Part shown: piece by piece, positions 1 through 64,000 of the stretch
Layout of the letters: every line of letters begins with the position of its first letter
Position numbering within the stretch: the first letter of the stretch is position 1
Virus record (IMG/VR): IMGVR_UViG_3300024272_000069
Strand: one strand, 5' to 3'
DNA length: 64,000 nt
From: a virus
Made by a program: the position numbers and the translations under genes
The notes under the pieces: generated by a model
Told to the model about the DNA's origin: nothing
Databases searched by the model: none
The model's input: the letters and a program-made list of their open reading frames with translations, nothing else

Positions 1-583
1 TCGGTCTTGTCAAGAGCCTTAATGGCGTCGGTGATCTGCTTATTAACAGTTTCCTCACCAACAAGACCTTCAAGTGCGGTTAGACGGCTGTTGATTTCGG
101 TGAAATCAATAGTGGCAACAAGAGTACTAAAAGTTGTGTCGTTCTTAGCTGGATCGGTAGCCATTAACTTAAAGCTATAAGGATTGGCATCATCACGAAC
201 AACAGTGTAACGGGTATCGGTATCCTGAATCTCATCGTGGTCAGCGATAACTTCATCAACGAACTCCTTGAGGAGATTGATTTCGCTAGCAGTATACTCT
301 GGCTTGACCGCGGCCTTTGCCCAAGCATATACATCTGCAGCAAGAGCAGATACGAATTTTAGATCATTGTAATGGTCAGTGCCATTACCAACCTTCATTA
401 CGATGTTTGGAAGGTTTTGAAATTCATTATTGCTATTATTATTAGTGGTATTTGCCTTATCGCTAGTCTCAACAGTAGCAAAGGCAACTTCGCCCATCTT
501 TAAGATTGGGTTCTTAGAAGTCCAGTTAGCAAAACTGTCATACTTTAGTTGAATTCTTGTGTTAAGAACTTTCTCAGCCATGT
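1..583 (-). CDS. hypothetical structural-like protein; N-terminus (MAEKVLNTRIQLKYDSF...) at 583, C-terminus runs off the window
   Basis: Open minus-strand frame from the window edge to an ATG at 581-583; no in-frame stop. Confidence 0.55.
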
Positions 584-610
584 TTAAAACACCTCAAAAA
601 GATAGTTTGT

Positions 611-2065
611 TTAATAATTACTAGTACCACCATAAAGGACGAGTTCTTCGCCTTCTGGAATATAAAGGTTACTAGTGGAGATCTGATTTACACTCATGAT
701 ACCAGTGGCATCAACGAAAACTTGGTTAACTTCAAGACTACTCTTAACACCACCGAGAGTAGTTTCAGAAGCAATTGGAAGAGTATAACCGCTTCCATCT
801 CCAGAACCACCAACTGCGGAAAGTACACCAGATTCATCAAGAGTTAAACCATTACCGATAACAGCAATAGGCGGCATAGCCGCGAGTTTATCAACATCAT
901 ATTGACTTAATACTGGTATGGCCGCAATATCTTTAGTATTTTGTTCTACTAAAGCCTCAAGACCATTCCACTTATCACGCTCTGCCGCAGTGATATGAAC
1001 AGTATTATTAGCAAGATGATTCTTTAAACTGCTAACTGGAATACCTGCACTAACAAGTATACCGCCAGCTGCGATTTCAGGTAAATCACCTTCATCATAA
1101 GTTTCAACAACAGGAATATAATTAGATAGATCAACTTGAGTGTCTCCGATAAATTCAAAGGCACCATTGATAACCATATACTCATTATATTTATCAGTTT
1201 CAGACATTGGATTATTTAATACCATATAAATAGTATTAACATCCGCATCTTCTGGCGCAGGAAGTACATCAACGACTTCACGCTTTAATGTTCCCGCAGA
1301 AGCAACTGCTGTTGCAATTTTTTCTTCAACAACTTTTTCAGAAGCAGCAACTGAACCATCTTGTAAAACAAGATTTCCAGTTAGTACGCCACCAGTTGCA
1401 TCAATCTTACTAGCAAGTTCATTTTCAAGTTCTTGTGTCTTTTCAGATTGTTGCTCTGTTGTAGCTCTTAGTGCGGCAATGCTGCCGTAAATTGTATCTG
1501 CTTCCGCCGCATCTTCTTTGTTACCAATAGAAGCTGCGAGGTTATCTACTGTAGTTTGTAAACCAGTAAGTGCGGGACCAATGTCTTCTACTGTAATAGC
1601 AGAAGGCTCATACCAAGCAAGTTCTGGTTCACCATTAGTTGTGTCTACACGTGGTTCAAGGCCAGTCATCCAAGGATTGGATTCACTTACCTCAACAAGA
1701 ACATGAGTTTCAGATTCTGCATCCCATTTATAGTATTTAACGCCCCAGTTCTTTAAAGACAAAGTTTCTTTATTAAGAACTATTGTACGATTATCACCAA
1801 AAATTGCTTCTGTTCCAGAAGCAACACCAGTACCAACTTCAATTAGTTCGCCTTCGATGTTTTTGATGATATAGGCAGTGGCTTCGCCCTTTTCATCAAT
1901 GAGACTTAAAATTTGACCAACATATGCGGTGGGGTTGCTTGCCGCATAATTGGCCATTTCGCCATAACTATACCATACTGCACTTGCATCAAGGGGAAAA
2001 GCATTACTGCGTCGTACAGCTCGTGGTATAGCAGTGCTAGCCACATTTTTTCTTATAGTAGCCAT
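611..2065 (-). CDS. hypothetical 484-aa protein with a central coiled-coil; possible fiber or structural protein
   Basis: Intact ORF from the track; Gly/Thr-rich ends and a heptad-like middle segment; no in-frame TAG. Confidence 0.6.
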   Translation of the reverse strand: MATIRKNVASTAIPRAVRRSNAFPLDASAVWYSYGEMANYAASNPTAYVGQILSLIDEKGEATAYIIKNIEGELIEVGTGVASGTEAIFGDNRTIVLNKETLSLKNWGVKYYKWDAESETHVLVEVSESNPWMTGLEPRVDTTNGEPELAWYEPSAITVEDIGPALTGLQTTVDNLAASIGNKEDAAEADTIYGSIAALRATTEQQSEKTQELENELASKIDATGGVLTGNLVLQDGSVAASEKVVEEKIATAVASAGTLKREVVDVLPAPEDADVNTIYMVLNNPMSETDKYNEYMVINGAFEFIGDTQVDLSNYIPVVETYDEGDLPEIAAGGILVSAGIPVSSLKNHLANNTVHITAAERDKWNGLEALVEQNTKDIAAIPVLSQYDVDKLAAMPPIAVIGNGLTLDESGVLSAVGGSGDGSGYTLPIASETTLGGVKSSLEVNQVFVDATGIMSVNQISTSNLYIPEGEELVLYGGTSNY

Positions 2066-2133
2066 TACTTACCACCCCTTATGCTAAAACTACAGCTAAT
2101 GGCAATCCTAGTAGTCAACATTGCCATATCGCA

Positions 2134-2661
2134 TTATACCTCCTTTGCGGAACCACCGTAGATAATTGGAGAACCGTCGCCGATAAGTACTGTGCGATAA
2201 ATAGCGGTTAAGGTACCTTCACTAACAGACATTGTATTAGTGCCCTTGAAAGACATAATGTTGTGATAATTTAATTGAGCTACGGCCCCACTTGGTAATA
2301 CAAATTCACCAGTACTCCAGTTATATGTGCCAGCACATGGAATAACAGTGATGTATTGGGTCGCTTCACCGCTGGAGGACTCGTGTGTAAGGGTAAGTGT
2401 AGTTTCTCCGGCTACGGGTGTTTCTACCATTACTGGTGTGCCTGCAACTGGAATGAAAGATACGCTTGCTCCCTCTACAGAGGCTGGAGTGGTGAAGGAG
2501 TCGATCATTTTAGAACTACTCCAAATACGATCTTCGCAAGTGACGTTATCGTCAATAAATGCTTTATCGGCTTTTGCCATTAGCTGACTAATATCACGAA
2601 GTGTGCTATTAATGCTTTTACCTGTTGTGTCTAGGAGAATTGGACTTGTAATCTTACCCAT
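2134..2661 (-). CDS. hypothetical protein (175 aa)
   Basis: ORF track; SD AGGAGA 10 nt upstream; TAA stop. Confidence 0.55.
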   Translation of the reverse strand: MGKITSPILLDTTGKSINSTLRDISQLMAKADKAFIDDNVTCEDRIWSSSKMIDSFTTPASVEGASVSFIPVAGTPVMVETPVAGETTLTLTHESSSGEATQYITVIPCAGTYNWSTGEFVLPSGAVAQLNYHNIMSFKGTNTMSVSEGTLTAIYRTVLIGDGSPIIYGGSAKEV

Positions 2662-2667
2662 AACTTA

Positions 2668-3084
2668 TCATTCTCCTTCATTATAAGTTATATTAAGTTT
2701 GCCGTCAACTACGCTCAAGCCAAGATCTTCAAATTCGGCTGTGAGTGTACTATGGGCTTCATAAAGATTGTTGTGGGCCTCGCTAAGTTCTGAATAAAAA
2801 GTTTCCAGAACTTCTACTTTTTCTTCAACTGCGGCCAAGTCTTCTTTGGTAGCAGCTGCAAAAATGAGGTTTGTACCATCATTAAATTTAACGACGAGTG
2901 CTCCCTCTTCATTTAAGGAAATACTTTTTACATCGGAACCTTGGATATCCAAAGGAGTTTCTATAAGGGTTCCATCTGCAAGAGTAAAAACAAGCTTGCC
3001 ATCTACGTATTCTACTTTGCTTATGCCGGTGGCGGCTTGTCCTATGGTTTTCTTTAGTAGGGCATATGTAACTACATCAAACAT
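2668..3084 (-). CDS. hypothetical protein (138 aa)
   Basis: ORF track; TGA stop immediately followed by the SD and start of the next gene (translational coupling). Confidence 0.55.
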   Translation of the reverse strand: MFDVVTYALLKKTIGQAATGISKVEYVDGKLVFTLADGTLIETPLDIQGSDVKSISLNEEGALVVKFNDGTNLIFAAATKEDLAAVEEKVEVLETFYSELSEAHNNLYEAHSTLTAEFEDLGLSVVDGKLNITYNEGE

Positions 3085-3090
3085 AGTTTA

Positions 3091-3273
3091 TCACCCCAAC
3101 TTATACCAGGTCTTTTTACCATCTACCATATATACTTCAGAGGTTGGAACAATAAGGGCACAAGTGCCTTGCTCATCATAACCATCCTTTAGTAGTTTAG
3201 GAAGATCATCCACACTATCAATTGCAAAGGTGGGGGTAATATCACTGGGGTTAGAAATCATTCTGTAAGACAA
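3091..3273 (-). CDS. hypothetical small protein (60 aa)
   Basis: ORF track; SD GGGAGG upstream of the ATG at 3273. Confidence 0.4.
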   Translation of the reverse strand: MSYRMISNPSDITPTFAIDSVDDLPKLLKDGYDEQGTCALIVPTSEVYMVDGKKTWYKLG

Positions 3274-3582
3274 AATAATTACCTCCCGGAAAATAAAAAT
3301 AAGGAAAGGAAAACATAGAAGGACATCCTATCTGAAATTAAGAGAGGAAATATATAAAAGAAGAAGGAAGGTCATCAGAATTTTACGATAGGGAGGATGG
3401 AGGATGGGACGTACTACAACGGTGGGTGGCTCTTGAGGGGAGATGGCCAGCCCTGGAAGATTGGTGCCCATACCATCCGAGATTTGTCAAATTTTTAAAA
3501 TAAAATTTTCCTTTCTAAAACATAAGTGAAAATCCCCATCCACAATGAAAAGAAAAATTCCCAAACAATCAAAAAAAATAAC

Positions 3583-3610
3583 GCGGTCTGGCGATTGCTC
3601 GCCAGACCGC
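3583..3610. terminator. bidirectional intrinsic terminator (GCGGTCTGGCGA-ttgc-TCGCCAGACCGC)
   Basis: Perfect 12-bp GC-rich stem with a 4-nt loop; A8 on the left and T-rich on the right give a U-tract in both orientations; sits right after the stop of gene 3617-4036. Confidence 0.7.
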
Positions 3611-3616
3611 ATTTTC

Positions 3617-4036
3617 TTATACAATTACCCACACTCTATCTTCTTCTTCACTGTAGATTATATTATCTTCTTGATATAACGGTAATTCTGATTCTATTAA
3701 TAATCTTTCTGCCTCCAGCGGACTGACCTCTTCTTGGTTCAAAATGTCGTTGATAGTTTTGACCTGTGTTTTGAGCTCATTTACAACTGTCGAGTTTTGA
3801 CCTTCTAATGGTTCAGAATTTTCCGTTGTTTTGAACTCCTCTAATGGGTCAGATTTCTTATGTTTTGAACTGCTGGAGGGGTCACTACACTGATGTTTTG
3901 AACCATCAAGGTTCAAAACTCCCTCAGACCTTAAAAGTTCATTTTCATTTACATTTACATTTACATTTACATTAAGGTTTTGACCGCTTTTGAACCCTTT
4001 TGACCTTTTGACCTCTTTTTGTGAATCGTTTAACAA
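3617..4036 (-). CDS. acidic Ser-rich repeat protein with an (Asn-Val)n tract
   Basis: ORF track; coding hexanucleotide microsatellite (TTACAT/CATTTA x5, ~3945-3977) encodes NVNVNVNVNV; GTTTTGAAC motif recurs about 8 times in and around the gene. Confidence 0.5.
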   Translation of the reverse strand: MLNDSQKEVKRSKGFKSGQNLNVNVNVNVNENELLRSEGVLNLDGSKHQCSDPSSSSKHKKSDPLEEFKTTENSEPLEGQNSTVVNELKTQVKTINDILNQEEVSPLEAERLLIESELPLYQEDNIIYSEEEDRVWVIV

Positions 4037-4051
4037 ATTTGGTTCAAAACC

Positions 4052-4456
4052 CTATTGAGACTTTTGAGCTTCACTGATACGCCGCTTTACAGTGCTTTCG
4101 CTAATATTAAGCATGCCCGCAATTTCCTTGTATGTCATACCTTGATTCTTCATATTAAGAATTGTTTCAGCATCAACAGAAGTGCGGGGTCTGCCGCCTT
4201 TTTTGCCATTAGCGATTTGTTTATCTCGACGTTCTTGTGCATGAGATATGGCGGTCCGCACCTGCTCGAATCCATACAACCATGCGGGGTTGGATTCATC
4301 GGGAAGTAGCCCATAGCATCCATATTCCATAATGGACATTAGATAATCATATGCCGCTTCCTTACCTGCAAATCTTTCTACATTCTGAATAGTTTTGAGG
4401 AAACTTTCGTAAAAAACAAATGCACTATCATTTGTCATTCTGCTCACGCTCCTCAA
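4052..4456 (-). CDS. small DNA-binding protein with a C-terminal sigma-70 region-4/ArpU-RinA-like HTH (candidate transcriptional regulator)
   Basis: C-terminal GGRPRTSVDAETILNMKNQGMTYKEIAGMLNISESTVKRRI is a typical HTH; 134 aa. Confidence 0.6.
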   Translation of the reverse strand: MRSVSRMTNDSAFVFYESFLKTIQNVERFAGKEAAYDYLMSIMEYGCYGLLPDESNPAWLYGFEQVRTAISHAQERRDKQIANGKKGGRPRTSVDAETILNMKNQGMTYKEIAGMLNISESTVKRRISEAQKSQ

Positions 4457-4608
4457 TATATTCAGTCATCGCAGCTGTCAATGCGGGAGTATCCTGAAAT
4501 ACGTATGCATTCATCCAAGGCTTATACGGATGTGGCACCACCTTTTCACAATAAAAGCCTCTGTCGATTAGGAAACGTGCTAACTTTAGGGAGTAGATAG
4601 TTTTCATG
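4428..4608 (-). CDS. small hypothetical protein (59 aa, MKTIYSLKLARFLIDRGF...)
   Basis: Internal ATG with SD AGGTGA; the longer track ORF up to 4790 overlaps promoter-like repeats. Confidence 0.4.
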
Positions 4609-4689
4609 GTATCACCTGTGTATTTGAAATTGGTAATGAGGGGTAGTCCTCGTTTAAGTTGTAGTTTAAGGGGGTTATTTGTCAATTGG

Positions 4690-5610
4690 TTTATTCTAAA
4701 AATGAAATTAAATTGCGGGGTAGGTTTTGAAAATGAAATTGCCTTTTTATAATTGTAATTGTAGCTGGAGGTACAAAATGAAATTGCCAAAGCAACTACG
4801 GAATAACTATTCTCCTATCCCATTATAGTATAATATATTTTTTTGCAATTGTCAAAAATTGGTGAAAGATTGTTCTATGTCATGTGCGGCGGAATGATTT
4901 AACGTTTGCAGCTGTTTTAATATGTTGAATAGTATTTTCATCGGACAAAAATTTTTATCAGTATGAGTATTAAGAAGACTTTTCGTTTGCTAAAAATACA
5001 GTTGTTTTTTGAAAATGAGAGTTGATTTTTTCAACTGTATTTTGACGATATAATCCAAGTCTGAGAGTTCCAAAAAAATTTTTAAAAAATTTTTTTCAGC
5101 TTATATTGACAATTCTAAACTGCGGCGGTATGATTAATGGTAGAGAAACAACAGAAAAGATAACTCTCATGTGCCTCCAGCAACTGTCGTTGCTGGAGGC
5201 GTATTGGTCCGCAGCTCTGTGTATAATTAAGATACCAATCTAATGAAACATATAAACCTTCCAGCTTTTTGATTTCTCACTATTTGTTTACAATTGTTTT
5301 TTAGTTTATATAATCCAAGATTTTCGAATTCTCTGGCTTCGATTATATCGTTAAAATACAATTGTATTTTGAAGATGAAAGTTCATTTTTACAACTGTAA
5401 AATTAGCAATCGAAAAGGCTTTGGTATGAGTGTTAGTAAAAAAATTTTTTCATCTATTTTTCTTTCTCCTCGTTTTTAATTTCCAGATAATAGACAAGAA
5501 AGATGCGGTCAAATTTTTGTGGTGTCAAATTCATACTTCTAAAATTTCAACTGTTTTTGTAGCTGCTAAAATTTGAAAAAACTGAAAATCTATTCTATAA
5601 TATATACATA
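4690..5610. promoter_or_regulatory. repeat-rich non-coding control region
   Basis: Direct repeats AAAATGAAATTGCC x2-3 (4697-4783); strong leftward promoter TTGACA-17-TATACT (~4825-4862, minus); IR AAAATACAGTTG...CAACTGTATTTT (4990-5046); palindrome AAAATACAATTGTATTTT (5362-5379); perfect IR CCTCCAGCAAC-tgtc-GTTGCTGGAGG (5170-5200); duplicated TGCGGCGG(A/T)ATGATT and TATAATCCAAG blocks; rightward promoter TTGAAA-17-TATAAT (~5570-5603) for gene 5777. Confidence 0.5.
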
Positions 5611-5776
5611 AGGTTGAGAGAGAAAAGAGAATGATAAGACAAGCCAGCTTGATATATTTGGTGGTGTCCCACAACCTTTTCCTCCAGCCTAACTAATATT
5701 AAGGGAAGGAAAACCCTGTAAACCAGTGTGGGTAGCAAATACGCCCACAGGGCAAATAGCCCAAGGAGATAATAAT

Positions 5777-6292
5777 ATGTCTGTTGAAACTCGTGAGGCA
5801 CTCCGTTCTAAGGTAATGGATACTCTTATGTCTACTTTCCCAGGCGCCCAGAAGGTTGTTGGCGGCGTCGCGTTCCTCTCTGATGTTGTTGATGAGGCTA
5901 CCGGTATGCTCTTCCCAGTTGAGCTAAAGGTAACTGTTAAGAACACTCAGGATACTGCTCGTTCCAAGGCTTATGACCTTGATGCCGAGGTTGCTAAGGC
6001 TGCTGAGCGTCCCGGCCGTCGTGTTGCTGATCCAGCTAAGAAGGCTCAGAAGGATGCTGAAAAGGCTGCTGCCGCGGAGCGTAAGGCTGCTAATGTTGCG
6101 ATCCTCCGTGAGTGGGTTAAGACCAATCTTCCAGCTGAGGGCATGATTCCTTCTGTTATCGCTGCGAATGTTCCTGAGTTTGCTGGCCTCAACCAGATGC
6201 AGGTTGGTACCTACCTAAAGGCTCTTGTTGAAGAGGGCGTGCTTAAGTTCGAGCTTGACGAGAAGCGTCATAAGGTTTACACCCTAGCGTGA
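5777..6292 (+). CDS. lysine/alanine-rich putative DNA-binding protein, paralog family member 1
   Basis: SD AAGGAG before the ATG; central low-complexity tract AKKAQKDAEKAAAAERKAA; shares VKNT...(Y/F)DLDA and MQVGTYLK motifs with 7918-8442 and 16279-16776. Confidence 0.65.
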   Translation: MSVETREALRSKVMDTLMSTFPGAQKVVGGVAFLSDVVDEATGMLFPVELKVTVKNTQDTARSKAYDLDAEVAKAAERPGRRVADPAKKAQKDAEKAAAAERKAANVAILREWVKTNLPAEGMIPSVIAANVPEFAGLNQMQVGTYLKALVEEGVLKFELDEKRHKVYTLA

Positions 6293-6390
6293 AAACCGCT
6301 TAATGTGAGAATTCAGGTGAAAGAGGATGACCCAGCTTGTTGGACGACTCAATGCCCGGTAATTCTTCACACATAATTTAATCCAATGAG

Positions 6391-6417
6391 GAAGCGAAGT
6401 AATTCGCTTCTTTTTTT
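6391..6417 (+). terminator. intrinsic terminator (GAAGCGAA-gta-ATTCGCTTC + T7)
   Basis: Perfect hairpin followed by TTTTTTT immediately downstream of gene 5777-6292. Confidence 0.75.
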
Positions 6418-6420
6418 ATT

Positions 6421-6700
6421 TGTGGGAAATTTTTAAAACAAAATTAATTTTATTTATTTAAAATAAATAATGAATTATAAAAAATAAAATAAAATAATAA
6501 AATATTTTTAAATAAATTTTATTAAAATAAATAAAATAAAATTATAAAATATAAAATAAAATTTTAAAATAAATTTATTTAAAATAAATAAAAATTAAAA
6601 TAAGTAAAATAAAATTATAAATTATAAAATAAAAATTAAAATAATAAAATAAATTTCTTTAAAATAAAATTTATTTAAAATAAACAAAATTTTTATTTAA
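6421..6700. other. ~280 bp essentially pure A+T tract with short tandem AAAATAAA(T)-type repeats; candidate DNA unwinding element of an origin
   Basis: Only a handful of G/C in ~280 nt; periodic aaaataaataaaat units; directly flanked by GC-rich iteron-like repeats. Confidence 0.45.
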
Positions 6701-6705
6701 AATTC

Positions 6706-6840
6706 TCCAGCTTATACAAACAAATCCTCCAGCTTGCTGGAGGGGCGCGGCCCAGGGTGCAGGGCACCCAGGGCCTCCAGCTTACCTACTTCCAGCTTCC
6801 AACCCAGCTTGTTCCAGCTTTCCAGCTTGTGTCAAATTTT
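6706..6840. repeat. iteron-like direct repeats (T)CCAGCTT x7-8 plus GC-rich islands and a perfect 15-bp palindrome TGTCAAATTTTGACA (~6826-6840)
   Basis: ttCTCCAGCTTatac...cCTCCAGCTTgctggagg...cCTCCAGCTTacctactTCCAGCTTccaacCCAGCTTgtTCCAGCTTtCCAGCTTgtgtcaaattttgaca; another CCAGCTT at ~6339. Confidence 0.5.
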
Positions 6841-6951
6841 GACATCCGTGGAGGGGTGCGGCACGGCCGCGAGGGGAAGGTGGGAGGGATCGCTGGAGGG
6901 TAGTTATAGAGGGATAATAGTTTGTTAGTCATAACTAACACCGGTGGGAGA

Positions 6952-6970
6952 TTAGATGTTGAACATCTAA
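6952..6970. repeat. 19-bp palindrome copy 1 (TTAGATGTTGAACATCTAA), 9 nt upstream of the -35 box of the promoter for gene 7051
   Basis: Perfect palindrome; followed by aaacgtgac-TTGACT-17-TATAAT. Confidence 0.9.
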
Positions 6971-6979
6971 AAACGTGAC

Positions 6980-7008
6980 TTGACTTTTTAGTGGGTATCC
7001 TGTATAAT
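6980..7008 (+). promoter_or_regulatory. sigma-A-type promoter TTGACT-N17-TATAAT for gene 7051
   Basis: -35 at 6980-6985, 17-nt spacer, -10 at 7003-7008. Confidence 0.75.
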
Positions 7009-7050
7009 AATACTTGCAAGGAGTCCTATAAACAAGAAGGAGGAAAACTT

Positions 7051-7278
7051 ATGAAGATTTGGATTGTAATGGTATGGGATTGCGATGACTGGGAGATTCT
7101 GGACGTTCTGTTCGATAGTGATGCGATTGCACCGCGTGTCACCGAACTGTTCAAAGAGGAAGAAGGCCGCACTGAAATCAAAGTAGAATGCTGGTATAAG
7201 GATCCCACTAATGAAGTCAATGGGTATTTTCTTGATGTTGATGCATATTGGCGGGATGATTGGCTGGAGGGTGAGTAA
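7051..7278 (+). CDS. hypothetical acidic Trp-rich small protein (75 aa)
   Basis: SD AAGGAGG 7 nt upstream; TAA stop. Confidence 0.55.
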   Translation: MKIWIVMVWDCDDWEILDVLFDSDAIAPRVTELFKEEEGRTEIKVECWYKDPTNEVNGYFLDVDAYWRDDWLEGE

Positions 7279-7292
7279 TCACCCTAATATAA

Positions 7293-7311
7293 TTAGATGT
7301 TCAACATCTAA
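7293..7311. repeat. palindrome copy 2 (TTAGATGTTCAACATCTAA) + promoter TTGACA(7321)-17-TATACT(7344)
   Basis: 9-nt gap between the palindrome and the -35 box. Confidence 0.9.
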
Positions 7312-7379
7312 AAATTAAAATTGACATATGGTCATATTTGTGGTATACTATCCATAGAAATAGAAAAGGAGTTGTCTGC

Positions 7380-7547
7380 ATGAAAGTTCTTCTTACTTGG
7401 ATGTATACGCATCCGCATGAGTTTATTCGTATTGTGTTTTTAATCATCATTGCGGCAATCTTTTCTCCTTGGCGTGTAGAGATTCTTTCTGTGTTGTTGT
7501 GCTTTGACTTGGTGTTGTTGTATCTGGTTAGAAATTGGAAGGAGTAA
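7380..7547 (+). CDS. small hydrophobic membrane protein (55 aa)
   Basis: SD AAAAGGAG; predicted transmembrane helix; internal ATG of the track ORF 7338. Confidence 0.4.
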   Translation: MKVLLTWMYTHPHEFIRIVFLIIIAAIFSPWRVEILSVLLCFDLVLLYLVRNWKE

Positions 7548-7551
7548 AATT

Positions 7552-7830
7552 ATGACCATTACTGTTGTTATCGAAGAAAATCATGGCCCTATCATTTATG
7601 CTAAGAATGATGACGCGGCAAAGCGTGCCCTGTTGGAAACGAATTGGGTAGACCAGTTCTCTGATGTATGGTGTCCTGATATGAGTGAAGATGCTCTCAT
7701 GGATGCCGGAGACTTCCGTGCATTGAAGGATGTCTATGGTGATAATTGGGAAGAGCAGTATCTTTCCTTTGATCATACTAAGCTGGAATTGATGGGTTAT
7801 CATTTTTATACCGTAGAGTTGTACGAATAA
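7552..7830 (+). CDS. hypothetical protein (92 aa)
   Basis: SD GGAAGGAG; ATG at 7552; TAA at 7828. Confidence 0.5.
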   Translation: MTITVVIEENHGPIIYAKNDDAAKRALLETNWVDQFSDVWCPDMSEDALMDAGDFRALKDVYGDNWEEQYLSFDHTKLELMGYHFYTVELYE

Positions 7831-7848
7831 TCGTACACTCCTTTTTTA

Positions 7849-7867
7849 TTAGATGTTGAACATCTAA
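7849..7867. repeat. palindrome copy 3, at a convergent gene junction with no adjacent promoter
   Basis: Between the stop of 7552-7830 (+) and the terminator of 7918-8442 (-). Confidence 0.9.
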
Positions 7868-7878
7868 AAATCGCCTAC

Positions 7879-7910
7879 AAAAAAATAACAGGGGATTTGC
7901 ATCCCCTGTT
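7879..7910 (-). terminator. intrinsic terminator (AACAGGGGAT-ttgc-ATCCCCTGTT) for minus-strand gene 7918-8442
   Basis: Perfect 10-bp stem; T-tract on the minus strand (A-tract 7879-7886 on plus). Confidence 0.7.
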
Positions 7911-7917
7911 ATTTCCA

Positions 7918-8442
7918 TCAGGCACGGCTGTAATACGGCTTGCCCTTCACGACTTCACGCTTGACCGTCTCGGCGTTGTCCGCGGCGATGTTCTTGAGGT
8001 AAGTACCCACCTGCATGACACTGACTTCGGCAAGCTCCGGAATCGCCGCCTTGATGTCGGTGGTGGTCATCGGCTCGTCAGTCAGATTGACCATGCACCA
8101 GTCCTTGACAAGCTCCTGCTCCGCGTTACGCTTCGCACGCTTCGCTTCGGCTTCGGGATCGACTTCCTTCGCCTTCTTCTCGGTCTTGGGTTTCGCGTCA
8201 TTCTCCGCACGGGCGGTGATGGCGGCATCCAGATCGAAAGCCGGAGAAGTCTTGGTGGCTTCAGTGTTCTTCACGGTGATTTCCACGGTGGCGAACACGG
8301 TGTTGCCGTTCTCGTCCTTCACGCCGGTGTCAATGGCGTAGCAGTCCTTCTTGGCAACGCGAACCGGAATCAGACCAGCAACGGAAGCGGCGATCAGGTT
8401 CTCAACAGCGGCATTGGCGGCAACACGAATCTCGTTCTTCAT
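7918..8442 (-). CDS. lysine/alanine-rich putative DNA-binding protein, paralog 2
   Basis: Shares VEITVKNTEATKTSPAFDLDAAI and MQVGTYLKNI with paralog 1; KTEKKAKEVDPEAEAKRAKR tract; TGA stop; two tandem upstream promoters (consensus TTGACA-17-TATAAT at ~8525-8555 on minus; a second next to palindrome 8650). Confidence 0.65.
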   Translation of the reverse strand: MKNEIRVAANAAVENLIAASVAGLIPVRVAKKDCYAIDTGVKDENGNTVFATVEITVKNTEATKTSPAFDLDAAITARAENDAKPKTEKKAKEVDPEAEAKRAKRNAEQELVKDWCMVNLTDEPMTTTDIKAAIPELAEVSVMQVGTYLKNIAADNAETVKREVVKGKPYYSRA

Positions 8443-8649
8443 AGGGTATCCCTTTCTGCTTTTTAGGTGGTCGCATCACCTGTCGTTTTGTTTTCCTCTC
8501 TTGAGGATGTATTCATTATACCAGAAGATTTGGAATCTGTCAAGAGTTTTTTGAAACTTTTTTCAATTTCTTTTTTCTCTTGTTCTGTTCCTCTCTCTCA
8601 GGTACGAATATAGTATACATCAAATTTTAGAAAAAGTCAATGCTTAATA

Positions 8650-8668
8650 TTAGATGTTCAACATCTAA
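8650..8668. repeat. palindrome copy 4, flanked by divergent promoters
   Basis: Rightward TTGACT(8678)-17-TATACT(8701) for 8737; leftward TTGACT-17-TATACT (8613-8641, minus) for 7918-8442. Confidence 0.9.
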
Positions 8669-8736
8669 AAATGGTTATTGACTTTTTGTTTTAGGTGTGC
8701 TATACTATCAGTACCAACTGAAAGGAAGTGCATAAA

Positions 8737-9495
8737 ATGAATGTCGTTGTATTCGACACCGAAACCGCAAACATGCAGAAACGTTTCTGCTATAATGTCG
8801 GGTATGTTATCCTTGACATTTCTACTGGTGAAAAGCTGGTGGAGCGTGACTTTGTAGTGGAGCAGATTTGGCATAATGTTGAACTGTTTGCAACTGCCTA
8901 TTATGCGGACAAGCGTGAACTGTATGTCAAGAAAATGCGTTCGCGTAAAGCGGTCATGGATAAATGGGGTTATATCATGCAAACTATGATGCGTGATTTC
9001 AAGCGGCATGAAGTGGTTTGTGCGTATGCGTATAACTCTCCATTCGATGACAAAGTGTTTACCTTTAACTGTGATTGGTTCAAAACTCAGAATCCTTTTG
9101 ACACGATTCCCATTTACGATCTTATGGGACTTGCCTGCGACTGTATCACGCAGTATGATACCTATCATAGTTACTGCGAAGAACACGAGTTTTTCACCGA
9201 ATCCGAAACCGAGTATTCCATCACCGCAGAAACAGTCTATAGGTTCATCACCGATGACCCGACTTTTGTAGAAGAACACACCGCCCTTGCGGATGCACGA
9301 ATTGAAGCAACCATTTTGATGCATTGTCTGAATATGGGGGCATATCCTGACCGAGAATATCCGGTTGTGCATCAGAAACGAGTGATTGAACGTCCGTTCA
9401 AAGTGACCGTTGATGGACAAGTTGTCGCAGAAGGAAAGTACATCAAGAAGTGGCGGCGAGGGGACATTGTTAAATATACGACAAAGAACGGATAA
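8737..9495 (+). CDS. DnaQ-like 3'-5' exonuclease (DEDDh family), paralog 1
   Basis: Motif I VVFDTETA and motif III HTALADARIE; the antisense 277-aa track ORF is an artefact. Confidence 0.7.
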   Translation: MNVVVFDTETANMQKRFCYNVGYVILDISTGEKLVERDFVVEQIWHNVELFATAYYADKRELYVKKMRSRKAVMDKWGYIMQTMMRDFKRHEVVCAYAYNSPFDDKVFTFNCDWFKTQNPFDTIPIYDLMGLACDCITQYDTYHSYCEEHEFFTESETEYSITAETVYRFITDDPTFVEEHTALADARIEATILMHCLNMGAYPDREYPVVHQKRVIERPFKVTVDGQVVAEGKYIKKWRRGDIVKYTTKNG

Positions 9496-9521
9496 CATCC
9501 GTTCTTTCTTTATGCGTGATT

Positions 9522-9540
9522 TTAGATGTTCAACATCTAA
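9522..9540. repeat. palindrome copy 5 at a convergent junction (no promoter)
   Basis: Between the stop of 8737-9495 and the minus terminator at 9553-9575. Confidence 0.9.
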
Positions 9541-9544
9541 TATA

Positions 9545-9575
9545 TAAAAAATAAGGATGATTATTCATCATCCTT
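9545..9575 (-). terminator. intrinsic terminator (AAGGATGAT-tattc-ATCATCCTT) for gene 9561-9956
   Basis: Perfect 9-bp stem; the stop codon lies in the loop; T-tract on the minus strand. Confidence 0.65.
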
Positions 9576-9956
9576 GAACATGTTTCGCATGGTTTCGTAA
9601 GTGTGCTCAAACTCCTTGAAGTCCTTCCACTCCGAATCATCGCAGTCGTAATAGTAACAACCTGCACCGTATTCAAAGGCATCCTGCCAACCATGTTTGT
9701 CCCACGGAGAGCCATAACCAACGGTACGCAGAATTTCGTGCAAGGTCGCCGCCTCTTCTGCACTGTGCGTCTTGATGTAATAGAAGTCCTCATAAACGAG
9801 ATTGTCCTCGTTCAGAAGTGGCATCGGTTCGCCGTAGCGGTCGAACAACTTGAATCCAAGATGTTCTTTGGGAATGGTGGAAACGGTTTCATACAGTTCG
9901 CAATCTTCCTCAGAATCGAACTCTTTGCCGTCATAAGCACGATAAACGATATCCAT
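9561..9956 (-). CDS. hypothetical acidic protein (131 aa)
   Basis: ORF track; SD AAAGGAG; TAA stop. Confidence 0.5.
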   Translation of the reverse strand: MDIVYRAYDGKEFDSEEDCELYETVSTIPKEHLGFKLFDRYGEPMPLLNEDNLVYEDFYYIKTHSAEEAATLHEILRTVGYGSPWDKHGWQDAFEYGAGCYYYDCDDSEWKDFKEFEHTYETMRNMFKDDE

Positions 9957-9984
9957 ATTTTTCTCCTTTCATTTGTGGAAGGTT

Positions 9985-10146
9985 TTACCCTTCCACAATC
10001 TTCCATCCATCTTTGTCAAGGTTTTCCATTAGATTGGCGGCGAAGGTTACACATTCTTCATCCGACCATCCAAGGTTGTTGCGAAGGTTGTCGCACGCCG
10101 CTTCAATCGCCGCGTTGAGTACGGTTGTCGTGATAGTCTTTTCCAT
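9985..10146 (-). CDS. small hypothetical protein (~53 aa, MEKTITTTVLNAAIEAACDNL...)
   Basis: SD AAAGGAG; promoter TTGACA-17-TAGAAT with palindrome 10215 7 nt upstream of the -35 box. Confidence 0.35.
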   Translation of the reverse strand: MEKTITTTVLNAAIEAACDNLRNNLGWSDEECVTFAANLMENLDKDGWKIVEG

Positions 10147-10214
10147 GTTGTTCGCTCCTTTTCTTTTTGTGATTATATTCTATCATAAAAAAGAGAATTT
10201 GTCAACAAATACTA

Positions 10215-10233
10215 TTAGATGTTCAACATCTAA
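10215..10233. repeat. palindrome copy 6
   Basis: Adjacent to the leftward promoter (10178-10208); ~40 nt upstream of the rightward promoter TTGACA(10274)-17-TATACT(10297). Confidence 0.9.
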
Positions 10234-10350
10234 AAATCTTTGAAAATAAAATAAAATAATTTCAAAAAACCTATTGACAAAAGTGGCAACATAGTATATA
10301 CTATAATTGTTCCAAGGAACAAAACAAATAAAAGAAAAGAGGAAACAAAC

Positions 10351-10938
10351 ATGACTAACAAGAACTTCATCAACCTGCGTTCCCACTATGTACCGGATGA
10401 AATCCGCGTCAATCCGTTGTTCAACAATGCTCAGGAGTGCTTTGATGCTATGATGCTGAGCATGGTTCAGAGATGGTATGACCGTTTGACTGACGATGCC
10501 CACAAGGCAATCAGGATTCTGAAGTTTAATCCTACTGTGGTGACTGGTATGATGTTCTTCACCGACGGTTCTATGGATGAAAAGCCGCAGTACTTCGGTA
10601 GCGACTATGAGGACATCGGCACCGAAATGAAGAACTTCGCCCTGTCTCTTGCCCAGAATGATGAAGAATACGAGAAGTGTCAGACCCGTGGTTATGTCCG
10701 CTGGTATAGCCGCATGGCTCAGTCGATCCGCTGGTATCAGAAGGGTATCGAAGATATCGAAAAGACGCACGAACTGACGCTTTCCATTCTGCCGCACGAA
10801 CTGAAAGAAAAGGTTATCGAACAGATTGTGTCTACCGATCCTGTCTGTCAGATGGCGGCACGCAACTACTATGAAGCACTGGAAGATGGACGCAAGGACA
10901 TGCTTCGCAATGCTTTGCAGAAGATGAGGGGTGTATAA
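10351..10938 (+). CDS. hypothetical protein (195 aa)
   Basis: ORF track; SD AGAGGAAA; own promoter at 10274-10302. Confidence 0.55.
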   Translation: MTNKNFINLRSHYVPDEIRVNPLFNNAQECFDAMMLSMVQRWYDRLTDDAHKAIRILKFNPTVVTGMMFFTDGSMDEKPQYFGSDYEDIGTEMKNFALSLAQNDEEYEKCQTRGYVRWYSRMAQSIRWYQKGIEDIEKTHELTLSILPHELKEKVIEQIVSTDPVCQMAARNYYEALEDGRKDMLRNALQKMRGV

Positions 10939-10960
10939 CCCCTCTTTCTTTTGCTGGAGG

Positions 10961-10979
10961 TTAGATGTTGAACATCTAA
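10961..10979. repeat. palindrome copy 7 at a convergent junction (no promoter)
   Basis: Between the stop at 10938 (+) and the minus terminator at 10992-11014. Confidence 0.9.
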
Positions 10980-10991
10980 TAATTAGAAATG

Positions 10992-11014
10992 AAAAAGAGG
11001 TCTTAATAGACCTC
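10992..11014 (-). terminator. intrinsic terminator (GAGGTC-ttaata-GACCTC + T5 on minus)
   Basis: Perfect hairpin overlapping the stop of 11003-11413; plus-strand AAAAA at 10992-10996. Confidence 0.6.
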
Positions 11015-11413
11015 AATGGAGTAGATATACTGTTCTTCTTCCTTGACGAAGGTGTTAAGCACCATGCCGGTGTCATCAACTTCAAGGAAACGACGAGTGA
11101 CCCTCTTAGAATCACGACGCATTTCAGGCATGGTCGGCTTCTTCACGGTCGGATACTTGCGGCGGCTATCATGGGAAGCATAACCAAGTCCGGCGACGCT
11201 TGCCTTGATGCTGGTGCGTTCGGTTTCATCGTCAGTCATGAGAGCGGCAATCTGAGCGGCGGTTTTGTTGGGATGATTCACCATTACGCCGCGAAGCTGT
11301 TGCAGATATTCACGATGCTCGATTTCATCTCGGACGCGGAGATCATGCAACTGCATACGAAGAATGTCCATCTCGTGGTTAGCCTTCTTGCGATTCTGGA
11401 AGTGATTTGCCAT
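11003..11413 (-). CDS. hypothetical basic protein (136 aa)
   Basis: ORF track. Confidence 0.5.
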   Translation of the reverse strand: MANHFQNRKKANHEMDILRMQLHDLRVRDEIEHREYLQQLRGVMVNHPNKTAAQIAALMTDDETERTSIKASVAGLGYASHDSRRKYPTVKKPTMPEMRRDSKRVTRRFLEVDDTGMVLNTFVKEEEQYIYSIEVY

Positions 11414-11495
11414 GTTTATTTACCTTCTTTCTTTTATTATCCCCTTGGGATGATTAGAGTATATCATAGTATAGAAAGAAAGTCAATACCTTTTA

Positions 11496-11514
11496 TTAGA
11501 TGTTCAACATCTAA
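11496..11514. repeat. palindrome copy 8
   Basis: Upstream (in minus sense) of the promoter for 11003-11413. Confidence 0.9.
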
Positions 11515-11539
11515 AAGTTTCCAATAAAAAAGGGGAGGA

Positions 11540-12532
11540 TTACTCCTCACCCATAGGAATGTCGATAATCGGAAGAGCACCAGAACCACCCATCATATAA
11601 GTCGGGAGAGTACCTTCCCAACGCTGGGCATATTCATAAGCGACGATTTCATCAGTAATTGCGGCGGCCTGTGCGGCAATGGCTTCGGCTTCCTTCTGAC
11701 CCTTATATGCGATTGCATCGGCCTCAAGCTGGGCGACTTCATAATCTGCCTGTGCCTTTACCTTTGCGGCTTCGGCATCTGCGTCGGCGTTAATCTTACG
11801 AATAGCCGCGTCATTTTCTGCCTGAATCTTGGTACGCTCGGCAAGCTGACGGGAACGCTCGGTTTCCATTGCCTGCTGGGTCTTATCGCGAAGGGCTTCC
11901 TGCTCTGCAACCTGCTTGGCTTCGATGGCATTGGTGTATGCATCGGTGAAGTCAAAGTCATCAAGGAACACCATTGCTTCAATGCCATAGTTCTGGGCAT
12001 ACGCAGAAACATGCTCATTGATTTCAGACTGAATCAGAGTACGAGTTTCGGTCATGTCTTCGGCTTCACGCAGACCAAACGCGGCCTTAACAGAGTTATT
12101 TACCTGCGGCTTGATAAGGATATTAAAGTAATCTACGCCGACAGTCTTGTAAATATTCGGTGCGGCAGAGGGAAGCAGATTATACTTTACAGTATAAGTA
12201 TAAGTCACTTCCTGAAGATCCTTACTGAAAGAGACATTAGATTCAGTAAAGGTCTGTTCCTTATTGGTCATGGTAACAATCGTCTGCCACGGCTTGTGGA
12301 AATTCAGACCATTACCAAGTGAAACATCTTCGACCCTACCGAACGTAGAAAGGATGCCCGTATGGCCGGTTGGAACGGTAGAAGTGCAAGCAAGGAACAT
12401 GGTAATGCCTGCAACAACGAGACATGCAACCATTACGATAGTACCAAGACCCTTGGCCTTCATCTTACGCAGAATCATCATGGCACACAGACCGCCGACA
12501 AGAAGGATAACGGAAAAGATAATTGCGAACAT
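11540..12532 (-). CDS. SPFH/band-7 (prohibitin/HflK-like) membrane protein
   Basis: N-terminal TM helix, then TGHTGILSTFGRVEDVSLGNGLNFHKPWQTIV (PHB-domain signature); C-terminal Ala/Glu/Gln-rich coiled-coil. Confidence 0.7.
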   Translation of the reverse strand: MFAIIFSVILLVGGLCAMMILRKMKAKGLGTIVMVACLVVAGITMFLACTSTVPTGHTGILSTFGRVEDVSLGNGLNFHKPWQTIVTMTNKEQTFTESNVSFSKDLQEVTYTYTVKYNLLPSAAPNIYKTVGVDYFNILIKPQVNNSVKAAFGLREAEDMTETRTLIQSEINEHVSAYAQNYGIEAMVFLDDFDFTDAYTNAIEAKQVAEQEALRDKTQQAMETERSRQLAERTKIQAENDAAIRKINADADAEAAKVKAQADYEVAQLEADAIAYKGQKEAEAIAAQAAAITDEIVAYEYAQRWEGTLPTYMMGGSGALPIIDIPMGEE

Positions 12533-12617
12533 TGGGATATTCTCCTTTTCTTTTTGTTCTGTTCTCTTGGAACGATATTAGTATAGCATAGGAATATGAA
12601 ATTGTCAATAATAATTA

Positions 12618-12636
12618 TTAGATGTTAAACATCTAA
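12618..12636. repeat. palindrome copy 9 (central A variant, TTAGATGTTAAACATCTAA)
   Basis: Followed in minus sense by TTGACA-17-TATACT for the SPFH gene. Confidence 0.85.
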
Positions 12637-12657
12637 TATTTCAAAGGAAAGGAAGAT

Positions 12658-13089
12658 TTAATCTTCCAGTCCGATGATGCTCATATAGTCGCAGTCCTGA
12701 CCATGAACCGCACGACAGTGAGCGATGGCCTGACCGATGATAGGATCATAACGATCTTCATCCACGTTCAGACGGGCAGTGCCCACATGCTTCTTAAGCT
12801 TGCCCCAAGTGTTAGGGATATAACCCACACAAGTGGTAATGTAGTTGGAGTGCATGTAGCGGATGTCCTGCATATGCGGACGCTCATGAATCTTCTCAAC
12901 ATACTTAGCACAAGCGTCGTGCCAAGCGTCGGCAACATCCTGACGATACTTCTTAAGGACAACGCTTCCATTGTCAAGGAAGATTTCAAGCGGCTCGCCT
13001 TCCTTGATCTTCATAACCTTGCGGATTTCCTTCGGAATAACCACACGACCGAGTTCATCAATGCGACGCACGATACCAGTACACTTCAT
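12658..13089 (-). CDS. AbrB/MazE/SpoVT-type (swapped-hairpin) DNA-binding domain protein
   Basis: N-terminus MKCTGIVRRIDELGRVVIPKEIRKVMKIKEGEPLEIFLDNGSVVLKK matches the AbrB-N fold signature. Confidence 0.65.
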   Translation of the reverse strand: MKCTGIVRRIDELGRVVIPKEIRKVMKIKEGEPLEIFLDNGSVVLKKYRQDVADAWHDACAKYVEKIHERPHMQDIRYMHSNYITTCVGYIPNTWGKLKKHVGTARLNVDEDRYDPIIGQAIAHCRAVHGQDCDYMSIIGLED

Positions 13090-13105
13090 AATTCATTTTC
13101 CTTTC

Positions 13106-13264
13106 TTACTTCTTCTTATAGGCAGTATAGGGACAGGTAGGACAGGAACAGGAATAGCCCTTCTTGGTGTTACTCCAACTCGGATAACTTGCAAGGAAGG
13201 TTGTGCCGCACTTGTAGCACTTAAATTCGATTACCTTAGGTGCGCCCGTAACTACGATAGACAT
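13106..13264 (-). CDS. small Cys-rich zinc-ribbon protein (~52 aa: CYKCG...CSCPTC)
   Basis: Below the track's size threshold; SD AGGAAA; first gene after the promoter at 13312-13341. Confidence 0.4.
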   Translation of the reverse strand: MSIVVTGAPKVIEFKCYKCGTTFLASYPSWSNTKKGYSCSCPTCPYTAYKKK

Positions 13265-13350
13265 GATACATTTTCCTTTCTGTTAGTTGTTGTGTTCCTT
13301 ACTGACAAACATAGTATAGCATAATGCTGGAGGTTTGTCAATTCTTTTTA

Positions 13351-13369
13351 TTAGATGTATTACATCTAA
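13351..13369. repeat. palindrome copy 10 (variant TTAGATGTATTACATCTAA, still a perfect palindrome)
   Basis: 9 nt upstream (minus sense) of TTGACA-N18-TATACT. Confidence 0.85.
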
Positions 13370-13376
13370 TATTGTG

Positions 13377-13447
13377 AGGGTGTGGAAGGATTTGAACCTT
13401 CCATTTAACTTCGCCCCTTAGGCAGGGCTACTATAACCTGCTCACCC
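13377..13447 (-). tRNA. tRNA-like element (possible pseudo-tRNA; contains a CUA triplet in a candidate anticodon region)
   Basis: Good acceptor stem (GGGTGAG/CACACCC, 6 of 7 pairs) and canonical T-arm GAAGG-TTCAAAT-CCTTC, but the D and anticodon arms do not fold canonically by hand; best central stem GCCC/GGGC encloses UGCCUAAG. Confidence 0.3.
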
Positions 13448-13450
13448 ATA

Positions 13451-13526
13451 TGGTGCCCGTGGAGGGGATCGAACCCTCGACACCCAGATTAAAAGTCTGG
13501 TGCTCTACCGACTGAGCTACACGAGC
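13451..13526 (-). tRNA. tRNA-Lys (anticodon UUU), CCA encoded
   Basis: GCTCGTG-TA-GCTCAGTCGGTAGAGC-A-CCAGA-CTTTTAA-TCTGG-GTGTC-GAGGGTTCGATCCCCTC-CACGGGC-ACCA; all four arms canonical. Confidence 0.9.
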
Positions 13527-13529
13527 AAG

Positions 13530-13718
13530 GAAACGGGGTCTGGCTATGCCACGTACCCCGACGTGACCGGGCGGTTGCTGTTCCTGCCCTGATGACGATT
13601 AGACTTTAACCGGCCTTCGCCGTGTTGCAACCTTCTCTCATGCAGTTCCTTTCGCGGCCAAGGTGCGCACCGTCTTGCCGCATGGTGCCGAACTCTACCC
13701 TATATACATAAGAGAATT
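13530..13718 (-). ncRNA. ~190-nt GC-rich structured spacer between tRNA-Lys and tRNA-Leu (candidate small RNA or degenerate tRNA)
   Basis: No ORF; nested stems GCGGC...GGTGCGCACC...GCCGC and CGGGGT...ACCCCG; ends with GGCACCA like the flanking tRNAs. Confidence 0.25.
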
Positions 13719-13801
13719 TGGTGCCGATGGTGGGATTTGAACCCACACGCTTTAGGCCGCAGATTTTGAGTCTGCTGTGTCTGCCGTTCCACCACACCGG
13801 C
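13719..13801 (-). tRNA. tRNA-Leu (anticodon CAA), long variable arm, CCA encoded
   Basis: GCCGGTG...GCAGA-CTCAAAA-TCTGC-GGCCTAAAGCGT-GTGGGTTCAAATCCCAC-CATCGGC-ACCA. Confidence 0.85.
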
Positions 13802-13977
13802 GTAGTCTGGGATCGTTGCCCAGTGCGGATCTCAGGAGTATTTCGGGACGCGTCCTGAGTTGGCTAAGCGCGTAGTAGCGAATTAACAACTGCTACCCCA
13901 TCGGTAAGCGTTGAGAGTTTCAAAGGTCTTAGGAAATTCATCCGACTAGGCTTTTCCTCTCTCAACCTTACATACTT

Positions 13978-14100
13978 ATTATACATCAGATTTTGAGATT
14001 TGTCAATAGTTTTTTTGAAATTCTTTTTTCTTTTTTCAACTGTTGTTTTCATCTCTCAACCTTGTAAATATAGTATACACTAAATTTTTGAAATTGTCAA
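13978..14100 (-). promoter_or_regulatory. two tandem consensus promoters driving the tRNA cluster
   Basis: P2 TTGACA(14001-14006)-17-TATAAT(13978-13983); P1 TTGACA(14095-14100)-17-TATACT(14072-14077) with palindrome 14110 9 nt upstream; the 62-aa track ORF 13864-14052 overlaps these promoters and is probably spurious. Confidence 0.7.
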
Positions 14101-14109
14101 TATTTAATT

Positions 14110-14128
14110 TTAGATGTTCAACATCTAA
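14110..14128. repeat. palindrome copy 11
   Basis: Upstream of P1 of the tRNA operon. Confidence 0.9.
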
Positions 14129-14146
14129 TATCAAAAGGAAGGTGCT

Positions 14147-14647
14147 TTACAGCACCAATCCTTCAATCGCTCGGTGAAAACTGCGGCTTGCGTCAATAGT
14201 TTTGAAATTACATTTGATATTGTCGCCAAACTTACGCCATGCCGAACGGACTTCCTTATTGTCATCGACCAAATAAGAAACATCATACGGACAATAGTTG
14301 TTGTGCATGTCCCACATAAACTGTCCCTTGTCACATCCATAGGGGATGCAAGCAAACTTACCATCAGCAAGAGCAGGGAAGAAGCGGCAAAGCCAAGCGA
14401 ATTTTGTCTCGGTAATGGCGTCCAGTTCCTCACCCCAATCAATGCCCTTGCTTGCCCAAGTGATAACGCCTACTTGCCAACCATTTTCGATCAGTGCTTC
14501 GATGGCGGCGTTGATGCGTTCAAAGTGGGCACGCGGCAAGCATTTGTCATAGACGCTCCAATCATTAGAGCGGAGAGCAGGCAACCAATCCTTGACCTTA
14601 TACAGTTCCGCGATAGTGCCATCCATGTCAAACCAAATGCTGTTCAT
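14147..14647 (-). CDS. HAD-superfamily hydrolase (possible nucleotidase)
   Basis: Motif I IWFDMDGTI (DxDGT) near the N-terminus; later YLVDDN motif. Confidence 0.65.
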   Translation of the reverse strand: MNSIWFDMDGTIAELYKVKDWLPALRSNDWSVYDKCLPRAHFERINAAIEALIENGWQVGVITWASKGIDWGEELDAITETKFAWLCRFFPALADGKFACIPYGCDKGQFMWDMHNNYCPYDVSYLVDDNKEVRSAWRKFGDNIKCNFKTIDASRSFHRAIEGLVL

Positions 14648-14750
14648 TGTGTAACCTTCTTTCTTTGTTTTTGTAATTAGATTATAGCATACCTTTGTAC
14701 CGTTGTCAATACTGTTTTTAATATTTCTTGCGTTATTTGCTGGAGGAGAA

Positions 14751-14769
14751 CTAGATGTTCAACATCTAA
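14751..14769. repeat. palindrome copy 12 (cTAGATGTTCAACATCTAA); class B promoter
   Basis: A ~42-nt conserved insert (CTCCTCCAGCAAATAACGCAAGAAATATTAAAAACAGTA) separates the palindrome from TTGACA-17-TATAAT. Confidence 0.85.
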
Positions 14770-14788
14770 AACAGAAAGAAGGGGATGA

Positions 14789-15026
14789 TTAAATCATCCC
14801 TGTACGATGGTATGCGGACTGCTGGCGACCTTGTATATACTCTTCCGCACTGATAGCAATGCAACTCATAACGCCGCGGCTATGCTTCACGCCCGGCATA
14901 CGCCTTGCGATATTCGACGCGTGAAGGGCATTCTTTGCCGCAATGTAAAAAGTGATAGAGGACGAGCGACCGCGTCCCTGATGGGCACGATGAGTAGTAA
15001 CGCGATAGTATTTCTGTCCAAGTTCC
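14789..15026 (-). CDS. small hypothetical basic protein (~79 aa, MELGQKYYRV...)
   Basis: Internal ATG with SD AAAGGAG. Confidence 0.35.
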
Positions 15027-15097
15027 ATTGTTTTTGCTCCTTTCGTTCTTTGTGAATACATTATAGCATAGATTTTTTTATTTGTCAACAATTGATT

Positions 15098-15116
15098 TTA
15101 GATGTTGAACATCTAA
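15098..15116. repeat. palindrome copy 13
   Basis: Next to TTGTCAACA at ~15081 (-35 box on minus). Confidence 0.9.
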
Positions 15117-15140
15117 TTCTTGTGCGAAAAAGATGGGATG

Positions 15141-16145
15141 TTATACATCCCATGTTGTATACATAAACTGTTCCAGTTCGTCAATCTTGCGGAGAATCTG
15201 CTTTTGATAGTTACTACATTCTTCATACTCGATGTTATCCGGCAGATAATCTTTCATCTGATTAAGAACCATGTTTGCCATTTCCCAAGTAACGCCGCGT
15301 CCTTTCATTACGAATTCAACGGTATCACCAAGCATCTTATATGGAAAGAAGACGATGCCTTGAATCAGTTTGCCACGCTTGAGAGAAGCGAACAAAAGTT
15401 CGGTTTCGATTTCAGCATCACTCAATGCGGTATGATCTTCGATGAAGTCAAACTTCTTAGAAAAGAATTGCATTGCACTTTCCGCACTAGTCGAAAAGTA
15501 AATGCCTGTATTGCTGACACGCTTGTTTTCGAGACAAGACTTTTTGTATGCCGCACAATTCAAAATGTACGTACAAGCCAGACCCCAAATATCAATCATC
15601 GGATAAGATACGCCGCGAAGAATGAAGTTGTCCTTGTCAAAGTTATGGGATTCACGCTTTGACTTTGTGCGGAGAATTTTTGCACACGCTTCCTTTTGCT
15701 GTTCTTCCCATTCGTAGTAAGAGGGGGAGTAGAGACGCTTGATATACTGTTCCGTAAAGATGATTGCTTTCTTGAAGTCAAACATTGCGTTATACGCACA
15801 AATCCAAGAACACTTGCTCAAGTCCTGAATCAGGATTTCCATAATAGTATTCCATGGCAAGATTTCGATTTCTCCACGCTCAAGCATTCCAAGATAGAGA
15901 GGACGCTTTTCGTGATAGTAAGCGGTATTGAAGATAGCAGGAACAGCGAACGTCTCAGCAACAAGATAGCTCCTACGCTCAATGATACCATGAGAACGGG
16001 TAGCAATAGTCCATCCGATATCATAAACAAGCGGCTTTGCAATAGCAATCTTCTTCTTATCATCAGAAGACAGATTCCATTCGTTCACAAAAGGAAGGGT
16101 GCAGGTCTCAGTATCGAGAATCATGTAATAAATGGGCTTGCTCAT
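15141..16145 (-). CDS. DnaQ-like 3'-5' exonuclease (DEDDh), paralog 2
   Basis: MILDTETC (motif I) and HTALSDAEIE (motif III); ICAYNAMFDFK parallels VCAYAYNSPFDDK of paralog 1. Confidence 0.7.
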   Translation of the reverse strand: MSKPIYYMILDTETCTLPFVNEWNLSSDDKKKIAIAKPLVYDIGWTIATRSHGIIERRSYLVAETFAVPAIFNTAYYHEKRPLYLGMLERGEIEILPWNTIMEILIQDLSKCSWICAYNAMFDFKKAIIFTEQYIKRLYSPSYYEWEEQQKEACAKILRTKSKRESHNFDKDNFILRGVSYPMIDIWGLACTYILNCAAYKKSCLENKRVSNTGIYFSTSAESAMQFFSKKFDFIEDHTALSDAEIETELLFASLKRGKLIQGIVFFPYKMLGDTVEFVMKGRGVTWEMANMVLNQMKDYLPDNIEYEECSNYQKQILRKIDELEQFMYTTWDV

Positions 16146-16236
16146 GGTGATTACCTTCTTTCTTAATTTCTAATAAGATTATACCATAGGCAACACCATT
16201 TGTCAACAACAATTTTTTATATTTGCTGGAGGGGAA

Positions 16237-16255
16237 TTAGATGTTGAACATCTAA
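16237..16255. repeat. palindrome copy 14
   Basis: ~30-nt gap containing CCTCCAGCAAATA, then TTGACA-17-TATAAT (minus sense). Confidence 0.9.
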
Positions 16256-16278
16256 ATTTCCCAAAGGGGAAAGGGCGA

Positions 16279-16776
16279 TTACTCGCCCTTGTAGAAGTAG
16301 TAGTTCTTGCCCTTTTCGGTACGCTTGTCAAGCACGCCAGCGGTGAACAGTTCCTTGGCATCAGAACCGACCGTCATGATGACGCACTCACCGTAGACCT
16401 CCGGCATCGCTTCCTTGATCTCGGTACAGGTATGCTCGCCGGGGTTGTCCTTCATCCACTCGGTCAGAGCCGCCTTGCGTGCTTCCTTCGCCGCCTGCTT
16501 GGCAGGGTCAGCACCAGAGGACTTCTTGGGGGTAGCCGCCTTTTCCGCCTGCTTAGCGGAAAACTCGGCGTACTCAGCGACAGCGGCATCGAAATCAAAT
16601 GCCTTGTTGACCTTGGTATCCTTGGCAAGCAGGGCGGATACCTTAACCGCGTAGTAGGTCTGAACGCCGTCAACCACATCGCCCGGAACAGCGAGGAAAT
16701 TGGAGTTAGAGCGGCGGCACATGGTAGCACCAGTGCAAGCGGTAGAGATGGTGTCGATCAGGTTCTGCATAGTCAT
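16279..16776 (-). CDS. lysine/alanine-rich putative DNA-binding protein, paralog 3
   Basis: KAFDFDAAVAEY core; AKQAEKAATPKKSSGADPAKQAAKEARKAA tract; C-terminal TCTEIKEAMPEV...MTVG... parallels paralog 2. Confidence 0.6.
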   Translation of the reverse strand: MTMQNLIDTISTACTGATMCRRSNSNFLAVPGDVVDGVQTYYAVKVSALLAKDTKVNKAFDFDAAVAEYAEFSAKQAEKAATPKKSSGADPAKQAAKEARKAALTEWMKDNPGEHTCTEIKEAMPEVYGECVIMTVGSDAKELFTAGVLDKRTEKGKNYYFYKGE

Positions 16777-16916
16777 AGGTTTCCTCTCTTTCTGCCCTTA
16801 TCAGGGCGGTCGAAGTATTTTTGTCTTACTCCCTTGGAGTGATTATAGTATACCAAATCTTTTAGAATTTGTCAACACTTATTTTAATATTTCTTTTGTT
16901 ATTTGAGGAAAGAATA

Positions 16917-16935
16917 TTAGATGTTCAACATCTAA
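16917..16935. repeat. palindrome copy 15 (class B promoter with the conserved insert)
   Basis: Insert TTCCTCAAATAACAAAAGAAATATTAAAATAAGTG, then TTGACA-17-TATACT. Confidence 0.9.
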
Positions 16936-16957
16936 TAATGAGAAAAGAAAACAAGGG

Positions 16958-17359
16958 TTATTCACCCTTGTTTTCCTCTGCCTTGCGTGCGGCTCGGGCG
17001 GCTTCTTCGGCTTCCTTCTTTGCCTTTGCCGCGGCGGCCTTCTCTGCACGCTTCTTGGCGGCTTCCTGCTTTTCCTTTTCCTTGCGTGCCTTGTTCGCGG
17101 CTACATCTTCGAGATGTTCCTGATACTGCTGGGCTTCACCATAAGCATCATAGGCTTCGCCGGAACGATCACCACGCGGAATGGAGAGCGTGAGCTTTGC
17201 AAAGATTTCGTTACCCTCTGCATCAACAGTCGGGAAAGCAATCGCGTTACCGCTGACGCGGAGAACTTCTTCTCCTTCATCAGTAAGGAACTGTGCAAGC
17301 TGAGCAAGGATTTCGTCGCGTCGCATGTTGGTGAGCTGGGTCTTGGTGAGCTTTGCCAT
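16958..17359 (-). CDS. paralog 4 of the same family: conserved core + C-terminal histone H1-like K/A/E-rich tail
   Basis: NAIAFPTVDAEGNEIFAKLTLSI aligns with AIDTGVKDENGNTVFATVEITV of paralog 2; tail KARKEKEKQEAAKKRAEKAAAAKAKKEAEEAARAARKAEE. Confidence 0.55.
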   Translation of the reverse strand: MAKLTKTQLTNMRRDEILAQLAQFLTDEGEEVLRVSGNAIAFPTVDAEGNEIFAKLTLSIPRGDRSGEAYDAYGEAQQYQEHLEDVAANKARKEKEKQEAAKKRAEKAAAAKAKKEAEEAARAARKAEENKGE

Positions 17360-17466
17360 GTTGGTTGTCTCCTTCCTTGTTCCTTTGGAACAATAACAGT
17401 ATAGCATAGTTACAGAAGTTTGTCAATAGAAAAATGAAAAAAGTTTTTAAGAAAGTCAATTCTTTA

Positions 17467-17485
17467 TTAGATGTTCAACATCTAA
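17467..17485. repeat. palindrome copy 16
   Basis: Preceded by AGTCAAT, a TTGACT -35 box on minus. Confidence 0.9.
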
Positions 17486-17606
17486 TTTTCTCAATTTTCA
17501 TTTTCTATATATATTATACCACACTTGGAAACATTTTTCAATTCGCCATTTAGACAAATATTCAAATCTGTTTTTGTAAAAAATATACAAAAGGGTGTTG
17601 CCGCCC

Positions 17607-17990
17607 TTATGTTACATAATAGTCATAAAGTGCCGGAATATGTTCGGACATGAGACGTTCTTTCGTTTCCCATCTTGGGAAGTCAAACACGCGGAAGGAT
17701 GACCCATACCATTGAATACGGATATGTTCCCAATCTTTTGTTTCGATCATTCGCATAGAAGAAACAGGGAACTTTCCACAAATAATTCCTTTTTCTTCAA
17801 AGAAACGCCAATTTTCACGCGGTTCCTTGCTTCCATAAATGGTAAACAGATTTGGAGTATATTCTTCTACGTCTCCATTAAGGAAGGTAAACACAAAGGT
17901 CGGACGAGAATAGTACGCAGTATTCAGAGGCAAGAAGATTTTTTTAATTTTTTCCCACATATTCAACGCTCCTTTCAGGGATTGCGGCAA
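17607..17990 (-). CDS. hypothetical protein (127 aa)
   Basis: ORF track. Confidence 0.45.
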   Translation of the reverse strand: MPQSLKGALNMWEKIKKIFLPLNTAYYSRPTFVFTFLNGDVEEYTPNLFTIYGSKEPRENWRFFEEKGIICGKFPVSSMRMIETKDWEHIRIQWYGSSFRVFDFPRWETKERLMSEHIPALYDYYVT

Positions 17991-18178
17991 ACTGTCGCAG
18001 TTTCATGTGTCCAATAGAATGTAGCCATCAGATCATTATTGGGGCTTACCCAGTGTTCCCACCAAAAACGCGGAGAGCCGCCAATATTGCCAGATTCTTC
18101 CAGATGCCAATTATTAGCAATCAATTCGTCGCGGCTTGCCTGATAGCCGTCAAAAGGTACGATACTCATGTTGTGCAA
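17975..18178 (-). CDS. hypothetical protein (67 aa)
   Basis: ORF track; overlaps the downstream gene by 16 nt. Confidence 0.35.
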   Translation of the reverse strand: MHNMSIVPFDGYQASRDELIANNWHLEESGNIGGSPRFWWEHWVSPNNDLMATFYWTHETATVCRNP

Positions 18179-18237
18179 CTCCTTTGCTTTGTTTTCTATA
18201 TTGTATCATATATGCTTTAATTTGTCAACAAGATTTA

Positions 18238-18256
18238 TTAGATGTTCAACATCTAA
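18238..18256. repeat. palindrome copy 17
   Basis: TTTGTCAACA at ~18221 (-35 box on minus), 7 nt away. Confidence 0.9.
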
Positions 18257-18278
18257 AACGCTGGAGGAGAAGAGGGGA

Positions 18279-18869
18279 TTATTCAATCCCCTCAATTGCT
18301 TCCATGATTGCTTGATGAATCTTGTGTACATTGGCGGTGATGAACTTCTGTGCCTGTTCTTCATCGCACTCATAGTAGTCCTTCTTATTCTGACAACGGT
18401 TCATGCAACGTGCGTGGTCAAAGATATTGTGCAGTGCATGTTCTGCCGCCTGTGCCTGTGCCTTGTTGGCAACTTCCATATACCACATCTTCTGAACAGG
18501 AGTAGCACGGTTGATGGTGTTATAACGCTGAATGATATCCTTGGTTTCACCCGGCTTCACGCCGCCGGAGATGATGGAGAAGTATACCACATGCTGACCA
18601 CGAAGCGGCTGACCCTGACTGCGAACCAGCTCCACGATCTCAGCCCATTCAGAGCGACAAGCCAGCTCCCACAGACGAGCTTCTTCCGGTTCCAGCATCA
18701 TGGAACAGATGTCATAGGTACTCAGCTTTTCGCGGCTGTACTCGATATAGTCCTTAGTACGCGGCTCAGCTTTACCAGAGAAACGAGACACAGCGTTATA
18801 GACCAGCTGAGCACGGGCGGTTTCAAGGTTCTGGGACTTGGTGGCAGGAGTGTAACGGTTGAAATACAT
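18279..18869 (-). CDS. T5orf172/MUG113-like (GIY-YIG-related) domain protein
   Basis: GQHVVYFSIISGGVKPGETKDIIQRYNTINR...AEHALHNIF fits the VY..G..K.G.T....R...EHxLH pattern; start taken at MYFNRY from track arithmetic. Confidence 0.45.
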   Translation of the reverse strand: MYFNRYTPATKSQNLETARAQLVYNAVSRFSGKAEPRTKDYIEYSREKLSTYDICSMMLEPEEARLWELACRSEWAEIVELVRSQGQPLRGQHVVYFSIISGGVKPGETKDIIQRYNTINRATPVQKMWYMEVANKAQAQAAEHALHNIFDHARCMNRCQNKKDYYECDEEQAQKFITANVHKIHQAIMEAIEGIE

Positions 18870-18957
18870 AGCATTTACCTCTTTCTTTCTGGGGTGCTTC
18901 CCCTTAATTCGTATGACTAATTCTACCACAGAAACAGATAATTGTCAATAAGGTTTT

Positions 18958-18976
18958 TTAGATGTTCAACATCTAA
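18958..18976. repeat. palindrome copy 18
   Basis: AATTGTCAATA at ~18941. Confidence 0.9.
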
Positions 18977-19145
18977 AAACTATAAAAGAGGAATAACTCT
19001 CGTTATTCCTCCATGGGTGTGACTGTGACAACCGGATCACGCATTGCCCAAAATTCGAGGGCGGTTTCGATTGCCATTTCTTCATCTTCTGCAACGCCAT
19101 CCGGCAATTCGTAGTCAACACAATCTTCGATTCTGATATTAAATC

Positions 19146-19391
19146 TCATCTGATATATCCTCCCCTGTAAATGTTACGGTTCTTTTTTCTCTGCTCACGC
19201 TTCCACTCACGCCATGCAAGCCACGCATAATAGATGACCAGAAGCACAGTACCGATGGACATAGACCACATGATGATGGTTAGAATCATTTCACGCGGTT
19301 CTACGAACTGACCAACCACAAGGCCGCAGAAAGCGGAAATAAGCCAAGTAAGAATGATGTCCCAAATAGTGTCATTAAGCATGTTTGTCAA
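19146..19391 (-). CDS. small membrane protein (2 TM helices)
   Basis: Hydrophobic segments LTWLISAFCGLVVGQF and ILTIIMWSMSIGTVLLVIYYAWLAW. Confidence 0.4.
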   Translation of the reverse strand: MTNMLNDTIWDIILTWLISAFCGLVVGQFVEPREMILTIIMWSMSIGTVLLVIYYAWLAWREWKREQRKKNRNIYRGGYIR

Positions 19392-19449
19392 CTCCCTTTA
19401 AGTTATGATTTATTATAGCATCTATTTTTGTTTTTGTCAAGAATTAAAA

Positions 19450-19468
19450 TTAGATGTTGAACATCTAA
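19450..19468. repeat. palindrome copy 19
   Basis: TTTTTGTCAAGAA at ~19431. Confidence 0.9.
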
Positions 19469-19488
19469 AAAAAGAAAGAAGTTTCTTT

Positions 19489-19755
19489 TCAGAAACTTCT
19501 ACCCGCTCCACCACCGCGAGAACTGCCGCCCTTAAAACCGCTGGAGGAAGAACGATGACGATGAGAACGATGGGAAGAATGACTGATAACATCAGACCAG
19601 AACTCAAGCATGACAATAAACTTATCAGTCCAATCCCATTCACGATTGAAAAGCCAATCGAAGATTGCCCAAATGGTTGCACATGCAACACTAAGACCAA
19701 GCAATAGACCAAAAAGAATTGCAAATGCTTTGATGAGTCCGATGAACGTTTCCAT
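19489..19755 (-). CDS. small membrane protein with a His/Ser/Arg/Gly-rich tail
   Basis: TM helix AFAILFGLLLGLSVACATIWAIF; C-terminal HSSHRSHRHRSSSSGFKGGSSRGGGAGRS. Confidence 0.4.
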   Translation of the reverse strand: METFIGLIKAFAILFGLLLGLSVACATIWAIFDWLFNREWDWTDKFIVMLEFWSDVISHSSHRSHRHRSSSSGFKGGSSRGGGAGRSF

Positions 19756-19822
19756 TTTAATTGCTCCCTTCTTTTATTGATTATAGTGTAACATAATTTT
19801 TTCTTTTTGTCAATAATAAAAA

Positions 19823-19841
19823 TTAGATGTTCAACATCTAA
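19823..19841. repeat. palindrome copy 20
   Basis: CTTTTTGTCAATAATA at ~19806. Confidence 0.9.
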
Positions 19842-19866
19842 TAATAAAAAGAAGGTTGACATTATG

Positions 19867-20283
19867 TCAACCCCTGTGCTTGCGAAGGAACGGATGTGCA
19901 TTTACAATTGCATTAACTCTCTCCCACTTTTCCGCGGCGTCATCACGCATAGACTGATAATTGGTATAGTATACCAAGCGTTGTTTCTTGAGAGTTTCGA
20001 TTTCCTCAACAATTTCATCGCGTTCTGCTTTGGGCAACCATCGCAGTTCACTTTCTTTCTTCTCAATTTCCTTCTCATACTTGCGAACGTGCTTCATAAA
20101 ATATGCACCTGCTTCCTTGTCACAAGTAGAAGCAACATGACAAGCACGAAGATATTCCGGATATTCCTTTTCAATTTTCTTGTCGATATGCTTGTAATAC
20201 AAGACCATACCTACACCGCTAAGAATACCACAAAGAACAATGCCGCCAAGGATAACGAGGAAGATTACATTTTCGTAACTCAT
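19867..20283 (-). CDS. membrane-anchored protein (~138 aa) with a charged coiled-coil
   Basis: Start MSYENVIFLVILGGIVLCGILSGVGMVLYY (TM helix), then a K/E-rich segment. Confidence 0.4.
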   Translation of the reverse strand: MSYENVIFLVILGGIVLCGILSGVGMVLYYKHIDKKIEKEYPEYLRACHVASTCDKEAGAYFMKHVRKYEKEIEKKESELRWLPKAERDEIVEEIETLKKQRLVYYTNYQSMRDDAAEKWERVNAIVNAHPFLRKHRG

Positions 20284-20284
20284 A

Positions 20285-20659
20285 TTATTTATCCGTCCTT
20301 TCATAATTGTAATGTTCATGAAGTTTGAAGTTGTAACCGCTGGTGGACCGAGAATCAAGCACTTTAATTTCAAGCGGCATTGTTTCTGCATCTCTATATT
20401 TTGCATAGCACGCAGAACAGACTTTCATAATGTCGGTGGCGTGGTCATTCTCCCACATAAGATAGTAAGAGTTATAACCATCGTCATCGGTAGTATAGAA
20501 GGTTTCTACAATGGTGACGTTCTCAGTATAACTTTCAACTTCTTTCATACTGTAATCAACCACGAAGTCAAACGCGGCCTTGCCCATACAAAAGACACAA
20601 AGAAGAATACCAAGAGTACAAAGAATACTAATAAGTGTTGGGCGGTTGGTTGTTCTCAT
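20285..20659 (-). CDS. small secreted/membrane protein (~124 aa)
   Basis: Signal/TM-like LISILCTLGILLCVFCMG. Confidence 0.4.
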   Translation of the reverse strand: MRTTNRPTLISILCTLGILLCVFCMGKAAFDFVVDYSMKEVESYTENVTIVETFYTTDDDGYNSYYLMWENDHATDIMKVCSACYAKYRDAETMPLEIKVLDSRSTSGYNFKLHEHYNYERTDK

Positions 20660-20725
20660 GTTTTCAATCTCCTTTCTTGATGATAATAGTATACAATAAA
20701 ATTTCAAATTTGTCAATAAATAATT

Positions 20726-20744
20726 TTAGATGTTGAACATCTAA
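20726..20744. repeat. palindrome copy 21
   Basis: AATTTGTCAATAAATA at ~20709. Confidence 0.9.
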
Positions 20745-20765
20745 TTATAAAAAAGATAAGAGAGT

Positions 20766-21032
20766 TTAATCTCTCTTATCCCAACCAGTGTACATCCATG
20801 CCAACAGGATAGGCCGCACAAGGTCATCACCCGTTTCAACATCTTCAAAGGTCATGATTTCCTGTGTGTCGATGTTGCGTACAACCAACTGACAATTACT
20901 GCGATTCCACCAGAAAGACAGGTGAGCATCAGAGCACTTGAAATCCATGATGTTATTCTTGATAAGAACATCAGTAAACAGATGAGCATCGTTGATAGTG
21001 AGGAAGTTAATACGAGAATAGCTGGTGACCAT
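20766..21032 (-). CDS. hypothetical protein (88 aa)
   Basis: ORF track; own consensus promoter TTGACA-17-TATAAT (21064-21102, minus) with no palindrome. Confidence 0.4.
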   Translation of the reverse strand: MVTSYSRINFLTINDAHLFTDVLIKNNIMDFKCSDAHLSFWWNRSNCQLVVRNIDTQEIMTFEDVETGDDLVRPILLAWMYTGWDKRD

Positions 21033-21098
21033 GTTTTACAACTCCTTTGTTCTTTTGATGGTTTTATTATACCATGAGATTAGGGATTTGTCAACCCC

Positions 21099-21344
21099 TT
21101 ATCTCAAAAAATATACATTTAATATTATCAGAGCGATTTGAATAATGTACAGATTCAAATGGGTTTTGTGCCGCGTGTTTAATGCAATGCTGAGAATAGA
21201 ATTTATCAAGCCCAGTATAGGTGCCCACCAATAACCCAGTACGACGAATATTACATTCAACACGGTGAACAGGGCAGAAACGTCGCCCCATTCAAATACA
21301 TACTTTTTCTTTTCAATTCCAAAGAACTCTTTTATGCTTCCCAT
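21099..21344 (-). CDS. small membrane protein (81 aa)
   Basis: ORF track; hydrophobic VIFVVLGYWWAPILGLINSILSIAL. Confidence 0.35.
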   Translation of the reverse strand: MGSIKEFFGIEKKKYVFEWGDVSALFTVLNVIFVVLGYWWAPILGLINSILSIALNTRHKTHLNLYIIQIALIILNVYFLR

Positions 21345-21472
21345 TCTTCTTCACATCCATCATACCATACACGTTTAATAGTCTTGCCATCTGCGGAAAT
21401 GAAATCTTCATATCCCATCCAAGAAGATTCTGCTTGCTGTTCGTCAATTTTGATCCAGTTATCAGAAGTCAT
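21332..21472 (-). CDS. small protein (~46 aa, MTSDNWIKIDEQQ...)
   Basis: ATG overlaps the TGA of the upstream small gene (coupled); SD GGAAAGGAAGG. Confidence 0.3.
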   Translation of the reverse strand: MTSDNWIKIDEQQAESSWMGYEDFISADGKTIKRVWYDGCEEEWEA

Positions 21473-21623
21473 ACACAGTACCTTCCTTTCCATCCTCAAA
21501 GCCCACGCCATAGCAACCGCAAGGACTTTCATACTCTGTCCAGTTCTTGCCTGCCGCGGTCAGTTCCCATCCATCCGCGAGCATCTGAGATTCGGTGACC
21601 TTCATGCCTTTTTCATATTTCAT
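21462..21623 (-). CDS. small Cys-containing protein (~53 aa, MKYEKGMKVTESQ...)
   Basis: Below the track's size threshold; follows palindrome 21715 on minus. Confidence 0.3.
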   Translation of the reverse strand: MKYEKGMKVTESQMLADGWELTAAGKNWTEYESPCGCYGVGFEDGKEGTVYDF

Positions 21624-21714
21624 TTATTCATCCCCTTTTTTCTTTATTCTATCATATGCTGGAGGAAATATCAAGGGGTTATTGAAAAATATTTTTACTT
21701 CTTCTAAAAGTATA

Positions 21715-21733
21715 TTAGATGTTCAACATCTAA
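21715..21733. repeat. palindrome copy 22
   Basis: Perfect copy; GCTGGAGG 50 nt upstream. Confidence 0.9.
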
Positions 21734-21753
21734 AGATGAAATTGTGGGACTGA

Positions 21754-21996
21754 TTAACAGTCCCATGTATAGCCGCCAACATAGGGGTCGAATCCTAACT
21801 CCAAATCATCCGCGGATTCAGAGCATCCATACTCTTCTTCCACATCGAAATCATCATCCCAATCCTCATAGGGATCATCGTCATCCTGATCGCACGGAGC
21901 CGGGAACATCGGGTCATCGTAGTGGCAACGCGGATAGGCTTCGTTCTCGTCCTTCCAGAAGTAGCCGCAGTTGCGGCGTTCGCATTCACTCATCAT
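21754..21996 (-). CDS. small acidic Cys-rich protein (~80 aa)
   Basis: Start MMSECERRNCGYF with SD GAGGAGG 9 nt upstream; DDDD/EE-rich C-terminal half. Confidence 0.35.
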   Translation of the reverse strand: MMSECERRNCGYFWKDENEAYPRCHYDDPMFPAPCDQDDDDPYEDWDDDFDVEEEYGCSESADDLELGFDPYVGGYTWDC

Positions 21997-22150
21997 GGTT
22001 TTCGTCCTCCTCTTCGTTCGTCGGGTACATCTCGTCAACCCATTCAAAACCAAATTCTTCGTATTCGGGGTGCTTCATGTTTATCGCTCCTTGCTTTCTT
22101 TTGATGGTTATATTGTACCACAGAAAAATGAAATTGTCAACACTTTTTTA

Positions 22151-22169
22151 TTAGATGTTCAACATCTAA
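22151..22169. repeat. palindrome copy 23
   Basis: AAATGAAATTGTCAACAC at ~22119. Confidence 0.9.
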
Positions 22170-22193
22170 TTATGTCGGGGTGGTTAACCCCTG

Positions 22194-22511
22194 TTAGAAA
22201 TCGTTTGTTTCATAATGTCTGAATGTACCATCGAATCTGTAATACATCACCACGAAACAACCATTATCAAACCAAATATCAATTTCAAAGAAATCATCCT
22301 CATTACCGGTAGTATATACATCAACAACGTCCGTCATGTATTCGTAACCGTTAGCATGAAGTCGATCTGAAAGTTCCTTGAAACTGTATTGCGTAAGTTG
22401 TTCAACGAACTCTTTCATTTTGATAACTCCTTCTAAAAGCATATTCTTCCGGCGTAAGGTTGCGAACCTTAACCACTCGGCCGCACAATCCCCGTGATAC
22501 TTTAACCGCAT
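22194..22511 (-). CDS. hypothetical protein (105 aa)
   Basis: ORF track. Confidence 0.35.
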   Translation of the reverse strand: MRLKYHGDCAAEWLRFATLRRKNMLLEGVIKMKEFVEQLTQYSFKELSDRLHANGYEYMTDVVDVYTTGNEDDFFEIDIWFDNGCFVVMYYRFDGTFRHYETNDF

Positions 22512-22646
22512 TCAAAATGCAATCACTCTTAATATAGTACGTCAAACCATTTTGAAATGTAAGGGCGTAGTACTTCATGGAATCATCTTCTTTCCTTTTG
22601 TTGTTTATAGTCTAACATAAAAAATGAAATTTGTCAATACTTGAAA

Positions 22647-22665
22647 TTAGATGTTCAACATCTAA
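22647..22665. repeat. palindrome copy 24
   Basis: AAATGAAATTTGTCAATAC at ~22621. Confidence 0.9.
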
Positions 22666-22687
22666 TTATAAAAGGATTTGGTATTAA

Positions 22688-22864
22688 ACCAAATCCGCGA
22701 GTTTATTTTCTACAAAGGCGGCATCTTCAACACGGCAAGTCACCGTGATTTCACCATTGCGGAAATAAGCAAAGCAAGGAATGCGTTCTGCGATTTCATC
22801 AAGGCGTTCGTGAATCAGAGAGGAAAGGATGGTGGGATCGGCGTAAACAGAGATGGTCTTCATG
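22688..22864 (-). CDS. small protein (~58 aa, MKTISVYADPTILSSLIHERLDEIAERIPCFAYFRNGEITVTCR...)
   Basis: Minus-strand reading; SD AAAGGAGG; promoter TTGACA-17-TATAAT at ~22898-22936 (minus). Confidence 0.35.
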
Positions 22865-22955
22865 GGGTTGCCTCCTTTAGTTTGTTTTCTTTTCTTTTTG
22901 TAATTATATTATAGCACACAAAAATGAAATTGTCAACCCCTAAAATAAAAAATTT

Positions 22956-22984
22956 CCCGATGGAGTTAGCTACTCTCCATCGGG
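22956..22984 (-). terminator. intrinsic terminator (CCCGATGGAG-ttagctact-CTCCATCGGG + T-rich on minus)
   Basis: Perfect 10-bp stem; minus-sense downstream AAATTTTTTATTTT. Confidence 0.6.
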
Positions 22985-23140
22985 TCGCACCTCAATATAT
23001 TTATCGCCCGAATCACCGCGAGGCCGTGCAGTGACCGTTTGGAACAGTTATCAAATTATAAGGTGGGTTCGTGCGTTGGCTGTTCCCCTTCGCAAGTTGC
23101 CCTTACACTAAATCAAGTTTCATCAACTACCTTTCTTTCC
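22985..23140 (-). ncRNA. candidate ~150-nt non-coding RNA with its own promoter and terminator
   Basis: Promoter TTGACA-17-TATTAT (23140-23179, minus) with palindrome 23192 upstream; terminator at 22956-22984; no ORF beyond 8 codons; GC-rich relative to flanks. Confidence 0.35.
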
Positions 23141-23191
23141 TTTCGACATGTATATAATAACACAAAATGCTGGAGGTGTCAATAGTCTTTT

Positions 23192-23210
23192 TTAGATGTT
23201 GAACATCTAA
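23192..23210. repeat. palindrome copy 25
   Basis: 9-nt gap to TTGACA (minus) whose spacer contains CCTCCAGC. Confidence 0.9.
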
Positions 23211-23231
23211 AAATAAAAAGGAAAGATGACG

Positions 23232-23519
23232 TTAGTCATCTTCCGCATTCCAACCAACATTCACTGCAGAAACATTGGAGCAATCAATGAAGATTTCTCC
23301 TGCTTCATTGCGAATGCTCATCAGGCCATAATCAGCAACAAACTGGTCAATCAGAGTGATGATTTCAGCTGCCGCACGACTACGCTCATTCTTCTGCTTT
23401 TCACGTTCATCCTTGAGCCTTTCAGCCGCTTCAATGAATGCGGCCAATTCATCATCAGAGCCAACAGAGAAGATGTATTCACCAATACGAACAGAGCTTT
23501 CCATAGAGACTACCTCATT
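23232..23519 (-). CDS. hypothetical protein (~95 aa, MESSVRIGEYIF...)
   Basis: Internal ATG of the track ORF. Confidence 0.4.
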   Translation of the reverse strand, partial: NEVVSMESSVRIGEYIFSVGSDDELAAFIEAAERLKDEREKQKNERSRAAAEIITLIDQFVADYGLMSIRNEAGEIFIDCSNVSAVNVGWNAEDD

Positions 23520-23576
23520 TCTTTCTTTTGATAGCATTATTGTAGCATATTGCAGGCTGTTTGTCAATGCAGGTTC

Positions 23577-23595
23577 TTAGACGTTCTACATCTAA
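23577..23595. repeat. palindrome copy 26 (degenerate: TTAGACGTTCTACATCTAA)
   Basis: Preceded by TTTGTCAATGC at ~23560. Confidence 0.7.
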
Positions 23596-23618
23596 CTTTT
23601 ATAAAAAAAGGATTCGCT

Positions 23619-23876
23619 TTACAGCGAATCCGTAGACAGATAACAGCTCCTAACAACAGCGTTGGCAACCTCACCAGAAAACTCAACATCTTCGAACTCG
23701 AAGATCTCTTCGCTATGCAGGTTCTCACAATGCAGCAGCAGGTTCTCATCCCACGAAAAGACCAGCACAACGTCAGTCGTTTCCAGTCGCAGGTTGTAGT
23801 GTTCATACAGTTCATCAGCAGCAGCCAGCATTTCACGCATGGTCAGGTCGAGCAGGCTCTTCTCAAAGTTCTTCAT
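23619..23876 (-). CDS. hypothetical protein (85 aa)
   Basis: ORF track. Confidence 0.4.
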   Translation of the reverse strand: MKNFEKSLLDLTMREMLAAADELYEHYNLRLETTDVVLVFSWDENLLLHCENLHSEEIFEFEDVEFSGEVANAVVRSCYLSTDSL

Positions 23877-23917
23877 AGCTTAAACCTCACTTTCAATTCT
23901 TAAGAAGGTGGAGAGCC

Positions 23918-24253
23918 TCAGCTCTCCACCACGATATCCCAGTCCTCCAGCTGTGCGTAGATTGCACAGCACTCGGAAGCCCACACTTCCCGCGTCGTCG
24001 GCTCATAGCAGCCGAACTCGTCAGGGTCAGGAGCCCACACCTTGACCATGCCATAGCACCAGTCGACGTAAGCCTTGACAGCCTTCTCAGCTTCATCAGC
24101 TTTTACCATGTAGAAACGGCTGTTGCTGTCGTCCATCACAGTGCAGTCATCGCCAGCTTTGAGAACACGGACGGTGATTTCTTCAGACTCAAGGTCAAAG
24201 GAAGCCAGCTTGCCTTCGCGAGTATTGAAGGTGTACTTGTTGATATTCATCAT
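23918..24253 (-). CDS. hypothetical protein (111 aa)
   Basis: ORF track. Confidence 0.4.
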   Translation of the reverse strand: MMNINKYTFNTREGKLASFDLESEEITVRVLKAGDDCTVMDDSNSRFYMVKADEAEKAVKAYVDWCYGMVKVWAPDPDEFGCYEPTTREVWASECCAIYAQLEDWDIVVES

Positions 24254-24322
24254 AATAGAAACCTCTCTTTCATGTCGTAGCTTTTTGAAGGGGGAAGGGG
24301 GGAAGGGGCTTTCGCCCCTTCC

Positions 24323-25081
24323 TCAGCCGTTAATCTTGACCTTTACGAGCTTGCCGGTGTCGCGGAACGTCGGCCAGTCATAGGAGTGTTCGTCGTAGAT
24401 GTGGTAGAGCCAGCTGAGCTTCTTGCCAGAGTTGGCAACCGACTGGAAGTTGATGCAGGTTTCACCGTTGACCTTAAACCATGTCAGCATGTCGCCCTTG
24501 AACTCTTCCAGCCGATAAACCAGCTCATCCATCGGAAGGAAGATGCAGGGATTTTCGTCGAACTTTTCCCAGCCACGCATGGACGGGTCAAAGTACCAGA
24601 CCAGCCACTTGCCAGCGTCGCAAGCGTCTGCCAGCACTTGCCAGCATTCATCAATGCTGATGCCGTTGGCAACGCAACCGCCGCCGCTTTTCAGCTCAAC
24701 CACGATGCGAGACTTTTCCAGCATATCCGCCGCGTCGTCGTCGCACTGAATCGTAATATCAGGCTGACCAGCCGGACGGCAGGCGATATCAACGATATCG
24801 AGAGCCAGCCCACGAGCCGCCGCCTTTTTGCAACGGTTGAAAGAATCAGCCGCTTTTCCGAACGTGCCAGTTGAGCCTTTTTCAGCCTGTCGGCTCAATT
24901 CGCCGCTGACGTAATTTTCCCACGCCATGCGGATTGCGTCGCCGCTAATCTGACGCTGAGAAGTGTGCTTGATGATTCCATGCTCAAACAGATCAACCGC
25001 GATTTTCGCCGCTCTGTTTTCCTTCTCTGCCTTTGCTTTTTCGCGGAGCTTTTTGCTCATCTCAAAATTCGTGTATGCCAT
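24323..25081 (-). CDS. hypothetical protein, possible PD-(D/E)xK-type nuclease (D...ELK motif)
   Basis: DIVDIACR...IVVELKSGGG resembles a D-(x)n-ExK core; promoter TTGACA-17-TATAAT at ~25195-25235 (minus) with a ~110-nt leader. Confidence 0.4.
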   Translation of the reverse strand: MAYTNFEMSKKLREKAKAEKENRAAKIAVDLFEHGIIKHTSQRQISGDAIRMAWENYVSGELSRQAEKGSTGTFGKAADSFNRCKKAAARGLALDIVDIACRPAGQPDITIQCDDDAADMLEKSRIVVELKSGGGCVANGISIDECWQVLADACDAGKWLVWYFDPSMRGWEKFDENPCIFLPMDELVYRLEEFKGDMLTWFKVNGETCINFQSVANSGKKLSWLYHIYDEHSYDWPTFRDTGKLVKVKING

Positions 25082-25588
25082 GGTATAACCTTCTTTCTGT
25101 TAAATGTTTGTCAATGTGTTCATGAGTGACTATGATCCCGTCAGTGGTCTTGACTCCGGCGGTTGAGCATCGTCGGCAACTGTTGATCTCTATCAACTGT
25201 ATTCATTATAAGGGATACAAGGCTATTTGTCAACGGCTTTTTTGAATTTTTTTCAGATTTTTTCAAAGAAATTTTTGCAGGATATTTTGCAGGATTGCTT
25301 GCATTTTACTTTCACACTTTAGCGTGCTAAATCCTACTAAGGGGCAGGGGTTTCAGGCGTCTGTTAGCCCTCCCTAACGACCGACCCCGTGGTCTCCACA
25401 TTATCCGATAGAATTCAATTTTAAAAAATCAGCACCCATCTCACCAATCAAAAAATTTCACTACAACTGTAATTCAATCAAATTTCCCCGCACTCTATTT
25501 TCCCCAAATTTTACTTTTTTGTAAAAAAGTGATAAAATTTTAGTATAAGAAAAAACTAGACAGAAATAAACTGTCAAGGAGCAAAGAC

Positions 25589-26854
25589 GTGAAGAAACCC
25601 TACTCACTAAATTTTGAAATAAAGACGGCAGTGGATAGAAATTAGGCCGTAATAGATATTCTCGATTCACTCGAAACCGATCCTTCGTAGAAAGAAATAG
25701 AACAAATGACCGACTATATTCTTTTTGGTAAGGATGAAAAGTTTTTGTCGGCCGTCGACACCAAAGACATTTTATAGCCCGAACGCCGTTTCAATTCTTG
25801 GAAAACCAAAGCAGAAAAAACCGAATCTCTTGATGCCCTGCTGGAAGACCCAGTAACAGCCCCCGAGATAGAATCAAAAACCGCCGACCGCGGGCCACGT
25901 TACAAGGTAGTTAAGCCCGAGATTAAGCGTCCCACCTACGATGCTGATGGCAACATGATTGATCCCGGTGACTCCGATGTACCCGGCATGGTGGAGTTAT
26001 GGGAGATTATTGATGACCTCCAGAAACGCTATGATATGTATAGGGGTAAAATTCCTCCGGATGACAACATTAGGGCACATCCAATAAATAGTTATCAGTT
26101 GTATAAGATGGGCCACATGCTAATAGACATTAGACGTCACCAATACTATTTAAAAGACTATTGGAAACCCACAATCAAATTCTTCAACATCCAGCCACCC
26201 GGAAAACCCATACTAGATTTCAATGGCAACACCGGTCTATGGTTGTCGCCCGAAGAATGGTGCGAACGAAAACGCAACCCTAAAGAATTTGACCTTGAAC
26301 AGCCGCCACTACAAGATACACCTACAGATGAGCAAGGCCACATTTATTGGAAAATCAGTGATAACGAAATAGATTATGAAAATCCCGATCACATTTTAGC
26401 AATTTTAGATAACTATTGCTCATTATTAAAACATTCCTATGGCGACCTTCACAGTCCTACTCGCATCATGTGTTGGGACATAGAATGGTTAATTGAAAAC
26501 GCTGGTCTCACCGATTTAGAACATTTCCTTCTTACCCAACGTGTAGCACATAGAAACATATTTAGAATACAAAAAGCCCTATTGGAAGACGACATCGTAA
26601 TGAGCGACGTTCAAATCCGTACCTATACAAGAAATAAAATCCCAAAGAAGCTCGCCCAAACCGCCACCCGCCTACGCCTAGAGTGTCAGATGCGTAATGG
26701 TGAAATAGAAACACTCAAGTGTTCCAAGTGCGGCAAGTCCTATCCAAAAGATCCTTTCTACTTTGCACGTTCTCGCGACAAGCGTACCGGCTACTGTAGT
26801 CAATGTAAGGCTTGTCAGAAAGCAAAACGTGATGCGGCTAAGGAGGCGAAGTAA
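25589..26854 (+). CDS. first late gene: protein with a C-terminal Cys4 zinc ribbon; 3 in-frame TAG codons
   Basis: GTG start with SD AAGGAG 8 nt upstream; in-frame TAGs at ~25643, 25688, 25775 (the track begins at 25955); frame open (except TAG) back to 25331. Confidence 0.5.
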
Positions 26855-26856
26855 TT

Positions 26857-27789
26857 ATGCCTGTATGCGGCAAATGTAAGATAGATAAACCTATTACAGA
26901 ATTTGTACCTACCAAATCACCATTTCATCCCAAGGATCGCTCCTTGATGTGTTTAACTTGTTTGGAGAAATTGGTTGATCCCAAAGACTTAAATTAGGTC
27001 GACAAAATGTGCCAGTGGCTAGACATTCCTTTCTTTGTCAATGAATGGACCCGGATATGGAACGCGGCGAAAGAACGCACATTACACGTATATGTAAAGC
27101 TACTATCAGACAACCCTTCCTACACGTCCCTTGATTGGTCAACCGTAAATGAAAAATGGCAAGATGCAGAAACATGCGGCACCCTAATTGATAATGTGCC
27201 TGTTGTTGCCGAAGGCTGGCGACGCGAAATGATGCGTAAATGGCCATCCGACCAAGAACGTGATGATGAAGACTATCATTATTTAGAAAATTTCTATAAC
27301 GATCTTTGCACCACCCAAAATCTTGTAAGTGCTACCCAACGTGACGATGCCAAACGCTTGTGCGAAGTTGGACTGTTAGCTACCAAAAAAATTCGTGCCG
27401 GTCTTGATGCCAAGAATGAAATGGCAATTTACCACAACATCGTTAAGACCGAAGGTTTTGAACCGAAAAACGCCAAAAATATTGGAGACTTCGACAGCGT
27501 AGGAGAACTCTACACTTGGCTTGAAAAACGTGGCTGGAAACCAAAGTGGCACACCGAGCCGCAAGATAGCGTGGACTTTACTATAAAGAATATACAAAAA
27601 TATCTACAACGTCTTGTTACGGGCGAGGGTGCCCTAGCAGACCAAGTAGAAAATCGCCGTAAGCAACTTGAACTTGCTAACCGTCTTGAGGAAGACTACG
27701 ATACTCCACTTGAAGATGAGGACGTCGAAATCGAGTATGAAGGTGCGGCCGAGCTGGAGGATGAGTTAGATGACGGAGCTCTTAACTAA
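26857..27789 (+). CDS. DNA-packaging-associated protein (possible terminase small subunit): N-terminal zinc ribbon, acidic C-terminal tail, 1 in-frame TAG
   Basis: ATG immediately after the upstream TAA; CGKC...CLTC; TAG at 26995-26997 joins it in frame to track ORF 27007-27789. Confidence 0.45.
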
Positions 27790-29554
27790 CACTACCTCCC
27801 GCCCCATTTAGGGGGAATTAAGAGATGGAGTCCCTATTGAAAAAGGTGTAGTAGTTACTGAAGATTTCCTAGAGAGAAACGAAAATCTTTTTTAGCAATA
27901 TAGTGCCTACTTTATGTTGTATCCAGATTTATTTTTGGATCTGATCGCAACCAAAGATTGTCCAATTAAATTCTACTACTACCAGCGAATTATGTTGCGT
28001 GCGATGATGCGTTTCCGTTATTTTTACGGAACCTTTACTCGTGCGACATCTAAATCGTTCTTAGCAATTATTTCACAGTATCTTGCTTGTATGTTCCTGC
28101 CGCGTTCTAAGCGATTTGTAGTATCTCAATTCAAGAAAGCTTCTCTAAGTATTACGAAGCAGAAGCTCGAAGAAATTTGGACATACTGGCCACTACTGAA
28201 AACAGAAATTCTTACTCAACATATGTCAACAGACTATATTGAGCTTATCTTTAAAAATAGTTCTACCCTACAAATTCTTTCTCTCAGTGCCTCCAGCCGT
28301 GGACAACGTGCTTCTGGCGGTCTGATAGAAGAGGCTGCTCTTATTGATGGTGACCTGTTGGCAGAAGTTATCATTCCTATGATGAACATTCCTCGTCAAC
28401 ATTCTTCTGGCGGTTCGAATCCAGAAGAACCGCACTCTCAGCAGGTGTATATTACATCGGCTGGCAGTAAGAATACTTTCGCCTATGAACGTTTGATAGA
28501 ACTTACAACATTGGCTGTACTTGAACCACAAGATTACTTCATATGCGGTGCAAGTTATGAACTACCGTTGAAATATGGATTATTCGATAAAAAAACAATT
28601 CAAGACCAAAAGCTTAGCTCTACTTTCTCTAGTGATGGTTTCGCTCGTGAGTCTATGAGTATTTGGACAGGTGGTTCAAGTGATTCTTGGTTTAATACAA
28701 ATAAGCTAAATAAGTCTCGTTCTCTAATGCATTGTGAGAGAGATTACAATCTCACTCAGAAGCAAGTAGATGCGGGCTGGTTCTATCTAATGTCTGTCGA
28801 CGTTGCTCGCTATGGTGAGAATGATACTTCTGTATTCGTCTTTAAGGTGCGGCCTAGGGATAACGGCTGGAAAAAGGACGTTGTATATACAGAGAACCTT
28901 ACTAAGATGAATCTTCTCACACAAGCCGCGAGATTAAAAGAACTTAATCGTATTTATCGTCCAAAAGAAATCGTTATCGACGGTAACGGCGTTGGTGCCG
29001 GTTTAATTGACGCGATGGTTGTTCCTTCTTTCGGTAAGAATGGTGAAACCTATGAACCAATATACGTAACTAACGATCCTGATAATTATCCTATTCCACG
29101 CGGTATGGATAGGCTTGCTTCTATTTATAACATTAAAGCCAATGCAACTCTTAACGGTGAAATTTATTCTAATCTCTATGTTCAAATAAACAGTGGTAAT
29201 GTTGGACTATTAGCTGCTGAGCGTATCGTCAAAGAAAAACTACTTGCAACTAAAAAAGGACAACGAATGAATTATTTAGCAAGAGAAAAATTTCTCTTAC
29301 CTTATATCATGACTTCGCGACTTATAGATGAGATGAATAATCTAAAATTAAAAGTTGGTGGAGCTGCCGGAACTGTTGCCGTCGAACAAATTTCTCGACG
29401 TATTAACAAAGACCGTGTATCCGCCCTCTCTTATGGATTATATCGTATCAAATACTATGAAGATAAAGAAGTGCGGAGAAAGCGTACCGGAATAACGGAT
29501 GCCTCAAAGTTAGCTTTCTTTTCTTCTTCTAAAAAATCTAAACGGAGGCATTGA
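27770..29554 (+). CDS. terL: terminase large subunit (TerL), with 2 in-frame TAG codons in the N-terminal extension
   Basis: ATPase motifs (GTFTRATSKS, LIEEAALIDGD) and C-terminal nuclease-like VDVARYGENDTSVFVF; the track start 27914 lacks an SD whereas ATG 27770 has GGAGG 9 nt upstream and is in frame through TAGs at 27809 and 27893. Confidence 0.75.
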
Positions 29555-29559
29555 TAAGC

Positions 29560-31053
29560 ATGGCTGAAGAGACCAACAAAAAAGTTCGTCAACTAACGGA
29601 TTTCGAAAGTTTCGCCAAGAAAGTCGCTTTGAAAGTGCCACAACAATCTACGAGCTATCGTAACAGATTCGGTAGAAGCTATACCTCCATTTCGTCTGAC
29701 GGATTCTCCAAAGAGGAGATCCGCCAGATTTTAGAATCTGGAGATCCTAATAGCATACGTGAATTATCGAAATATTTTAGTAGATTTTGCGGTACCTATT
29801 CTCGACCTTTGCAATACTATGCAACGTTACTTAATTACGGTTATGTAATTGTTCCGCATTATGACATTGATTCAAAACCTAAGAAAATAAAGGCTGCGTA
29901 CAAGAAAATCTCTTAGTATATTAAGAACTTTAATTTTGATTATATTCTTCCTAAGATCAATTATATTGTTCTTACTGAAGGTATATACTATGCTTTGTTA
30001 ATTGAAGATTCTGAAGAACGTCCAGTTTTCTATCGTTTACCGGCAAAGTATTGCCGCACTCGTTTCGCCGATAGTTACGGATTACCAATTCTTGAACTTC
30101 ATACTTCTTATTTTGAGTACATCACTGACTCTGATGTTGAACGAAAAGAAATTTTAAAGCTATTTCCTAAATATGTTCAACAATCCTATAACAGTCGTAA
30201 AGAAAAATTAAAGTGGGTAGAAATTCCTCCCTCCGAGGGCGGTTTCTGTTTCTACTTTACAGAGGATCAAACTCCTCCCTTTGTTTCTTCCACTTTAGCC
30301 GCGGCTGAGTTAGAAAATGCTCGTGATCGCGAAACGGAACGAGATAACAATGAGTTGGAGAAGATTTTAATTCATAAGCTTCCAATTAATAAGGAAGATG
30401 GTGAATTACTTTTTACACTTCCCGAAGCAGAAGTTTTACACCAAAGTATTTGTAATATGCTAGAAGATAACGAGACTATTAATGTATTAACTACTTATGG
30501 TGAAGTTAGCTTAGAGGGTGTACAGGATACCGAAGCTTCTTCTACTGCTTCTTCTACTCGTTTAGAGAAATACCTTAATAGTGTTTATGATGAGTTGGGT
30601 ACTTCTTCCGCAATCTTTAATGCAGATAGTGCTACCACCGCTCTAACTTTCTCTATTAAGAAAGATATTTCTTTAATGTATGCTTGGAGTAAGCAATACG
30701 AATTAGCTGTTAATTCTATTCTTCGTCGCAAGGCAAAGAATGATCAACTTTATTTCTCTATAAAGTTCCTTGCTACATCTTCTATTTTCCGTAAAGAAGA
30801 TGCGGACATGTATCTAAAGATGGCACAGTATGGTTATCCACGTTCTACTGTATCTGCGACAATTGGTCTTGATATGGTTGATTTGGCTCAAGTTACCGAC
30901 TTTGAAAATAATGTACTACATCTTGAAAAATCTATGATTCCTCTACAATCTTCTTATACAACTCCTGGTGGAGAAAATTCTACAGGTTCGGGAAAAATTT
31001 CTGAAAAGAAAACAACTGGTCAAGACCTTACAAATGAAGGCGGAAGGCCATAG
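29560..31053 (+). CDS. portal protein (~497 aa), 1 in-frame TAG
   Basis: Track ORFs 29551-29916 and 29995-31053 share a frame and are separated only by TAG 29914-29916; combined size and position after TerL fit a portal. Confidence 0.6.
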
Positions 31054-31121
31054 AAAAGTGTAGAAGAACGTGCGGACCGAACCAATGCAAATATTGACGG
31101 TTCAACGTAAGGAGTGAAATA

Positions 31122-32543
31122 ATGTCACGAGAGATACCAACTCGTTTTGATGCATCCTTCGTAGAAGGTAGCTTTCATTCCACTGAAGACCCAGAAATAC
31201 AGCTCGGTAGGGTAAGAGCGTTCTATAAGTATTCTAATCGCAATGGCAGTTATATTACCGACGAATATGCGGAAAAGCTTGCTTTATCCGCTTATATGAA
31301 GCCGGTATTTGGCTGTTATAGTCATGAGCACAAAGACTTTTTAGGGCATGAGGGGCCTGAGAATGTCAAGGGTTACGGTTTCGTAATTCCAGGCTCACTT
31401 AAATGGGAAGACCATTTAGATGATGACGGCGTAGTTCGCACTTATGCTACATATGATGTATTGGTTTGGGCAGAATATTGGGAAGAAGCTAAGTATATTT
31501 TCCAAAAAGCTCAAAGCATGGAAATTGACAAAAATACTGTTCAGGGTGAATGGCGCTTTATGAACAATGGCCCCATGGAAGAATTTGTTTATACAAAGGG
31601 TGTTATGGCTGGCTTTTGTGTTTTAGGAGACATGAAGACTCCTTGTTTTGAAGGTGCGGCATTCTTCTCTATGGACGACGAAAGCTATGTGAAATTCACA
31701 AAGGCTCTCGAAAAATACTATTCCAATAATGGAGGTAAGAACGCTATGAACGTAAAGGTAGCGGGACTTGAGCATGAGAAGTTCAATGCAATTTTTGCCG
31801 CTCTAAATCCCAACTTTAATGAAGAAGGCGCTTACTCACTCAATTTTATTCCTTGTGAAATCGCTGACGAGTACTTCTATGCTCTCGCTTGCGACAAGGC
31901 TGGCAAGGTAAATAAGTATTCTTACTCTTTCAATGAGGAGAATGAGCTAACTGTCGAATTAGTTGAGGAAACTGACTATCAAGCGGCAGTTGCTGATTTT
32001 GAGATTGTTAAGGGTCAGCTCGCAACCGTACAGGCCGAGTTCGAAACTTTCAAGACTGAAAATGCTACTGCGCTAAGTGAAGCAGAGGGCCGTTATAATG
32101 AGCTAAATACTCAGTATGAAGCTCTCATGGGTGAGAAGTCTACTCTCGCAACTGAGTTCGAAAATCTTCAGGCTCAGTTTAATGAACTACAGGCTCAGTT
32201 TAATGAGCAACAAATTAGCTTTAATAATCAGGCTGCCGTAATTGCTGAGAAGGATGCTACTATTGCTACTCAGTCTGCGACTATTACTGATTATGAAAAT
32301 AAAGAAAAGGATGCCCTAATTAATAAGTTCTCTACTTGCATGCCTACTGATATTATTCAGGAGATTGTTGAGAAGAAGGACACCCTAACTATTAATGAAT
32401 TAAATACTGCTCTTTCTATTGAGTATACTAATTTCTCAATGGCAAAGGAACAGAAGCAGGAGCTACGTATTCCAAACAATAATCCTCCTTCCGATCCTTC
32501 TAAAGAGAAGCTATTTAATATTTTAAATGCCTACAAGAAGTAA
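31122..32543 (+). CDS. head morphogenesis protein with a long C-terminal coiled-coil (scaffold, possibly fused to a prohead protease-like N-domain)
   Basis: SD AAGGAG; heptad-rich QAEFETFKTENATALSEAEGRYNELNTQYEALMGEKSTLATEFENLQAQFNELQAQFNEQ. Confidence 0.4.
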   Translation: MSREIPTRFDASFVEGSFHSTEDPEIQLGRVRAFYKYSNRNGSYITDEYAEKLALSAYMKPVFGCYSHEHKDFLGHEGPENVKGYGFVIPGSLKWEDHLDDDGVVRTYATYDVLVWAEYWEEAKYIFQKAQSMEIDKNTVQGEWRFMNNGPMEEFVYTKGVMAGFCVLGDMKTPCFEGAAFFSMDDESYVKFTKALEKYYSNNGGKNAMNVKVAGLEHEKFNAIFAALNPNFNEEGAYSLNFIPCEIADEYFYALACDKAGKVNKYSYSFNEENELTVELVEETDYQAAVADFEIVKGQLATVQAEFETFKTENATALSEAEGRYNELNTQYEALMGEKSTLATEFENLQAQFNELQAQFNEQQISFNNQAAVIAEKDATIATQSATITDYENKEKDALINKFSTCMPTDIIQEIVEKKDTLTINELNTALSIEYTNFSMAKEQKQELRIPNNNPPSDPSKEKLFNILNAYKK

Positions 32544-32562
32544 ATTACGGAGGTAATTGTTT

Positions 32563-33108
32563 ATGGCTCGTTTTATGATTGACAAGTACGGCGTTCTCGA
32601 AATGAACCGTGCTGAATATTTAAAGACAGGCATGATCGTCTCCCAGACTCCACTAAGTGAGGAATTCACTGAGGCCGCTCCTTGCGAGAACGGTATGTGG
32701 GTAGATGCCAATAAGGCTAATGACGCGATCAAGCTAATTTCTGACGAAACCGAAATCTACGGTATCGTTTATACTACTGAGAAGGATTACACTGGTCTAC
32801 GTCCAGCCCTAAAGTGGTTCCATCAGGTTGCTGGCGACTATCCACGTGTAGGTATTCTAAATAAGGGCGACACCTTTACTACCAACACCTTCCATTATGA
32901 TTTCGCAAGTGAAACTGTTGCTGAACAGTGGGCAGAGCTAAAGAAAGCTTTCAAAGCTGGTGCCCTATATGTTGTTCCAACCGTTGACGATGGTGCTCCA
33001 ACTGTAACTGCTGAGAAGCCAGCTGAGGGTCCATATGCTGAAGTCGTTAAGCTCTATACTGTTCCTGCTGGAACCCCTGGTATTAAGTACGTAATGGTAC
33101 GCGTCTAA
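32563..33108 (+). CDS. head-associated protein (181 aa; decoration or minor capsid candidate)
   Basis: SD ACGGAGG; lies between the scaffold and capsid genes. Confidence 0.35.
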   Translation: MARFMIDKYGVLEMNRAEYLKTGMIVSQTPLSEEFTEAAPCENGMWVDANKANDAIKLISDETEIYGIVYTTEKDYTGLRPALKWFHQVAGDYPRVGILNKGDTFTTNTFHYDFASETVAEQWAELKKAFKAGALYVVPTVDDGAPTVTAEKPAEGPYAEVVKLYTVPAGTPGIKYVMVRV

Positions 33109-33124
33109 TTTGGAGGTAAATATT

Positions 33125-34156
33125 ATGGATATGACATTACAACAGCTACATGACTGTGCGATGGGTCGTAATATTCCAGCCGAGTTCGCTAACCAGAACG
33201 TTGATTACGAATCCGCCCTTCGCGATGAAATTAAGAAACTCGTAGGTACCTATTCCCTCTATCGCAAGAATAAGTACGAGTTATTTGATCTACTCCAGCA
33301 GAATGCTGAAGAGATTCTCCCACGCAAGGTTCTTGACCTAATTGGTTCTTTTGCTGAGGTTGCTCAGTATGGTAATAATGATCGTCTAAGCTTCAAGGTA
33401 AAGCGTGGCGCACAGCGCGGCAAGCAGTTCGTTACCCGTGCTACTGAGTCCGGTGTCTACGAGACCTTCCGTCTCGATTACGACTACATGGAACTCACCA
33501 GCCACACCATCGGAGGCGCTGGTATCATTGATTTCGAGCGCTACCTCGATGGTCTTGAGGACATCGCTGAGATCTATGATATTATCCTTGATGGTATGAT
33601 GACCGCTATCTTCCGTGACATTCAGGGCTGTCTAGCTGCTTCTTGGAATGATACTGGCCGTCCAGCCAAGAATAAGGCTTCTGCTAATACTTTCGACTGG
33701 CAGAAGATGAGTCAGCTCGTTCAGGTTGTAAGTGCATATGGCGCTCCAGTTATCTACTGCTCCGCTCTATTCGCTGCTACCATGCTAAATGTTGTTGCTA
33801 CTCCAGATGGTTGCAAGGTTTCTGATAAGGAAATCGACGAGATTCGTGAGTATGGCTACATTGGTAAGTTTGCTGGTGCTCCAGTTGTCGTTATGCCAAA
33901 TTCCTTCGAGGATGAGACTAACGAGAAGCTAGTATTCGACCCACGTTTTGCTTATGTAATTCCAGCTGGCAAGGAGAAGATCGTTAAGGTTGCTCTAGTT
34001 GGCCAGACCATCATCGACGAGTGGAAGAACACCGATCGTTCCCTCGAGATTCAGGGTTACAAGAAGCTCGGCGTCGGCATTGTTGCCGCACCACACTATT
34101 GGGGAATCTATTACAACTCCGGCATTGATGCTTGGGGTCATCCAGAAATCGCCTAA
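33125..34156 (+). CDS. major capsid protein candidate (344 aa)
   Basis: Size, position after the scaffold, strong SD GGAGG 8 nt before ATG 33125, high-expression codon usage. Confidence 0.5.
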   Translation: MDMTLQQLHDCAMGRNIPAEFANQNVDYESALRDEIKKLVGTYSLYRKNKYELFDLLQQNAEEILPRKVLDLIGSFAEVAQYGNNDRLSFKVKRGAQRGKQFVTRATESGVYETFRLDYDYMELTSHTIGGAGIIDFERYLDGLEDIAEIYDIILDGMMTAIFRDIQGCLAASWNDTGRPAKNKASANTFDWQKMSQLVQVVSAYGAPVIYCSALFAATMLNVVATPDGCKVSDKEIDEIREYGYIGKFAGAPVVVMPNSFEDETNEKLVFDPRFAYVIPAGKEKIVKVALVGQTIIDEWKNTDRSLEIQGYKKLGVGIVAAPHYWGIYYNSGIDAWGHPEIA

Positions 34157-34223
34157 TTTACTATTAATATAAATTTCGGGGAGGGCCTCCGCCCTCCCCT
34201 CGGAGTTAAAAGGAGTAATTATT

Positions 34224-34673
34224 ATGAGTAAGATGAAAATTAAAAACGTCAGCAACTTTGCTATTAGTATCATTCTTAATAACGTTCGTTATCGCCGAGA
34301 TCTAAATCCTGGTCAGGAGACTTCTCTTCCAGAAGATGTAGTTGAGGAATTTAATTTTGATCCCGGCTGCCGCTCTTATGTAAAGTCCGGTTATATCAAG
34401 GTTATTACTGAAGACCAGGAAATTAAGGATGTCTTTGGAGACACTCCAAAGGATGTAGATATTGATATTGCGGACCTTCTAACTAATAAGTCTGTAAATG
34501 AACTTGCAATTGCTCTAAAGAATGGCTCTCCTGCTTTTAAGGAAAAAGTTGTTTCTGAAGCAATTCGTCTATCTATTACTGATGCTGCTCGTTGTTCTTT
34601 AATCAAGCACAATTGCAATGTAGATGTACTAAATGCTATTACTCTACAGCGCTCTGTTGAAACCAACCGATAA
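34224..34673 (+). CDS. head-tail connector/completion protein candidate (149 aa)
   Basis: ORF track; SD AAAGGAG. Confidence 0.3.
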   Translation: MSKMKIKNVSNFAISIILNNVRYRRDLNPGQETSLPEDVVEEFNFDPGCRSYVKSGYIKVITEDQEIKDVFGDTPKDVDIDIADLLTNKSVNELAIALKNGSPAFKEKVVSEAIRLSITDAARCSLIKHNCNVDVLNAITLQRSVETNR

Positions 34674-34687
34674 GGAGGTGCGGCCTC

Positions 34688-35131
34688 ATGGCTACTCCTT
34701 TACAAAAAGTTTACGATGCCTTTCTGGCTAAACTTGAAGAAGACGAGTGGATGCTAGCAGAGGACGTGAACGTCGTAGAAGATGATTGGAGATAGATTTT
34801 GGACGCGGCAATTTTCCGCGTTCGCTATCCACATGTGTCGTTAGACTACGATGCTGAAACTGGCATTTTTATCGACACTCTTGGTAATGATGAAATTCAA
34901 TTACTTGCAAATCTTATGAAGTCTGAATGGATTAATCGTACTATTGCAGTATGGGATAATTTAAGACAATTATATAGTGATAAAGATTTCTCTCAAGCTA
35001 ATTTCCTTGACAAGCTTAATAAAACAGGAGCGCAGGTTGATGATACTTGTCGCCTAATGTTAGATAGGTACGGCCGTGCTGTACGTTATAAACCTAACAA
35101 AATCTTCGGCAAGTTAGCCGGAAAGGGTTAA
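34688..35131 (+). CDS. head-tail joining protein candidate (147 aa), 1 in-frame TAG
   Basis: SD AAGGAGG; TAG at 34793-34795 precedes track ORF 34799 in the same frame. Confidence 0.4.
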
Positions 35132-35138
35132 GTTTGGT

Positions 35139-35399
35139 ATGGAAGGCTATTATAATAAATTAAAGGGCCGCCTTTATGGGCTGCTCTGTGAAAAGGAAAA
35201 AGAAGGAGCTTGGGAAAAATTTTTGGATACAATTATAATTGAGCTTATGGGATTTCAATCTCACAATAAGACAATTAATTATTGGACTTTAATTGGTAAA
35301 TTAGGTTCATTACGTTATCTGAGTTATGAATATTTTCGTAAAACAGTTTTTGAATGTATGAACTTAGTTACTGAATTAAGTAAAAATGAGTTACTTTGA
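35139..35399 (+). CDS. hypothetical head-tail protein (86 aa)
   Basis: ORF track. Confidence 0.35.
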   Translation: MEGYYNKLKGRLYGLLCEKEKEGAWEKFLDTIIIELMGFQSHNKTINYWTLIGKLGSLRYLSYEYFRKTVFECMNLVTELSKNELL

Positions 35400-35949
35400 A
35401 ACCTATAAAAAGCGTGCTTCTTTTTTAGGTATAACACCTCAAGAACGTGCTTTTCAATCTGGTATATTAGAATTTCGTCGTTATCTTAAATACAATTCTC
35501 ATACCGTAAGAGGTTTGATTTGTGAAACAACCGGCCAAATATTTGACGGTGTTATCTTAACGGATAAAGAAGATGAAAATCGTGTATCACAAATTCTTTT
35601 GGTGGATTTAGAAACACCTTTAAAAAAGGGAGATTTAATTCTTTGGAATAATGAGCATTGGCTCATTTATCGTTCTACTACTTCTTCTTATCAACCGCAT
35701 CAAAAGTTCTATATGGTTCGCTGTAATCACTATATTAAATGGGTAGATAATGGTGAACTTAAAGAAAGTTGGATTTATCTCTTAGGATCTAAAGATTCTA
35801 AGATTAAAGATAATTTCCGTACATGGCACAATGTAATTACTCCTCAGCCAAACAAATATATTCAAATTATTTTGCCGCATGTATTAATGCCAATAAATAC
35901 TGAGATTATTGTTATGGATGAAGCTTGGTATCTTGTTGATTATGATTAG
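35386..35949 (+). CDS. hypothetical head-tail protein (187 aa)
   Basis: ORF track; start overlaps the previous stop. Confidence 0.4.
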   Translation: MSYFETYKKRASFLGITPQERAFQSGILEFRRYLKYNSHTVRGLICETTGQIFDGVILTDKEDENRVSQILLVDLETPLKKGDLILWNNEHWLIYRSTTSSYQPHQKFYMVRCNHYIKWVDNGELKESWIYLLGSKDSKIKDNFRTWHNVITPQPNKYIQIILPHVLMPINTEIIVMDEAWYLVDYD

Positions 35950-35973
35950 AATTCAGTTCCTGGTGTAATTTTT

Positions 35974-36327
35974 ATGTCTTTTACTGAAACTAAAGTCAAT
36001 GAACAACGTGATGACCTTGAAAATAAAATTGCAAACGCTGACCAAATTATTATAGAAGAACCTGAAGATACCACAGGTATCGTAGGTAAAGATATGATTA
36101 AGGTTGGTTATAGTGCTAAATATGAACTTTTAAACGCGGAAGGAGATATTAAATTTAGTATCTCTGATAAGAAGCTGGCTACAATAGAATATAAAACTGG
36201 TTCTAACATTTGTACTGTTAAAGCTAATGAAAACAACAAACTTGGTTTTATAACTTTAACAGCTGAGTACAATGAAGCAGTTTTTACCAAACAAATTGAA
36301 ATTATTCCTTTGTGGAAGGTGAATTAA
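35974..36327 (+). CDS. hypothetical protein (117 aa)
   Basis: ORF track. Confidence 0.4.
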   Translation: MSFTETKVNEQRDDLENKIANADQIIIEEPEDTTGIVGKDMIKVGYSAKYELLNAEGDIKFSISDKKLATIEYKTGSNICTVKANENNKLGFITLTAEYNEAVFTKQIEIIPLWKVN

Positions 36328-36816
36328 ATGGAAAGTCAGCGTCGATTTGCAGTAATGGGTATTAATTTGTTTAAGATATTAAATAAATTATGCCATAATC
36401 AAAAGCTTTGTCGTTTATTAAAATATCAAAGCCCAAATCCTTTTAGTGAAGAATTTGAAGATGTAGATGGTTCTGAACTACTTACAAAACAAATTCTTTA
36501 TGTTCCTAAATACCCAGAAGACGAAGTTGAAAGCTCTTATGTAATGGCTGTATTTAATAATTTTATAATTAATCCTACTAATCCCGATTTTAAATTAACG
36601 ACAATTCGATTTGAAGTTGTTTGTCCTTATACTGAATGGATTATAGATGAAGGTAATCTACGTCCATATTTATTAATGCAAGAAATTGACGATATGTTTA
36701 ATCAAGCAAAATTAAATGGTTTGGGCAATCTTCAATTTGTTAAATGTGAACCGCTAACTTTATCACCACAGATGGGTGGCTACTCTATGGTGTATCAAAT
36801 CAATGAGTTCAATTGA
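36328..36816 (+). CDS. hypothetical tail-completion-like protein (162 aa)
   Basis: ORF track; TGA stop. Confidence 0.4.
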   Translation: MESQRRFAVMGINLFKILNKLCHNQKLCRLLKYQSPNPFSEEFEDVDGSELLTKQILYVPKYPEDEVESSYVMAVFNNFIINPTNPDFKLTTIRFEVVCPYTEWIIDEGNLRPYLLMQEIDDMFNQAKLNGLGNLQFVKCEPLTLSPQMGGYSMVYQINEFN

Positions 36817-37573
36817 TTCTAAAGTAATGCGTTATCTTCATGGGCTTCCTGTGATATTTGATGATATTTGTGTAATTCATTCTCCTCGTTTACATGATAT
36901 AGCCACTGCAGGATTGGATAAATTTTATCAATATATATCTGCGACCTAGATCTCTAAACCAACTAAGTTAGAAGATCCAGAAATTAAAAAGCTACTATCT
37001 CCGCTTTCTGATTTTGAGTATTTGCTACTTTTAACTTAGATGGATAAAGAGGATAATAAGTTAATAAAGGATGCCTTTGAATTTTTCACGAAAGAAAAAA
37101 TTACCATTCTTATAAATCCGCCTAGTATTGTTTTCGGTCCTATAAACGAGAAACGTATTCTTACTAAAGAAAAGTTTTATAATTTTTAGGAAGAGGTCAA
37201 ACTTGCGTGTGCTATGAGAGATCCTCATGAATCTACAATTGAATTTCTTGACTCTGATACTCCTCGGGTAAGGGCTTTAAAAGAACAAATGCTTCGAGGG
37301 CGAAGAGAACGAGAAGAGGCTAAACGTAGATAGCGTTAGAAAAGTGGGGATGGTAATTTAGAACTTTCAGACTTAATTGCTTCTTTAGCAATTGGGAATA
37401 ATTCCTACAATTTAATAAATATTTGGGATTTATCATATTATGCTTTTCAAGATCAATTCAAAAGAATGAGTTGGCATGAAGAGTTTGATATAAATACCCG
37501 AGCGTCTCTTGCAGGCGCGAAACTTGATAAAAACAAACTTTCTCATTGGATAAAGACAATGTCTTTTAATTAA
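36803..37573 (+). CDS. hypothetical late protein (~256 aa) with 5 in-frame TAG codons; invisible to the ORF track
   Basis: ATG overlaps the stop of the previous gene; frame open to TAA 37571 except TAGs (...ISAT*ISKPT..., ...LLLT*MDKED..., ...YNF*EEVK..., ...KRR*R*KSGDG...); protein-like composition throughout. Confidence 0.55.
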
Positions 37574-37587
37574 GGAGGAAAATTAAC

Positions 37588-38493
37588 ATGGCTGTAAATA
37601 TTTTTGAGCGCTATGGTATTAAGGAAGTTGCTAACGTATACTTCGAAGCTCTCGCTGACGAACCAAAGGCGGGTATTACCAAGGGCGATATCGTACTATA
37701 CCTAGATACTCTAAAGGTTTCTACTGTTGAGACCACTGCTGAGAACGTTTCTGCTCAGGGTGGTTGGGGCAATCCAAAGCTCGTTACTTGGGATTACGGC
37801 AAGGACATTAACGTTACCCTAGAGGACGCTGTTATTTCTTGGGAAGAGATGCGTATCCTAATGGGTGCGGTTATGAACAAGGCTACCGCTGATAAGCCTG
37901 TTAAGATTCGTAAGAATGCTCAGGTTATTATTGAGAAGCCAGCTGATTGGGCTGCTGCTGAGCTCAAGTATGTACCAGTTGAGGGTGAAACCAACCGTGC
38001 CGGCCTAACCGATAATGGTAAGCATAATCTACCAGAAGCTGGCCTTGCTGGCGTTCCATTTAAGTGGGTTGATATGTCTCGTGGCCTCCGTGGTACTCAG
38101 GCCAATTTTGCTGCTAACGCTCCTGTTGAAGGAGAAGATTATGATAGCGTTGACGAGACTTCTGGTGCATTCCTCGATGAAAACGGTAACGTAGTAACCT
38201 TTAAGGTCCGTGTATTCTGGGAAGATAATGCTACCGCAGAAGCTCAGGGTGCTACCGAGCTCGTCATTTCTCCAGATCGTTATCCAGGTACCTATCGTGT
38301 TGTTGGCGACTCCCTCATTCGTTCCGAGAAGACTGGTATGGACGAGGCCTTCCAGTTCGTTATCAACAAGGCTAAGATGCTATCTGAAGTTACTCTTACC
38401 ATGCAGGCAGAGGGCGATCCTTCTACCTTCAATATGACCCTCAACGTCCTTCGTGACGATGACGGCAACATGATGAGCCTAATTAAGTACTAA
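37588..38493 (+). CDS. major tail protein candidate (301 aa)
   Basis: Strong SD AAGGAGG; highly biased codon usage; followed directly by an intrinsic terminator, as is common for major tail genes; no TAG. Confidence 0.45.
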   Translation: MAVNIFERYGIKEVANVYFEALADEPKAGITKGDIVLYLDTLKVSTVETTAENVSAQGGWGNPKLVTWDYGKDINVTLEDAVISWEEMRILMGAVMNKATADKPVKIRKNAQVIIEKPADWAAAELKYVPVEGETNRAGLTDNGKHNLPEAGLAGVPFKWVDMSRGLRGTQANFAANAPVEGEDYDSVDETSGAFLDENGNVVTFKVRVFWEDNATAEAQGATELVISPDRYPGTYRVVGDSLIRSEKTGMDEAFQFVINKAKMLSEVTLTMQAEGDPSTFNMTLNVLRDDDGNMMSLIKY

Positions 38494-38520
38494 TAAATTG
38501 CTCCTTGTGAGCATTTCCAA

Positions 38521-38548
38521 GGGGAAGCTTCGGCTTCCCCTATTTTTT
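38521..38548 (+). terminator. intrinsic terminator after the major tail gene (GGGGAAGC-ttcg-GCTTCCCC + TATTTTTT)
   Basis: Perfect 8-bp GC stem, tetraloop, T-tract. Confidence 0.75.
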
Positions 38549-38566
38549 GTACCCGGAGGTTTTATA

Positions 38567-39382
38567 ATGAATTTTTTACAGGAAATGGGTATAAAAGACT
38601 TAGAACATGTTGTATTAAAGGCTAAACAACGCATGTCTCTGGGACGTAGAACTTACGAACCAGGAGAACCAATTCTTTATTTTGAAAATATTTAGATTGC
38701 AGTATTATCAGAAAACGCACGAATGGTCGCGGCCTAGGGTGGTTATTTAAATCAACCACGGGTTGTGTGGGAAGATAGAGATAATACAACATTTTAGTTT
38801 TCTAATGGCACTTTAAATCAATTGAGTTTAAATATGCTTTTAGAAGCAAATATGTTACATGAAATGAAAGTGTTTGTGCCGCATCATGGTGTCTATGAAT
38901 TAGATGAAGAAGGAAAGCTATGGTTACCATATGAGATAAATAAATCTCGAAAACGTTTTTATTCTATTTTTGAAAGAGAAAATCTTCAAGATAAAATAAC
39001 CCCTATTTCTGAAGAAATTATAGATGGTCAAACTTTAGTAACTTTTGATTCTATATATGAAAATAAAACTATTGTCGCGGATTACTATTTTATCCCAAAA
39101 AATGGCGCAATAACTTATACAATGGACAGGGAACGCAGACCGAACTTATATACTTTGGAAGCGACCTTCTATTTGAAGGATGAAAATGAAGGGCTTCTTC
39201 ATACTGGAATTTTAGAGATGCCTAAAGTTTATATAATGAGTAATATTAACTTGCGTATGGGAGAAAGAGCTGACCCCACTGTGGGCACGTTCCGGATAGT
39301 GGCAATGCCAGATGACTTAGATAATCATGAAGCAACAGTATGTAGAATAACATATTTAGACGAAGATATCTATGGTTTATAA
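38567..39382 (+). CDS. tail assembly chaperone-position protein (~271 aa), 3 in-frame TAG codons
   Basis: SD CCGGAGG; track ORFs 38498 and 38822 share a frame and are joined only through TAGs. Confidence 0.45.
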
Positions 39383-39386
39383 TATA

Positions 39387-39419
39387 AGAGCTCCCGTTAA
39401 CGCGGGAGCTCTTTTTTTG
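39387..39419 (+). terminator. intrinsic terminator before the tape measure gene (AGAGCTCCCG-ttaa-CGCGGGAGCTCT + T7)
   Basis: Perfect 12-bp stem and T-tract. Confidence 0.75.
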
Positions 39420-39441
39420 TTATAAGGAGGGAAAAGGAAAT

Positions 39442-42400
39442 ATGGCAGTAAAGATTACAATACCTGTTAATTTTCAAGATAGTGCTTAGTCGTATAAGAA
39501 AATTATAGCTTCTTTGCAGTCTGAATTAAAAAAGGTTAAACCTGGTACTGCGATATATGAAAATATATCATCTTAGTTAAAAAAGGCCAACAGTTTAATT
39601 TTAAAACTGGAAGGAAGTATTGGCTAGGGCGTGGCCTCTCATGCTGAAATTGAAAGAATGATTAAAGATTTTTCTTCTTTACAGACAGTGGTAGAAAGTG
39701 TTAATGATGCCTATACTACAATGTCTATTAAGAATTTAAATATAAATTCTGAAAATTTTGGCAATTTAGCAAAAGATTTAGTTGATGCTGCATCACAATT
39801 AACTAAAGCTAAGAAGGCTTTAACAGATGCCGAAAGCCTTAATATTGGAGAGCTTTTTTAGGGTGATGCTAATATTGGCAAGTTTACTGCAAAACAACTT
39901 ACCAGTAAAGGTAAAAGTTTTTATGATAATTTGGCTGCTCAAATTGAACGTCTTGGAATAAAATCTAATGAAGCAGAACAAGAAATAAAAACTCTTGAAC
40001 AAAGTTTATTAGATTTATAGCAATAGGCTAATAATTTAAAAAGCGATTCTTTAGCAGAATCTGTCACAGGAATTGTTGGAACTGCAGGAAGTAAGACAGC
40101 TAAAAAAGGCCAATTTGTTTCATTGGCGGATGCACAAACAAATTTATTAAACATTACTCAAAATAAATTTTTCACTAAGAAAGGTCTTTTAAAAGCGGGA
40201 GTAAGTCAAGATTAGGTAGAAGATTGGTTAAAAGTTTTTGGTATTTCAGATGAATCAATTGCAAAAATTCTTGAAACCAGTAAAGATCGAATTGAACGTT
40301 TACGTCAAGCCATTAATACTGAATTTACCAATACTAAAAAAAATGAATTAACCATTAAATATCGCGATGCCGCAGCAGAATCTGTTCAACGATAGGCTGT
40401 TGAAAGACAAATTGCAGAAGTTAATGCAAATTTAGCAACTGCTCGTTCTACTGCAAAAGATTATGGTGGAGAATTAAAAGGTATCCAAGAACAATTTAAT
40501 TTATTAAAAGATAAATTAATTAAACGTGGTGTTCTTGGAGCCACTGAAGGAGAAGCTGGAGATTTATAGAAATAGATTGATGCTATTGAATAGCAAATGG
40601 CTTCTTTACAATCAGCTATTGTAGCACAAGGACCGAGGGCGGAGCATAATTTACCAGATACTCCAAGTAGAGAAGCAACTGATTACGTTTTTGATGCTGA
40701 ACGTAATGCTCAACAATTTAAAGATAATTTAAAATCGGCCATTGCTCATTGGCTAAGTGCTTAGCAAATTATTACAATGGTCAAAGAGGGTATTCGTCAA
40801 GCTTGGACAGATATTCAAGGTCTTGATAAGGCAATGACGAATATTGCAGTAGTTACAGATATGTCGGTATCTGACCTTTGGGGAAAAATTAACGATTATA
40901 TGGCAATTGCCCAAGAATATGGTGTAACTACTCAAGGTGTTTATGAAGTTTCTTAGCTCTATTATCAACAAGGTTTAAATACTAATGAGGTAATGGAAGC
41001 AACTACAGAAACTCTTAAAATGGCTCGTATCGCAGGTATGGACTATGCTGAAGCCGCTGATGCAATGACTGTAGCAATTCGTGCATTTAAGATGGAAATG
41101 TCTGATGCATAGATAATCACTGATGTTTATTCTAAAGTTGCAGCAGTTACGGCATCTGATAGCCAAGAACTTGCTATTGCTATGAGTAAGACAGCTTCTT
41201 CTGCTGAAAGTGTAGGAAGTAGTTTTGAAAATACCACTGCTATGTTAGCTGTTATGATTGAAACTACTCGTGAATCTGCTCAAAACTTAGGTAGCGCGTT
41301 AAAGTCTATTATTTCTCGTTATGGTGAAATGAAAACCGGTCTTACTATTGACAGTGAGGGCGAAGCAATTGACTACAATAAAGTAGATACTGCTTTACAA
41401 TCTGTAGGTATTTCTATTAAGGATGCTCAAGGTCAATTCCGTGATTTTGATGATGTAATTTTCGAACTTTCTAAAAAGTGGGATAGCCTTGATAAAAATA
41501 CTCAACGTTACATTGCTACAATTATGGCAGGTAACCGTCAACAGTCCCGTTTCATTGCTTTGGTTGATAACTGGGAACGTTTAGAGGAAGTAAGCGCAGC
41601 AGCATATGATAGTGAGGATGCGGGTTTATTACAATATGCTAAAACACTCGATAGTCTTGAAACTAAATTAAATGCTCTTTCTACAAGTTTTTAGCAATTT
41701 TATATGAGTATAATTAATGGTGATACTTTTAAAGGTGCCATTGATTTTATTACTAAATTACTAGACGGATTAAATAAGATTGGCTCTTGGACTTCAATTT
41801 TTAATATAGCTCTTTTAGCACAGAGTTTAAAAACAGTTGGAACTCTTTTAGTTAATGGTTTTTCTGAACCAATGTCTAAAGTTATTTCAGTTTATAGATA
41901 GCGTTTTGATGAAATAACAAATTTAGCTTTTATTAAAGGTAGGGAAGCAGGAGAAGCACATTATAAAGGTTTTCTTACTGCCACCGATAAAACCATACCA
42001 AATTCTATTCCTACATAGACTTCTATACCAATACCTTCGACAAAAATTGATTGGTCTTAGGGTATTGGAAAAGGATTAATTAATTGGATTAAAAAAAATC
42101 CAGCAAAATTTAGTTTGGGTGCTTCTGCCGTAGGAAGTCTTGCCACTATAGCAGGTACTAAAACGGCTGAAAAAAATTAGAGAGCTGGTTCACTATTATC
42201 AATGCTTGGTAGTTCCGCGTCTGGGGCTAGCATGGGAATGTCAATTGCTGGTCTTAAGGGAGCACTTGTAGGAGCTATTGCTGGAGCATTAGCTAATCTT
42301 CCTGCCGTAATAAATAGTTTCGAATTAGACACAATTCTACAAGAAAAAATAGATAAAGCTAAGGAAGTTTTTGATGATGCTGAAATTGTAAGAGCTACGA

Positions 42401-45400
42401 AAAAAGAAGAAGCTCGTAATTTAGCCGCGACAATTGATAATTTAAAAAAATTACAACAAGCACGCTATTCTAGTGAAGAGGCTGAAAAAGCTTTTATTGA
42501 AGCTTCTAATGCCGCATTTGAATAGTTTCCTCAATTAACCGCCACTTTTGATGAAACTGGTAATGCAATTGTAGACGTAATTTCTAAATCTTCTAATGCA
42601 GAATATTTATTAATGAAAGCTCGTCAACAATCAGCAAATGCGACCTTAGATGCAGCTGAGAAAGAGGGTTATTTAAGAACTCAAGAAGAGAAATAGTCTA
42701 AAAATGAATATGCACGTTTTTATACTACTGATGTTGCTTCAAGACAATTTTATGATACATTATATGGTAATTTAAGTTTTGCAGATAGAGAAGTTATTAG
42801 TTTTGATGCTAATAAATATCGTGAAACCAATGTTTATTCAATGATTAAAGGCTACATTGAAGAAATTTATTAGGCATATGGTACAGAAGATATACGTAGT
42901 ATTAATTTAATTAATGCTCTTAAAAAATCCTTAAAAAGTAGATATAATGTTGATTTAACTAATAGTAATGATATTTGGTCTGATTTTGAAGGGATAATAG
43001 CTGAAGCTAGAAAAGCTTGGACTACTGACTAGAGTCAAATAGATTCAAATAATGCTTCAATTATTTCTAGTTACTTAACTCAATTAGATTATGAAATTGA
43101 TCCAACTCAAAGCGAAAGTTGGAAAACCTTATAGGGCGTAAATGACTATTTTGAAAAATATATTATTGATAAGGTTACAACTGCGGAAGAGTTATTTACT
43201 ATTGATGAAAAAAATAATAAAAAAATATTAAATGAACAAGGTAAAGCTGCAATTTAGAAAGCTTATAATGACTTTACAAAATAGATTACTGAAGTATAGA
43301 CATATTTAAAGAAAAATTTACAAACTGATGAATATGAAAAAGTTATTAAAGATATACAAAGTAAAAAAGTTTCTCCTAAATTAATTTAGGAAAGTTTAAA
43401 CAAGATTTTTAATAATTAGATTCCAAAGGTAATTTAGCAATACTTAGATTCTTATAGTAAAGAAATAGAAGAACAAGCCAAGTATATTGCACAGTATGCT
43501 ATTACAAATCTTCCTACACTTTTTGAATGGACTGATGAAGAAAACTTAACCGAAATTTTTACAAATCAAGCCGGTTATTCAAGTGGTATTTCTAATGTAA
43601 TTAAAGATGTTGGAAATCTTGTTGATTCTGGAACAATTGACACTTTATCAGGTTAGGAATGGATTAAAGCATATATTGATATTTTTGATTCTATTGATAC
43701 AAATACAAGTTTAACAGAAAAATAGATACATGAAGCAAAAGCTATTCTTACAAATGAGTCTTCTGATCTTTTTAGTATTAGTGGTTTATTTGATATAGTA
43801 ACTGCTTTAAAAGATATTGGTATTAGTCCAGAATCAATTGGTTTAAATAATTTAAACGCACTGTCTAATAATTTTAATACAGAATTTGCTTCTTTATCAG
43901 AGAAAATTGGTAAAGGACTGGAGTCTCTTACTAAAGTATTAAAAAATGCTGCTGATGGTTTTGATACTGAAACTGCATCTAACTTAGCAAAATAGTTAAA
44001 TACAACTTTAAATGATACTAGTAAATTCGAATTTATTGACGGTAAGTGGTTTATAAAAGATATAAAAGATATTGAAATTGCTCTTGAAAAAACATATTCA
44101 GGATTACGCTCCAACTTAGAAACTTCGCTAGAAGAGGCAAAAACTGTATTATCTTCCACTGATGAAAATAATGCAATAAAAAAACAAAGTTTAATTGATT
44201 CTAATTTTGATATTGCATTGCAATGGGCTTTAGCATAGGGTGCAAGTGAAGATGTTTTAAAAAATCTACCAAAAGAAACTTTAGTTGAAATTTATCTAAC
44301 TAAACAATATGAAGGTATTGTAGCAGCTTATGATTAGGAAAAGGCATGGTTATTAGAATAGGCTACCTATAATTCTGAGGTTGCTTCTTATGCTCGTGAC
44401 TTACTAGGTGGAGAAGAGGACCAACGTATTAGAGAATCTTGGGATATTATTAAGAATACTGGTTTAAACGGTTATAAAGCTACTGATGTTGCAAAAATTA
44501 CAAAAGATTTAAAATTGCCGTCTGAAGCTTTCATCGCTAATGGTGATGGAACTTGGTAGCTTGATTTAACTAAATTAAATGATATTCCAAAAGATGTTCA
44601 TAATGCTATTTTAGCTAGTATAGATAATGAGACAGAATCCGCCATTAGAGCCATCAAATCTCTTGGTAGTGAAATGACTGAAGGAGCAAATCCAGGTATT
44701 TATGCCGAAGCTTTTTCTCATTATGTTGGAGAATATGGTTATGACGCAGCTGAACTTTATATTCCACAGTTTATTAAAGCTGCGGCAGGTGGATAGACAA
44801 ATATTCAAGAACATTTAAAAAAGCTTATTGCAGATGAACTTACTGCTAAAGGTGAAACAGTTTCAGGAATTAACGATCCTAAAGTAATTAAAGTATATAA
44901 TGAATTAATTGCTGGTTATAATGATGGTATTAATAATAATATAACGCGTTTACTAGAATTATCTCAAAAATCCATTAAAGGAACCTTAACAGAAGCTGAA
45001 GAATTAGAACTAAAAGACTTACAACTTGATAATAAGGAATACGCCGAAACACTTAAAAAAATCATTTCTGATGAAACTTTAAAGATAGCTGAAAAAGCTG
45101 CTGCACTAGTTACTGCTGCAGTTTAGGCTTATTTAAATGGTGAGGTTTCTTGGGACGAGGCTGAAGCTACGCTTGAAGAAACTTATTTAGGCATGCTAAG
45201 CCGCAATCGTAAAAAGCAAACCGGTACTGATGAAAATGCAGAACATGTTTCTTCTGAGGATCTTGAAGAAATTGCTAACGCTGGTGGTGTCTATAGTGAA
45301 CAAGCAATATCTGCCCTACTTGCTATGGCTGGTGGAGAAGGTATTACTGTTACAGAAGAGACTCTTAATGAAGTCATAAAATGGGATGAAGTAAAGAAAG

Positions 45401-48400
45401 GATGGGTCTTTGCAGCAGGCAAAGGACTTGAAGATCTTTTAGGAGCAGAAATCCCAGAATATATCAAAAAAGCTGTTGATACCAGTGAAAATGTTAAGGA
45501 TTTAAATAATAAAGTAAATGCGGAAAATACTGCAAATGCAATTATTGATTCTTTTACAAATCTCTATACCAATGCCGAAGAAGCTACTTTAGAGGGTATT
45601 AAATCACTATATGACAGTATTTATGGTGAAAATGCTTTTGCTAATTCTGGTGAAACTGCTAAATGGCAGGCAGCAATTTAGGCGGCGAAAAATGGTAATG
45701 AAGAACTATTACAAAGTCATTTAGAAGATTTAATTAAAGAAGCTCAATCTCAAGGAAAAATTGTTGATGCTAATGCTTTATCACAAAAAGTTCGTAATTT
45801 AGTTTCTTCTGCAATAGATTCGGAATTTAGACAAGCTTCTGATACTATCGCATCTCTTGGAGCCTCTAAAGCCGCTTCTCGTGGAAATAGTGATCGAGGT
45901 ATCTATGCAGATGCTTTTTCTGCTTTAATTGAAAAAAATGAATGGGATAGACAAGAAACTGATAAAAAAATAAGTGGTTTTATTACTGGTGCAGCATCTG
46001 GAGATAGTTATAGTAGTTTAGCATTAAAGTAGTATATTGCCGCCAATTTAAGAGCTATTGATCCAGAAAATTATAAAAATGTTTATATTGATGATCCAGA
46101 AGTAATTCGTCAATATAATTTATTAATGGCTGGTTATAAAGACGGCATCACCAGTAATACTCTACGCTATCTTGAACTAGCTCAAAAACAAGCAGAAGGA
46201 ACTATCACAGAAACGGAAAAACAAGAGATGGCCGATCTTGTTCCCCAAAGTGATCAGTGGGTAGTTGATTTAGTAAATACTCTAGCACAAGGTGGAACAG
46301 ATTCATTAAGTAATCTTGCTCTAATTATTTCTAATGCTTTAGCAAATGGAATTGACTGGTCTGAGGTTGAAGATGAGGTTCAAAATTAGGCTGAAGGACT
46401 TTTCAATACTGAAAAATTAAAGAGTGTTGGTATTAATCCTGGTGATAGCATTACTAAAGGTAAGCTTTTAAGCTCTATCGTTGATTCCGCGGGTGTATAT
46501 GGAGAAGAATTATATACTAATTTATATAATTATGCTACTGAAAATGGTTTAAACTTTAACGAAGAACTTTTTAAACAAGCATTTAACTATAGCTCCATTG
46601 CAGGTGGTTTTGTTGCTACAACTTCTGAAGGAATTAGTACATTATTCTCAGGCTGGGGCTAGGATTTTGTAAAAGCTTTTACATTGGGAAGTAATTCTTT
46701 TAACGTTGAAGAAGCTATTCGTTTTGATGATTTAGGTACTTCTGTTACCGAAACTATAAGTGGTTTTTATAGCAATATTGCAGAAATTTCTCTTGGAGAT
46801 TTAGCTAATCTATACGAATCCATTCATGGACAAGATACTTTTGCGCAAAGCGGATTAGTTGATGATTATTAGGCCGCGATTCGTGAAGCAAAAAGAGGTA
46901 ATGTTGACCTCCTCACCGATTTTACTAACAATCTAATAAAAGAAGCTAAAGCAAAAGGAATTGAAGTAGACACTACTGCAATTCAAAATGCCATGTAGGA
47001 TGCAGCACTTGCTATGATGGCAAGTATTGTTCAAGCTGTTGAAGCTGGTATTGGCGGAACAATGACTAATGCTGATTACACTCAACTTTTAAAAGATATC
47101 GGTGTTAATTAGTTTGAATCAGATGGTTCCGTTTCTCAGGACTGGGAACGTTGGTAGAATATGGTCTATTCGACCAACGAAGGATTAAAGTTCACTAAAC
47201 AAGGCTTGTTGGATATTTATGGAGTAGTTGCTAGTCGTAACGCGATGGCTTCTCAAGGTATCCTTGAGATGATTGCAGAAGATTATCGTGAATATGATAA
47301 TTTAAGTTCTACTCTTGCACATATTAAAGAGCTTCGTGATTTAAAAGACAAAGCTGATCCAACAAAACGTAAACAGTATGAACAAGAACTTGCAGTTGCA
47401 GAAAAAATTGCTCGTATTCGTTCTTAGGATTCAGATAGCTTTAACTTCATGGATCGTGCAATTCCAGATGAAATTCAGTCTCCTCTTAATGTATGGCAAA
47501 ATGCAGCAGATGCAGCAAGTGCTTTACAAGATGCTAAGAAAAATGGCTACATGGGAGCCGAAGATTTCTACCGAATTGTAACTACTGCTAGTGAATATAT
47601 GACCGCGGCAGGACAAGAATTCTCTGTCGCTGGCATGACTTATGAAGATTTAATTTCTAAGGCAACAAGCTCTCTTGCTACTGCTAATGGAAATCTTGTA
47701 GTCGATTTCTCTAAGTTTGGTGTTGATTTTGCCGGCGGTATTGATGATATGGCTGGCGGTCTTGAAAAAGGATTAAAAGCTTTAGCTGAAGAATAGATTA
47801 AGATGCTAGATGGCTTAATTGCCATGCTAGAAACTCTAAAGACTATTGAAGAGTTAAAACTTGATCAAGATGGAAACGGTATTGATCTTGGTGAGATTTT
47901 TACTATTACAGATGATGGTAGCATTAGTGAATTTACCGACACCTTTACTGAATGGTGGAAGAGATTACAAACTGCTGTTGGAGAAATCCGCTTTGATAAT
48001 GGTAAATTTAATCTTGGCGAAGCTTTAGCTAGAGGAATTGTTACTCCAAATCTTTTACAAGATTGTAGTAATGAAATATAGCGTTTATTAGCTAGTGAAA
48101 ATATTGATCCATATACTGTAGATACTCAAATACAAGATATTATTCGTAAATATTTTGGAGAAGGAGTTACCTTTGGAATTCCTTTTAATACCTAGTTAAG
48201 TATTAATAGTGATGGTACATATGCCTTAAATGGTAAAGGTAAATATCCCACTCGCGAGGCCGCTCTAGAAGCCTATTGTAGAAGTATTAGTCCTGGAGCA
48301 TGGACATATACTGAAGAAGGAGTTGTTCATACTGTTAAATTTAAGCAGTATGCAGAAGCAAATACTACTGTTACAATAGATGAATCTAGTGTAGGAACAA

Positions 48401-51400
48401 GTTATACTCTTGGATCTAAAACTTTTACTGATGAAGCTTCTTTCTTAGCTGCATTAACTTCCGGTTCTAATGAAGAGGGTGCAGCGAAAGTTGGAGAAAC
48501 TGTTACTACGGCCGATGGTGGAAAATATACTGTTAAATATAACGAAGCACTAAAAATTAATTATTTAGTTGCCGAGGATGATGCAAGTAAATTTTTAATT
48601 AATGGTGAAAGTACAGGATATGCTTCTATCGACGAATATGTTAAAGCATAGCTAGAAGCTCAGTAGAACGCAGATGGAGAAGGCACCTCTTACGACGTAA
48701 CCACTACTCTCGGTATTGATGCCTCTTAGGCTGATAAAGAACTTGAACGGGTAAATAAAGAGTTAGATGCTTTAGATAAAAAAGCAGTATGGCCAAAAGT
48801 ATCTATTAATGATAGTACAAAGAGTGGTATTGATGCTATTAATGCAAAACTACTCGCTCTAACTCGTACTCGTTATGTAGATGTCGTTGTTCGTGAAAAG
48901 GCTGAAGAAACTCCAGAAGTTTATGGACCCGTACAACAACAACAACAATCAACTATTCCACCCGGTGGTAATTCTGGTCGATGGATTGATCAATTTATGG
49001 CTAAGGGTAATGTAGCTCTTGCCAAAGGCACCCTTATGGGAGAACTTGGTCCAGAATTATATGTTCAAAATGGTTCTTATCATATTGCCGGTTCCAATGG
49101 TCCAGAATTTGTTGATCTGGCAGATGACGCGATTGTTTTCAATCATCTACAAACTAAACGTATTTTAAACACTGGTCATTCTTTTGGACGCGGAACTCCT
49201 GTAACAAACGAGCGTCGTGCGGTTGCTTGGGCAACTGGTAATGTAACCGGTCCCGCACTCGCTGGTGGTATTGATAGTGCAATTGAACAACTTAAAACAG
49301 CTCGTGAGTTCTGGAAAGGATTACTTAACCAGCTTTCTCTTTCTGAGCTTATGTCTGGCTCTGGCGGTCACAAAGGTGGCGGTTCTGGTAACAGTATTAA
49401 AGCAGTTACTGAAGAACTACAAGAATGGTATAACCTTTCTCGCCAAATTGCTGATATTGAGCAAGATATTAACAATCTTCTTGCTGAACGTGAGAATATT
49501 GAATGGTCTAATGGTGAAGCTTATTTAAAGAGTTTGCGTGAACAACAAAAGCTTTTAAATAAGCAAATGGCTACCCAACAAGCACTTCTTGATTATCAAG
49601 AACTTCAGCTTCAACGCCAAGCAGATCATATTAATCAAAATCGTATTTGGTCTCAATTCTTAACTGTTGGCGAAGATGGATTACTTCAATATATCGAAGG
49701 TAATGAAACTAATGGTGGTAAGGGTGCCCTTCAAGTTCTACAAGAACTTAACCAAATGTCTGGTGAAGAACAAACTGCTTATTTAAAGCGTATTGGTTAT
49801 TCTTATACTAATAATGATGGTAAAAAGCTTGAGGGACAAGAACTTGTAGAGCAATTCTTCCAAGAGTTGCAAGATCAGATTGACCAGTATGATTCTCTTT
49901 ATGATACCGTTCATGGAACAGAGGAAACTCTTGAAAATCTTCGTACTCAGATTGAAGATATTAATGAATAGATTAAAGAGAACCAAATGGATCTTGAAGA
50001 GGCTGTTTTCGATATTATTGTTGAAGCTTGGGAAAAGCAAATTGAAGAAATGGAAGAGCAAGCGGACTTAATTAAGGAAGCCAACGAAGCCTATATTAAT
50101 GGTTTAAACGAGGCTCTTTCCGCGGAACGTCAGATGTATGATGATAATCAGAAAATTGCTGATCGTGAACAACTTCAACGTCAACTTTCTTTACTTCGTC
50201 GTAGTGGAGGTTCTGCTTCTGAAATTGCTGATTTAGAAGAGCAATTAAATGATATGCTAAAGGATGAATACTTTAGCAATCAAGAGCGAATGATTGAGGA
50301 TATTCAATAGGCAAATGACATTCAAGTACAACAACTTGAAACTCAAATTCGTCTATAGGAAGAGGCCCTAGAATATCAAAAAGAGAATGGTGTAATTTGG
50401 ACTCAAGTTTATGAAGTTCTTTCTAAGTCTCGTAATGAGATTCTTGCTTTTATGCAAGGTAATTCTACTGAGTTCTTTAGCCAATCCTTATTACAACAAG
50501 AGCAAATGCTTACCGATTGGGCGCATAAAATTGGTATTTATAAGGAAGATTAGAAATACCAAAATTATGCTAATCATGGACGTGAAACTCTTTGGGACAA
50601 TGGATAGGCTTGGAATCTTGGAGATATGAGTAAGTATCAGTCTACTTACAATAATCTCACTGAGGAAGAAAAAAACACAATTCGTGATCAATTTACTTCT
50701 GTTTATGCAAATGCTCGTCTTGATGGCAAGAGTCATGAGGAAGCTGCAGCATTGGCCGCGGCGGAAGTTTCTAAGACTTTGAAGCGTAAAAAAGATGCCG
50801 CGGATGCAGAAGATCATACTCCACCAACTACTGATCCAAATCCACAAAATCCTGGCGGAAATAATGACGATGATGACGATGAGGATGACGGAGGAGGAGG
50901 CTCTCAACAATAGCAATAGCAAACTAGCCCTACTCACTGGCGATTTACTTATAACGGAAAAGTCCGTAAATGCTTTAATCAGAAGTCCAGTGCGGAAAGT
51001 GCAATGAAAGAGATGTATGAGGCAGACAAGGCCGCTTTATTACGTACCGCTAGTGATCGTCAAGAAATTGATGCAGCTAATGCAACTGCACAAAGACGTT
51101 ATAATACAGCAAAAAATTCTTTAAAATCTGGTAAACACAGTTCTGGTTATCGTCATGGTGGATTAGTTGATTTTACCGGTCCTACAATGGTTCATGGTAG
51201 TACCACCAAACCAGAGGGTTTCTTAAATGCTGAATAGACTGCAATTATTAGAGAGGGTCTAGAACTATCAGGTGAACTAAGTTCGTTATCTAATTTAAGA
51301 AACTTGGTAGATGTTTTGAAGAGAAATGTAAAAAATACTGTTGGCGCTGTTAGTGAAATTAATAATATTAATATTGCTTCTGGAGCTGTTGTTGTATAGG

Positions 51401-51510
51401 TACAATAGCTTAATGATAAATATGATATTGATGATGTAGCAACAGATATCATGAATCGTATGTATGCCATTGGTAATAAATCCACTAATCGTGGAGTAAG
51501 TCGGAGGTAA
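39442..51510 (+). CDS. tape measure protein, ~4022 aa, containing many in-frame TAG sense codons (dozens)
   Basis: SD AAGGAGG; all 14 track fragments between 39631 and 51237 are in frame 1; gaps checked by hand contain only TAG; first TAA at 51508; TP901-type core (ATIMAGNRQQSRFIALVDNWERL); ELGPE motif near the C-terminus. Confidence 0.7.
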
Positions 51511-51516
51511 TTAATT

Positions 51517-53073
51517 ATGGGTATTCAAGTTACTGAATTAACCCAAGGAAAAAATTGCCACGAAAAGGAGTTCATCGACTTTGAATTCGATGGAAAACAT
51601 GTAAGTGAGTTTGGCATGGTCGCCGTCGCGGACGGCGACCGCCACTCCTTTGATGCCGCTCCAACTTTTGAAGATGAAACTTCTTAGGTGAACGGTATAG
51701 ATGGGCAATATTATTGGGGCACACATTTTGGCTCAAAAAAGATGACTTTTTCTTTGGCAACAGATGGAATGACTGAAGCACAAGTAAATGCTTTTAAATT
51801 ACATTTTAAGCCGGGTAAGTATGGTAAATTTATTGAAGATAAACTTTCTAGTCGTTATGGATATGCTCGTATTAGTTAGGTAACAACTTTTAATACTGTG
51901 CCTTTCCGCGTTGAAAAAAAGATTATGGGACAAACTATTTATATTAATGAATATAAAGGAGATTGTCGTATTACTTTTGAATTTGATGATCCTCATATGA
52001 AAGCTACTATGAATCTAATTGAAGATTTCGCAGAGGATAATGAATTAAAACTTCGTGCTATGTATACGAACGGAACTCCATATTCAGCAAGCTGGAATAG
52101 TAATAATAATTATGTTTGTTTTGTGGGTAGCAATGAAAAAATTCTAACTAAGGGTGCTGTGTCACCTTTAACCAGCGGCGGTCTGAGTAGCCAAAGTGCT
52201 CTTACTTATTATAATCCAGCAACCAGTAAAACTAAAGCTATTATTCAAATGAAATTCCAACCAACCTTTACTGCTGATGGAGAGACCACCGTATCTTTCC
52301 CAATTTATTTTCATGAAATTAGAGATGATATTAATAGCAATACTTTTCCTTATAATCGTATATTAACTACAGTTTCAGTTGATAAAGATATTGTACGTAC
52401 ATCTTGTGACTATCCAAAAGAATTTAAATATACTACCCCCAATGTGATTTAGCAAATTAATCACGCTATTGAGCTTGCGGCAAGTTTTTACATGAAATCT
52501 GCTACCGGCCCTGCGTTGGATTTTGAAGAACTTTTACGCTTAGAAATCGTTGACTCTAAAGTTATGGCTTGGGCTGCGGCGGTTTTAAGAATTATAAAAA
52601 CACGAGATGCTTTTTATAATCGTAATACTGGTAATTTTAATTCGGGAACTTTATCTGTTAATTGCTCGTCAATTGGCGCGGGAACTCAGGGATTAAATTG
52701 GTGGCAATATTTTAATGTATATATGTTATATATGTTAGCCAATTGTGCAGATCCAGAAAAATTCCATCTTGAAGGAGAAGCTGAAGGTACTTGGACTTTC
52801 AATCCTTACACAATTACTTTTAATGGAGAAGAGAATCGTACATATATGACTTATTCTTATAATAGAATTATCAATATATTAGAAAAAATTTCCGTAGCAG
52901 AAGAAAATTGTGGAGACATGATTCTTTCAGAATACCTTAACTTAGATGGAGGAGATGTACTAAATGATGATGGTACAATTGCTTCTTGTCATCATATGAA
53001 GTTTATAAAAGGTGAGGGTACTACCCACACTGCAAATTGGGTATCTTTAGTATATACACCAACTTATTTCTAA
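51517..53073 (+). CDS. distal tail protein (Dit) with a C-terminal extension (~518 aa), 3 in-frame TAG
   Basis: Directly downstream of the tape measure gene with SD GGAGG; track ORFs 51688, 51898 and 52492 share frame 1 and are separated only by TAGs (51685, 51877, 52450). Confidence 0.5.
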
Positions 53074-53091
53074 TAACATGGAGGGATAATT

Positions 53092-56000
53092 TTGAGCGTA
53101 CGTACTGTATTATCTCAAAAATCTCGCCCATACAAGATTGAAGTCTATGGACTGTAGGACGACTTTATAGGAACCCTACAGTCCTTTAATGACTCTTTTA
53201 TTGGGCAAATTGTTTCGCCAGAAATCAAATTTTCTGATGATGGCACACAAACTTTTACTTGCTCAATTCCTAAATTTTATATTGATCCTGAAACGAATTT
53301 AAAAATTGAGAATCCTCGCTGGACTGATATAAATAATGGAGTATTGGCGGAAAATACCAGAGTATTAAAAATATTTCTGGATTATGGAAATGAGATAAAG
53401 GTTTATCCCTTTATTGTGGATAAAATAACTGATAAACGAGATTCTCATTTTTCAGTTTATCGTGAAGTTGAAGCCAGTGGAATGGCCTTCGCGGAATTAG
53501 GTAAAACTGGTTATAAATTAGAATTAAATAGCCATACAATTGAATCTGTATAGGAAGAAGATATTGAGATTCTTCCTTATATAGATTTCTGGTTGGATTA
53601 TGTTTTTCCTAATGAAAAAGATGAAAACGGAAAAGTTATAAAATGGCTTACTCCTTGGTGCTATGAGATTAGAATGGACTGGTCTCATTATGCAGTAGAG
53701 GGTCGCCTTTCTAATAAAATTTATGAAGATTCTTATGTTACTTCTTGGGGAGTAAGAGATGCTTTAACTGATGAATACGGTAACATCACTACTGCTGCAG
53801 GTCTAGAGGCATAGGGAGTAGAATCTGGTGCGGAAAAAGCTCGTTATATTGATTGTGCCAATAGTAATAAATACAATATCACTCAAGATATTTCCGAAGC
53901 TTTTGAAGTATTTTGTCAATATGAATATAAGTGTGATTCACGCGGCAAGTTTATTCATGAATATGTTGACGAAAATGGTAATGTATGGACTGGCCGCAAG
54001 GCAGTATTTTACAATCGAGCAATTAAAACTGATAACCCTATTGTAATTGATTATAAGAAGAACCTTTCTACGATTACTCGTACTTGTGATAGTTCTGAAA
54101 TTTATACAAAGCTATATGTAACTCCAATTGAGTCTTCAACAATGGAGACTGGTTATATTTCTATTGCAGATACTCCTATTAATCCAACATTGGATGAGTT
54201 CATTTTAAATTTTGATTATCTTTATAATATAGGTTCTATTTCTCAATATTAGTTAAATTATGTAAAAACTTATGAAGTTGAGATACATAAATTAAATACA
54301 GAATTAATTAATTTAGCTCCATAGATTGAAGACTTAACGATTCGTATTAATAATCTTAAAGCTACAAAAACCAATGCTGAAAATGAAAAAACGTCTGCTG
54401 AACAAACCTTGTAGCAATATCAAACTTTACGAGATAGTGAGGTAACTAATACTCCAATTAGAAAAAATAAGGATAATCCAATGTCAATTATCTTTGTTGA
54501 AGATGGAGATATTAAAAAGGCGGCTTTACGTTAGATAGGTATTGCACCTGCGACAATTGTTGGTTATAGTAATTTTTCTTATAGTAAAAGAATTTTTGAT
54601 TATAATGATATTATTACTGTAAATCAATTGGGGTCTACTACTGCAAATGATACAAGTTATTATTTAGTATTAGATGAGTTTGGTTATCCAACATATATTT
54701 ATACCTCTAAAAATAATTCAGATTTTGAAGTAGATAATAGTCCAATTATTTATTTAGAATTGGAATATAGTCCTAAAAACGCTTATGTTGATATTTGTAA
54801 TCAACTAGAATAGCGTATTATAGGAAAAGCCGCTACAGTAGAAACTTTAGAAGTTTCAATCAATGATTTATAGACACAATTAGATGAATTAGAATTAGAT
54901 CAAAAAGAACTTTTAGATAAGAAAGAAATCTTAAATCAAAAGCTTGAACTTACTCTTGGTCCTGCACTTCGCGAGGGTTATTGGACTCCTGACAGTTATG
55001 AAGATCCTGGCCAAGCCCGAAAAGCTGAGTTAGTTATGGTTCCTACTGCCGCGCAAACTGGAGTGGTTTTAACTTTTGATAATACTGCTTTTGAGGGAGA
55101 AGAGTTAAATTATTATTATGCTAATATTGATGATGTAGCTAATGATAATAAAACTTATTATCCTTATATTGATATTTCTAGTATTTATGAAGATTGGTCA
55201 GATAAGAATATTGAAAATTTAACTTTACACTTTTTAAATCCAGAATGTAAATATACTGTTGGTAATAATAAAATTGCCGCAGGTAATTATTTTGTAATTT
55301 ATAATGGTCTTACAAAATATTATTTCAATATTCCGAATGACTTAACAGAAGGAACCGTTGTTGAAATTCTTATTAATGATAGTTCAAAGCCTTATATTAA
55401 AATAGGTAATACAACAATATCTACCAATGAAACAGAATTAGAGGGAGCAACAAATTTAACCTCTATTTTTGAAGGTATCGGTAATTATTTGGGTGAACGT
55501 TTAGTTTATAATAATGCCGGTTTTGTTTTTGGCTTCTTAAAAGAAAATAATATTGTTACTCCTATTTTACTTCTAAATAATTTAGATATAGAATATTCAC
55601 GTTATAAGAAAGTCTAGTATTCTTTTAATGGTAATAATCGTGGAGTAATTACTAACAATTTACGTATTGACATTCCACCTGCCAATGCAATTTTCTGTTA
55701 TCCTCGTATTATTATTTATGATTCTAATGTAAATTATGATTCAGATAATTTAAAGATAATTCCTTATACAGGAACCTTAACAGAGGAAACATAGAAGTTA
55801 GAAAAGTTTTAGGACTATACCATTTTAATAAGAGGCGGCAAGCCACATTTTACATTAAAGATTACTGAGAACAATAATTTAAATAAAATTTTAAGTTATT
55901 CTTATCATATAGAATATCAAATTTCTCGTGCCAATGAAATGCTTTATTTAGATGCTAAAAATGTTGCACGTGAAAATTCTTATCCAAAATATTCTTATAA

Positions 56001-58596
56001 ACTTAGCGTAGCTAACACTCCTGATAATATTGGTTTTTATGAACTTGGTCAACTTGTTTTTATCAACGACTATCTTATGGGCGTTTCCGCCGCGACTGGT
56101 TACATTAGTGGAATTACCTATAAATTAAGCAATCCACAAGATGACGAGATTGAAATTAAAAACTATAAAACAAAGTTTGAGGATCTTTTTAGTACCATTA
56201 CTGCTTCCAGCGAAGCAATGAGAAATAATCAAGTTGCTTACAATATTGCAGCGGGAAGCTTTAATGCTGATGGTACAATTGAAGGTTCGGTTCTACAAAA
56301 CTCTATTCTTAACAACAATATTGCAATGAATTATTCTAATACTAATGTTGCAATAGATGATGTTAATGGTATTATTCTTACCAATCAACAGCCTTATCTA
56401 AATGGTGTTTATGGCCAGGTTAAACTGATGGGCGGCGGCATATTCCTATCAAATGCTATTGATGGATCAGGTGCTCGTATTTGGAACACTGGTATTACTC
56501 CTAATGGTATTAATGCCGCGATGATTACTGCTGGTCAATTAGATGTAAATAAGATTCGTGTCTTTGCTGGCGATAATGTTGCATTTCAATGGAATAGTGA
56601 AGGTATTTTTGCTTATAAGCAAAATGAAGAAACTGGTTCTGTTGACTTAAATACCTACGTAAGATATTCTGATAGAGGTTTATAGTTTGTAAGTGGAGAG
56701 CATACTGCAGTAGATTTGGGTTGGAATGGTTTACTTATTTCTACTCAAGATGGTGCTACTCAATTAACCGGTGAGTATGGTTTAACAATTTATGATGGAG
56801 AACCAGAAAATGATGAAGAAACTGGTCTTCCACTTAATCCAGTTGTGCGTATTGGTAAGTTTGAAGAAGAAGGTTAGCCTATTGACTATGGTATGCGGCT
56901 TTATAAACAAGATCCAGAAACAAATGAATACCATGAAACGCTTATTACTTCTAATAAAGGATAGCTTTGGTTAAAAGATTACATCATTGTTGGTATTGAA
57001 GAAACTGATGATGCTGGTAATATTAATATTGCTGGGACTTCTGGAGTAACTGATGGCTTAGCAGGTGCCATACTTGATGGTGGAGATGCCAATGAAGATC
57101 CAACTGTTGATAATGTAGTGGTTTATGGTGGAGATTTTGCTGGTATTTCTGGCGAAGTTGAAGCAACAGCTGGTAAGTCCGTAAGATTTTGGGCTGGCGA
57201 TAGTTTTTCCAACCGTAGAATTGCGCCTTTTCAAGTTTGGTAGGATGGTACATTAATTGCTGATCGTGGTATTATTAGAGGTACTATTTATGCAAAAGAC
57301 GGTGAATTTTCAGGTGCTATCAATGCTGAAAGTGGTAGTATTGGTGGCTGGATAATTAATAAGGATACTGACGAAGAAACTTCTATTGAAATTGATTATT
57401 TAATGAGTGAAGATGGTAAGACCAAATTATTTGGTAATGGCGATATTCGTATTCAAGTAGGAGATAATTTTTCAATTACCGAAGATGGAAAAATTACTGC
57501 AAAATCTGGACAAATTGGTTCTTTAACTATTAGTGATATTGATGCTTTAGGTGGAGATATTACTACAAATTCTGCAATATTATCAGTTGAAGGTTTAACC
57601 ACGGTAAAACGAGGAGAAGCTGTTGATGCCAATTTTGTTGTTTCTTGTTATCGAGGAAATATTTTATTTACAGATATAGAATATTTGGATTACGATGTTT
57701 TACTATGGTAGTATAATGATGGTTCTGGTTGGAAAGATTTGTATAATACACAAATTACTTTAAATCTAAATAGAACTTATGATTATAACGAAGAATTATC
57801 ATAGTCAACTTATATACGTTGTATTTTTAAAAATGATAATGAAGAAATCATTAGTAATGAGTTATTATTAACTGCGATTACTGAAGATGAATCAAATGCC
57901 GTAATTTTTTCGATTATTACTCCAAATGGCAATATCTTAAATAGCTCTAATACTGAAGTTATTTTAATTGCTTCTTTAGTTGAAAATGGTGTTACAATAA
58001 ATGAAAATATAGAATATATTTGGGAAAAATATGATATTGAAAATAAAGAATATATTGAATTAAGTAATGAAAAAACCGATTCTTTAAGTGTAACTATAAA
58101 AGATATAGATAGTTATGGTTCATATAGATGTAAAGCTATCTATAATGATAATATATATTTAGCATATGGTTCTGTTCAAGATAGTACTGATCCGTTACAG
58201 TGTTATCTATATAGTACAATAGGTGATTAGATTTTAAATGGCGAAGGAATAGGGGCGGTTTATGCTCGTTCTTATCGAGGTAATTTAGAAGTGGGTCCTA
58301 TAAAAACGACTATTTTTACTACTTCATTAGACGAATCTTTAGAAAGTGCTTATGTTTATATTCTCGATAATGAAAATAAAACCTATAATCTTTATTTTAA
58401 TAATGATGGCGTTTGGGAATTAGCAGAGGATGATACGAGTGTAATTTATACTTATTCTTTTAGAGATAAATACGGAAATGCTACTACTTATAAAGGATAG
58501 AATTATTATATCGGACGAGTATTATATATTGATAGCGAACTTATTGAAGGTAAAATTATTATAGATGTTACTGCTGAAGAAGCTGTCATAACTTAA
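53092..58596 (+). CDS. tail-associated lysin/baseplate-fiber (Tal-position) protein, ~1834 aa, many TAG codons
   Basis: TTG start 6 nt after SD GGAGGG; track fragments 53344, 53593, 54628, 55036, 55939, 57403 and 58291 all in frame 1; TAA at 58594. Confidence 0.55.
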
Positions 58597-58613
58597 TAAG
58601 GAGGTTATACATT

Positions 58614-61586
58614 ATGGCCAAAGCTTTTAGTTCTATAACTATTACTGAAGTTAATGATGGTCAAAATGGTACAACCTTAGTTTGGAAGGGTTCCTATGCC
58701 TCAGTTGCAGATTTAATTGAGGCATAGGGATCTCCAAAAAATGGTTGGGCTTATTATGATATAGGATTAAAGGGCTCTTATATCTATCAAGATGGTTCTT
58801 GGTTTTTACTTAGTCAAGATGGTTTAGATGGAGATGGAGCAAATTAGATAGTTGATATCCGCTATAGTGATAATTTAAATGATAAACATTTTACAACCAA
58901 TGATAATGGTGAGGAAGATGGCCTCACTTTAGGAAAATATATTGGTTTTCGACTTGTTGAAAAAAAGCCTACAACTGAAGAGCTATAGGGAACTTTTGAT
59001 GATTATTCATGGAGTTCATTAGAAACAACTGTTGATTTTAATTTATCTTTTTATATAAAAACTAGTGCGCAAATAATTAATCATCAAGTCGATAAAAATA
59101 ACGTTTATGCTTGTACACCGGATGAAATAAAAATTGAGTTTTATGCCGAAGCAAATGCAGAGCGTATAGTCTTAAATAAAGATTTATATTGTTTTGATAT
59201 AAATTTTTATTATGAAGATGGTTCAATAGATAATAAATATATTAAAGAAGATTTAAGTGAAAGTACATTTGAATTATCTTTATCTAATATTAATCAAAAA
59301 ATTAATTAGATTGATATTATTTTATATGAAAAAAGGGAAAATATTGGTATAAATGAAGACGGACAAGAACAAGTAAGTATAATCCACAAAATTTAGGCAT
59401 CTTCAACTATTATTGGTATTTATGAAATGACAAAAGAATTAGCTATTTTTTAGGTGAATGCTGATTCAATTGTCTAGTCAATTGGTGAAACAAAATTAAC
59501 GTTTAGCGATAAAGGATTAACCGTTGCTAACGGTGCTTTAACAATTTTAGACAAAAATTCTGTACCAGTTTTTTATACTGTTGATGGCGATTTAGTTTTA
59601 AAAGGCACTATTTATGCTGAAAATGGTGAATTTGGTGGTTGGGTTATTAAAAAAGAATAGTTCTCTTCAAGCAATAACAAAACTATTTTTTATAGTGGAG
59701 CCGGTATGAATTATCATGGGTCTTCAGCTAGAATATTAACAGGTTTACGCGAAACTCAGGCTCTCGTTGAAGACGATGAAGAATTAAATTATTCTTTTAT
59801 TGTTACTGATAATGGTTATCTTTATTGCGCAGATGCTAATATTACCGGTGATATACATGCTATAAATGGTTCTATTTTAAATTTCTTTAAAATTGGAACA
59901 GAAGATAGTTTCCGAGGTATCACAATTTATGGTGGTAATAATGAGAACGATAGCTATATAGGTTCAAATAATTTTAGTTCTGGTACATTTGGCTATGGTT
60001 GGAATATTAGTGGTGGCGGTACAGCGGAATTTACTGATATTCGTGCAAGAGGAAAAATATCAAGTTCAGTTTTTGAATATCAAAAAACAAGTTCTATTGG
60101 TGGTAACTTATATATTACTCCTACTATTTATTTCGAACAAGCTTCTAGTCCGATTAAAACAGAGAATGGAAAATTTGTAGTTACTTTAACTCATTCCTCT
60201 TCTGATATTAAAGGTATTAGTGGCCGTGCTTGGAAAGAAAAAGATGAAATTCGTTTAGAAGGTATTGCTGTTTTAGAGTCTAATAAAAATTAGGTTATAT
60301 TAAACAATGTTGTAGGTTATATTTAGAAAATTGAAGTTATTAATAATGAAACAAATATTGAAGTTGTTTTTGAAAATGAAAAATCATTAAATGACTATAT
60401 TTTAATCGAAGGTACTCTTTTAATGTTTTATGGTGCTTGGGATGAAGCTACTTAGAAAATACAACAAAGTGGTATTTATTTAACAGCTTCTGAAGAAGCT
60501 TCTCCTTATATTGATGTTTATGATATTAGTACAGATGGAAAAGTTAAATATAGTCCTGCGGTACGATTAGGAAATCTTTCTGGAGTTCGCAATGATATTT
60601 TTGGTACGGAAACTGGATATTTAGAAGGTTTTGGTTTATATAGTTCTAATGCTTATTTAACCGGTGAATTAATTTTACCAAATGCTGGAATTACCAATCA
60701 ATAGAAGGTTGGTTATGATGGTTTAGAAAATTATACTTCTATAAACGAAGATAGTTCGAACGCTATAAGAATATGGGCTGGCGCGGAAAAACCTAAATCA
60801 GATAGTGAAATAATAGCACCTTTTATTGTTACTTAGGATGGTTCTTTATATGCTAAAAAAGGAGTCTTTTAGGGCACTGTTATAGCAGAAAACGGTTATT
60901 TTAATGGAGTTATATAGGCCGCGGGAATCATTTTAGATAAAAACACAGATTATACCTCTCCTGAAATAGGAAAAGATCACTTTTTTGTTGGTTATTCTCA
61001 AAATCCTGTTTCTTTTGATGATTATGTTTTAAATATAGGTAAAGATGGAATATCTATTTGGGAAGGTGCTCTTCGTGCTTTTAGTGATTTTGCAAGTATA
61101 AGTACAAATGAAAAATATACCCATAAAATTTATGGTTATGATAATACTTAGAAATATACTCCTCTTCCCTATTTTTTCTTAGTAGATGCTGTTCACAATA
61201 TTACGTCAGAGGGTTTATCACTTGATAATAGAGTAGTAAATTATAAAAATCATATTTTTTAGTTAGATGAAAAGTATCAATGGTCTTCGGTTCTTTTAGA
61301 TAATGGTATTTGGTTTTCTAGCGGTACAAATGAAGATTTTATTCTACAAAATAATTTAGATACATTAGAGAAAAAAGCTTATGAATCTCATGGAAAAATT
61401 GGTATTTATGAAAAAGAAAATAAACTTAATATAAGAAGTGAAGAAATAATTCTTGAAAATGAAGATATATATTTTAATGGTTATTTACACTTAAATAATA
61501 ATAGTTCTAATGATATTTCAATTAGTATCGGTAATATGCTAATTCAAGAAGTCGATAGTACTATTGAAGGAATCAATTTTATATAA
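58614..61586 (+). CDS. tail fiber/receptor-binding protein candidate (~990 aa), many TAG codons
   Basis: SD AAGGAGG; frame open except TAG to TAA 61584; Gly-rich GG/NG repeats. Confidence 0.5.
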
Positions 61587-61599
61587 AGGAGAAAAAAGG

Positions 61600-64000
61600 A
61601 TGAGTTATAGTGTTGGCGCGATTTATAGCGCAGATGGAATAGCTTTAAGTGGAAAGCCTGGTACCAGTTCCAATTATGCCACAGCCTATTATGGTGGTTA
61701 TGACGGAACTTGGCCTTCTAGTAGTAATTGGTCTGGATATAAAATTAATTCGGTATCAGTTGGTTTTGAGATAGAAAATTATATGTCTTCAACAACAGCT
61801 TATATTTCATTAGAATTAAATGGAAGAACTTTAGTTGATTCATATCCTATTAGCGCAGGTACTAGAGTTGATGTTACTTAGTCAGGACCCACTTCAGGTT
61901 ATTTAATATAGGCTTTATTAAATGGCAATTCTATTTCAATTACCGGCGATCGTAATACTTCTACTGGTAGTGGAACTTTTTTACAATTTAAATCAGATAT
62001 TTCTGTTTCGATTAATTATGAGTTACCTAAAACATATACGGCTTGTTCTGCTCCTACATCAGTTACAGCTAGTTCAGAAAATGTAATGCCTGGTGGAACT
62101 TTTACTCTTAGTTGGAGTGGTGCATCTGGTGGTACTAATACTTCAATTTCAAAATATGATATTTACCGCAGTACTTCAAGTGATAGCGGCTATACCAAGG
62201 TTTAGACAGAATCAAGTTCTCCAGCTCCTGTTACAATTCCAGATTCAAATGGAACTACTTATTATTATAAAGTCTAGGCTATTTGCTCTGATACAGACTA
62301 TAATAGTAGTTTGTCAACTAATTATGCCACAGTAAAAGCTACTGCCACTTCTCCAACTATTTCTACTTTTACTATTGCTGGTCAATCTTCTAATGTTTAT
62401 ATTGGAGGATCTACTTAGTAGGTAACTATTAAATGGAGTGGAACAGGAGGAACAAATAATAGTATTGTAGGGTATATATTAGTAGATGCAACTACTGGAA
62501 CAGAGTAGTCATTTAGTTCAGCTGAAACATCATATACAACTACAGTTACAGTAACTGCCGGCCATACTTATTATGGTAAAATTAAAGGTTCTTATAGTAA
62601 TAGTGATAGTTCTAATCAAATTACTGTAGAAGCTTTAGCCTTAGATACTAATATTACGATTACTTCAAATCCTACTACTGGTAAAATTACCTAGCGTAAT
62701 ATTAATTTGTCTTGGAGCACTCCAACAATTACAACAGGAAAAATTTCTGGTAATATCACTTATACAATTAGCTATATTAGTGACGCATTAACAGGTGATT
62801 TAGTTTCAAAAATTACGACTACTAATACTACAGTAACATTACCAACAACAATACAATCTGGTGTAAGCACTATTTTATGGTTGACTATTTCAGCAACTGC
62901 AAGAGATGGAGGAAGTAATACTTGGACGGTAACTATTGGAGAATATACATTAACAGGTTTACCTAATGCACCAACAATTACTAAATTGTATGATACAAAA
63001 GGACCAAGTTCTATGTTAAATGGAATTTAGTCTATTGGTTATAAATATATTAAAATTCATTTTTCTCCTGCTACGCAAAATAGTGCCAATGGTTCTGGAA
63101 GTAATTTTACTTATAAACTTCGTTATTGGAAAAATAATGAACCATATAAAACTGAAAATCTTTCTGTAAGTGGTACTGCTACTGAAATCGTTTTAGACCG
63201 TGATCTTGAAAGTGATTATGATTTATCCTCTAATTCTACAATTAACTTTTAGATAGAGGCTACAGACGAATATGGCACACCAGCACTTTCAAATAATGTT
63301 TCTATAAAACGTTTTTCTTTGCCAACAATTACTTGGAATAATTGTTCTATTACTCAAATAAATGCTTCAAATTTTTCAGTGCCTATTGGTAATAAAATAA
63401 CCGGTGCTTTTTCTGGAATCATTCCTGCAGCGAGTGGTTCAACAAAAGTTATTTATTCTTTGAAAGTAAGTTATAATAATTTTATTGCAGAACACTTAAA
63501 TTCAATAAATGGCTCTTTTTCTAATACGAATTCTAATACTTTTACAACTACGGTTACTTGTCCAACTTCTTTAGATGTAAGTAATAATTTTTAGACTGCT
63601 TTATTCCAGGAAGTATTAAATAATAATAATCCAAAACCATCTGGAACATTAATTTTAACTTATTATTATGAAGGTTTTTCTACTTATACCGCAACAAGTT
63701 TGTACTCTTTCAATTTTAATTTTATACGAACTTTAGGAGCGTTATCTTCTGAAAACTATTTAGTCCATTATTCCAATAATCGAACTTATTTTAATCCTTT
63801 TGAAACAATAACAATTACTTGTAAGGATTTGATAGATTGGACTGGAGCTTCTGGAGAAAGAACTTATCCTGGAGCTACTATAACTAAAACAATTAAAAGA
63901 AATAATAATAACTTATCAATTAATAGTGATAATCAAATCAATGATAGCTATGATTTATATACTGCATCAGAAGTGACTTTAAACTATTATTTAACTTATA
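61600..64000 (+). CDS. tail fiber protein with tandem Ser/Thr-rich Ig/FN3-like repeats (partial; continues past the window), many TAG codons
   Basis: SD AAGGAG; track fragments 61564, 62707 and 63319 in frame 1; repeated ~90-aa T/S-rich modules (SWSGASGGTNTSISKYDIYRS... / IKWSGTGGTNNSIVGY...). Confidence 0.5.

What the first reader, a model, noticed from the sequence alone, without database searches (positions are those of the whole stretch)
25589..64000. TAG (amber) is a sense codon throughout the late gene module
No gene in the window terminates with TAG; every stop I checked is TAA or TGA. From 25.6 kb rightward the real genes are visible only if TAG is read through. All 14 ORF-track fragments of 39.6-51.2 kb lie in one frame and are separated only by TAG. 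The same holds for Dit (3 TAG), the Tal-position gene, both fiber genes, the portal (TAG 29914), TerL (TAGs 27809 and 27893 upstream of the track start, which otherwise lacks an SD), gene 36803-37573 (5 TAG; no track ORF at all) and the first late gene at 25589. Sequence context (AIE-TAG-QMASLQSAIVAQ, DL-TAG-K-TAG-IDAIE in coiled-coil regions) is compatible with Gln, as in other TAG-recoded phages. TGA and TAA remain stops.
Basis: partly seen in the sequence, partly recalled or inferred. Interest (0 to 1): 0.9.

Follow-up and report, generated by a model that had tools for sequence, protein, structure and literature searches.

The report
Phage late genes read TAG as glutamine
This is part of a large (about 174 kb) SPbeta-like phage from gut-type metagenomes whose tail, packaging and some DNA-processing genes use the amber stop codon TAG as a sense codon, most likely glutamine; this is a real feature, but a kind of phage recoding ("genetic code 15") that is already well described.

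Summary
On the + strand from 25.6 kb to the window end, 20 tightly packed genes appear only if TAG is read through. They hold 133 in-frame TAGs in 12,686 codons and no internal TAA or TGA. One 4,022-codon tape-measure gene carries 64 of them. Profile matches to terminase, portal and tail proteins run straight across the TAGs. Thirty of 80 related contigs have the same genes uninterrupted in the standard code. Residues aligned to TAG fit glutamine best. The 35 early genes (5.7-25.1 kb) have no in-frame TAG and end in TAA or TGA.

- Seven late genes (major capsid, scaffold-like, tube and others) are TAG-free and prefer CAG.
- Recoding continues beyond the late module into RuvC, glycosyltransferase and GIY-YIG genes just right of the window.
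- One early gene (4052-4438, minus strand) may really end in TAG.

I found no canonical tRNA(CUA) in the window or in about 137 kb of the roughly 174 kb genome. Several relatives carry one with a Gln-like acceptor stem.

This is a new member of a known kind: code-15 phages such as the Agate clade, phAss-1, crAss-like and Lak phages. ENA gene calls already translate it this way. Interest is modest.

The parts
25589..26854 (+). First late gene (421 aa from the GTG at 25589, with an AAGGAG SD). It has 3 in-frame TAGs (25643, 25688, 25775). The C-terminus is sigma-factor-like with a zinc-ribbon/HNH-like region.
   Evidence: phrog_5767 at aa 256-412. Relatives align across the first two TAG positions. 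ENA called a shorter 382-aa version from the ATG at 25706.
26857..27789 (+). YonG_N-family gene, 310 aa, 1 TAG.
   Evidence: phrog_3314 at aa 4-268, spanning the TAG at aa 47. Pfam YonG_N on the ENA call.
27770..29554 (+). Large terminase, 594 aa, with TAGs at 27809 and 27893. It ends in TGA.
   Evidence: phrog_15503, phrog_2 and phrog_24618; the match spans 27893. ENA's TAG-sense call is also 594 aa. Codon counts.
29560..31110 (+). Portal protein, 516 aa, with TAGs at 29914 and 31051.
   Evidence: phrog_2739, E = 9e-69, aa 16-514. tblastn to SPbeta-like, EF1-like and phAss-1 portals covers up to 99% of the protein.
31122..34673 (+). Four TAG-free head genes: YonD_N scaffold-like (31122-32543), 32563-33108, YonB-type major capsid (33125-34156) and 34224-34673. 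They prefer CAG over CAA and have higher GC3.
   Evidence: Pfam YonD_N and YonB. The MCP has 1 TAG in 15,365 codons across 45 recoded relatives.
34688..36327 (+). Head-tail connector region: 34688-35131 (1 TAG), 35139-35399 (0 TAG), 35386-36327 (1 TAG).
36328..36816 (+). YomW-family virion protein, 162 aa, 0 TAG. It ends in TGA.
36803..37573 (+). YomV-family gene, 256 aa, 5 in-frame TAGs. It is invisible in the standard code.
   Evidence: phrog_4051, E = 7e-34, aa 9-253. The TAG at aa 129 aligns to CAA or CAG in 18 of the 23 tabulated codons from standard-code relatives, and to TAG in 24 recoded ones.
37588..38493 (+). Tail tube protein (YomU_Tube), 301 aa, 0 TAG.
38567..39382 (+). Tube paralog (phrog_2729), 271 aa, 3 TAGs.
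   Evidence: (aa 6-262).
39442..51510 (+). Tape-measure protein, 4,022 aa, 64 in-frame TAGs and no internal TAA or TGA.
   Evidence: The ENA call is 4,022 aa with Pfam PhageMin_Tail. It aligns across TAG sites to uninterrupted ORFs in standard-code relatives.
51517..53073 (+). Dit-position gene, 518 aa, 3 TAGs. The name rests on position only; there was no family match.
53092..58596 (+). Tal-position tail protein, 1,834 aa, 20 TAGs.
   Evidence: (phrog_3267 'tail protein' at aa 1570-1821).
58614..61586 (+). Tail fibre-like gene, 990 aa, 17 TAGs.
   Evidence: There was no family match.
61600..64000 (+). Repeat-rich fibre or adhesin gene, cut by the window end. It is 1,111 aa with 19 TAGs in the full locus, 11 of them inside the window.
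5726..25081 (.). Early module. It holds about 35 genes, 30 on the minus strand (7918-25081) and 5 on the plus strand (5726-10938). They have no in-frame TAG, stops of TAA or TGA, and GC3 of 0.52. They are compatible with both codes.
13451..13801 (-). Phage tRNA-Lys(UUU) (13451-13526) and tRNA-Leu(CAA) (13719-13801). These are the only canonical tRNAs in the window, and neither is a suppressor.
13373..13447 (-). Degenerate tRNA-like element directly after tRNA-Lys. It has an acceptor stem with 6 of 7 pairs, a good T arm, and the hairpin GCCCU[GCCUAA]GGGGC with CUA in a 6-nt loop. It is an unproven candidate only.
   Evidence: ARAGORN at -ps90 calls it Leu(aag); z = -2.07. It is not reported as a tRNA by Rfam.
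3617..4438 (-). HTH/sigma70-region-4 gene (4052-4438). It ends in TAG and is followed in frame by ORF 3617-4036. It is either the one real TAG stop in the window or a read-through fusion of 273 aa.
   Evidence: The only homolog found aligns to aa 16-127, ending at the TAG.

Best explanation
The window is about 37% of a roughly 174 kb SPbeta-like siphovirus genome that uses two decoding regimes.

**Early genes.** They sit mostly on the minus strand at 5.7-25.1 kb, each behind a sigma-70-type promoter. They contain no TAG at all and are GC3-rich. The unmodified host can therefore translate them under the standard code.

**Packaging, tail and some DNA-processing genes.** They contain TAG at about 12 per 1,000 codons and can yield full-length protein only when TAG is decoded efficiently as an amino acid, most probably glutamine.

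**Shown here:**
- TAG is in frame in conserved genes.
- Homology crosses the TAGs.
- TAA and TGA are the stops.
- Gln is the best-fitting residue.
- About half of the relatives are recoded in the same way and the rest use the standard code.
- The major capsid, scaffold-like and tube genes stay TAG-free.

**Inferred from established knowledge of code-15 phages** (bioRxiv 10.1101/2021.08.26.457843; Peters 2022, PMC9523058; Babkin 2023, PMC10607447). A phage-encoded tRNA(CUA), charged with Gln by the host system, accumulates during infection and out-competes release factor 1. Translation of TAG-containing late genes is thereby delayed until the code switch. The suppressor of this particular phage was not located. 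It probably lies in the roughly 36 kb I could not read.

**My own inference.** The most abundantly made virion proteins avoid TAG because suppression is less efficient than ordinary decoding.
For: - ORF structure and codon counts.
- Profile matches spanning TAGs.
- Independent assemblies: the identical MCP is on 17 contigs up to 174 kb, and ENA gene calls already use TAG-sense translation, including the 4,022-aa tape-measure protein.
- Comparative set: 45 recoded, 30 standard-code and 5 ambiguous relatives among 80 IMG/VR loci.
- Residue identity: likelihood favours Gln. At the sites conserved in standard-code relatives, TAG aligns to CAA or CAG: YomV-family gene aa 129, and tape-measure aa 505 and aa 751. 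In the closest relative, TAG aligns to CAA or CAG in 19 of 50 reverse cases.
- Suppressor tRNA(CUA) genes in six relatives, near the RNA ligase. The same anticodon arm is on the contig of the recoded locus L081. Acceptor and discriminator match tRNA-Gln(UUG) genes of related contigs.
- TAG avoidance in capsid genes: P(0 TAG by chance) = 1e-9 in the window. The MCP has 1 TAG in 15,365 codons across 45 recoded relatives, against 12.9 per 1,000 elsewhere.
- Published precedent.
Against: - No canonical tRNA(CUA) and no release-factor gene were found in the window. None was found in about 137 kb of the genome or of close relatives.
- The amino acid is inferred, not measured. Among distant standard-code relatives, Glu is the most frequent aligned residue (120 versus 91 for Gln), and 7 of 25 such loci individually favour Glu.
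- The isotype of the relatives' suppressors could not be fixed by overall sequence similarity.
- The timing model has no expression data behind it. RuvC, glycosyltransferase and GIY-YIG genes are also recoded, so 'late structural genes only' is too simple.
- The host is unknown.
Confidence: 0.85

Rival explanations
1. TAG is a sense codon but stands for an amino acid other than Gln. Candidates are Glu, Lys, Tyr, Ser, Leu or Trp, each one mutation from TAG, or pyrrolysine.
For: In standard-code relatives, Glu is the single most frequent residue aligned to the window's TAGs (120 versus 91 for Gln). Three TAG sites sit on conserved Glu and one on conserved Arg. Seven of 25 standard-code loci individually favour Glu. 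Many phage tRNA(CUA) genes in relatives are about 90 nt with a long extra arm, unlike ordinary tRNA-Gln.
Against: Once normalised by each residue's own substitution pattern, Gln wins clearly. The margin is 65 lnL units with the closest relative and 74 with all standard-code relatives, and 42 of 44 recoded loci pick Gln. Gln shows the highest enrichment over background, 3.2-fold (His is about equal at 3.15-fold). TAG/CAA/CAG exchanges dominate between close relatives. Adding TAG to the Gln count brings low-Gln tail genes to ordinary Gln content. No pyl genes appeared in any gene table. Published code-15 phages show Gln by mass spectrometry (PMC9523058).
Confidence: 0.07
2. There is no dedicated canonical suppressor. 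TAG is decoded by a non-canonical phage RNA or by near-cognate host tRNAs after RF1 is inactivated. The candidate phage RNAs are the degenerate tRNA-like element at 13373-13447(-) and the insertion-bearing tRNA-like genes left of the window.
For: No canonical tRNA(CUA) was found in about 137 kb of about 174 kb. A tRNA-like element with CUA in a 6-nt hairpin loop follows tRNA-Lys in the early region. Three tRNA-like genes with 9-50 nt insertions lie beside an RNA ligase and a YqeY-domain gene. Published surveys find suppressors in only 40% of TAG-recoded phages and suspect non-canonical tRNAs.
Against: About 36 kb of the genome is unread, and relatives place ordinary tRNA(CUA) genes in just that neighbourhood. 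The element at 13373-13447 lacks U33, a 7-nt loop, a proper D arm and a CCA end. Rfam does not score it as a tRNA, and its fold z-score is only -2.07. Its homologs could not be found for a covariation test. Sixty-four TAGs in one essential gene demand near-complete suppression, which near-cognate reading does not give.
Confidence: 0.1
3. The in-frame TAGs are not decoded. The late genes would be pseudogenes, assembly or sequencing artefacts, or true short genes separated by TAG stops.
For: Standard-code gene callers (JGI) do split the region into dozens of short ORFs.
Against: Only TAG interrupts the frames. There are 133 TAGs and 0 TAA or TGA. The probability of a 4,040-codon frame free of TAA and TGA is about 1e-106. 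The fragments lack their own start signals, whereas whole genes have GGAGG ribosome-binding sites. Family matches are full length across TAGs. The same sequence recurs in 13-24 independent contigs from different samples. TAG sites are shared with 45 related recoded loci.
Confidence: 0.01

Closest known systems
phAss-1 / proposed 'Phassvirus' group of human-gut phages (Babkin et al. 2023, PMC10607447; GenBank OQ749652, filed by NCBI under 'Caudoviricetes code 15 clade')
   Same: It is a large siphovirus-type genome (136 kb). TAG is read as Gln in TerL, portal, a very long tape-measure protein (3,149 aa) and fibre genes. Only part of the ORFs are recoded (28%). Divergent relatives are a mix of recoded and standard code, and some recoded relatives have no detectable tRNA-Sup. 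Its portal is detectably homologous to the window's (28% identity).
   Different: The relationship is only distant, with no nucleotide similarity. phAss-1 has 36 tRNAs including three tRNA-Sup(CTA) in one array. Here tRNAs are few and scattered and no tRNA(CUA) was found. This genome is larger (about 174 kb) and has a 4,022-aa tape-measure protein.
TAG-recoded 'Agate' clade and other code-15 phages of animal and human guts (Borges et al., bioRxiv 10.1101/2021.08.26.457843)
   Same: Closely related genomes use different codes. The alternative code sits in structural modules and is variable in DNA-replication genes. The early genes are compatible with the standard code. Suppressor tRNAs are detected in only 40% of TAG-recoded genomes.
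   Different: Membership of Agate was not tested, because no terminase tree was built. RF2 was seen in two TAG-recoded Agate phages but in none of the gene tables here. The systematic TAG avoidance by the major capsid gene is not mentioned in that text ('capsid' has no occurrence).
crAss-like and Lak phages with code 15, validated by metaproteomics (Peters et al. 2022, PMC9523058)
   Same: The reassignment is the same (TAG to Gln). The proposed logic of a mid-infection code switch affecting late genes is also the same.
   Different: They are unrelated lineages with presumed Bacteroidota hosts. The strong GGAGG ribosome-binding sites and SPbeta-type proteins here point to a Firmicutes-type host (inference). 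There are no proteomic data for this phage.
Bacillus phage SPbeta and SPbeta-like phages (Yon/Yom/Yor protein families)
   Same: Pfam families defined on SPbeta proteins hit the virion and replication genes: YonB capsid, YonD_N, YonG_N, YomW, YomV, YomU tube, YorF and YorH. Portals are homologous. The genome is large, the tape-measure protein is very long, and DnaE-type polymerase, NrdD and gyrase genes are present.
   Different: SPbeta and its cultured relatives use the standard code. Sequence identity is low (25-28% for the portal).

Membership tests
Code-15 (TAG to Gln) recoded phages | Conserved essential genes are interrupted only by in-frame TAG and are restored to full length when TAG is read through. 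| tested here: met
   There are 133 in-frame TAGs and 0 internal TAA or TGA in 20 late genes. PHROG matches to portal, TerL, phrog_4051 and phrog_2729 are full length and span the TAGs.
Code-15 (TAG to Gln) recoded phages | TAG positions align with glutamine in standard-code homologs. | tested here: met
   Gln is the maximum-likelihood residue. Its margin is 65 lnL units against the closest relative and 74 against the 30 standard-code loci. Of 44 recoded loci, 42 pick Gln. The conserved sites YomV-family aa 129 and tape-measure aa 505 and aa 751 are CAA or CAG. The evidence is statistical, not biochemical.
Code-15 (TAG to Gln) recoded phages | TAG is no longer used as a terminator, and TAA and TGA terminate genes. 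| tested here: met
   All complete late genes end in TAA (16) or TGA (3). In the left part, 41 of 43 complete called ORFs end in TAA or TGA. The exceptions are 13864-14052(-), which is doubtful, and 4052-4438(-), which is unresolved.
Code-15 (TAG to Gln) recoded phages | A phage-encoded suppressor tRNA with anticodon CUA is present. This is usual but not universal. | tested here: inconclusive
   None was found in the window or in about 137 kb of the genome or close relatives. About 36 kb is unread. Six relatives have one.
Code-15 (TAG to Gln) recoded phages | A block of genes compatible with the host's standard code (early genes). | tested here: met
   There are 0 TAG in 4,522 early codons, against 133 in 12,686 late codons.
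Code-15 (TAG to Gln) recoded phages | Gln is found at TAG positions in peptides. | not testable with these tools
   This needs virion or metaproteome mass spectrometry.
SPbeta-like phages | Virion and replication proteins belong to the SPbeta Yon/Yom/Yor families. | tested here: met
   Precomputed Pfam hits are YonB, YonD_N, YonG_N, YomW, YomV_2nd and YomU_Tube, and YorF and Phage_SPbeta_YorH in close relatives. The portal tblastn hits SPbeta-like phages.
Agate clade (Borges et al.) | Placement inside the Agate clade on the large-terminase tree. | not tested
Proposed genus Phassvirus | Nucleotide identity and synteny with phAss-1 (members share 80-86% nucleotide identity). | tested here: not met
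   There is no megablast match to any INPHARED record. The portal is only 28% identical.

The most novel reading that the evidence does not exclude
This lineage decodes TAG without an ordinary tRNA(CUA). It would rely on a structurally aberrant phage RNA, with the neighbouring RNA ligase and YqeY-domain genes helping to make or charge it. Candidates are the D-arm-poor tRNA-like element at 13373-13447(-), which carries CUA in a 6-nt loop, and the insertion-bearing tRNA-like genes left of the window. A related possibility is that the early HTH/sigma-like gene at 4052-4438(-) uses its TAG as a timer: it would terminate early in infection and be read through into a 273-aa fusion once suppression sets in.
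Probability: 0.08. Interest if true: 0.7.

Novelty: new member of a known kind. Interest (0 to 1): 0.3.

Why it matters
**Practical value.** Standard-code annotation shatters more than 40 kb of this genome into meaningless fragments. JGI calls do so, whereas ENA calls already use the TAG-sense table. The region has to be translated with table 15 to be interpreted.

**Scientific value.** The case adds a large SPbeta-like lineage to the list of amber-recoded phages. Its YonB-type capsid has 863 homologs. Of 80 IMG/VR relatives, 45 are recoded and 30 use the standard code, which gives a good natural series for studying how recoding arises.

Two patterns may be useful to the field:
1. The major capsid, scaffold-like and tube genes are kept free of TAG across the recoded clade and use CAG. 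This suggests that suppression has a translational cost that limits where TAG can spread.
2. The genome holds three codon-usage regimes: early genes at GC3 0.52, TAG-free virion genes at 0.38, and TAG-containing late genes at 0.21.

None of this changes the established picture of code-15 phages.

Tried and rejected
1. **Nucleotide search of the late region against 50,697 phage records.** No match.
2. **Searches for the same phage in IMG/VR and in the metagenome collection.** These used a single-protein portal scan, exact MCP DNA, and a 148-aa protein in metagenome contigs. I found nothing usable, so the whole contig could not be fetched.
3. **Walking along the genome by exact-protein look-ups**.
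   - I reached window -37.5 kb to +80 kb in this species, and to about +100 kb in close relatives.
   - About 36 kb remains unread.
4. **Custom scan for 5-bp-stem / NUCUANN loops followed by a T-loop motif in all held sequence of this phage.** It returned only chance hits inside genes.
5. **Approximate matching to the relatives' suppressor acceptor stem.** It turned up only the degenerate element at 13373-13447.
6. **Homologs of that element and of the adjacent tRNA-Lys in IMG/VR, for a covariation test.** No exact matches.
7. **Isotype assignment of the relatives' tRNA(CUA) by global similarity to other tRNAs.** Inconclusive, since the best isotype varied.
8. **Host identification through prophage copies in 185,579 species genomes.** There were only 10 hits, in metagenome bins of mixed taxa. 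The best was Acutalibacteraceae at 52%, and the others included Muribaculaceae and Methanobrevibacter. These look like mis-binned phage contigs, so the host is unresolved.
9. **TGA or TAA as the recoded codon.** Rejected. Reading through TGA or TAA does not create the long ORFs.
10. **Whether the 4052-4438 and 3617-4036 ORFs form one gene.** The only homolog found covers just the N-terminal part, so this is unresolved.

Full report
**1. What the sequence shows**

The window is 38% G+C.

With the standard code, the + strand right of 25 kb holds only short ORFs. If TAG alone is read through, the longest ORF jumps from 552 to 4,040 codons. The + strand total in ORFs of at least 100 codons rises from 13,608 to 21,482 codons. 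Reading through TGA or TAA instead gives no ORF longer than about 560 codons.

From 25,331 to the window end, the TAG-sense ORFs abut or overlap by a few bases. Nearly all are preceded by a GGAGG-type ribosome-binding site at the proposed start.

I count 20 genes with 133 in-frame TAGs in 12,686 codons and no internal TAA or TGA. Sixteen complete genes end in TAA and three in TGA.

The largest gene, 39442-51510, encodes 4,022 residues and contains 64 TAGs. From its base composition, the chance of a frame that long being free of TAA and TGA is about 1e-106.

- TerL TAGs at 27809 and 27893.
- Portal TAG at 29914.
- Five TAGs in 36803-37573.
- Three TAGs in the Dit-position gene.
- The two quoted peptide contexts, at 40561 and 40582.

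**2. The rejoined proteins are real**

I translated the genes with X at TAG and scanned them against PHROGs. The matches cross the TAGs:
- The portal matches phrog_2739 over residues 16-514 (E = 9e-69), across both TAGs.
- TerL matches terminase families across the TAG at 27893.
- Gene 36803-37573 matches phrog_4051 over residues 9-253, across all five TAGs.
- The tube paralog matches phrog_2729 across three TAGs.

The TAG-free major capsid protein (33125-34156) has 863 homologs in the protein collection. An identical copy sits on 17 contigs of up to 174 kb from several JGI and ENA samples. This rules out a one-off assembly artefact.

For the same DNA, the JGI gene calls are fragmented. The ENA calls already use a TAG-sense table and list a 594-aa TerL, a 516-aa portal and a 4,022-aa tape-measure protein.

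Pfam families on the neighbours are those built on Bacillus phage SPbeta: YonB, YonD_N, YonG_N, YomW, YomV and YomU_Tube, and later YorF and YorH. The portal is 25-28% identical to those of SPbeta-like Staphylococcus, Bacillus and Enterococcus phages and of the gut phage phAss-1.

**3. Comparative test**

An alignment of capsid homologs retrieved 130 related loci from IMG/VR, of which 80 were kept. By the gain in ORF length when TAG is read through, 45 are recoded like the window, 30 use the standard code and 5 are ambiguous.

In the standard-code relatives, the tape-measure and other late genes are uninterrupted and align across the window's TAG positions. The TAGs are therefore neither gene boundaries nor frameshifts.

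**4. Which amino acid**

Raw counts of residues aligned to TAG in standard-code relatives are E 120, Q 91 and K 61. Most of these relatives are distant, and many TAGs lie at variable sites.

I scored each of the 20 residues by its own substitution pattern in the same alignments:

| Comparison | Best residue (lnL) | Runner-up (lnL) |
|---|---|---|
| Closest relative | Q (-232.5) | H (-297.4) |
| All standard-code loci | Q (-1923.5) | E (-1997.3) |

Of 44 recoded loci, 42 choose Q when both directions are used.

Between the window and its closest relative, a TAG in one genome most often faces TAG, CAA or CAG in the other. At sites conserved in standard-code relatives, the codon is CAA or CAG: YomV-family gene residue 129, and tape-measure residues 505 and 751.

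Counting TAG as Gln raises the low Gln content of the tail genes (1.0-2.2%) to ordinary values of 2.4-3.5%.

I put the probability of Gln at about 0.9. Only mass spectrometry can settle it.

**5. Where TAG is and is not used**

*Early module.* About 35 genes lie mostly on the minus strand between 5.7 and 25.1 kb. They have no in-frame TAG in 4,522 codons (Fisher p = 4e-18 against the late genes) and stop with TAA or TGA.

*TAG-free late genes.* Seven late genes also lack TAG: the YonD-like gene, 32563-33108, the major capsid gene, 34224-34673, 35139-35399, the YomW gene and the tube gene. Given the rate in the other late genes, the chance of this is 1e-9.

*Codon usage.* Three regimes are visible:

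| Gene set | CAG | CAA | GC3 |
|---|---|---|---|
| Early genes | 104 | 20 | 0.52 |
| TAG-free late genes | 41 | 14 | 0.38 |
| TAG-containing late genes | 48 | 289 | 0.21 |

*Clade-wide pattern.* In 45 recoded relatives, the capsid gene holds 1 TAG in 15,365 codons, against 12.9 per 1,000 in the other long + strand ORFs.

*Beyond the late module.* Recoding is not limited to structural genes. Just right of the window, minus-strand genes carry in-frame TAGs: a glycosyltransferase (7 TAGs), a RuvC-type resolvase (6 TAGs in 170 codons) and a GIY-YIG protein (1 TAG). The neighbouring dUTPase has none.

*Possible TAG stops.* Two standard-code ORF calls in the left part end in TAG.
- ORF 13864-14052(-) overlaps the promoter of tRNA-Leu and is probably not a gene.
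- ORF 4052-4438(-) is an HTH/sigma70-region-4 protein. It is followed in frame, after 15 bases and without a good ribosome-binding site, by ORF 3617-4036.
- The only homolog found aligns to residues 16-127 and stops at the TAG. This may be a true TAG stop that becomes a read-through fusion once suppression starts. It is unresolved.

**6. The decoding machinery**

The window has two tRNA genes, Lys(UUU) and Leu(CAA), and no suppressor.

I extended the sequence by exact-protein look-ups. This reached 37.5 kb left and 16 kb right of the window in this species, and a further 20 kb on the right in close relatives. That makes about 137 kb of a genome of about 174 kb.

No canonical tRNA(CUA) and no release-factor gene turned up. 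About 36 kb stayed out of reach.

Left of the window is an RNA-repair-like neighbourhood with an RNA ligase, metallophosphatase, DUF2828, NADAR and a YqeY-domain protein. It also holds tRNA-Glu(CUC), tRNA-Ile(UAU) and three tRNA-like genes with 9-50 nt insertions.

In relatives, the same neighbourhood carries ordinary tRNA arrays, and six of 80 loci have a tRNA(CUA). Its anticodon arm, CGGTCTCTAAAACCGTA, occurs in 31 IMG/VR stretches, one on the contig of a recoded capsid locus.

Two of these suppressors share the acceptor stem and G73-CCA end of tRNA-Gln(UUG) genes from related contigs. Overall similarity did not fix the isotype.

Directly after tRNA-Lys in the window there is a degenerate tRNA-like element (13373-13447, minus strand):
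- Its acceptor stem has 6 of 7 pairs and it has a good T arm.
- It has a hairpin whose 6-nt loop reads GCCUAA.
- It lacks U33, a normal D arm and a CCA end.
- Rfam does not score it as a tRNA, its fold z-score is -2.07, and I found no homologs for a covariation test.

I list it as a candidate only.

**7. Mechanism**

The best-supported reading is the published code-switch model.
1. Early genes are written so that the host can translate them under the standard code.
2. A suppressor tRNA reading UAG as Gln then accumulates.
3. Only then can the TAG-containing genes be completed. With 64 TAGs in one essential gene, suppression has to be close to complete.

The in-frame TAGs, the homology across them, the Gln assignment, the early/late contrast and the TAG-free capsid genes are shown here. 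The suppressor, its charging and the timing are inferred from relatives and from the literature. That literature reports suppressors in only 40% of TAG-recoded phage genomes.

**8. Comparison and novelty**

TAG-to-Gln recoding in phages is well established:
- crAss-like and Lak phages, with proteomic proof (PMC9523058).
- The gemstone clades, including the 154 +/- 27 kb Agate phages with mixed codes (bioRxiv 10.1101/2021.08.26.457843).
- The phAss-1 group, which is distantly related to this phage and shows the same pattern in TerL, portal, a 3,149-aa tape-measure protein and fibres (PMC10607447).
- NCBI taxonomy even has a 'Caudoviricetes code 15 clade'.

This window is therefore a new member of a known kind.

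The incremental points are:
- The size of the SPbeta-like lineage, with roughly half of the sampled relatives recoded.
- The clade-wide exclusion of TAG from the major capsid gene.
- The three codon-usage regimes.
- The lack, so far, of a canonical suppressor.

**9. Verdict**

My confidence that TAG is a sense codon here is above 0.98. For Gln it is about 0.9, and for the full code-switch model about 0.85. Interest is 0.3.

Noticed in passing
window 6952-23210 (24 copies; for example 10215-10233 and 18238-18256): A perfect 19-bp palindrome, TTAGATGTTSAACATCTAA, occurs 24 times where 0 are expected by chance. On the minus strand, most copies in the minus-strand early region (about 8.6-23.2 kb) sit about 10 bp upstream of a TTGACA-N17-TATAxT promoter of an early gene. 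It looks like an operator for a regulator of the whole early regulon. The same palindrome occurs on 140-166 kb IMG/VR contigs. From memory, it resembles the repeated intergenic elements described for SPbeta.
   Followed up: partly
window 6437-6690: About 250 bp made almost only of A and T, with overlapping repeats spaced 10-22 bp apart (AAATAAAAT-type). It lies between gene 5726-6292 and the first palindrome/promoter units. It may be a replication origin or a DNA-bending region.
   Followed up: no
window 4717-5403: Three copies of a 45-nt repeat containing the inverted repeat CAGTTG...CAACTG (4717-4761, 4999-5043, 5359-5403). They lie in a 1.1-kb stretch with no convincing gene.
   Followed up: no
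window 611-3261 (minus strand) and further left (L113 3198-9713): Fibre-like or structural-looking genes (484, 175, 138 and 56 aa, then a 2,171-aa coiled-coil protein outside the window). They lie on the opposite strand from the late module and contain no TAG, although their codon usage is AT3-rich like the recoded genes (GC3 0.26).
   Followed up: partly
L119 7330-7464, 7468-7583 and 11051-11145 (same phage, about 24-28 kb left of the window); relatives L142 16380-16495, L131 14566-14681, L133 15331-15447, L017 2710-2802: A recurring family of tRNA-like genes. They have normal acceptor, D and T arms but 9-55 nt insertions in or next to the anticodon arm, often a hairpin capped by a GNRA tetraloop. 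They lie beside an RNA ligase, a DUF2828 protein, a metallophosphatase, NADAR and a YqeY-domain protein. They may be Y-RNA-like or RNA-repair substrates rather than decoding tRNAs.
   Followed up: partly
L207-L237 (IMG/VR stretches): Most phage tRNA(CUA) genes sharing the anticodon arm CGGTCTCTAAAACCGTA are about 90 nt long. They have a conserved extra-arm hairpin (CCCTCTGAAGGAG-like), and 15 of 23 distinct sequences begin with U. This is an unusual architecture for a presumed tRNA-Gln suppressor.
   Followed up: no
window 13451-13801 and L119 6875-8804: Of the phage's own canonical tRNAs, Lys(UUU) and Ile(UAU) read the A-ending codons AAA and AUA. AAA is favoured in the TAG-containing late genes (AAA 514 versus AAG 187) but not in the TAG-free capsid genes (AAA 27 versus AAG 91). 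AUA usage was not counted. The AAA pattern fits a late switch to phage-supplied tRNAs.
   Followed up: partly
and 58 cluster listings (P0147, P0162, P0177, P0209, P0236, P0267): Near-identical proteins of this phage also occur on a 361,041-bp contig, about twice the genome length. It could be a concatemer assembly or a prophage inside a host contig. If it is a prophage, it would identify the host.
   Followed up: no

What the first reader, a model, noticed from the sequence alone, without database searches (positions are those of the whole stretch)
39442..51510. Exceptionally long (~12 kb, ~4000 aa) tape measure gene
A single frame runs from ATG 39442 to TAA 51508, interrupted only by TAG. It contains a TP901-type tape measure core and an ELGPE-containing C-terminal region. 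At ~0.15 nm per residue this would specify a tail several hundred nm long, or the ORF is a fusion of the tape measure with additional tail-tip or enzymatic domains. In either case it is among the largest tape measure genes known.
Basis: partly seen in the sequence, partly recalled or inferred. Interest (0 to 1): 0.6.

Follow-up and report, generated by a model that had tools for sequence, protein, structure and literature searches.

The report
Giant amber-recoded phage tape measure gene
This is a real, single 4,022-codon tail tape measure gene of an uncultivated phage that reads the TAG stop codon as glutamine; it is very long next to cultured phages, but ordinary within its own large metagenomic family, whose members reach 5,744 residues.

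Summary
Window 39442-51510 (+) is one frame of 4,022 codons with 64 in-frame TAG and no TAA or TGA before the terminal TAA. TAG reads as glutamine: it aligns mostly with Gln in relatives and sits inside a CAA-CAA-TAG-CAA-TAG-CAA run. The product is a tape measure protein (TMP): it has a TP901-type core at aa 461-780 and lies in an SPbeta-like tail module.

The "fusion with enzymes" idea is not supported. No transglycosylase, M23 peptidase or other enzymatic domain was found. The ~830 aa from ELGPE to the end is a conserved, mostly helical module. It ends hundreds of giant homologues, so it is an integral part of the protein.

"Among the largest known" is true only against cultured phages (Tsamsa 3,123 aa, phAss-1 ~3,150, P23-45 5,002). 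Of the 150 best family representatives, 33 are longer than 4,022 aa and five exceed 5,002.

The predicted tail is about 570-600 nm, which is an inference.

By-products: a variable slot near the C-terminus that carries cell-wall-binding domains in relatives; up to three group I-type insertions in the TMP core of relatives (none here); TAG absent from the capsid and tube genes; no suppressor tRNA found.

The parts
39442..51510 (+). Tape measure protein gene: 4,022 codons plus TAA, with 64 in-frame TAG read as Gln
   Evidence: phrog_4211 'tail length tape measure protein' matches at 5.7e-50 over aa 271-2291.
39386..39413 (+). Terminator-like hairpin (12-bp stem, T-run) between the upstream gene and the TMP gene; probable attenuator
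   Evidence: sequence shown.
39424..39430 (+). Shine-Dalgarno AAGGAGG, 11 nt upstream of ATG 39442
   Evidence: Sequence read.
40822..41781 (+). TP901-type TMP core (aa 461-780; Pfam PhageMin_Tail aa 490-694)
   Evidence: both above the curated cut-offs.
41797..42321 (+). Two hydrophobic, Gly/Ala-rich segments (aa 786-804 and aa 932-960) after the core; candidate membrane-active segments
   Evidence: Hydropathy scan. The function is inferred.
44578..46983 (+). Ancient tandem duplication of a ~400-aa block (aa ~1713-2113 and ~2111-2514, 22-41% identity)
48196..48648 (+). Non-coiled beta/alpha island (aa 2919-3069) with three beta-hairpin + helix motifs (YALNGKGKYPTREAALEAY and similar)
   Evidence: The AF2 model is single-sequence with mean pLDDT 56, so only the secondary structure is used.
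49000..49311 (+). ELGPE module (aa ~3187-3290: GELGPELYV...NGPEFVDL..AIVFNHLQT); start of the conserved C-terminal module
   Evidence: The motif lies mostly 770-900 aa (range about 355-1,530) before the C-terminus in almost all family members where it was found.
49399..50751 (+). Long helical region (aa ~3320-3770), including the near-invariant LQRQLxLLRRSGGSASEI segment
   Evidence: AF2 of homologue P0001 (76% identical): helices up to 120 aa, pLDDT 80-94; alignment.
50749..51156 (+). Variable slot (aa ~3770-3905): acidic/poly-Gln linker plus a small beta-hairpin and two-helix domain (THWRFTYNGK...). Relatives carry SH3_3, PG_binding_1, CW_7, choline-binding or Ig-like domains here
51157..51507 (+). 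Conserved C-terminal domain (aa 3906-4022: GGLVDFTGP..VHG..KPE.FLNAEQT ... NRGVSRR)
37588..38493 (+). Tail tube protein (YomU_Tube-like), with no TAG codons
   Evidence: phrog_2729 at 4e-49. 67% identical to a gene whose product carries Pfam YomU_Tube in relative L029. Codon counts.
38520..38541 (+). Terminator-like hairpin directly after the tube gene
38567..39382 (+). Paralogue of the tube protein, immediately upstream of the TMP gene
   Evidence: phrog_2729 at 7.5e-15; syntenic 268-aa gene in L029.
51517..53073 (+). Probable distal tail protein (Dit position), 518 aa
   Evidence: Weak Sipho_tail match, E 0.0044, below the Pfam cut-off. Syntenic 503-aa gene after the TMP gene in L029, 48% identical.
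53092..58596 (+). Large tail protein, 1,834 aa, 20 in-frame TAG
   Evidence: phrog_3267 'tail protein' at 1e-17.

Best explanation
The ORF is one gene for a 4,022-residue tail tape measure protein. It belongs to an uncultivated siphovirus with an SPbeta-like tail module that decodes TAG as glutamine (genetic code 15).

Shown: the gene sits in the late operon after the tube gene and a tube paralogue. Two terminator-like hairpins precede it, and it has its own strong ribosome-binding site. It cannot be translated past codon 16 unless TAG is read as sense.

Inferred from what is known about TMPs: an oligomer of the protein fills the tube lumen. Its conserved C-terminal domain docks in the Dit/Tal hub where tube polymerisation begins. 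Polymerisation stops at the N-terminal end, so protein length sets tail length. That gives about 570 nm using the Tsamsa ratio of 0.141 nm per residue, or about 600 nm at 0.15 nm per residue.

Shown: the length has grown by block duplication (one ~400-aa duplication is visible) and by free divergence of the middle third.

Inferred: at infection the protein leaves C-terminus first. The variable slot near that end carries cell-wall-binding domains in relatives and would hold the ejected protein in the thick Gram-positive wall. The hydrophobic Gly/Ala-rich segments would help form the membrane passage. The 64 TAG codons, together with the two upstream hairpins, delay TMP synthesis until the code switch and keep it scarce.
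For: Frame and stops.

TAG = Gln. Window TAGs align most often with Q in relatives (77 cases), and relatives' TAGs align most often with window Q (51 cases). TAG is interleaved with CAA in a poly-Gln run at aa 3822-3827. Early minus-strand genes hold 1 TAG in 3,302 codons. All 18 late genes examined end in TAA or TGA.

TMP identity. PF10145 at 4e-29, TIGR01760 at 1.4e-29, and seven PHROG TMP families (six at E ≤1.2e-07), the best at 5.7e-50 covering aa 271-2291. The flanking genes match, in the same order, those of relative L029, whose gene products carry Pfam YomW, YomV_2nd and YomU_Tube upstream of its TMP.

Single-polypeptide architecture. L003 has a 3,979-codon homologue with 81 TAG. P0067 is 4,322 aa with 85 TAG and no TAA/TGA. 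A profile of the C-terminal module finds 550 proteins at E ≤1e-30, and it lies at the extreme C-terminus of proteins of 3,000-5,744 aa that also carry the core near aa 400-560.

No enzyme domain: and 94 for two larger homologues. The C-terminal module is mostly long helices. Its fold matches are other phage TMPs or tail proteins and coiled-coil proteins.

Length calibration: Tsamsa has a 3,123-aa TMP and a 440-nm tail (PMC3903500).

Duplication. Hairpins.
Against: No virion has been seen, so the length-to-tail relation is untested here.

No tRNA with a CTA anticodon occurs in the window or in the tRNA arrays of 11 relatives. How TAG is decoded is therefore not shown; only 64 kb of a genome of probably ~130-180 kb is in hand.

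Non-helical parts (aa ~2900-3300 and the slot domain) may not contribute 0.15 nm per residue.

The structure of the middle 2,000 aa could not be predicted, because AF2 input had to be TAG-free. A novel folded domain there is not excluded.

Tsamsa TMP runs as 280- and 100-kDa bands (PMC3903500), so processing of such proteins is possible.

The cell-wall-binding role of the window's own slot domain is unproven. Its fold was not identified.
Confidence: 0.8

Rival explanations
1. Only the part up to the ELGPE module (~3,200 aa) measures the tail. The last ~830 aa is a tail-tip, baseplate or central-fibre component that happens to be fused, or is cleaved off, so the tail would be about 450-480 nm.
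For: ELGPE-like 'GPE' motifs normally lie ~100 aa from the end of a TMP, as in phAss-1 at 3056 of 3150. Here a second such motif lies ~100 aa from the end (aa 3923) and the first lies 820 aa before it, which suggests an added or duplicated C-terminal unit. Some proteins share only the ~100-aa ELGPE module (P0050-P0055). Tsamsa TMP is found in two bands (PMC3903500).
Against: ELGPE, the helical region, the slot and the C-terminal domain appear in that order, mostly at a similar distance from the end, in nearly all of ~130 family representatives, always within the TMP polypeptide. The region is mostly very long helices like the rest of a TMP. No separate gene for it was seen in any relative.
Confidence: 0.25
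2. The giant size reflects a cargo domain fused to the tape measure, as in Thermus phage P23-45, whose TMP carries a virion RNA polymerase. The domain would be delivered into the host.
For: There is precedent in PMC10770324. About 2,000 aa (aa ~1100-3100) have no family assignment beyond PHROG TMP profiles. Region 2515-3180 has no detectable homologues at E ≤1e-3 in one search. A beta/alpha island exists at aa 2919-3069.
Against: There is no Pfam, NCBIfam, PHROG or PDB-sequence match to any enzyme. The middle region is the least conserved part among relatives, ~22% identity, whereas an enzyme would be expected to be conserved. It contains a plain block duplication. Larger homologues also show only PhageMin_Tail.
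Confidence: 0.07
3. TAG is a true stop here, and the region is a decayed or fragmented set of small genes, or an assembly artefact.
For: Under the standard code the span breaks into many short ORFs. No suppressor tRNA was found.
Against: There are zero TAA/TGA in 4,022 codons, against 162 and 550 in the other frames. Homology to TMPs runs across the TAG positions. TAG aligns with Gln and sits inside a poly-Gln run. The same pattern occurs in independent contigs. A published clade has the same code (PMC10607447; bioRxiv 10.1101/2021.08.26.457843).
Confidence: 0.01

Closest known systems
Tape measure proteins of giant Bacillota siphoviruses (Bacillus phage Tsamsa gp226, 3,123 aa; SPbeta-like, Lactococcus 949-group and Enterococcus ~140-kb phages)
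   Same: They share the TP901-type core (25-33% identity over ~400 aa). The portal is related. The tail module carries YomU/V/W-type genes. All are very long TMPs, and in Tsamsa the TMP is matched by a 440-nm tail (PMC3903500). The C-terminal model resembles the TMPs of Bacillus phage vB_BcoS-136 and Lactococcus AM9 and WRP3.
   Different: This TMP is about 900 aa longer than Tsamsa's. Only the core aligns by sequence. It is written in code 15 with 64 TAG. It lacks the SLT and M23 domains that I recall for SPbeta YomI/CwlP (from memory, not tested against that protein).
phAss-1 / proposed Phassvirus group (NCBI 'Caudoviricetes code 15 clade'), TMP 3,149-3,209 aa
   Same: These are gut phages of 130+ kb with TAG read as Gln. 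Their TMP is fragmented under the standard code and was already reported as very long (PMC10607447). I recomputed it at 3,150 codons with 110 TAG.
   Different: The relationship is distant: portal 28% and TMP core 30% identity. Gene order differs. phAss-1 encodes three tRNA-Sup(CTA), whereas none was found here. The window TMP is ~870 aa longer and has the long post-ELGPE module.
Thermus phage P23-45 / P74-26 TMP (5,002 aa; tail close to 1 um)
   Same: A giant single-polypeptide TMP that sets an extremely long tail (PMC10770324, PMC10034513).
   Different: The N-terminal part of P23-45 TMP is an RNA polymerase. No such domain, or any other enzymatic domain, is detected here. The host lineage is unrelated and the phage uses the standard code.
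TMPs with embedded cell-wall hydrolase motifs (mycobacteriophage TM4, PMC1796659; T5 pb2, from my own knowledge)
   Same: A cell-wall-directed module is embedded in the tape measure, presumably acting when the protein is ejected.
   Different: Here and in relatives the modules are binding domains (SH3_3, PG_binding_1, CW_7, choline-binding), not hydrolases. They occupy one fixed slot ~120-190 aa from the C-terminus.

Membership tests
Phage tail tape measure protein, TP901 family (TIGR01760 / Pfam PF10145 PhageMin_Tail) | Match to the family's core-region model above the curated cut-off | tested here: met
   TIGR01760: 103.2 bits against a cut-off of 28.8, aa 461-780. PF10145: 102.3 bits against 33.2, aa 490-694.
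Phage tail tape measure protein, TP901 family (TIGR01760 / Pfam PF10145 PhageMin_Tail) | Position in a siphovirus tail module, downstream of the tube gene and upstream of the distal tail and tail-tip genes | tested here: met
   The tube gene (YomU_Tube-like) is at 37588-38493 and its paralogue at 38567-39382. The TMP gene follows, then a 518-aa protein with a weak Sipho_tail match, then large tail proteins. No classical frameshifted chaperone pair was identified.
Phage tail tape measure protein, TP901 family (TIGR01760 / Pfam PF10145 PhageMin_Tail) | Predominantly alpha-helical, elongated protein with hydrophobic or Gly-rich segments | tested here: inconclusive
   The C-terminal 825 aa of a 76%-identical homologue are mostly long helices. 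Proline is 1.3% overall, and two hydrophobic segments follow the core. The middle ~2,000 aa could not be modelled.
Phage tail tape measure protein, TP901 family (TIGR01760 / Pfam PF10145 PhageMin_Tail) | Protein length determines tail length | not testable with these tools
   This needs electron microscopy or deletion mutants. The only calibration comes from Tsamsa (3,123 aa and 440 nm; PMC3903500).
Stop-codon-recoded phage, genetic code 15 (TAG = Gln) | In-frame TAG in conserved genes, aligned with Gln in homologues; only TAA/TGA used as stops | tested here: met
Stop-codon-recoded phage, genetic code 15 (TAG = Gln) | Early genes free of the recoded codon and late genes rich in it | tested here: met
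   Early minus-strand ORFs hold 1 TAG in 3,302 codons. The late block holds 123 TAG. The capsid, scaffold and tube genes hold none.
Stop-codon-recoded phage, genetic code 15 (TAG = Gln) | Phage-encoded suppressor tRNA (CTA anticodon) | tested here: not met
   None in the 64-kb window, none in 14 TMP loci, and none in the tRNA arrays of 11 relatives. This feature is not obligatory for the class: some recoded phages lack one (PMC10607447). Most of the genome is also unseen.
TMP with fused enzymatic domain (P23-45-type RNA polymerase; SLT, M23 or Rpf-type hydrolase) | A recognisable catalytic domain within the TMP polypeptide | tested here: not met
   Pfam, NCBIfam, PHROG and PDB sequence searches give only the TMP core and coiled-coil noise.
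Metagenomic family of giant TMPs sharing the ELGPE-to-C-terminus module (defined here by profile A2) | TP901 core near aa 400-560, an ELGPE motif typically ~770-900 aa (at most about 1,530 aa) before the end, the LQRQLxxLxRSGGS segment, and a C-terminus ending ...RR | tested here: met
   The window protein has all four features. The family has 550 members at E ≤1e-30, and the architecture was checked in 139 of them.

The most novel reading that the evidence does not exclude
The most novel reading has three parts.

First, the gene represents a large, undescribed family of code-15, SPbeta-like siphoviruses of Gram-positive hosts whose tape measures run from ~3,200 to 5,744 aa. Half-micron to ~0.85-um tails would then be common rather than exceptional, and the P23-45 record would be surpassed.

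Second, these tape measures carry a fixed exchange slot ~120-190 aa from the C-terminus. Different lineages have swapped cell-wall-binding modules into it (SH3b, PG_binding_1, CW_7, choline-binding, Ig-like, or a small beta-hairpin-helix domain). That would make the tape measure itself a host-envelope-specific penetration or host-range determinant.

Third, the heavy TAG load (64-110 per gene) acts as a timing and stoichiometry gate for tail assembly.
Probability: 0.35. Interest if true: 0.55.

Novelty: new member of a known kind. Interest (0 to 1): 0.3.

Why it matters
For annotation: under the standard code this gene breaks into dozens of fragments, so it is a clear test case for code-15-aware gene calling.

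For biology: this single gene is not a surprise. Very long TMPs are known in giant Bacillota siphoviruses, and recoded ones in the phAss-1 group.

What may be worth a specialist's attention is the family behind it. It holds hundreds of TMPs of 3,000-5,700 aa with one conserved C-terminal module and a slot where cell-wall-binding domains are exchanged. If the length rule holds, tails longer than any measured so far should exist in these communities. The slot also offers a testable idea for how a tape measure engages a Gram-positive wall.

The uneven TAG distribution (none in capsid and tube genes, many in the TMP and distal tail genes) and the missing suppressor tRNA bear on how and why such phages switch code.

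Tried and rejected
- Megablast of the 12-kb gene against 50,697 phage records found no match.
- tblastn of the last 1,022 aa against the same records found no match at E ≤1e-3.
- A homologue search with the whole 4,022-aa protein timed out. A search with aa 2515-3180 gave no hit at E ≤1e-3.
- A whole-protein self-BLAST hid the internal repeat. Chopping the protein into 150-aa windows revealed it.
I therefore modelled a 76%-identical database homologue and one TAG-free 151-aa stretch. The second model was low confidence, so I did not use it for fold search.
- Foldseek against PDB gave nothing significant.
- A crude Chou-Fasman-type composition profile did not discriminate regions and is not used as evidence, apart from the low Pro content and the hydrophobic segments.
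- A search for a suppressor tRNA in the window, in 14 TMP loci and in 11 tRNA-array loci found none.
- An Rfam scan of the window found only two tRNAs and no intron.
- I considered and rejected three readings: a pseudogene or fragmented set of genes, an assembly chimera, and an enzymatic fusion. The reasons are given under the rival explanations.
- I suspected from the sequence pattern that the beta-hairpin-helix motif might be SPOR-like. I could not test this and do not claim it.

Full report
**1. The observation**

Window 39442-51510 on the + strand is 12,069 nt. Read from ATG 39442, it has 4,022 sense codons and ends at TAA 51508. The frame holds 64 TAG, no TAA and no TGA, and the previous in-frame TAA is at 39385. 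Over the same span the other two forward frames hold 162 and 550 TAA+TGA. The open frame therefore cannot be chance. Under the standard code the span breaks into many short ORFs.

An AAGGAGG Shine-Dalgarno sequence lies at 39424-39430, 11 nt before the ATG. A 12-bp GC-rich hairpin with a T-run at 39386-39413 lies between the preceding gene and this one.

**2. The genetic code**

When TAG is treated as sense, the + strand from 25.5 kb to the end of the window becomes a tidy late operon. It runs terminase, portal, scaffold-like, capsid-like, head-tail, tube, TMP and large tail proteins. All 18 of these genes end in TAA or TGA.

Three observations show that TAG means glutamine:
- In alignments with 14 related loci, window TAGs pair most often with Q (77 cases, next S 39), and relatives' TAGs pair most often with window Q (51 cases).
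- Inside the TMP a poly-Gln run is spelled CAA CAA TAG CAA TAG CAA.
- The published relatives of this lifestyle use code 15 (PMC10607447; bioRxiv 10.1101/2021.08.26.457843).

TAG use is uneven. Early minus-strand ORFs hold 1 TAG in 3,302 codons. The capsid-like, scaffold-like and tube genes hold none. The TMP holds 64, which is 27% of its Gln codons, and the two next large tail genes hold 20 and 17.

No tRNA with a CTA anticodon is present in the window, which holds only tRNA-Lys and tRNA-Leu. None is present in 14 TMP loci or in the 3-11-tRNA arrays of 11 relatives. How TAG is decoded is therefore not established.

**3. What the protein is**

The TAG-to-Gln translation matches three independent libraries:
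- Pfam PhageMin_Tail at aa 490-694 (4e-29).
- NCBIfam TIGR01760 'tape_meas_TP901' at aa 461-780 (1.4e-29).
- Seven PHROG 'tail length tape measure protein' families. The best is phrog_4211 at 5.7e-50, aligned over aa 271-2291.

No lytic transglycosylase, M23 peptidase or other enzymatic domain appears in Pfam, NCBIfam or PHROGs, or in a sequence search of the PDB.

The neighbours fit a tail module. The gene at 37588-38493 is 67% identical to a gene of relative L029 whose product carries Pfam YomU_Tube. The two genes before it match the YomW- and YomV-annotated genes of L029. A tube paralogue sits between the tube gene and the TMP gene. The 518-aa product downstream has a weak Sipho_tail (Dit) match and a syntenic counterpart in L029. 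So the tail module is of the SPbeta type.

The portal and the TMP core find their nearest cultured relatives at 24-33% identity. These are large siphoviruses of Bacillus (Tsamsa group), Staphylococcus (SPbeta-like), Lactococcus (949 group) and Enterococcus, plus the code-15 gut phage phAss-1.

**4. Anatomy of the 4,022 residues**

- aa 1-460: a Lys/Glu/Gln-rich N-terminal region covered by TMP PHROG profiles.
- aa 461-780: the TP901-type core.
- aa 786-804 and 932-960: hydrophobic, Gly/Ala-rich segments.
- aa ~1100-3100: a poorly conserved middle. Identity to relatives is ~22% where it aligns at all, and one search of aa 2515-3180 found no database homologue. It contains an old tandem duplication of a ~400-aa block, aa 1713-2113 against 2111-2514 at 22-41% identity.
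- aa 2919-3069: a beta/alpha island with three beta-hairpin-plus-helix motifs (low confidence).
- aa ~3187-4022: a conserved C-terminal module.

The C-terminal module has four parts:
- The ELGPE segment (GELGPELYV...NGPEFVDL..AIVFNHLQT).
- About 450 aa of long helices, including the almost invariant LQRQLxLLRRSGGSASEI segment.
- A variable slot at aa ~3770-3905.
- A conserved last domain, aa 3906-4022, which holds a third GPE-like motif (TKPEGFLNAEQT) and ends NRGVSRR.

AlphaFold2 was run on a 76%-identical homologue of aa 3199-4022, with 47 sequences and a mean pLDDT of 71. It gives helices of up to 120 residues at pLDDT 80-94. It also gives a small, confident beta-hairpin and two-helix domain in the slot. 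Foldseek finds nothing significant in the PDB, only coiled-coil proteins. In the viral structure set the significant matches (E ≤0.001) are metagenomic proteins, one named a minor tail protein fragment, and the TMP of Bacillus phage vB_BcoS-136; the TMPs of Lactococcus phages AM9 and WRP3 follow more weakly (E 0.007-0.011).

**5. Is the C-terminal part a fusion?**

No. A profile of the module was searched against 1.84 billion representative proteins. It finds 4,530 proteins at E ≤0.001 and 550 at E ≤1e-30. In the best 150, the module lies at the very C-terminus of proteins that are mostly 3,000-5,700 aa long.

I fetched 139 of these proteins. In 95 the TP901 core is detectable. Those that look complete at the N-terminus have it at aa ~400-560. 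In nearly all, ELGPE lies mostly 770-900 aa (at most about 1,530 aa) before the end, and nearly all end in ...RR.

The close relative P0067 is 4,322 aa. Its gene has 85 in-frame TAG and no TAA or TGA, so it uses code 15 as well. L003 has a 3,979-codon homologue with 81 TAG.

The one-polypeptide layout, with the core followed by a long variable middle and then the module from ELGPE to the C-terminus, is therefore the norm for the family. Two larger members show only PhageMin_Tail in Pfam.

**6. How exceptional is the length?**

Against published phages it is long:
- Tsamsa: 3,123 aa with a 440-nm tail (PMC3903500).
- phAss-1 group: 3,149-3,209 aa (PMC10607447). I recomputed phAss-1 at 3,150 codons with 110 TAG.
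- Gordonia phages: ~9-kb TMP genes and 500-nm tails, called 'among the largest' in 2016 (PMC4919401).
- P23-45: 5,002 aa (PMC10770324), with tails near 1 um in P74-26 (PMC10034513).

Within its own family it is not exceptional. Of the 150 best representatives, 96 are at least 3,000 aa, 33 exceed 4,022 aa and five exceed 5,002 aa. Those five are 5,744, 5,543, 5,406, 5,273 and 5,156 aa. Spliced lengths in the IMG/VR relatives cluster near 3,555-3,600 and 3,960-4,020 aa.

**7. How it most likely works**

Shown: the gene is late. It lies behind two terminator-like hairpins, one at 38520-38541 after the tube gene and one at 39386-39413 after the tube paralogue. It cannot be translated beyond codon 16 without TAG decoding.

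Inferred: the hairpins and the 64 suppressible codons together keep the TMP late and scarce. A few TMP copies are needed per virion, against several hundred tube subunits. Full-length yield falls as e^64, where e is the per-codon read-through efficiency. It is about 53% at 99% efficiency and about 4% at 95%, so decoding must be nearly complete.

Inferred from established TMP biology: the C-terminal domain docks in the Dit/Tal hub, the tube polymerises around the extended protein, and the tail ends where the protein ends. Using the Tsamsa ratio of 0.141 nm per residue gives ~567 nm, and 0.15 nm per residue gives ~603 nm. The figure would be lower if the non-helical parts do not count, or if only the pre-ELGPE part measures (~450-480 nm).

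Shown: length evolves by block duplication and by drift of the middle region.

**8. By-products**

(a) The slot. Homologues carry different domains at the same position, ~120-190 aa from the end. These are SH3_3 (P0003, P0024, P0067), PG_binding_1 (P0025, P0038), CW_7 (P0037), choline-binding repeats (P0042), and an Ig-like domain with or without a small beta-hairpin-helix domain (P0008, P0009, P0011, P0017, P0018). The window, P0001, P0002, P0016 and P0019 carry only the small domain. This points to Gram-positive hosts and to a wall-anchoring role for the ejected TMP end, which is an inference. I found no paper describing such a slot.

(b) Introns. In relatives L005-L015 the TMP core is split into collinear pieces with exact junctions after window residues 511, 545, 606, ~626, 690 and 699. 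The insertions are 180-1,500 nt and the frame changes across them. Several insertions are Rfam group I introns above the gathering score, and the same loci hold more group I introns in upstream structural genes. The window has none.

**9. Verdict**

The enzymatic or tail-tip fusion reading is not supported. The 'among the largest known' claim is true only relative to cultured phages. This is a new member of a known kind: a giant TMP of a large Bacillota-type siphovirus, written in code 15. Its interest lies mainly in the family it opens up.

Noticed in passing
L005-L015 (IMG/VR relatives), e.g. L015 10367-10547, 10731-10987, 11240-11559; L013 8601-9800, 9915-11386, 11645-11936; L006 7303-8421, 8524-10000: The TMP core of relatives is interrupted by one to three insertions of 180-1,500 nt. 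The junctions are exact, after window residues 511, 545, 606, ~626, 690 and 699. Several insertions score as Rfam group I introns, and more group I introns lie in upstream structural genes of the same loci. The window's copy has none of them.
   Followed up: partly
window 50749-51156 (TMP aa ~3770-3905) and homologues P0003, P0024, P0025, P0037, P0038, P0042, P0067: A fixed variable slot lies ~120-190 aa from the TMP C-terminus. In different relatives it holds SH3_3, PG_binding_1, CW_7, choline-binding or Ig-like domains. The window has only a small beta-hairpin and two-helix domain, whose sequence motif also recurs three times at aa 2919-3069.
   Followed up: partly
window 25529-61586 (+), late genes: TAG is absent from the capsid-like (33110-34156), scaffold-like (31122-32543) and tube (37588-38493) genes, which prefer CAG. 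It makes up 27% of Gln codons in the TMP and is frequent in the two large tail genes (20 and 17 TAG). Recoding is concentrated in the TMP and the large distal tail genes, which are presumably low-copy.
   Followed up: partly
window 13451-13801 (-); L018-L028: The window has only tRNA-Lys(ttt) and tRNA-Leu(caa). The homologous regions of 11 relatives hold 3-11 tRNAs. None has a CTA anticodon, so the TAG decoder of this clade was not located.
   Followed up: partly
window 38520-38541 and 39386-39413 (+): Two strong terminator-like hairpins lie in series, one after the tube gene and one after its paralogue, directly upstream of the TMP gene. They probably step down transcription of the TMP and distal tail genes.
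   Followed up: no
window 38567-39382 (+): A diverged paralogue of the tail tube protein (phrog_2729) occupies the position just before the TMP gene, where a chaperone pair is usual. No frameshifted chaperone gene was recognised.
   Followed up: no
P0135 (5,744 aa), P0095 (5,543), P0187 (5,406), P0176 (5,273), P0152 (5,156): These family members are longer than the 5,002-aa P23-45 TMP. By eye P0135 contains large internal block repeats. If they are not assembly artefacts, they predict tails of ~0.8 um or more.
   Followed up: no
window 25529-27789 (+): Two genes upstream of the large terminase encode proteins with CxxC...CxxC motifs, and the second ORF overlaps the long TerL ORF call (27614-29554). 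Their function and the true TerL start were not examined.
   Followed up: no
window 61540-64000 (+): Another TAG-containing open frame of at least 820 codons runs off the end of the window. The distal tail gene set therefore continues beyond the data.
   Followed up: no
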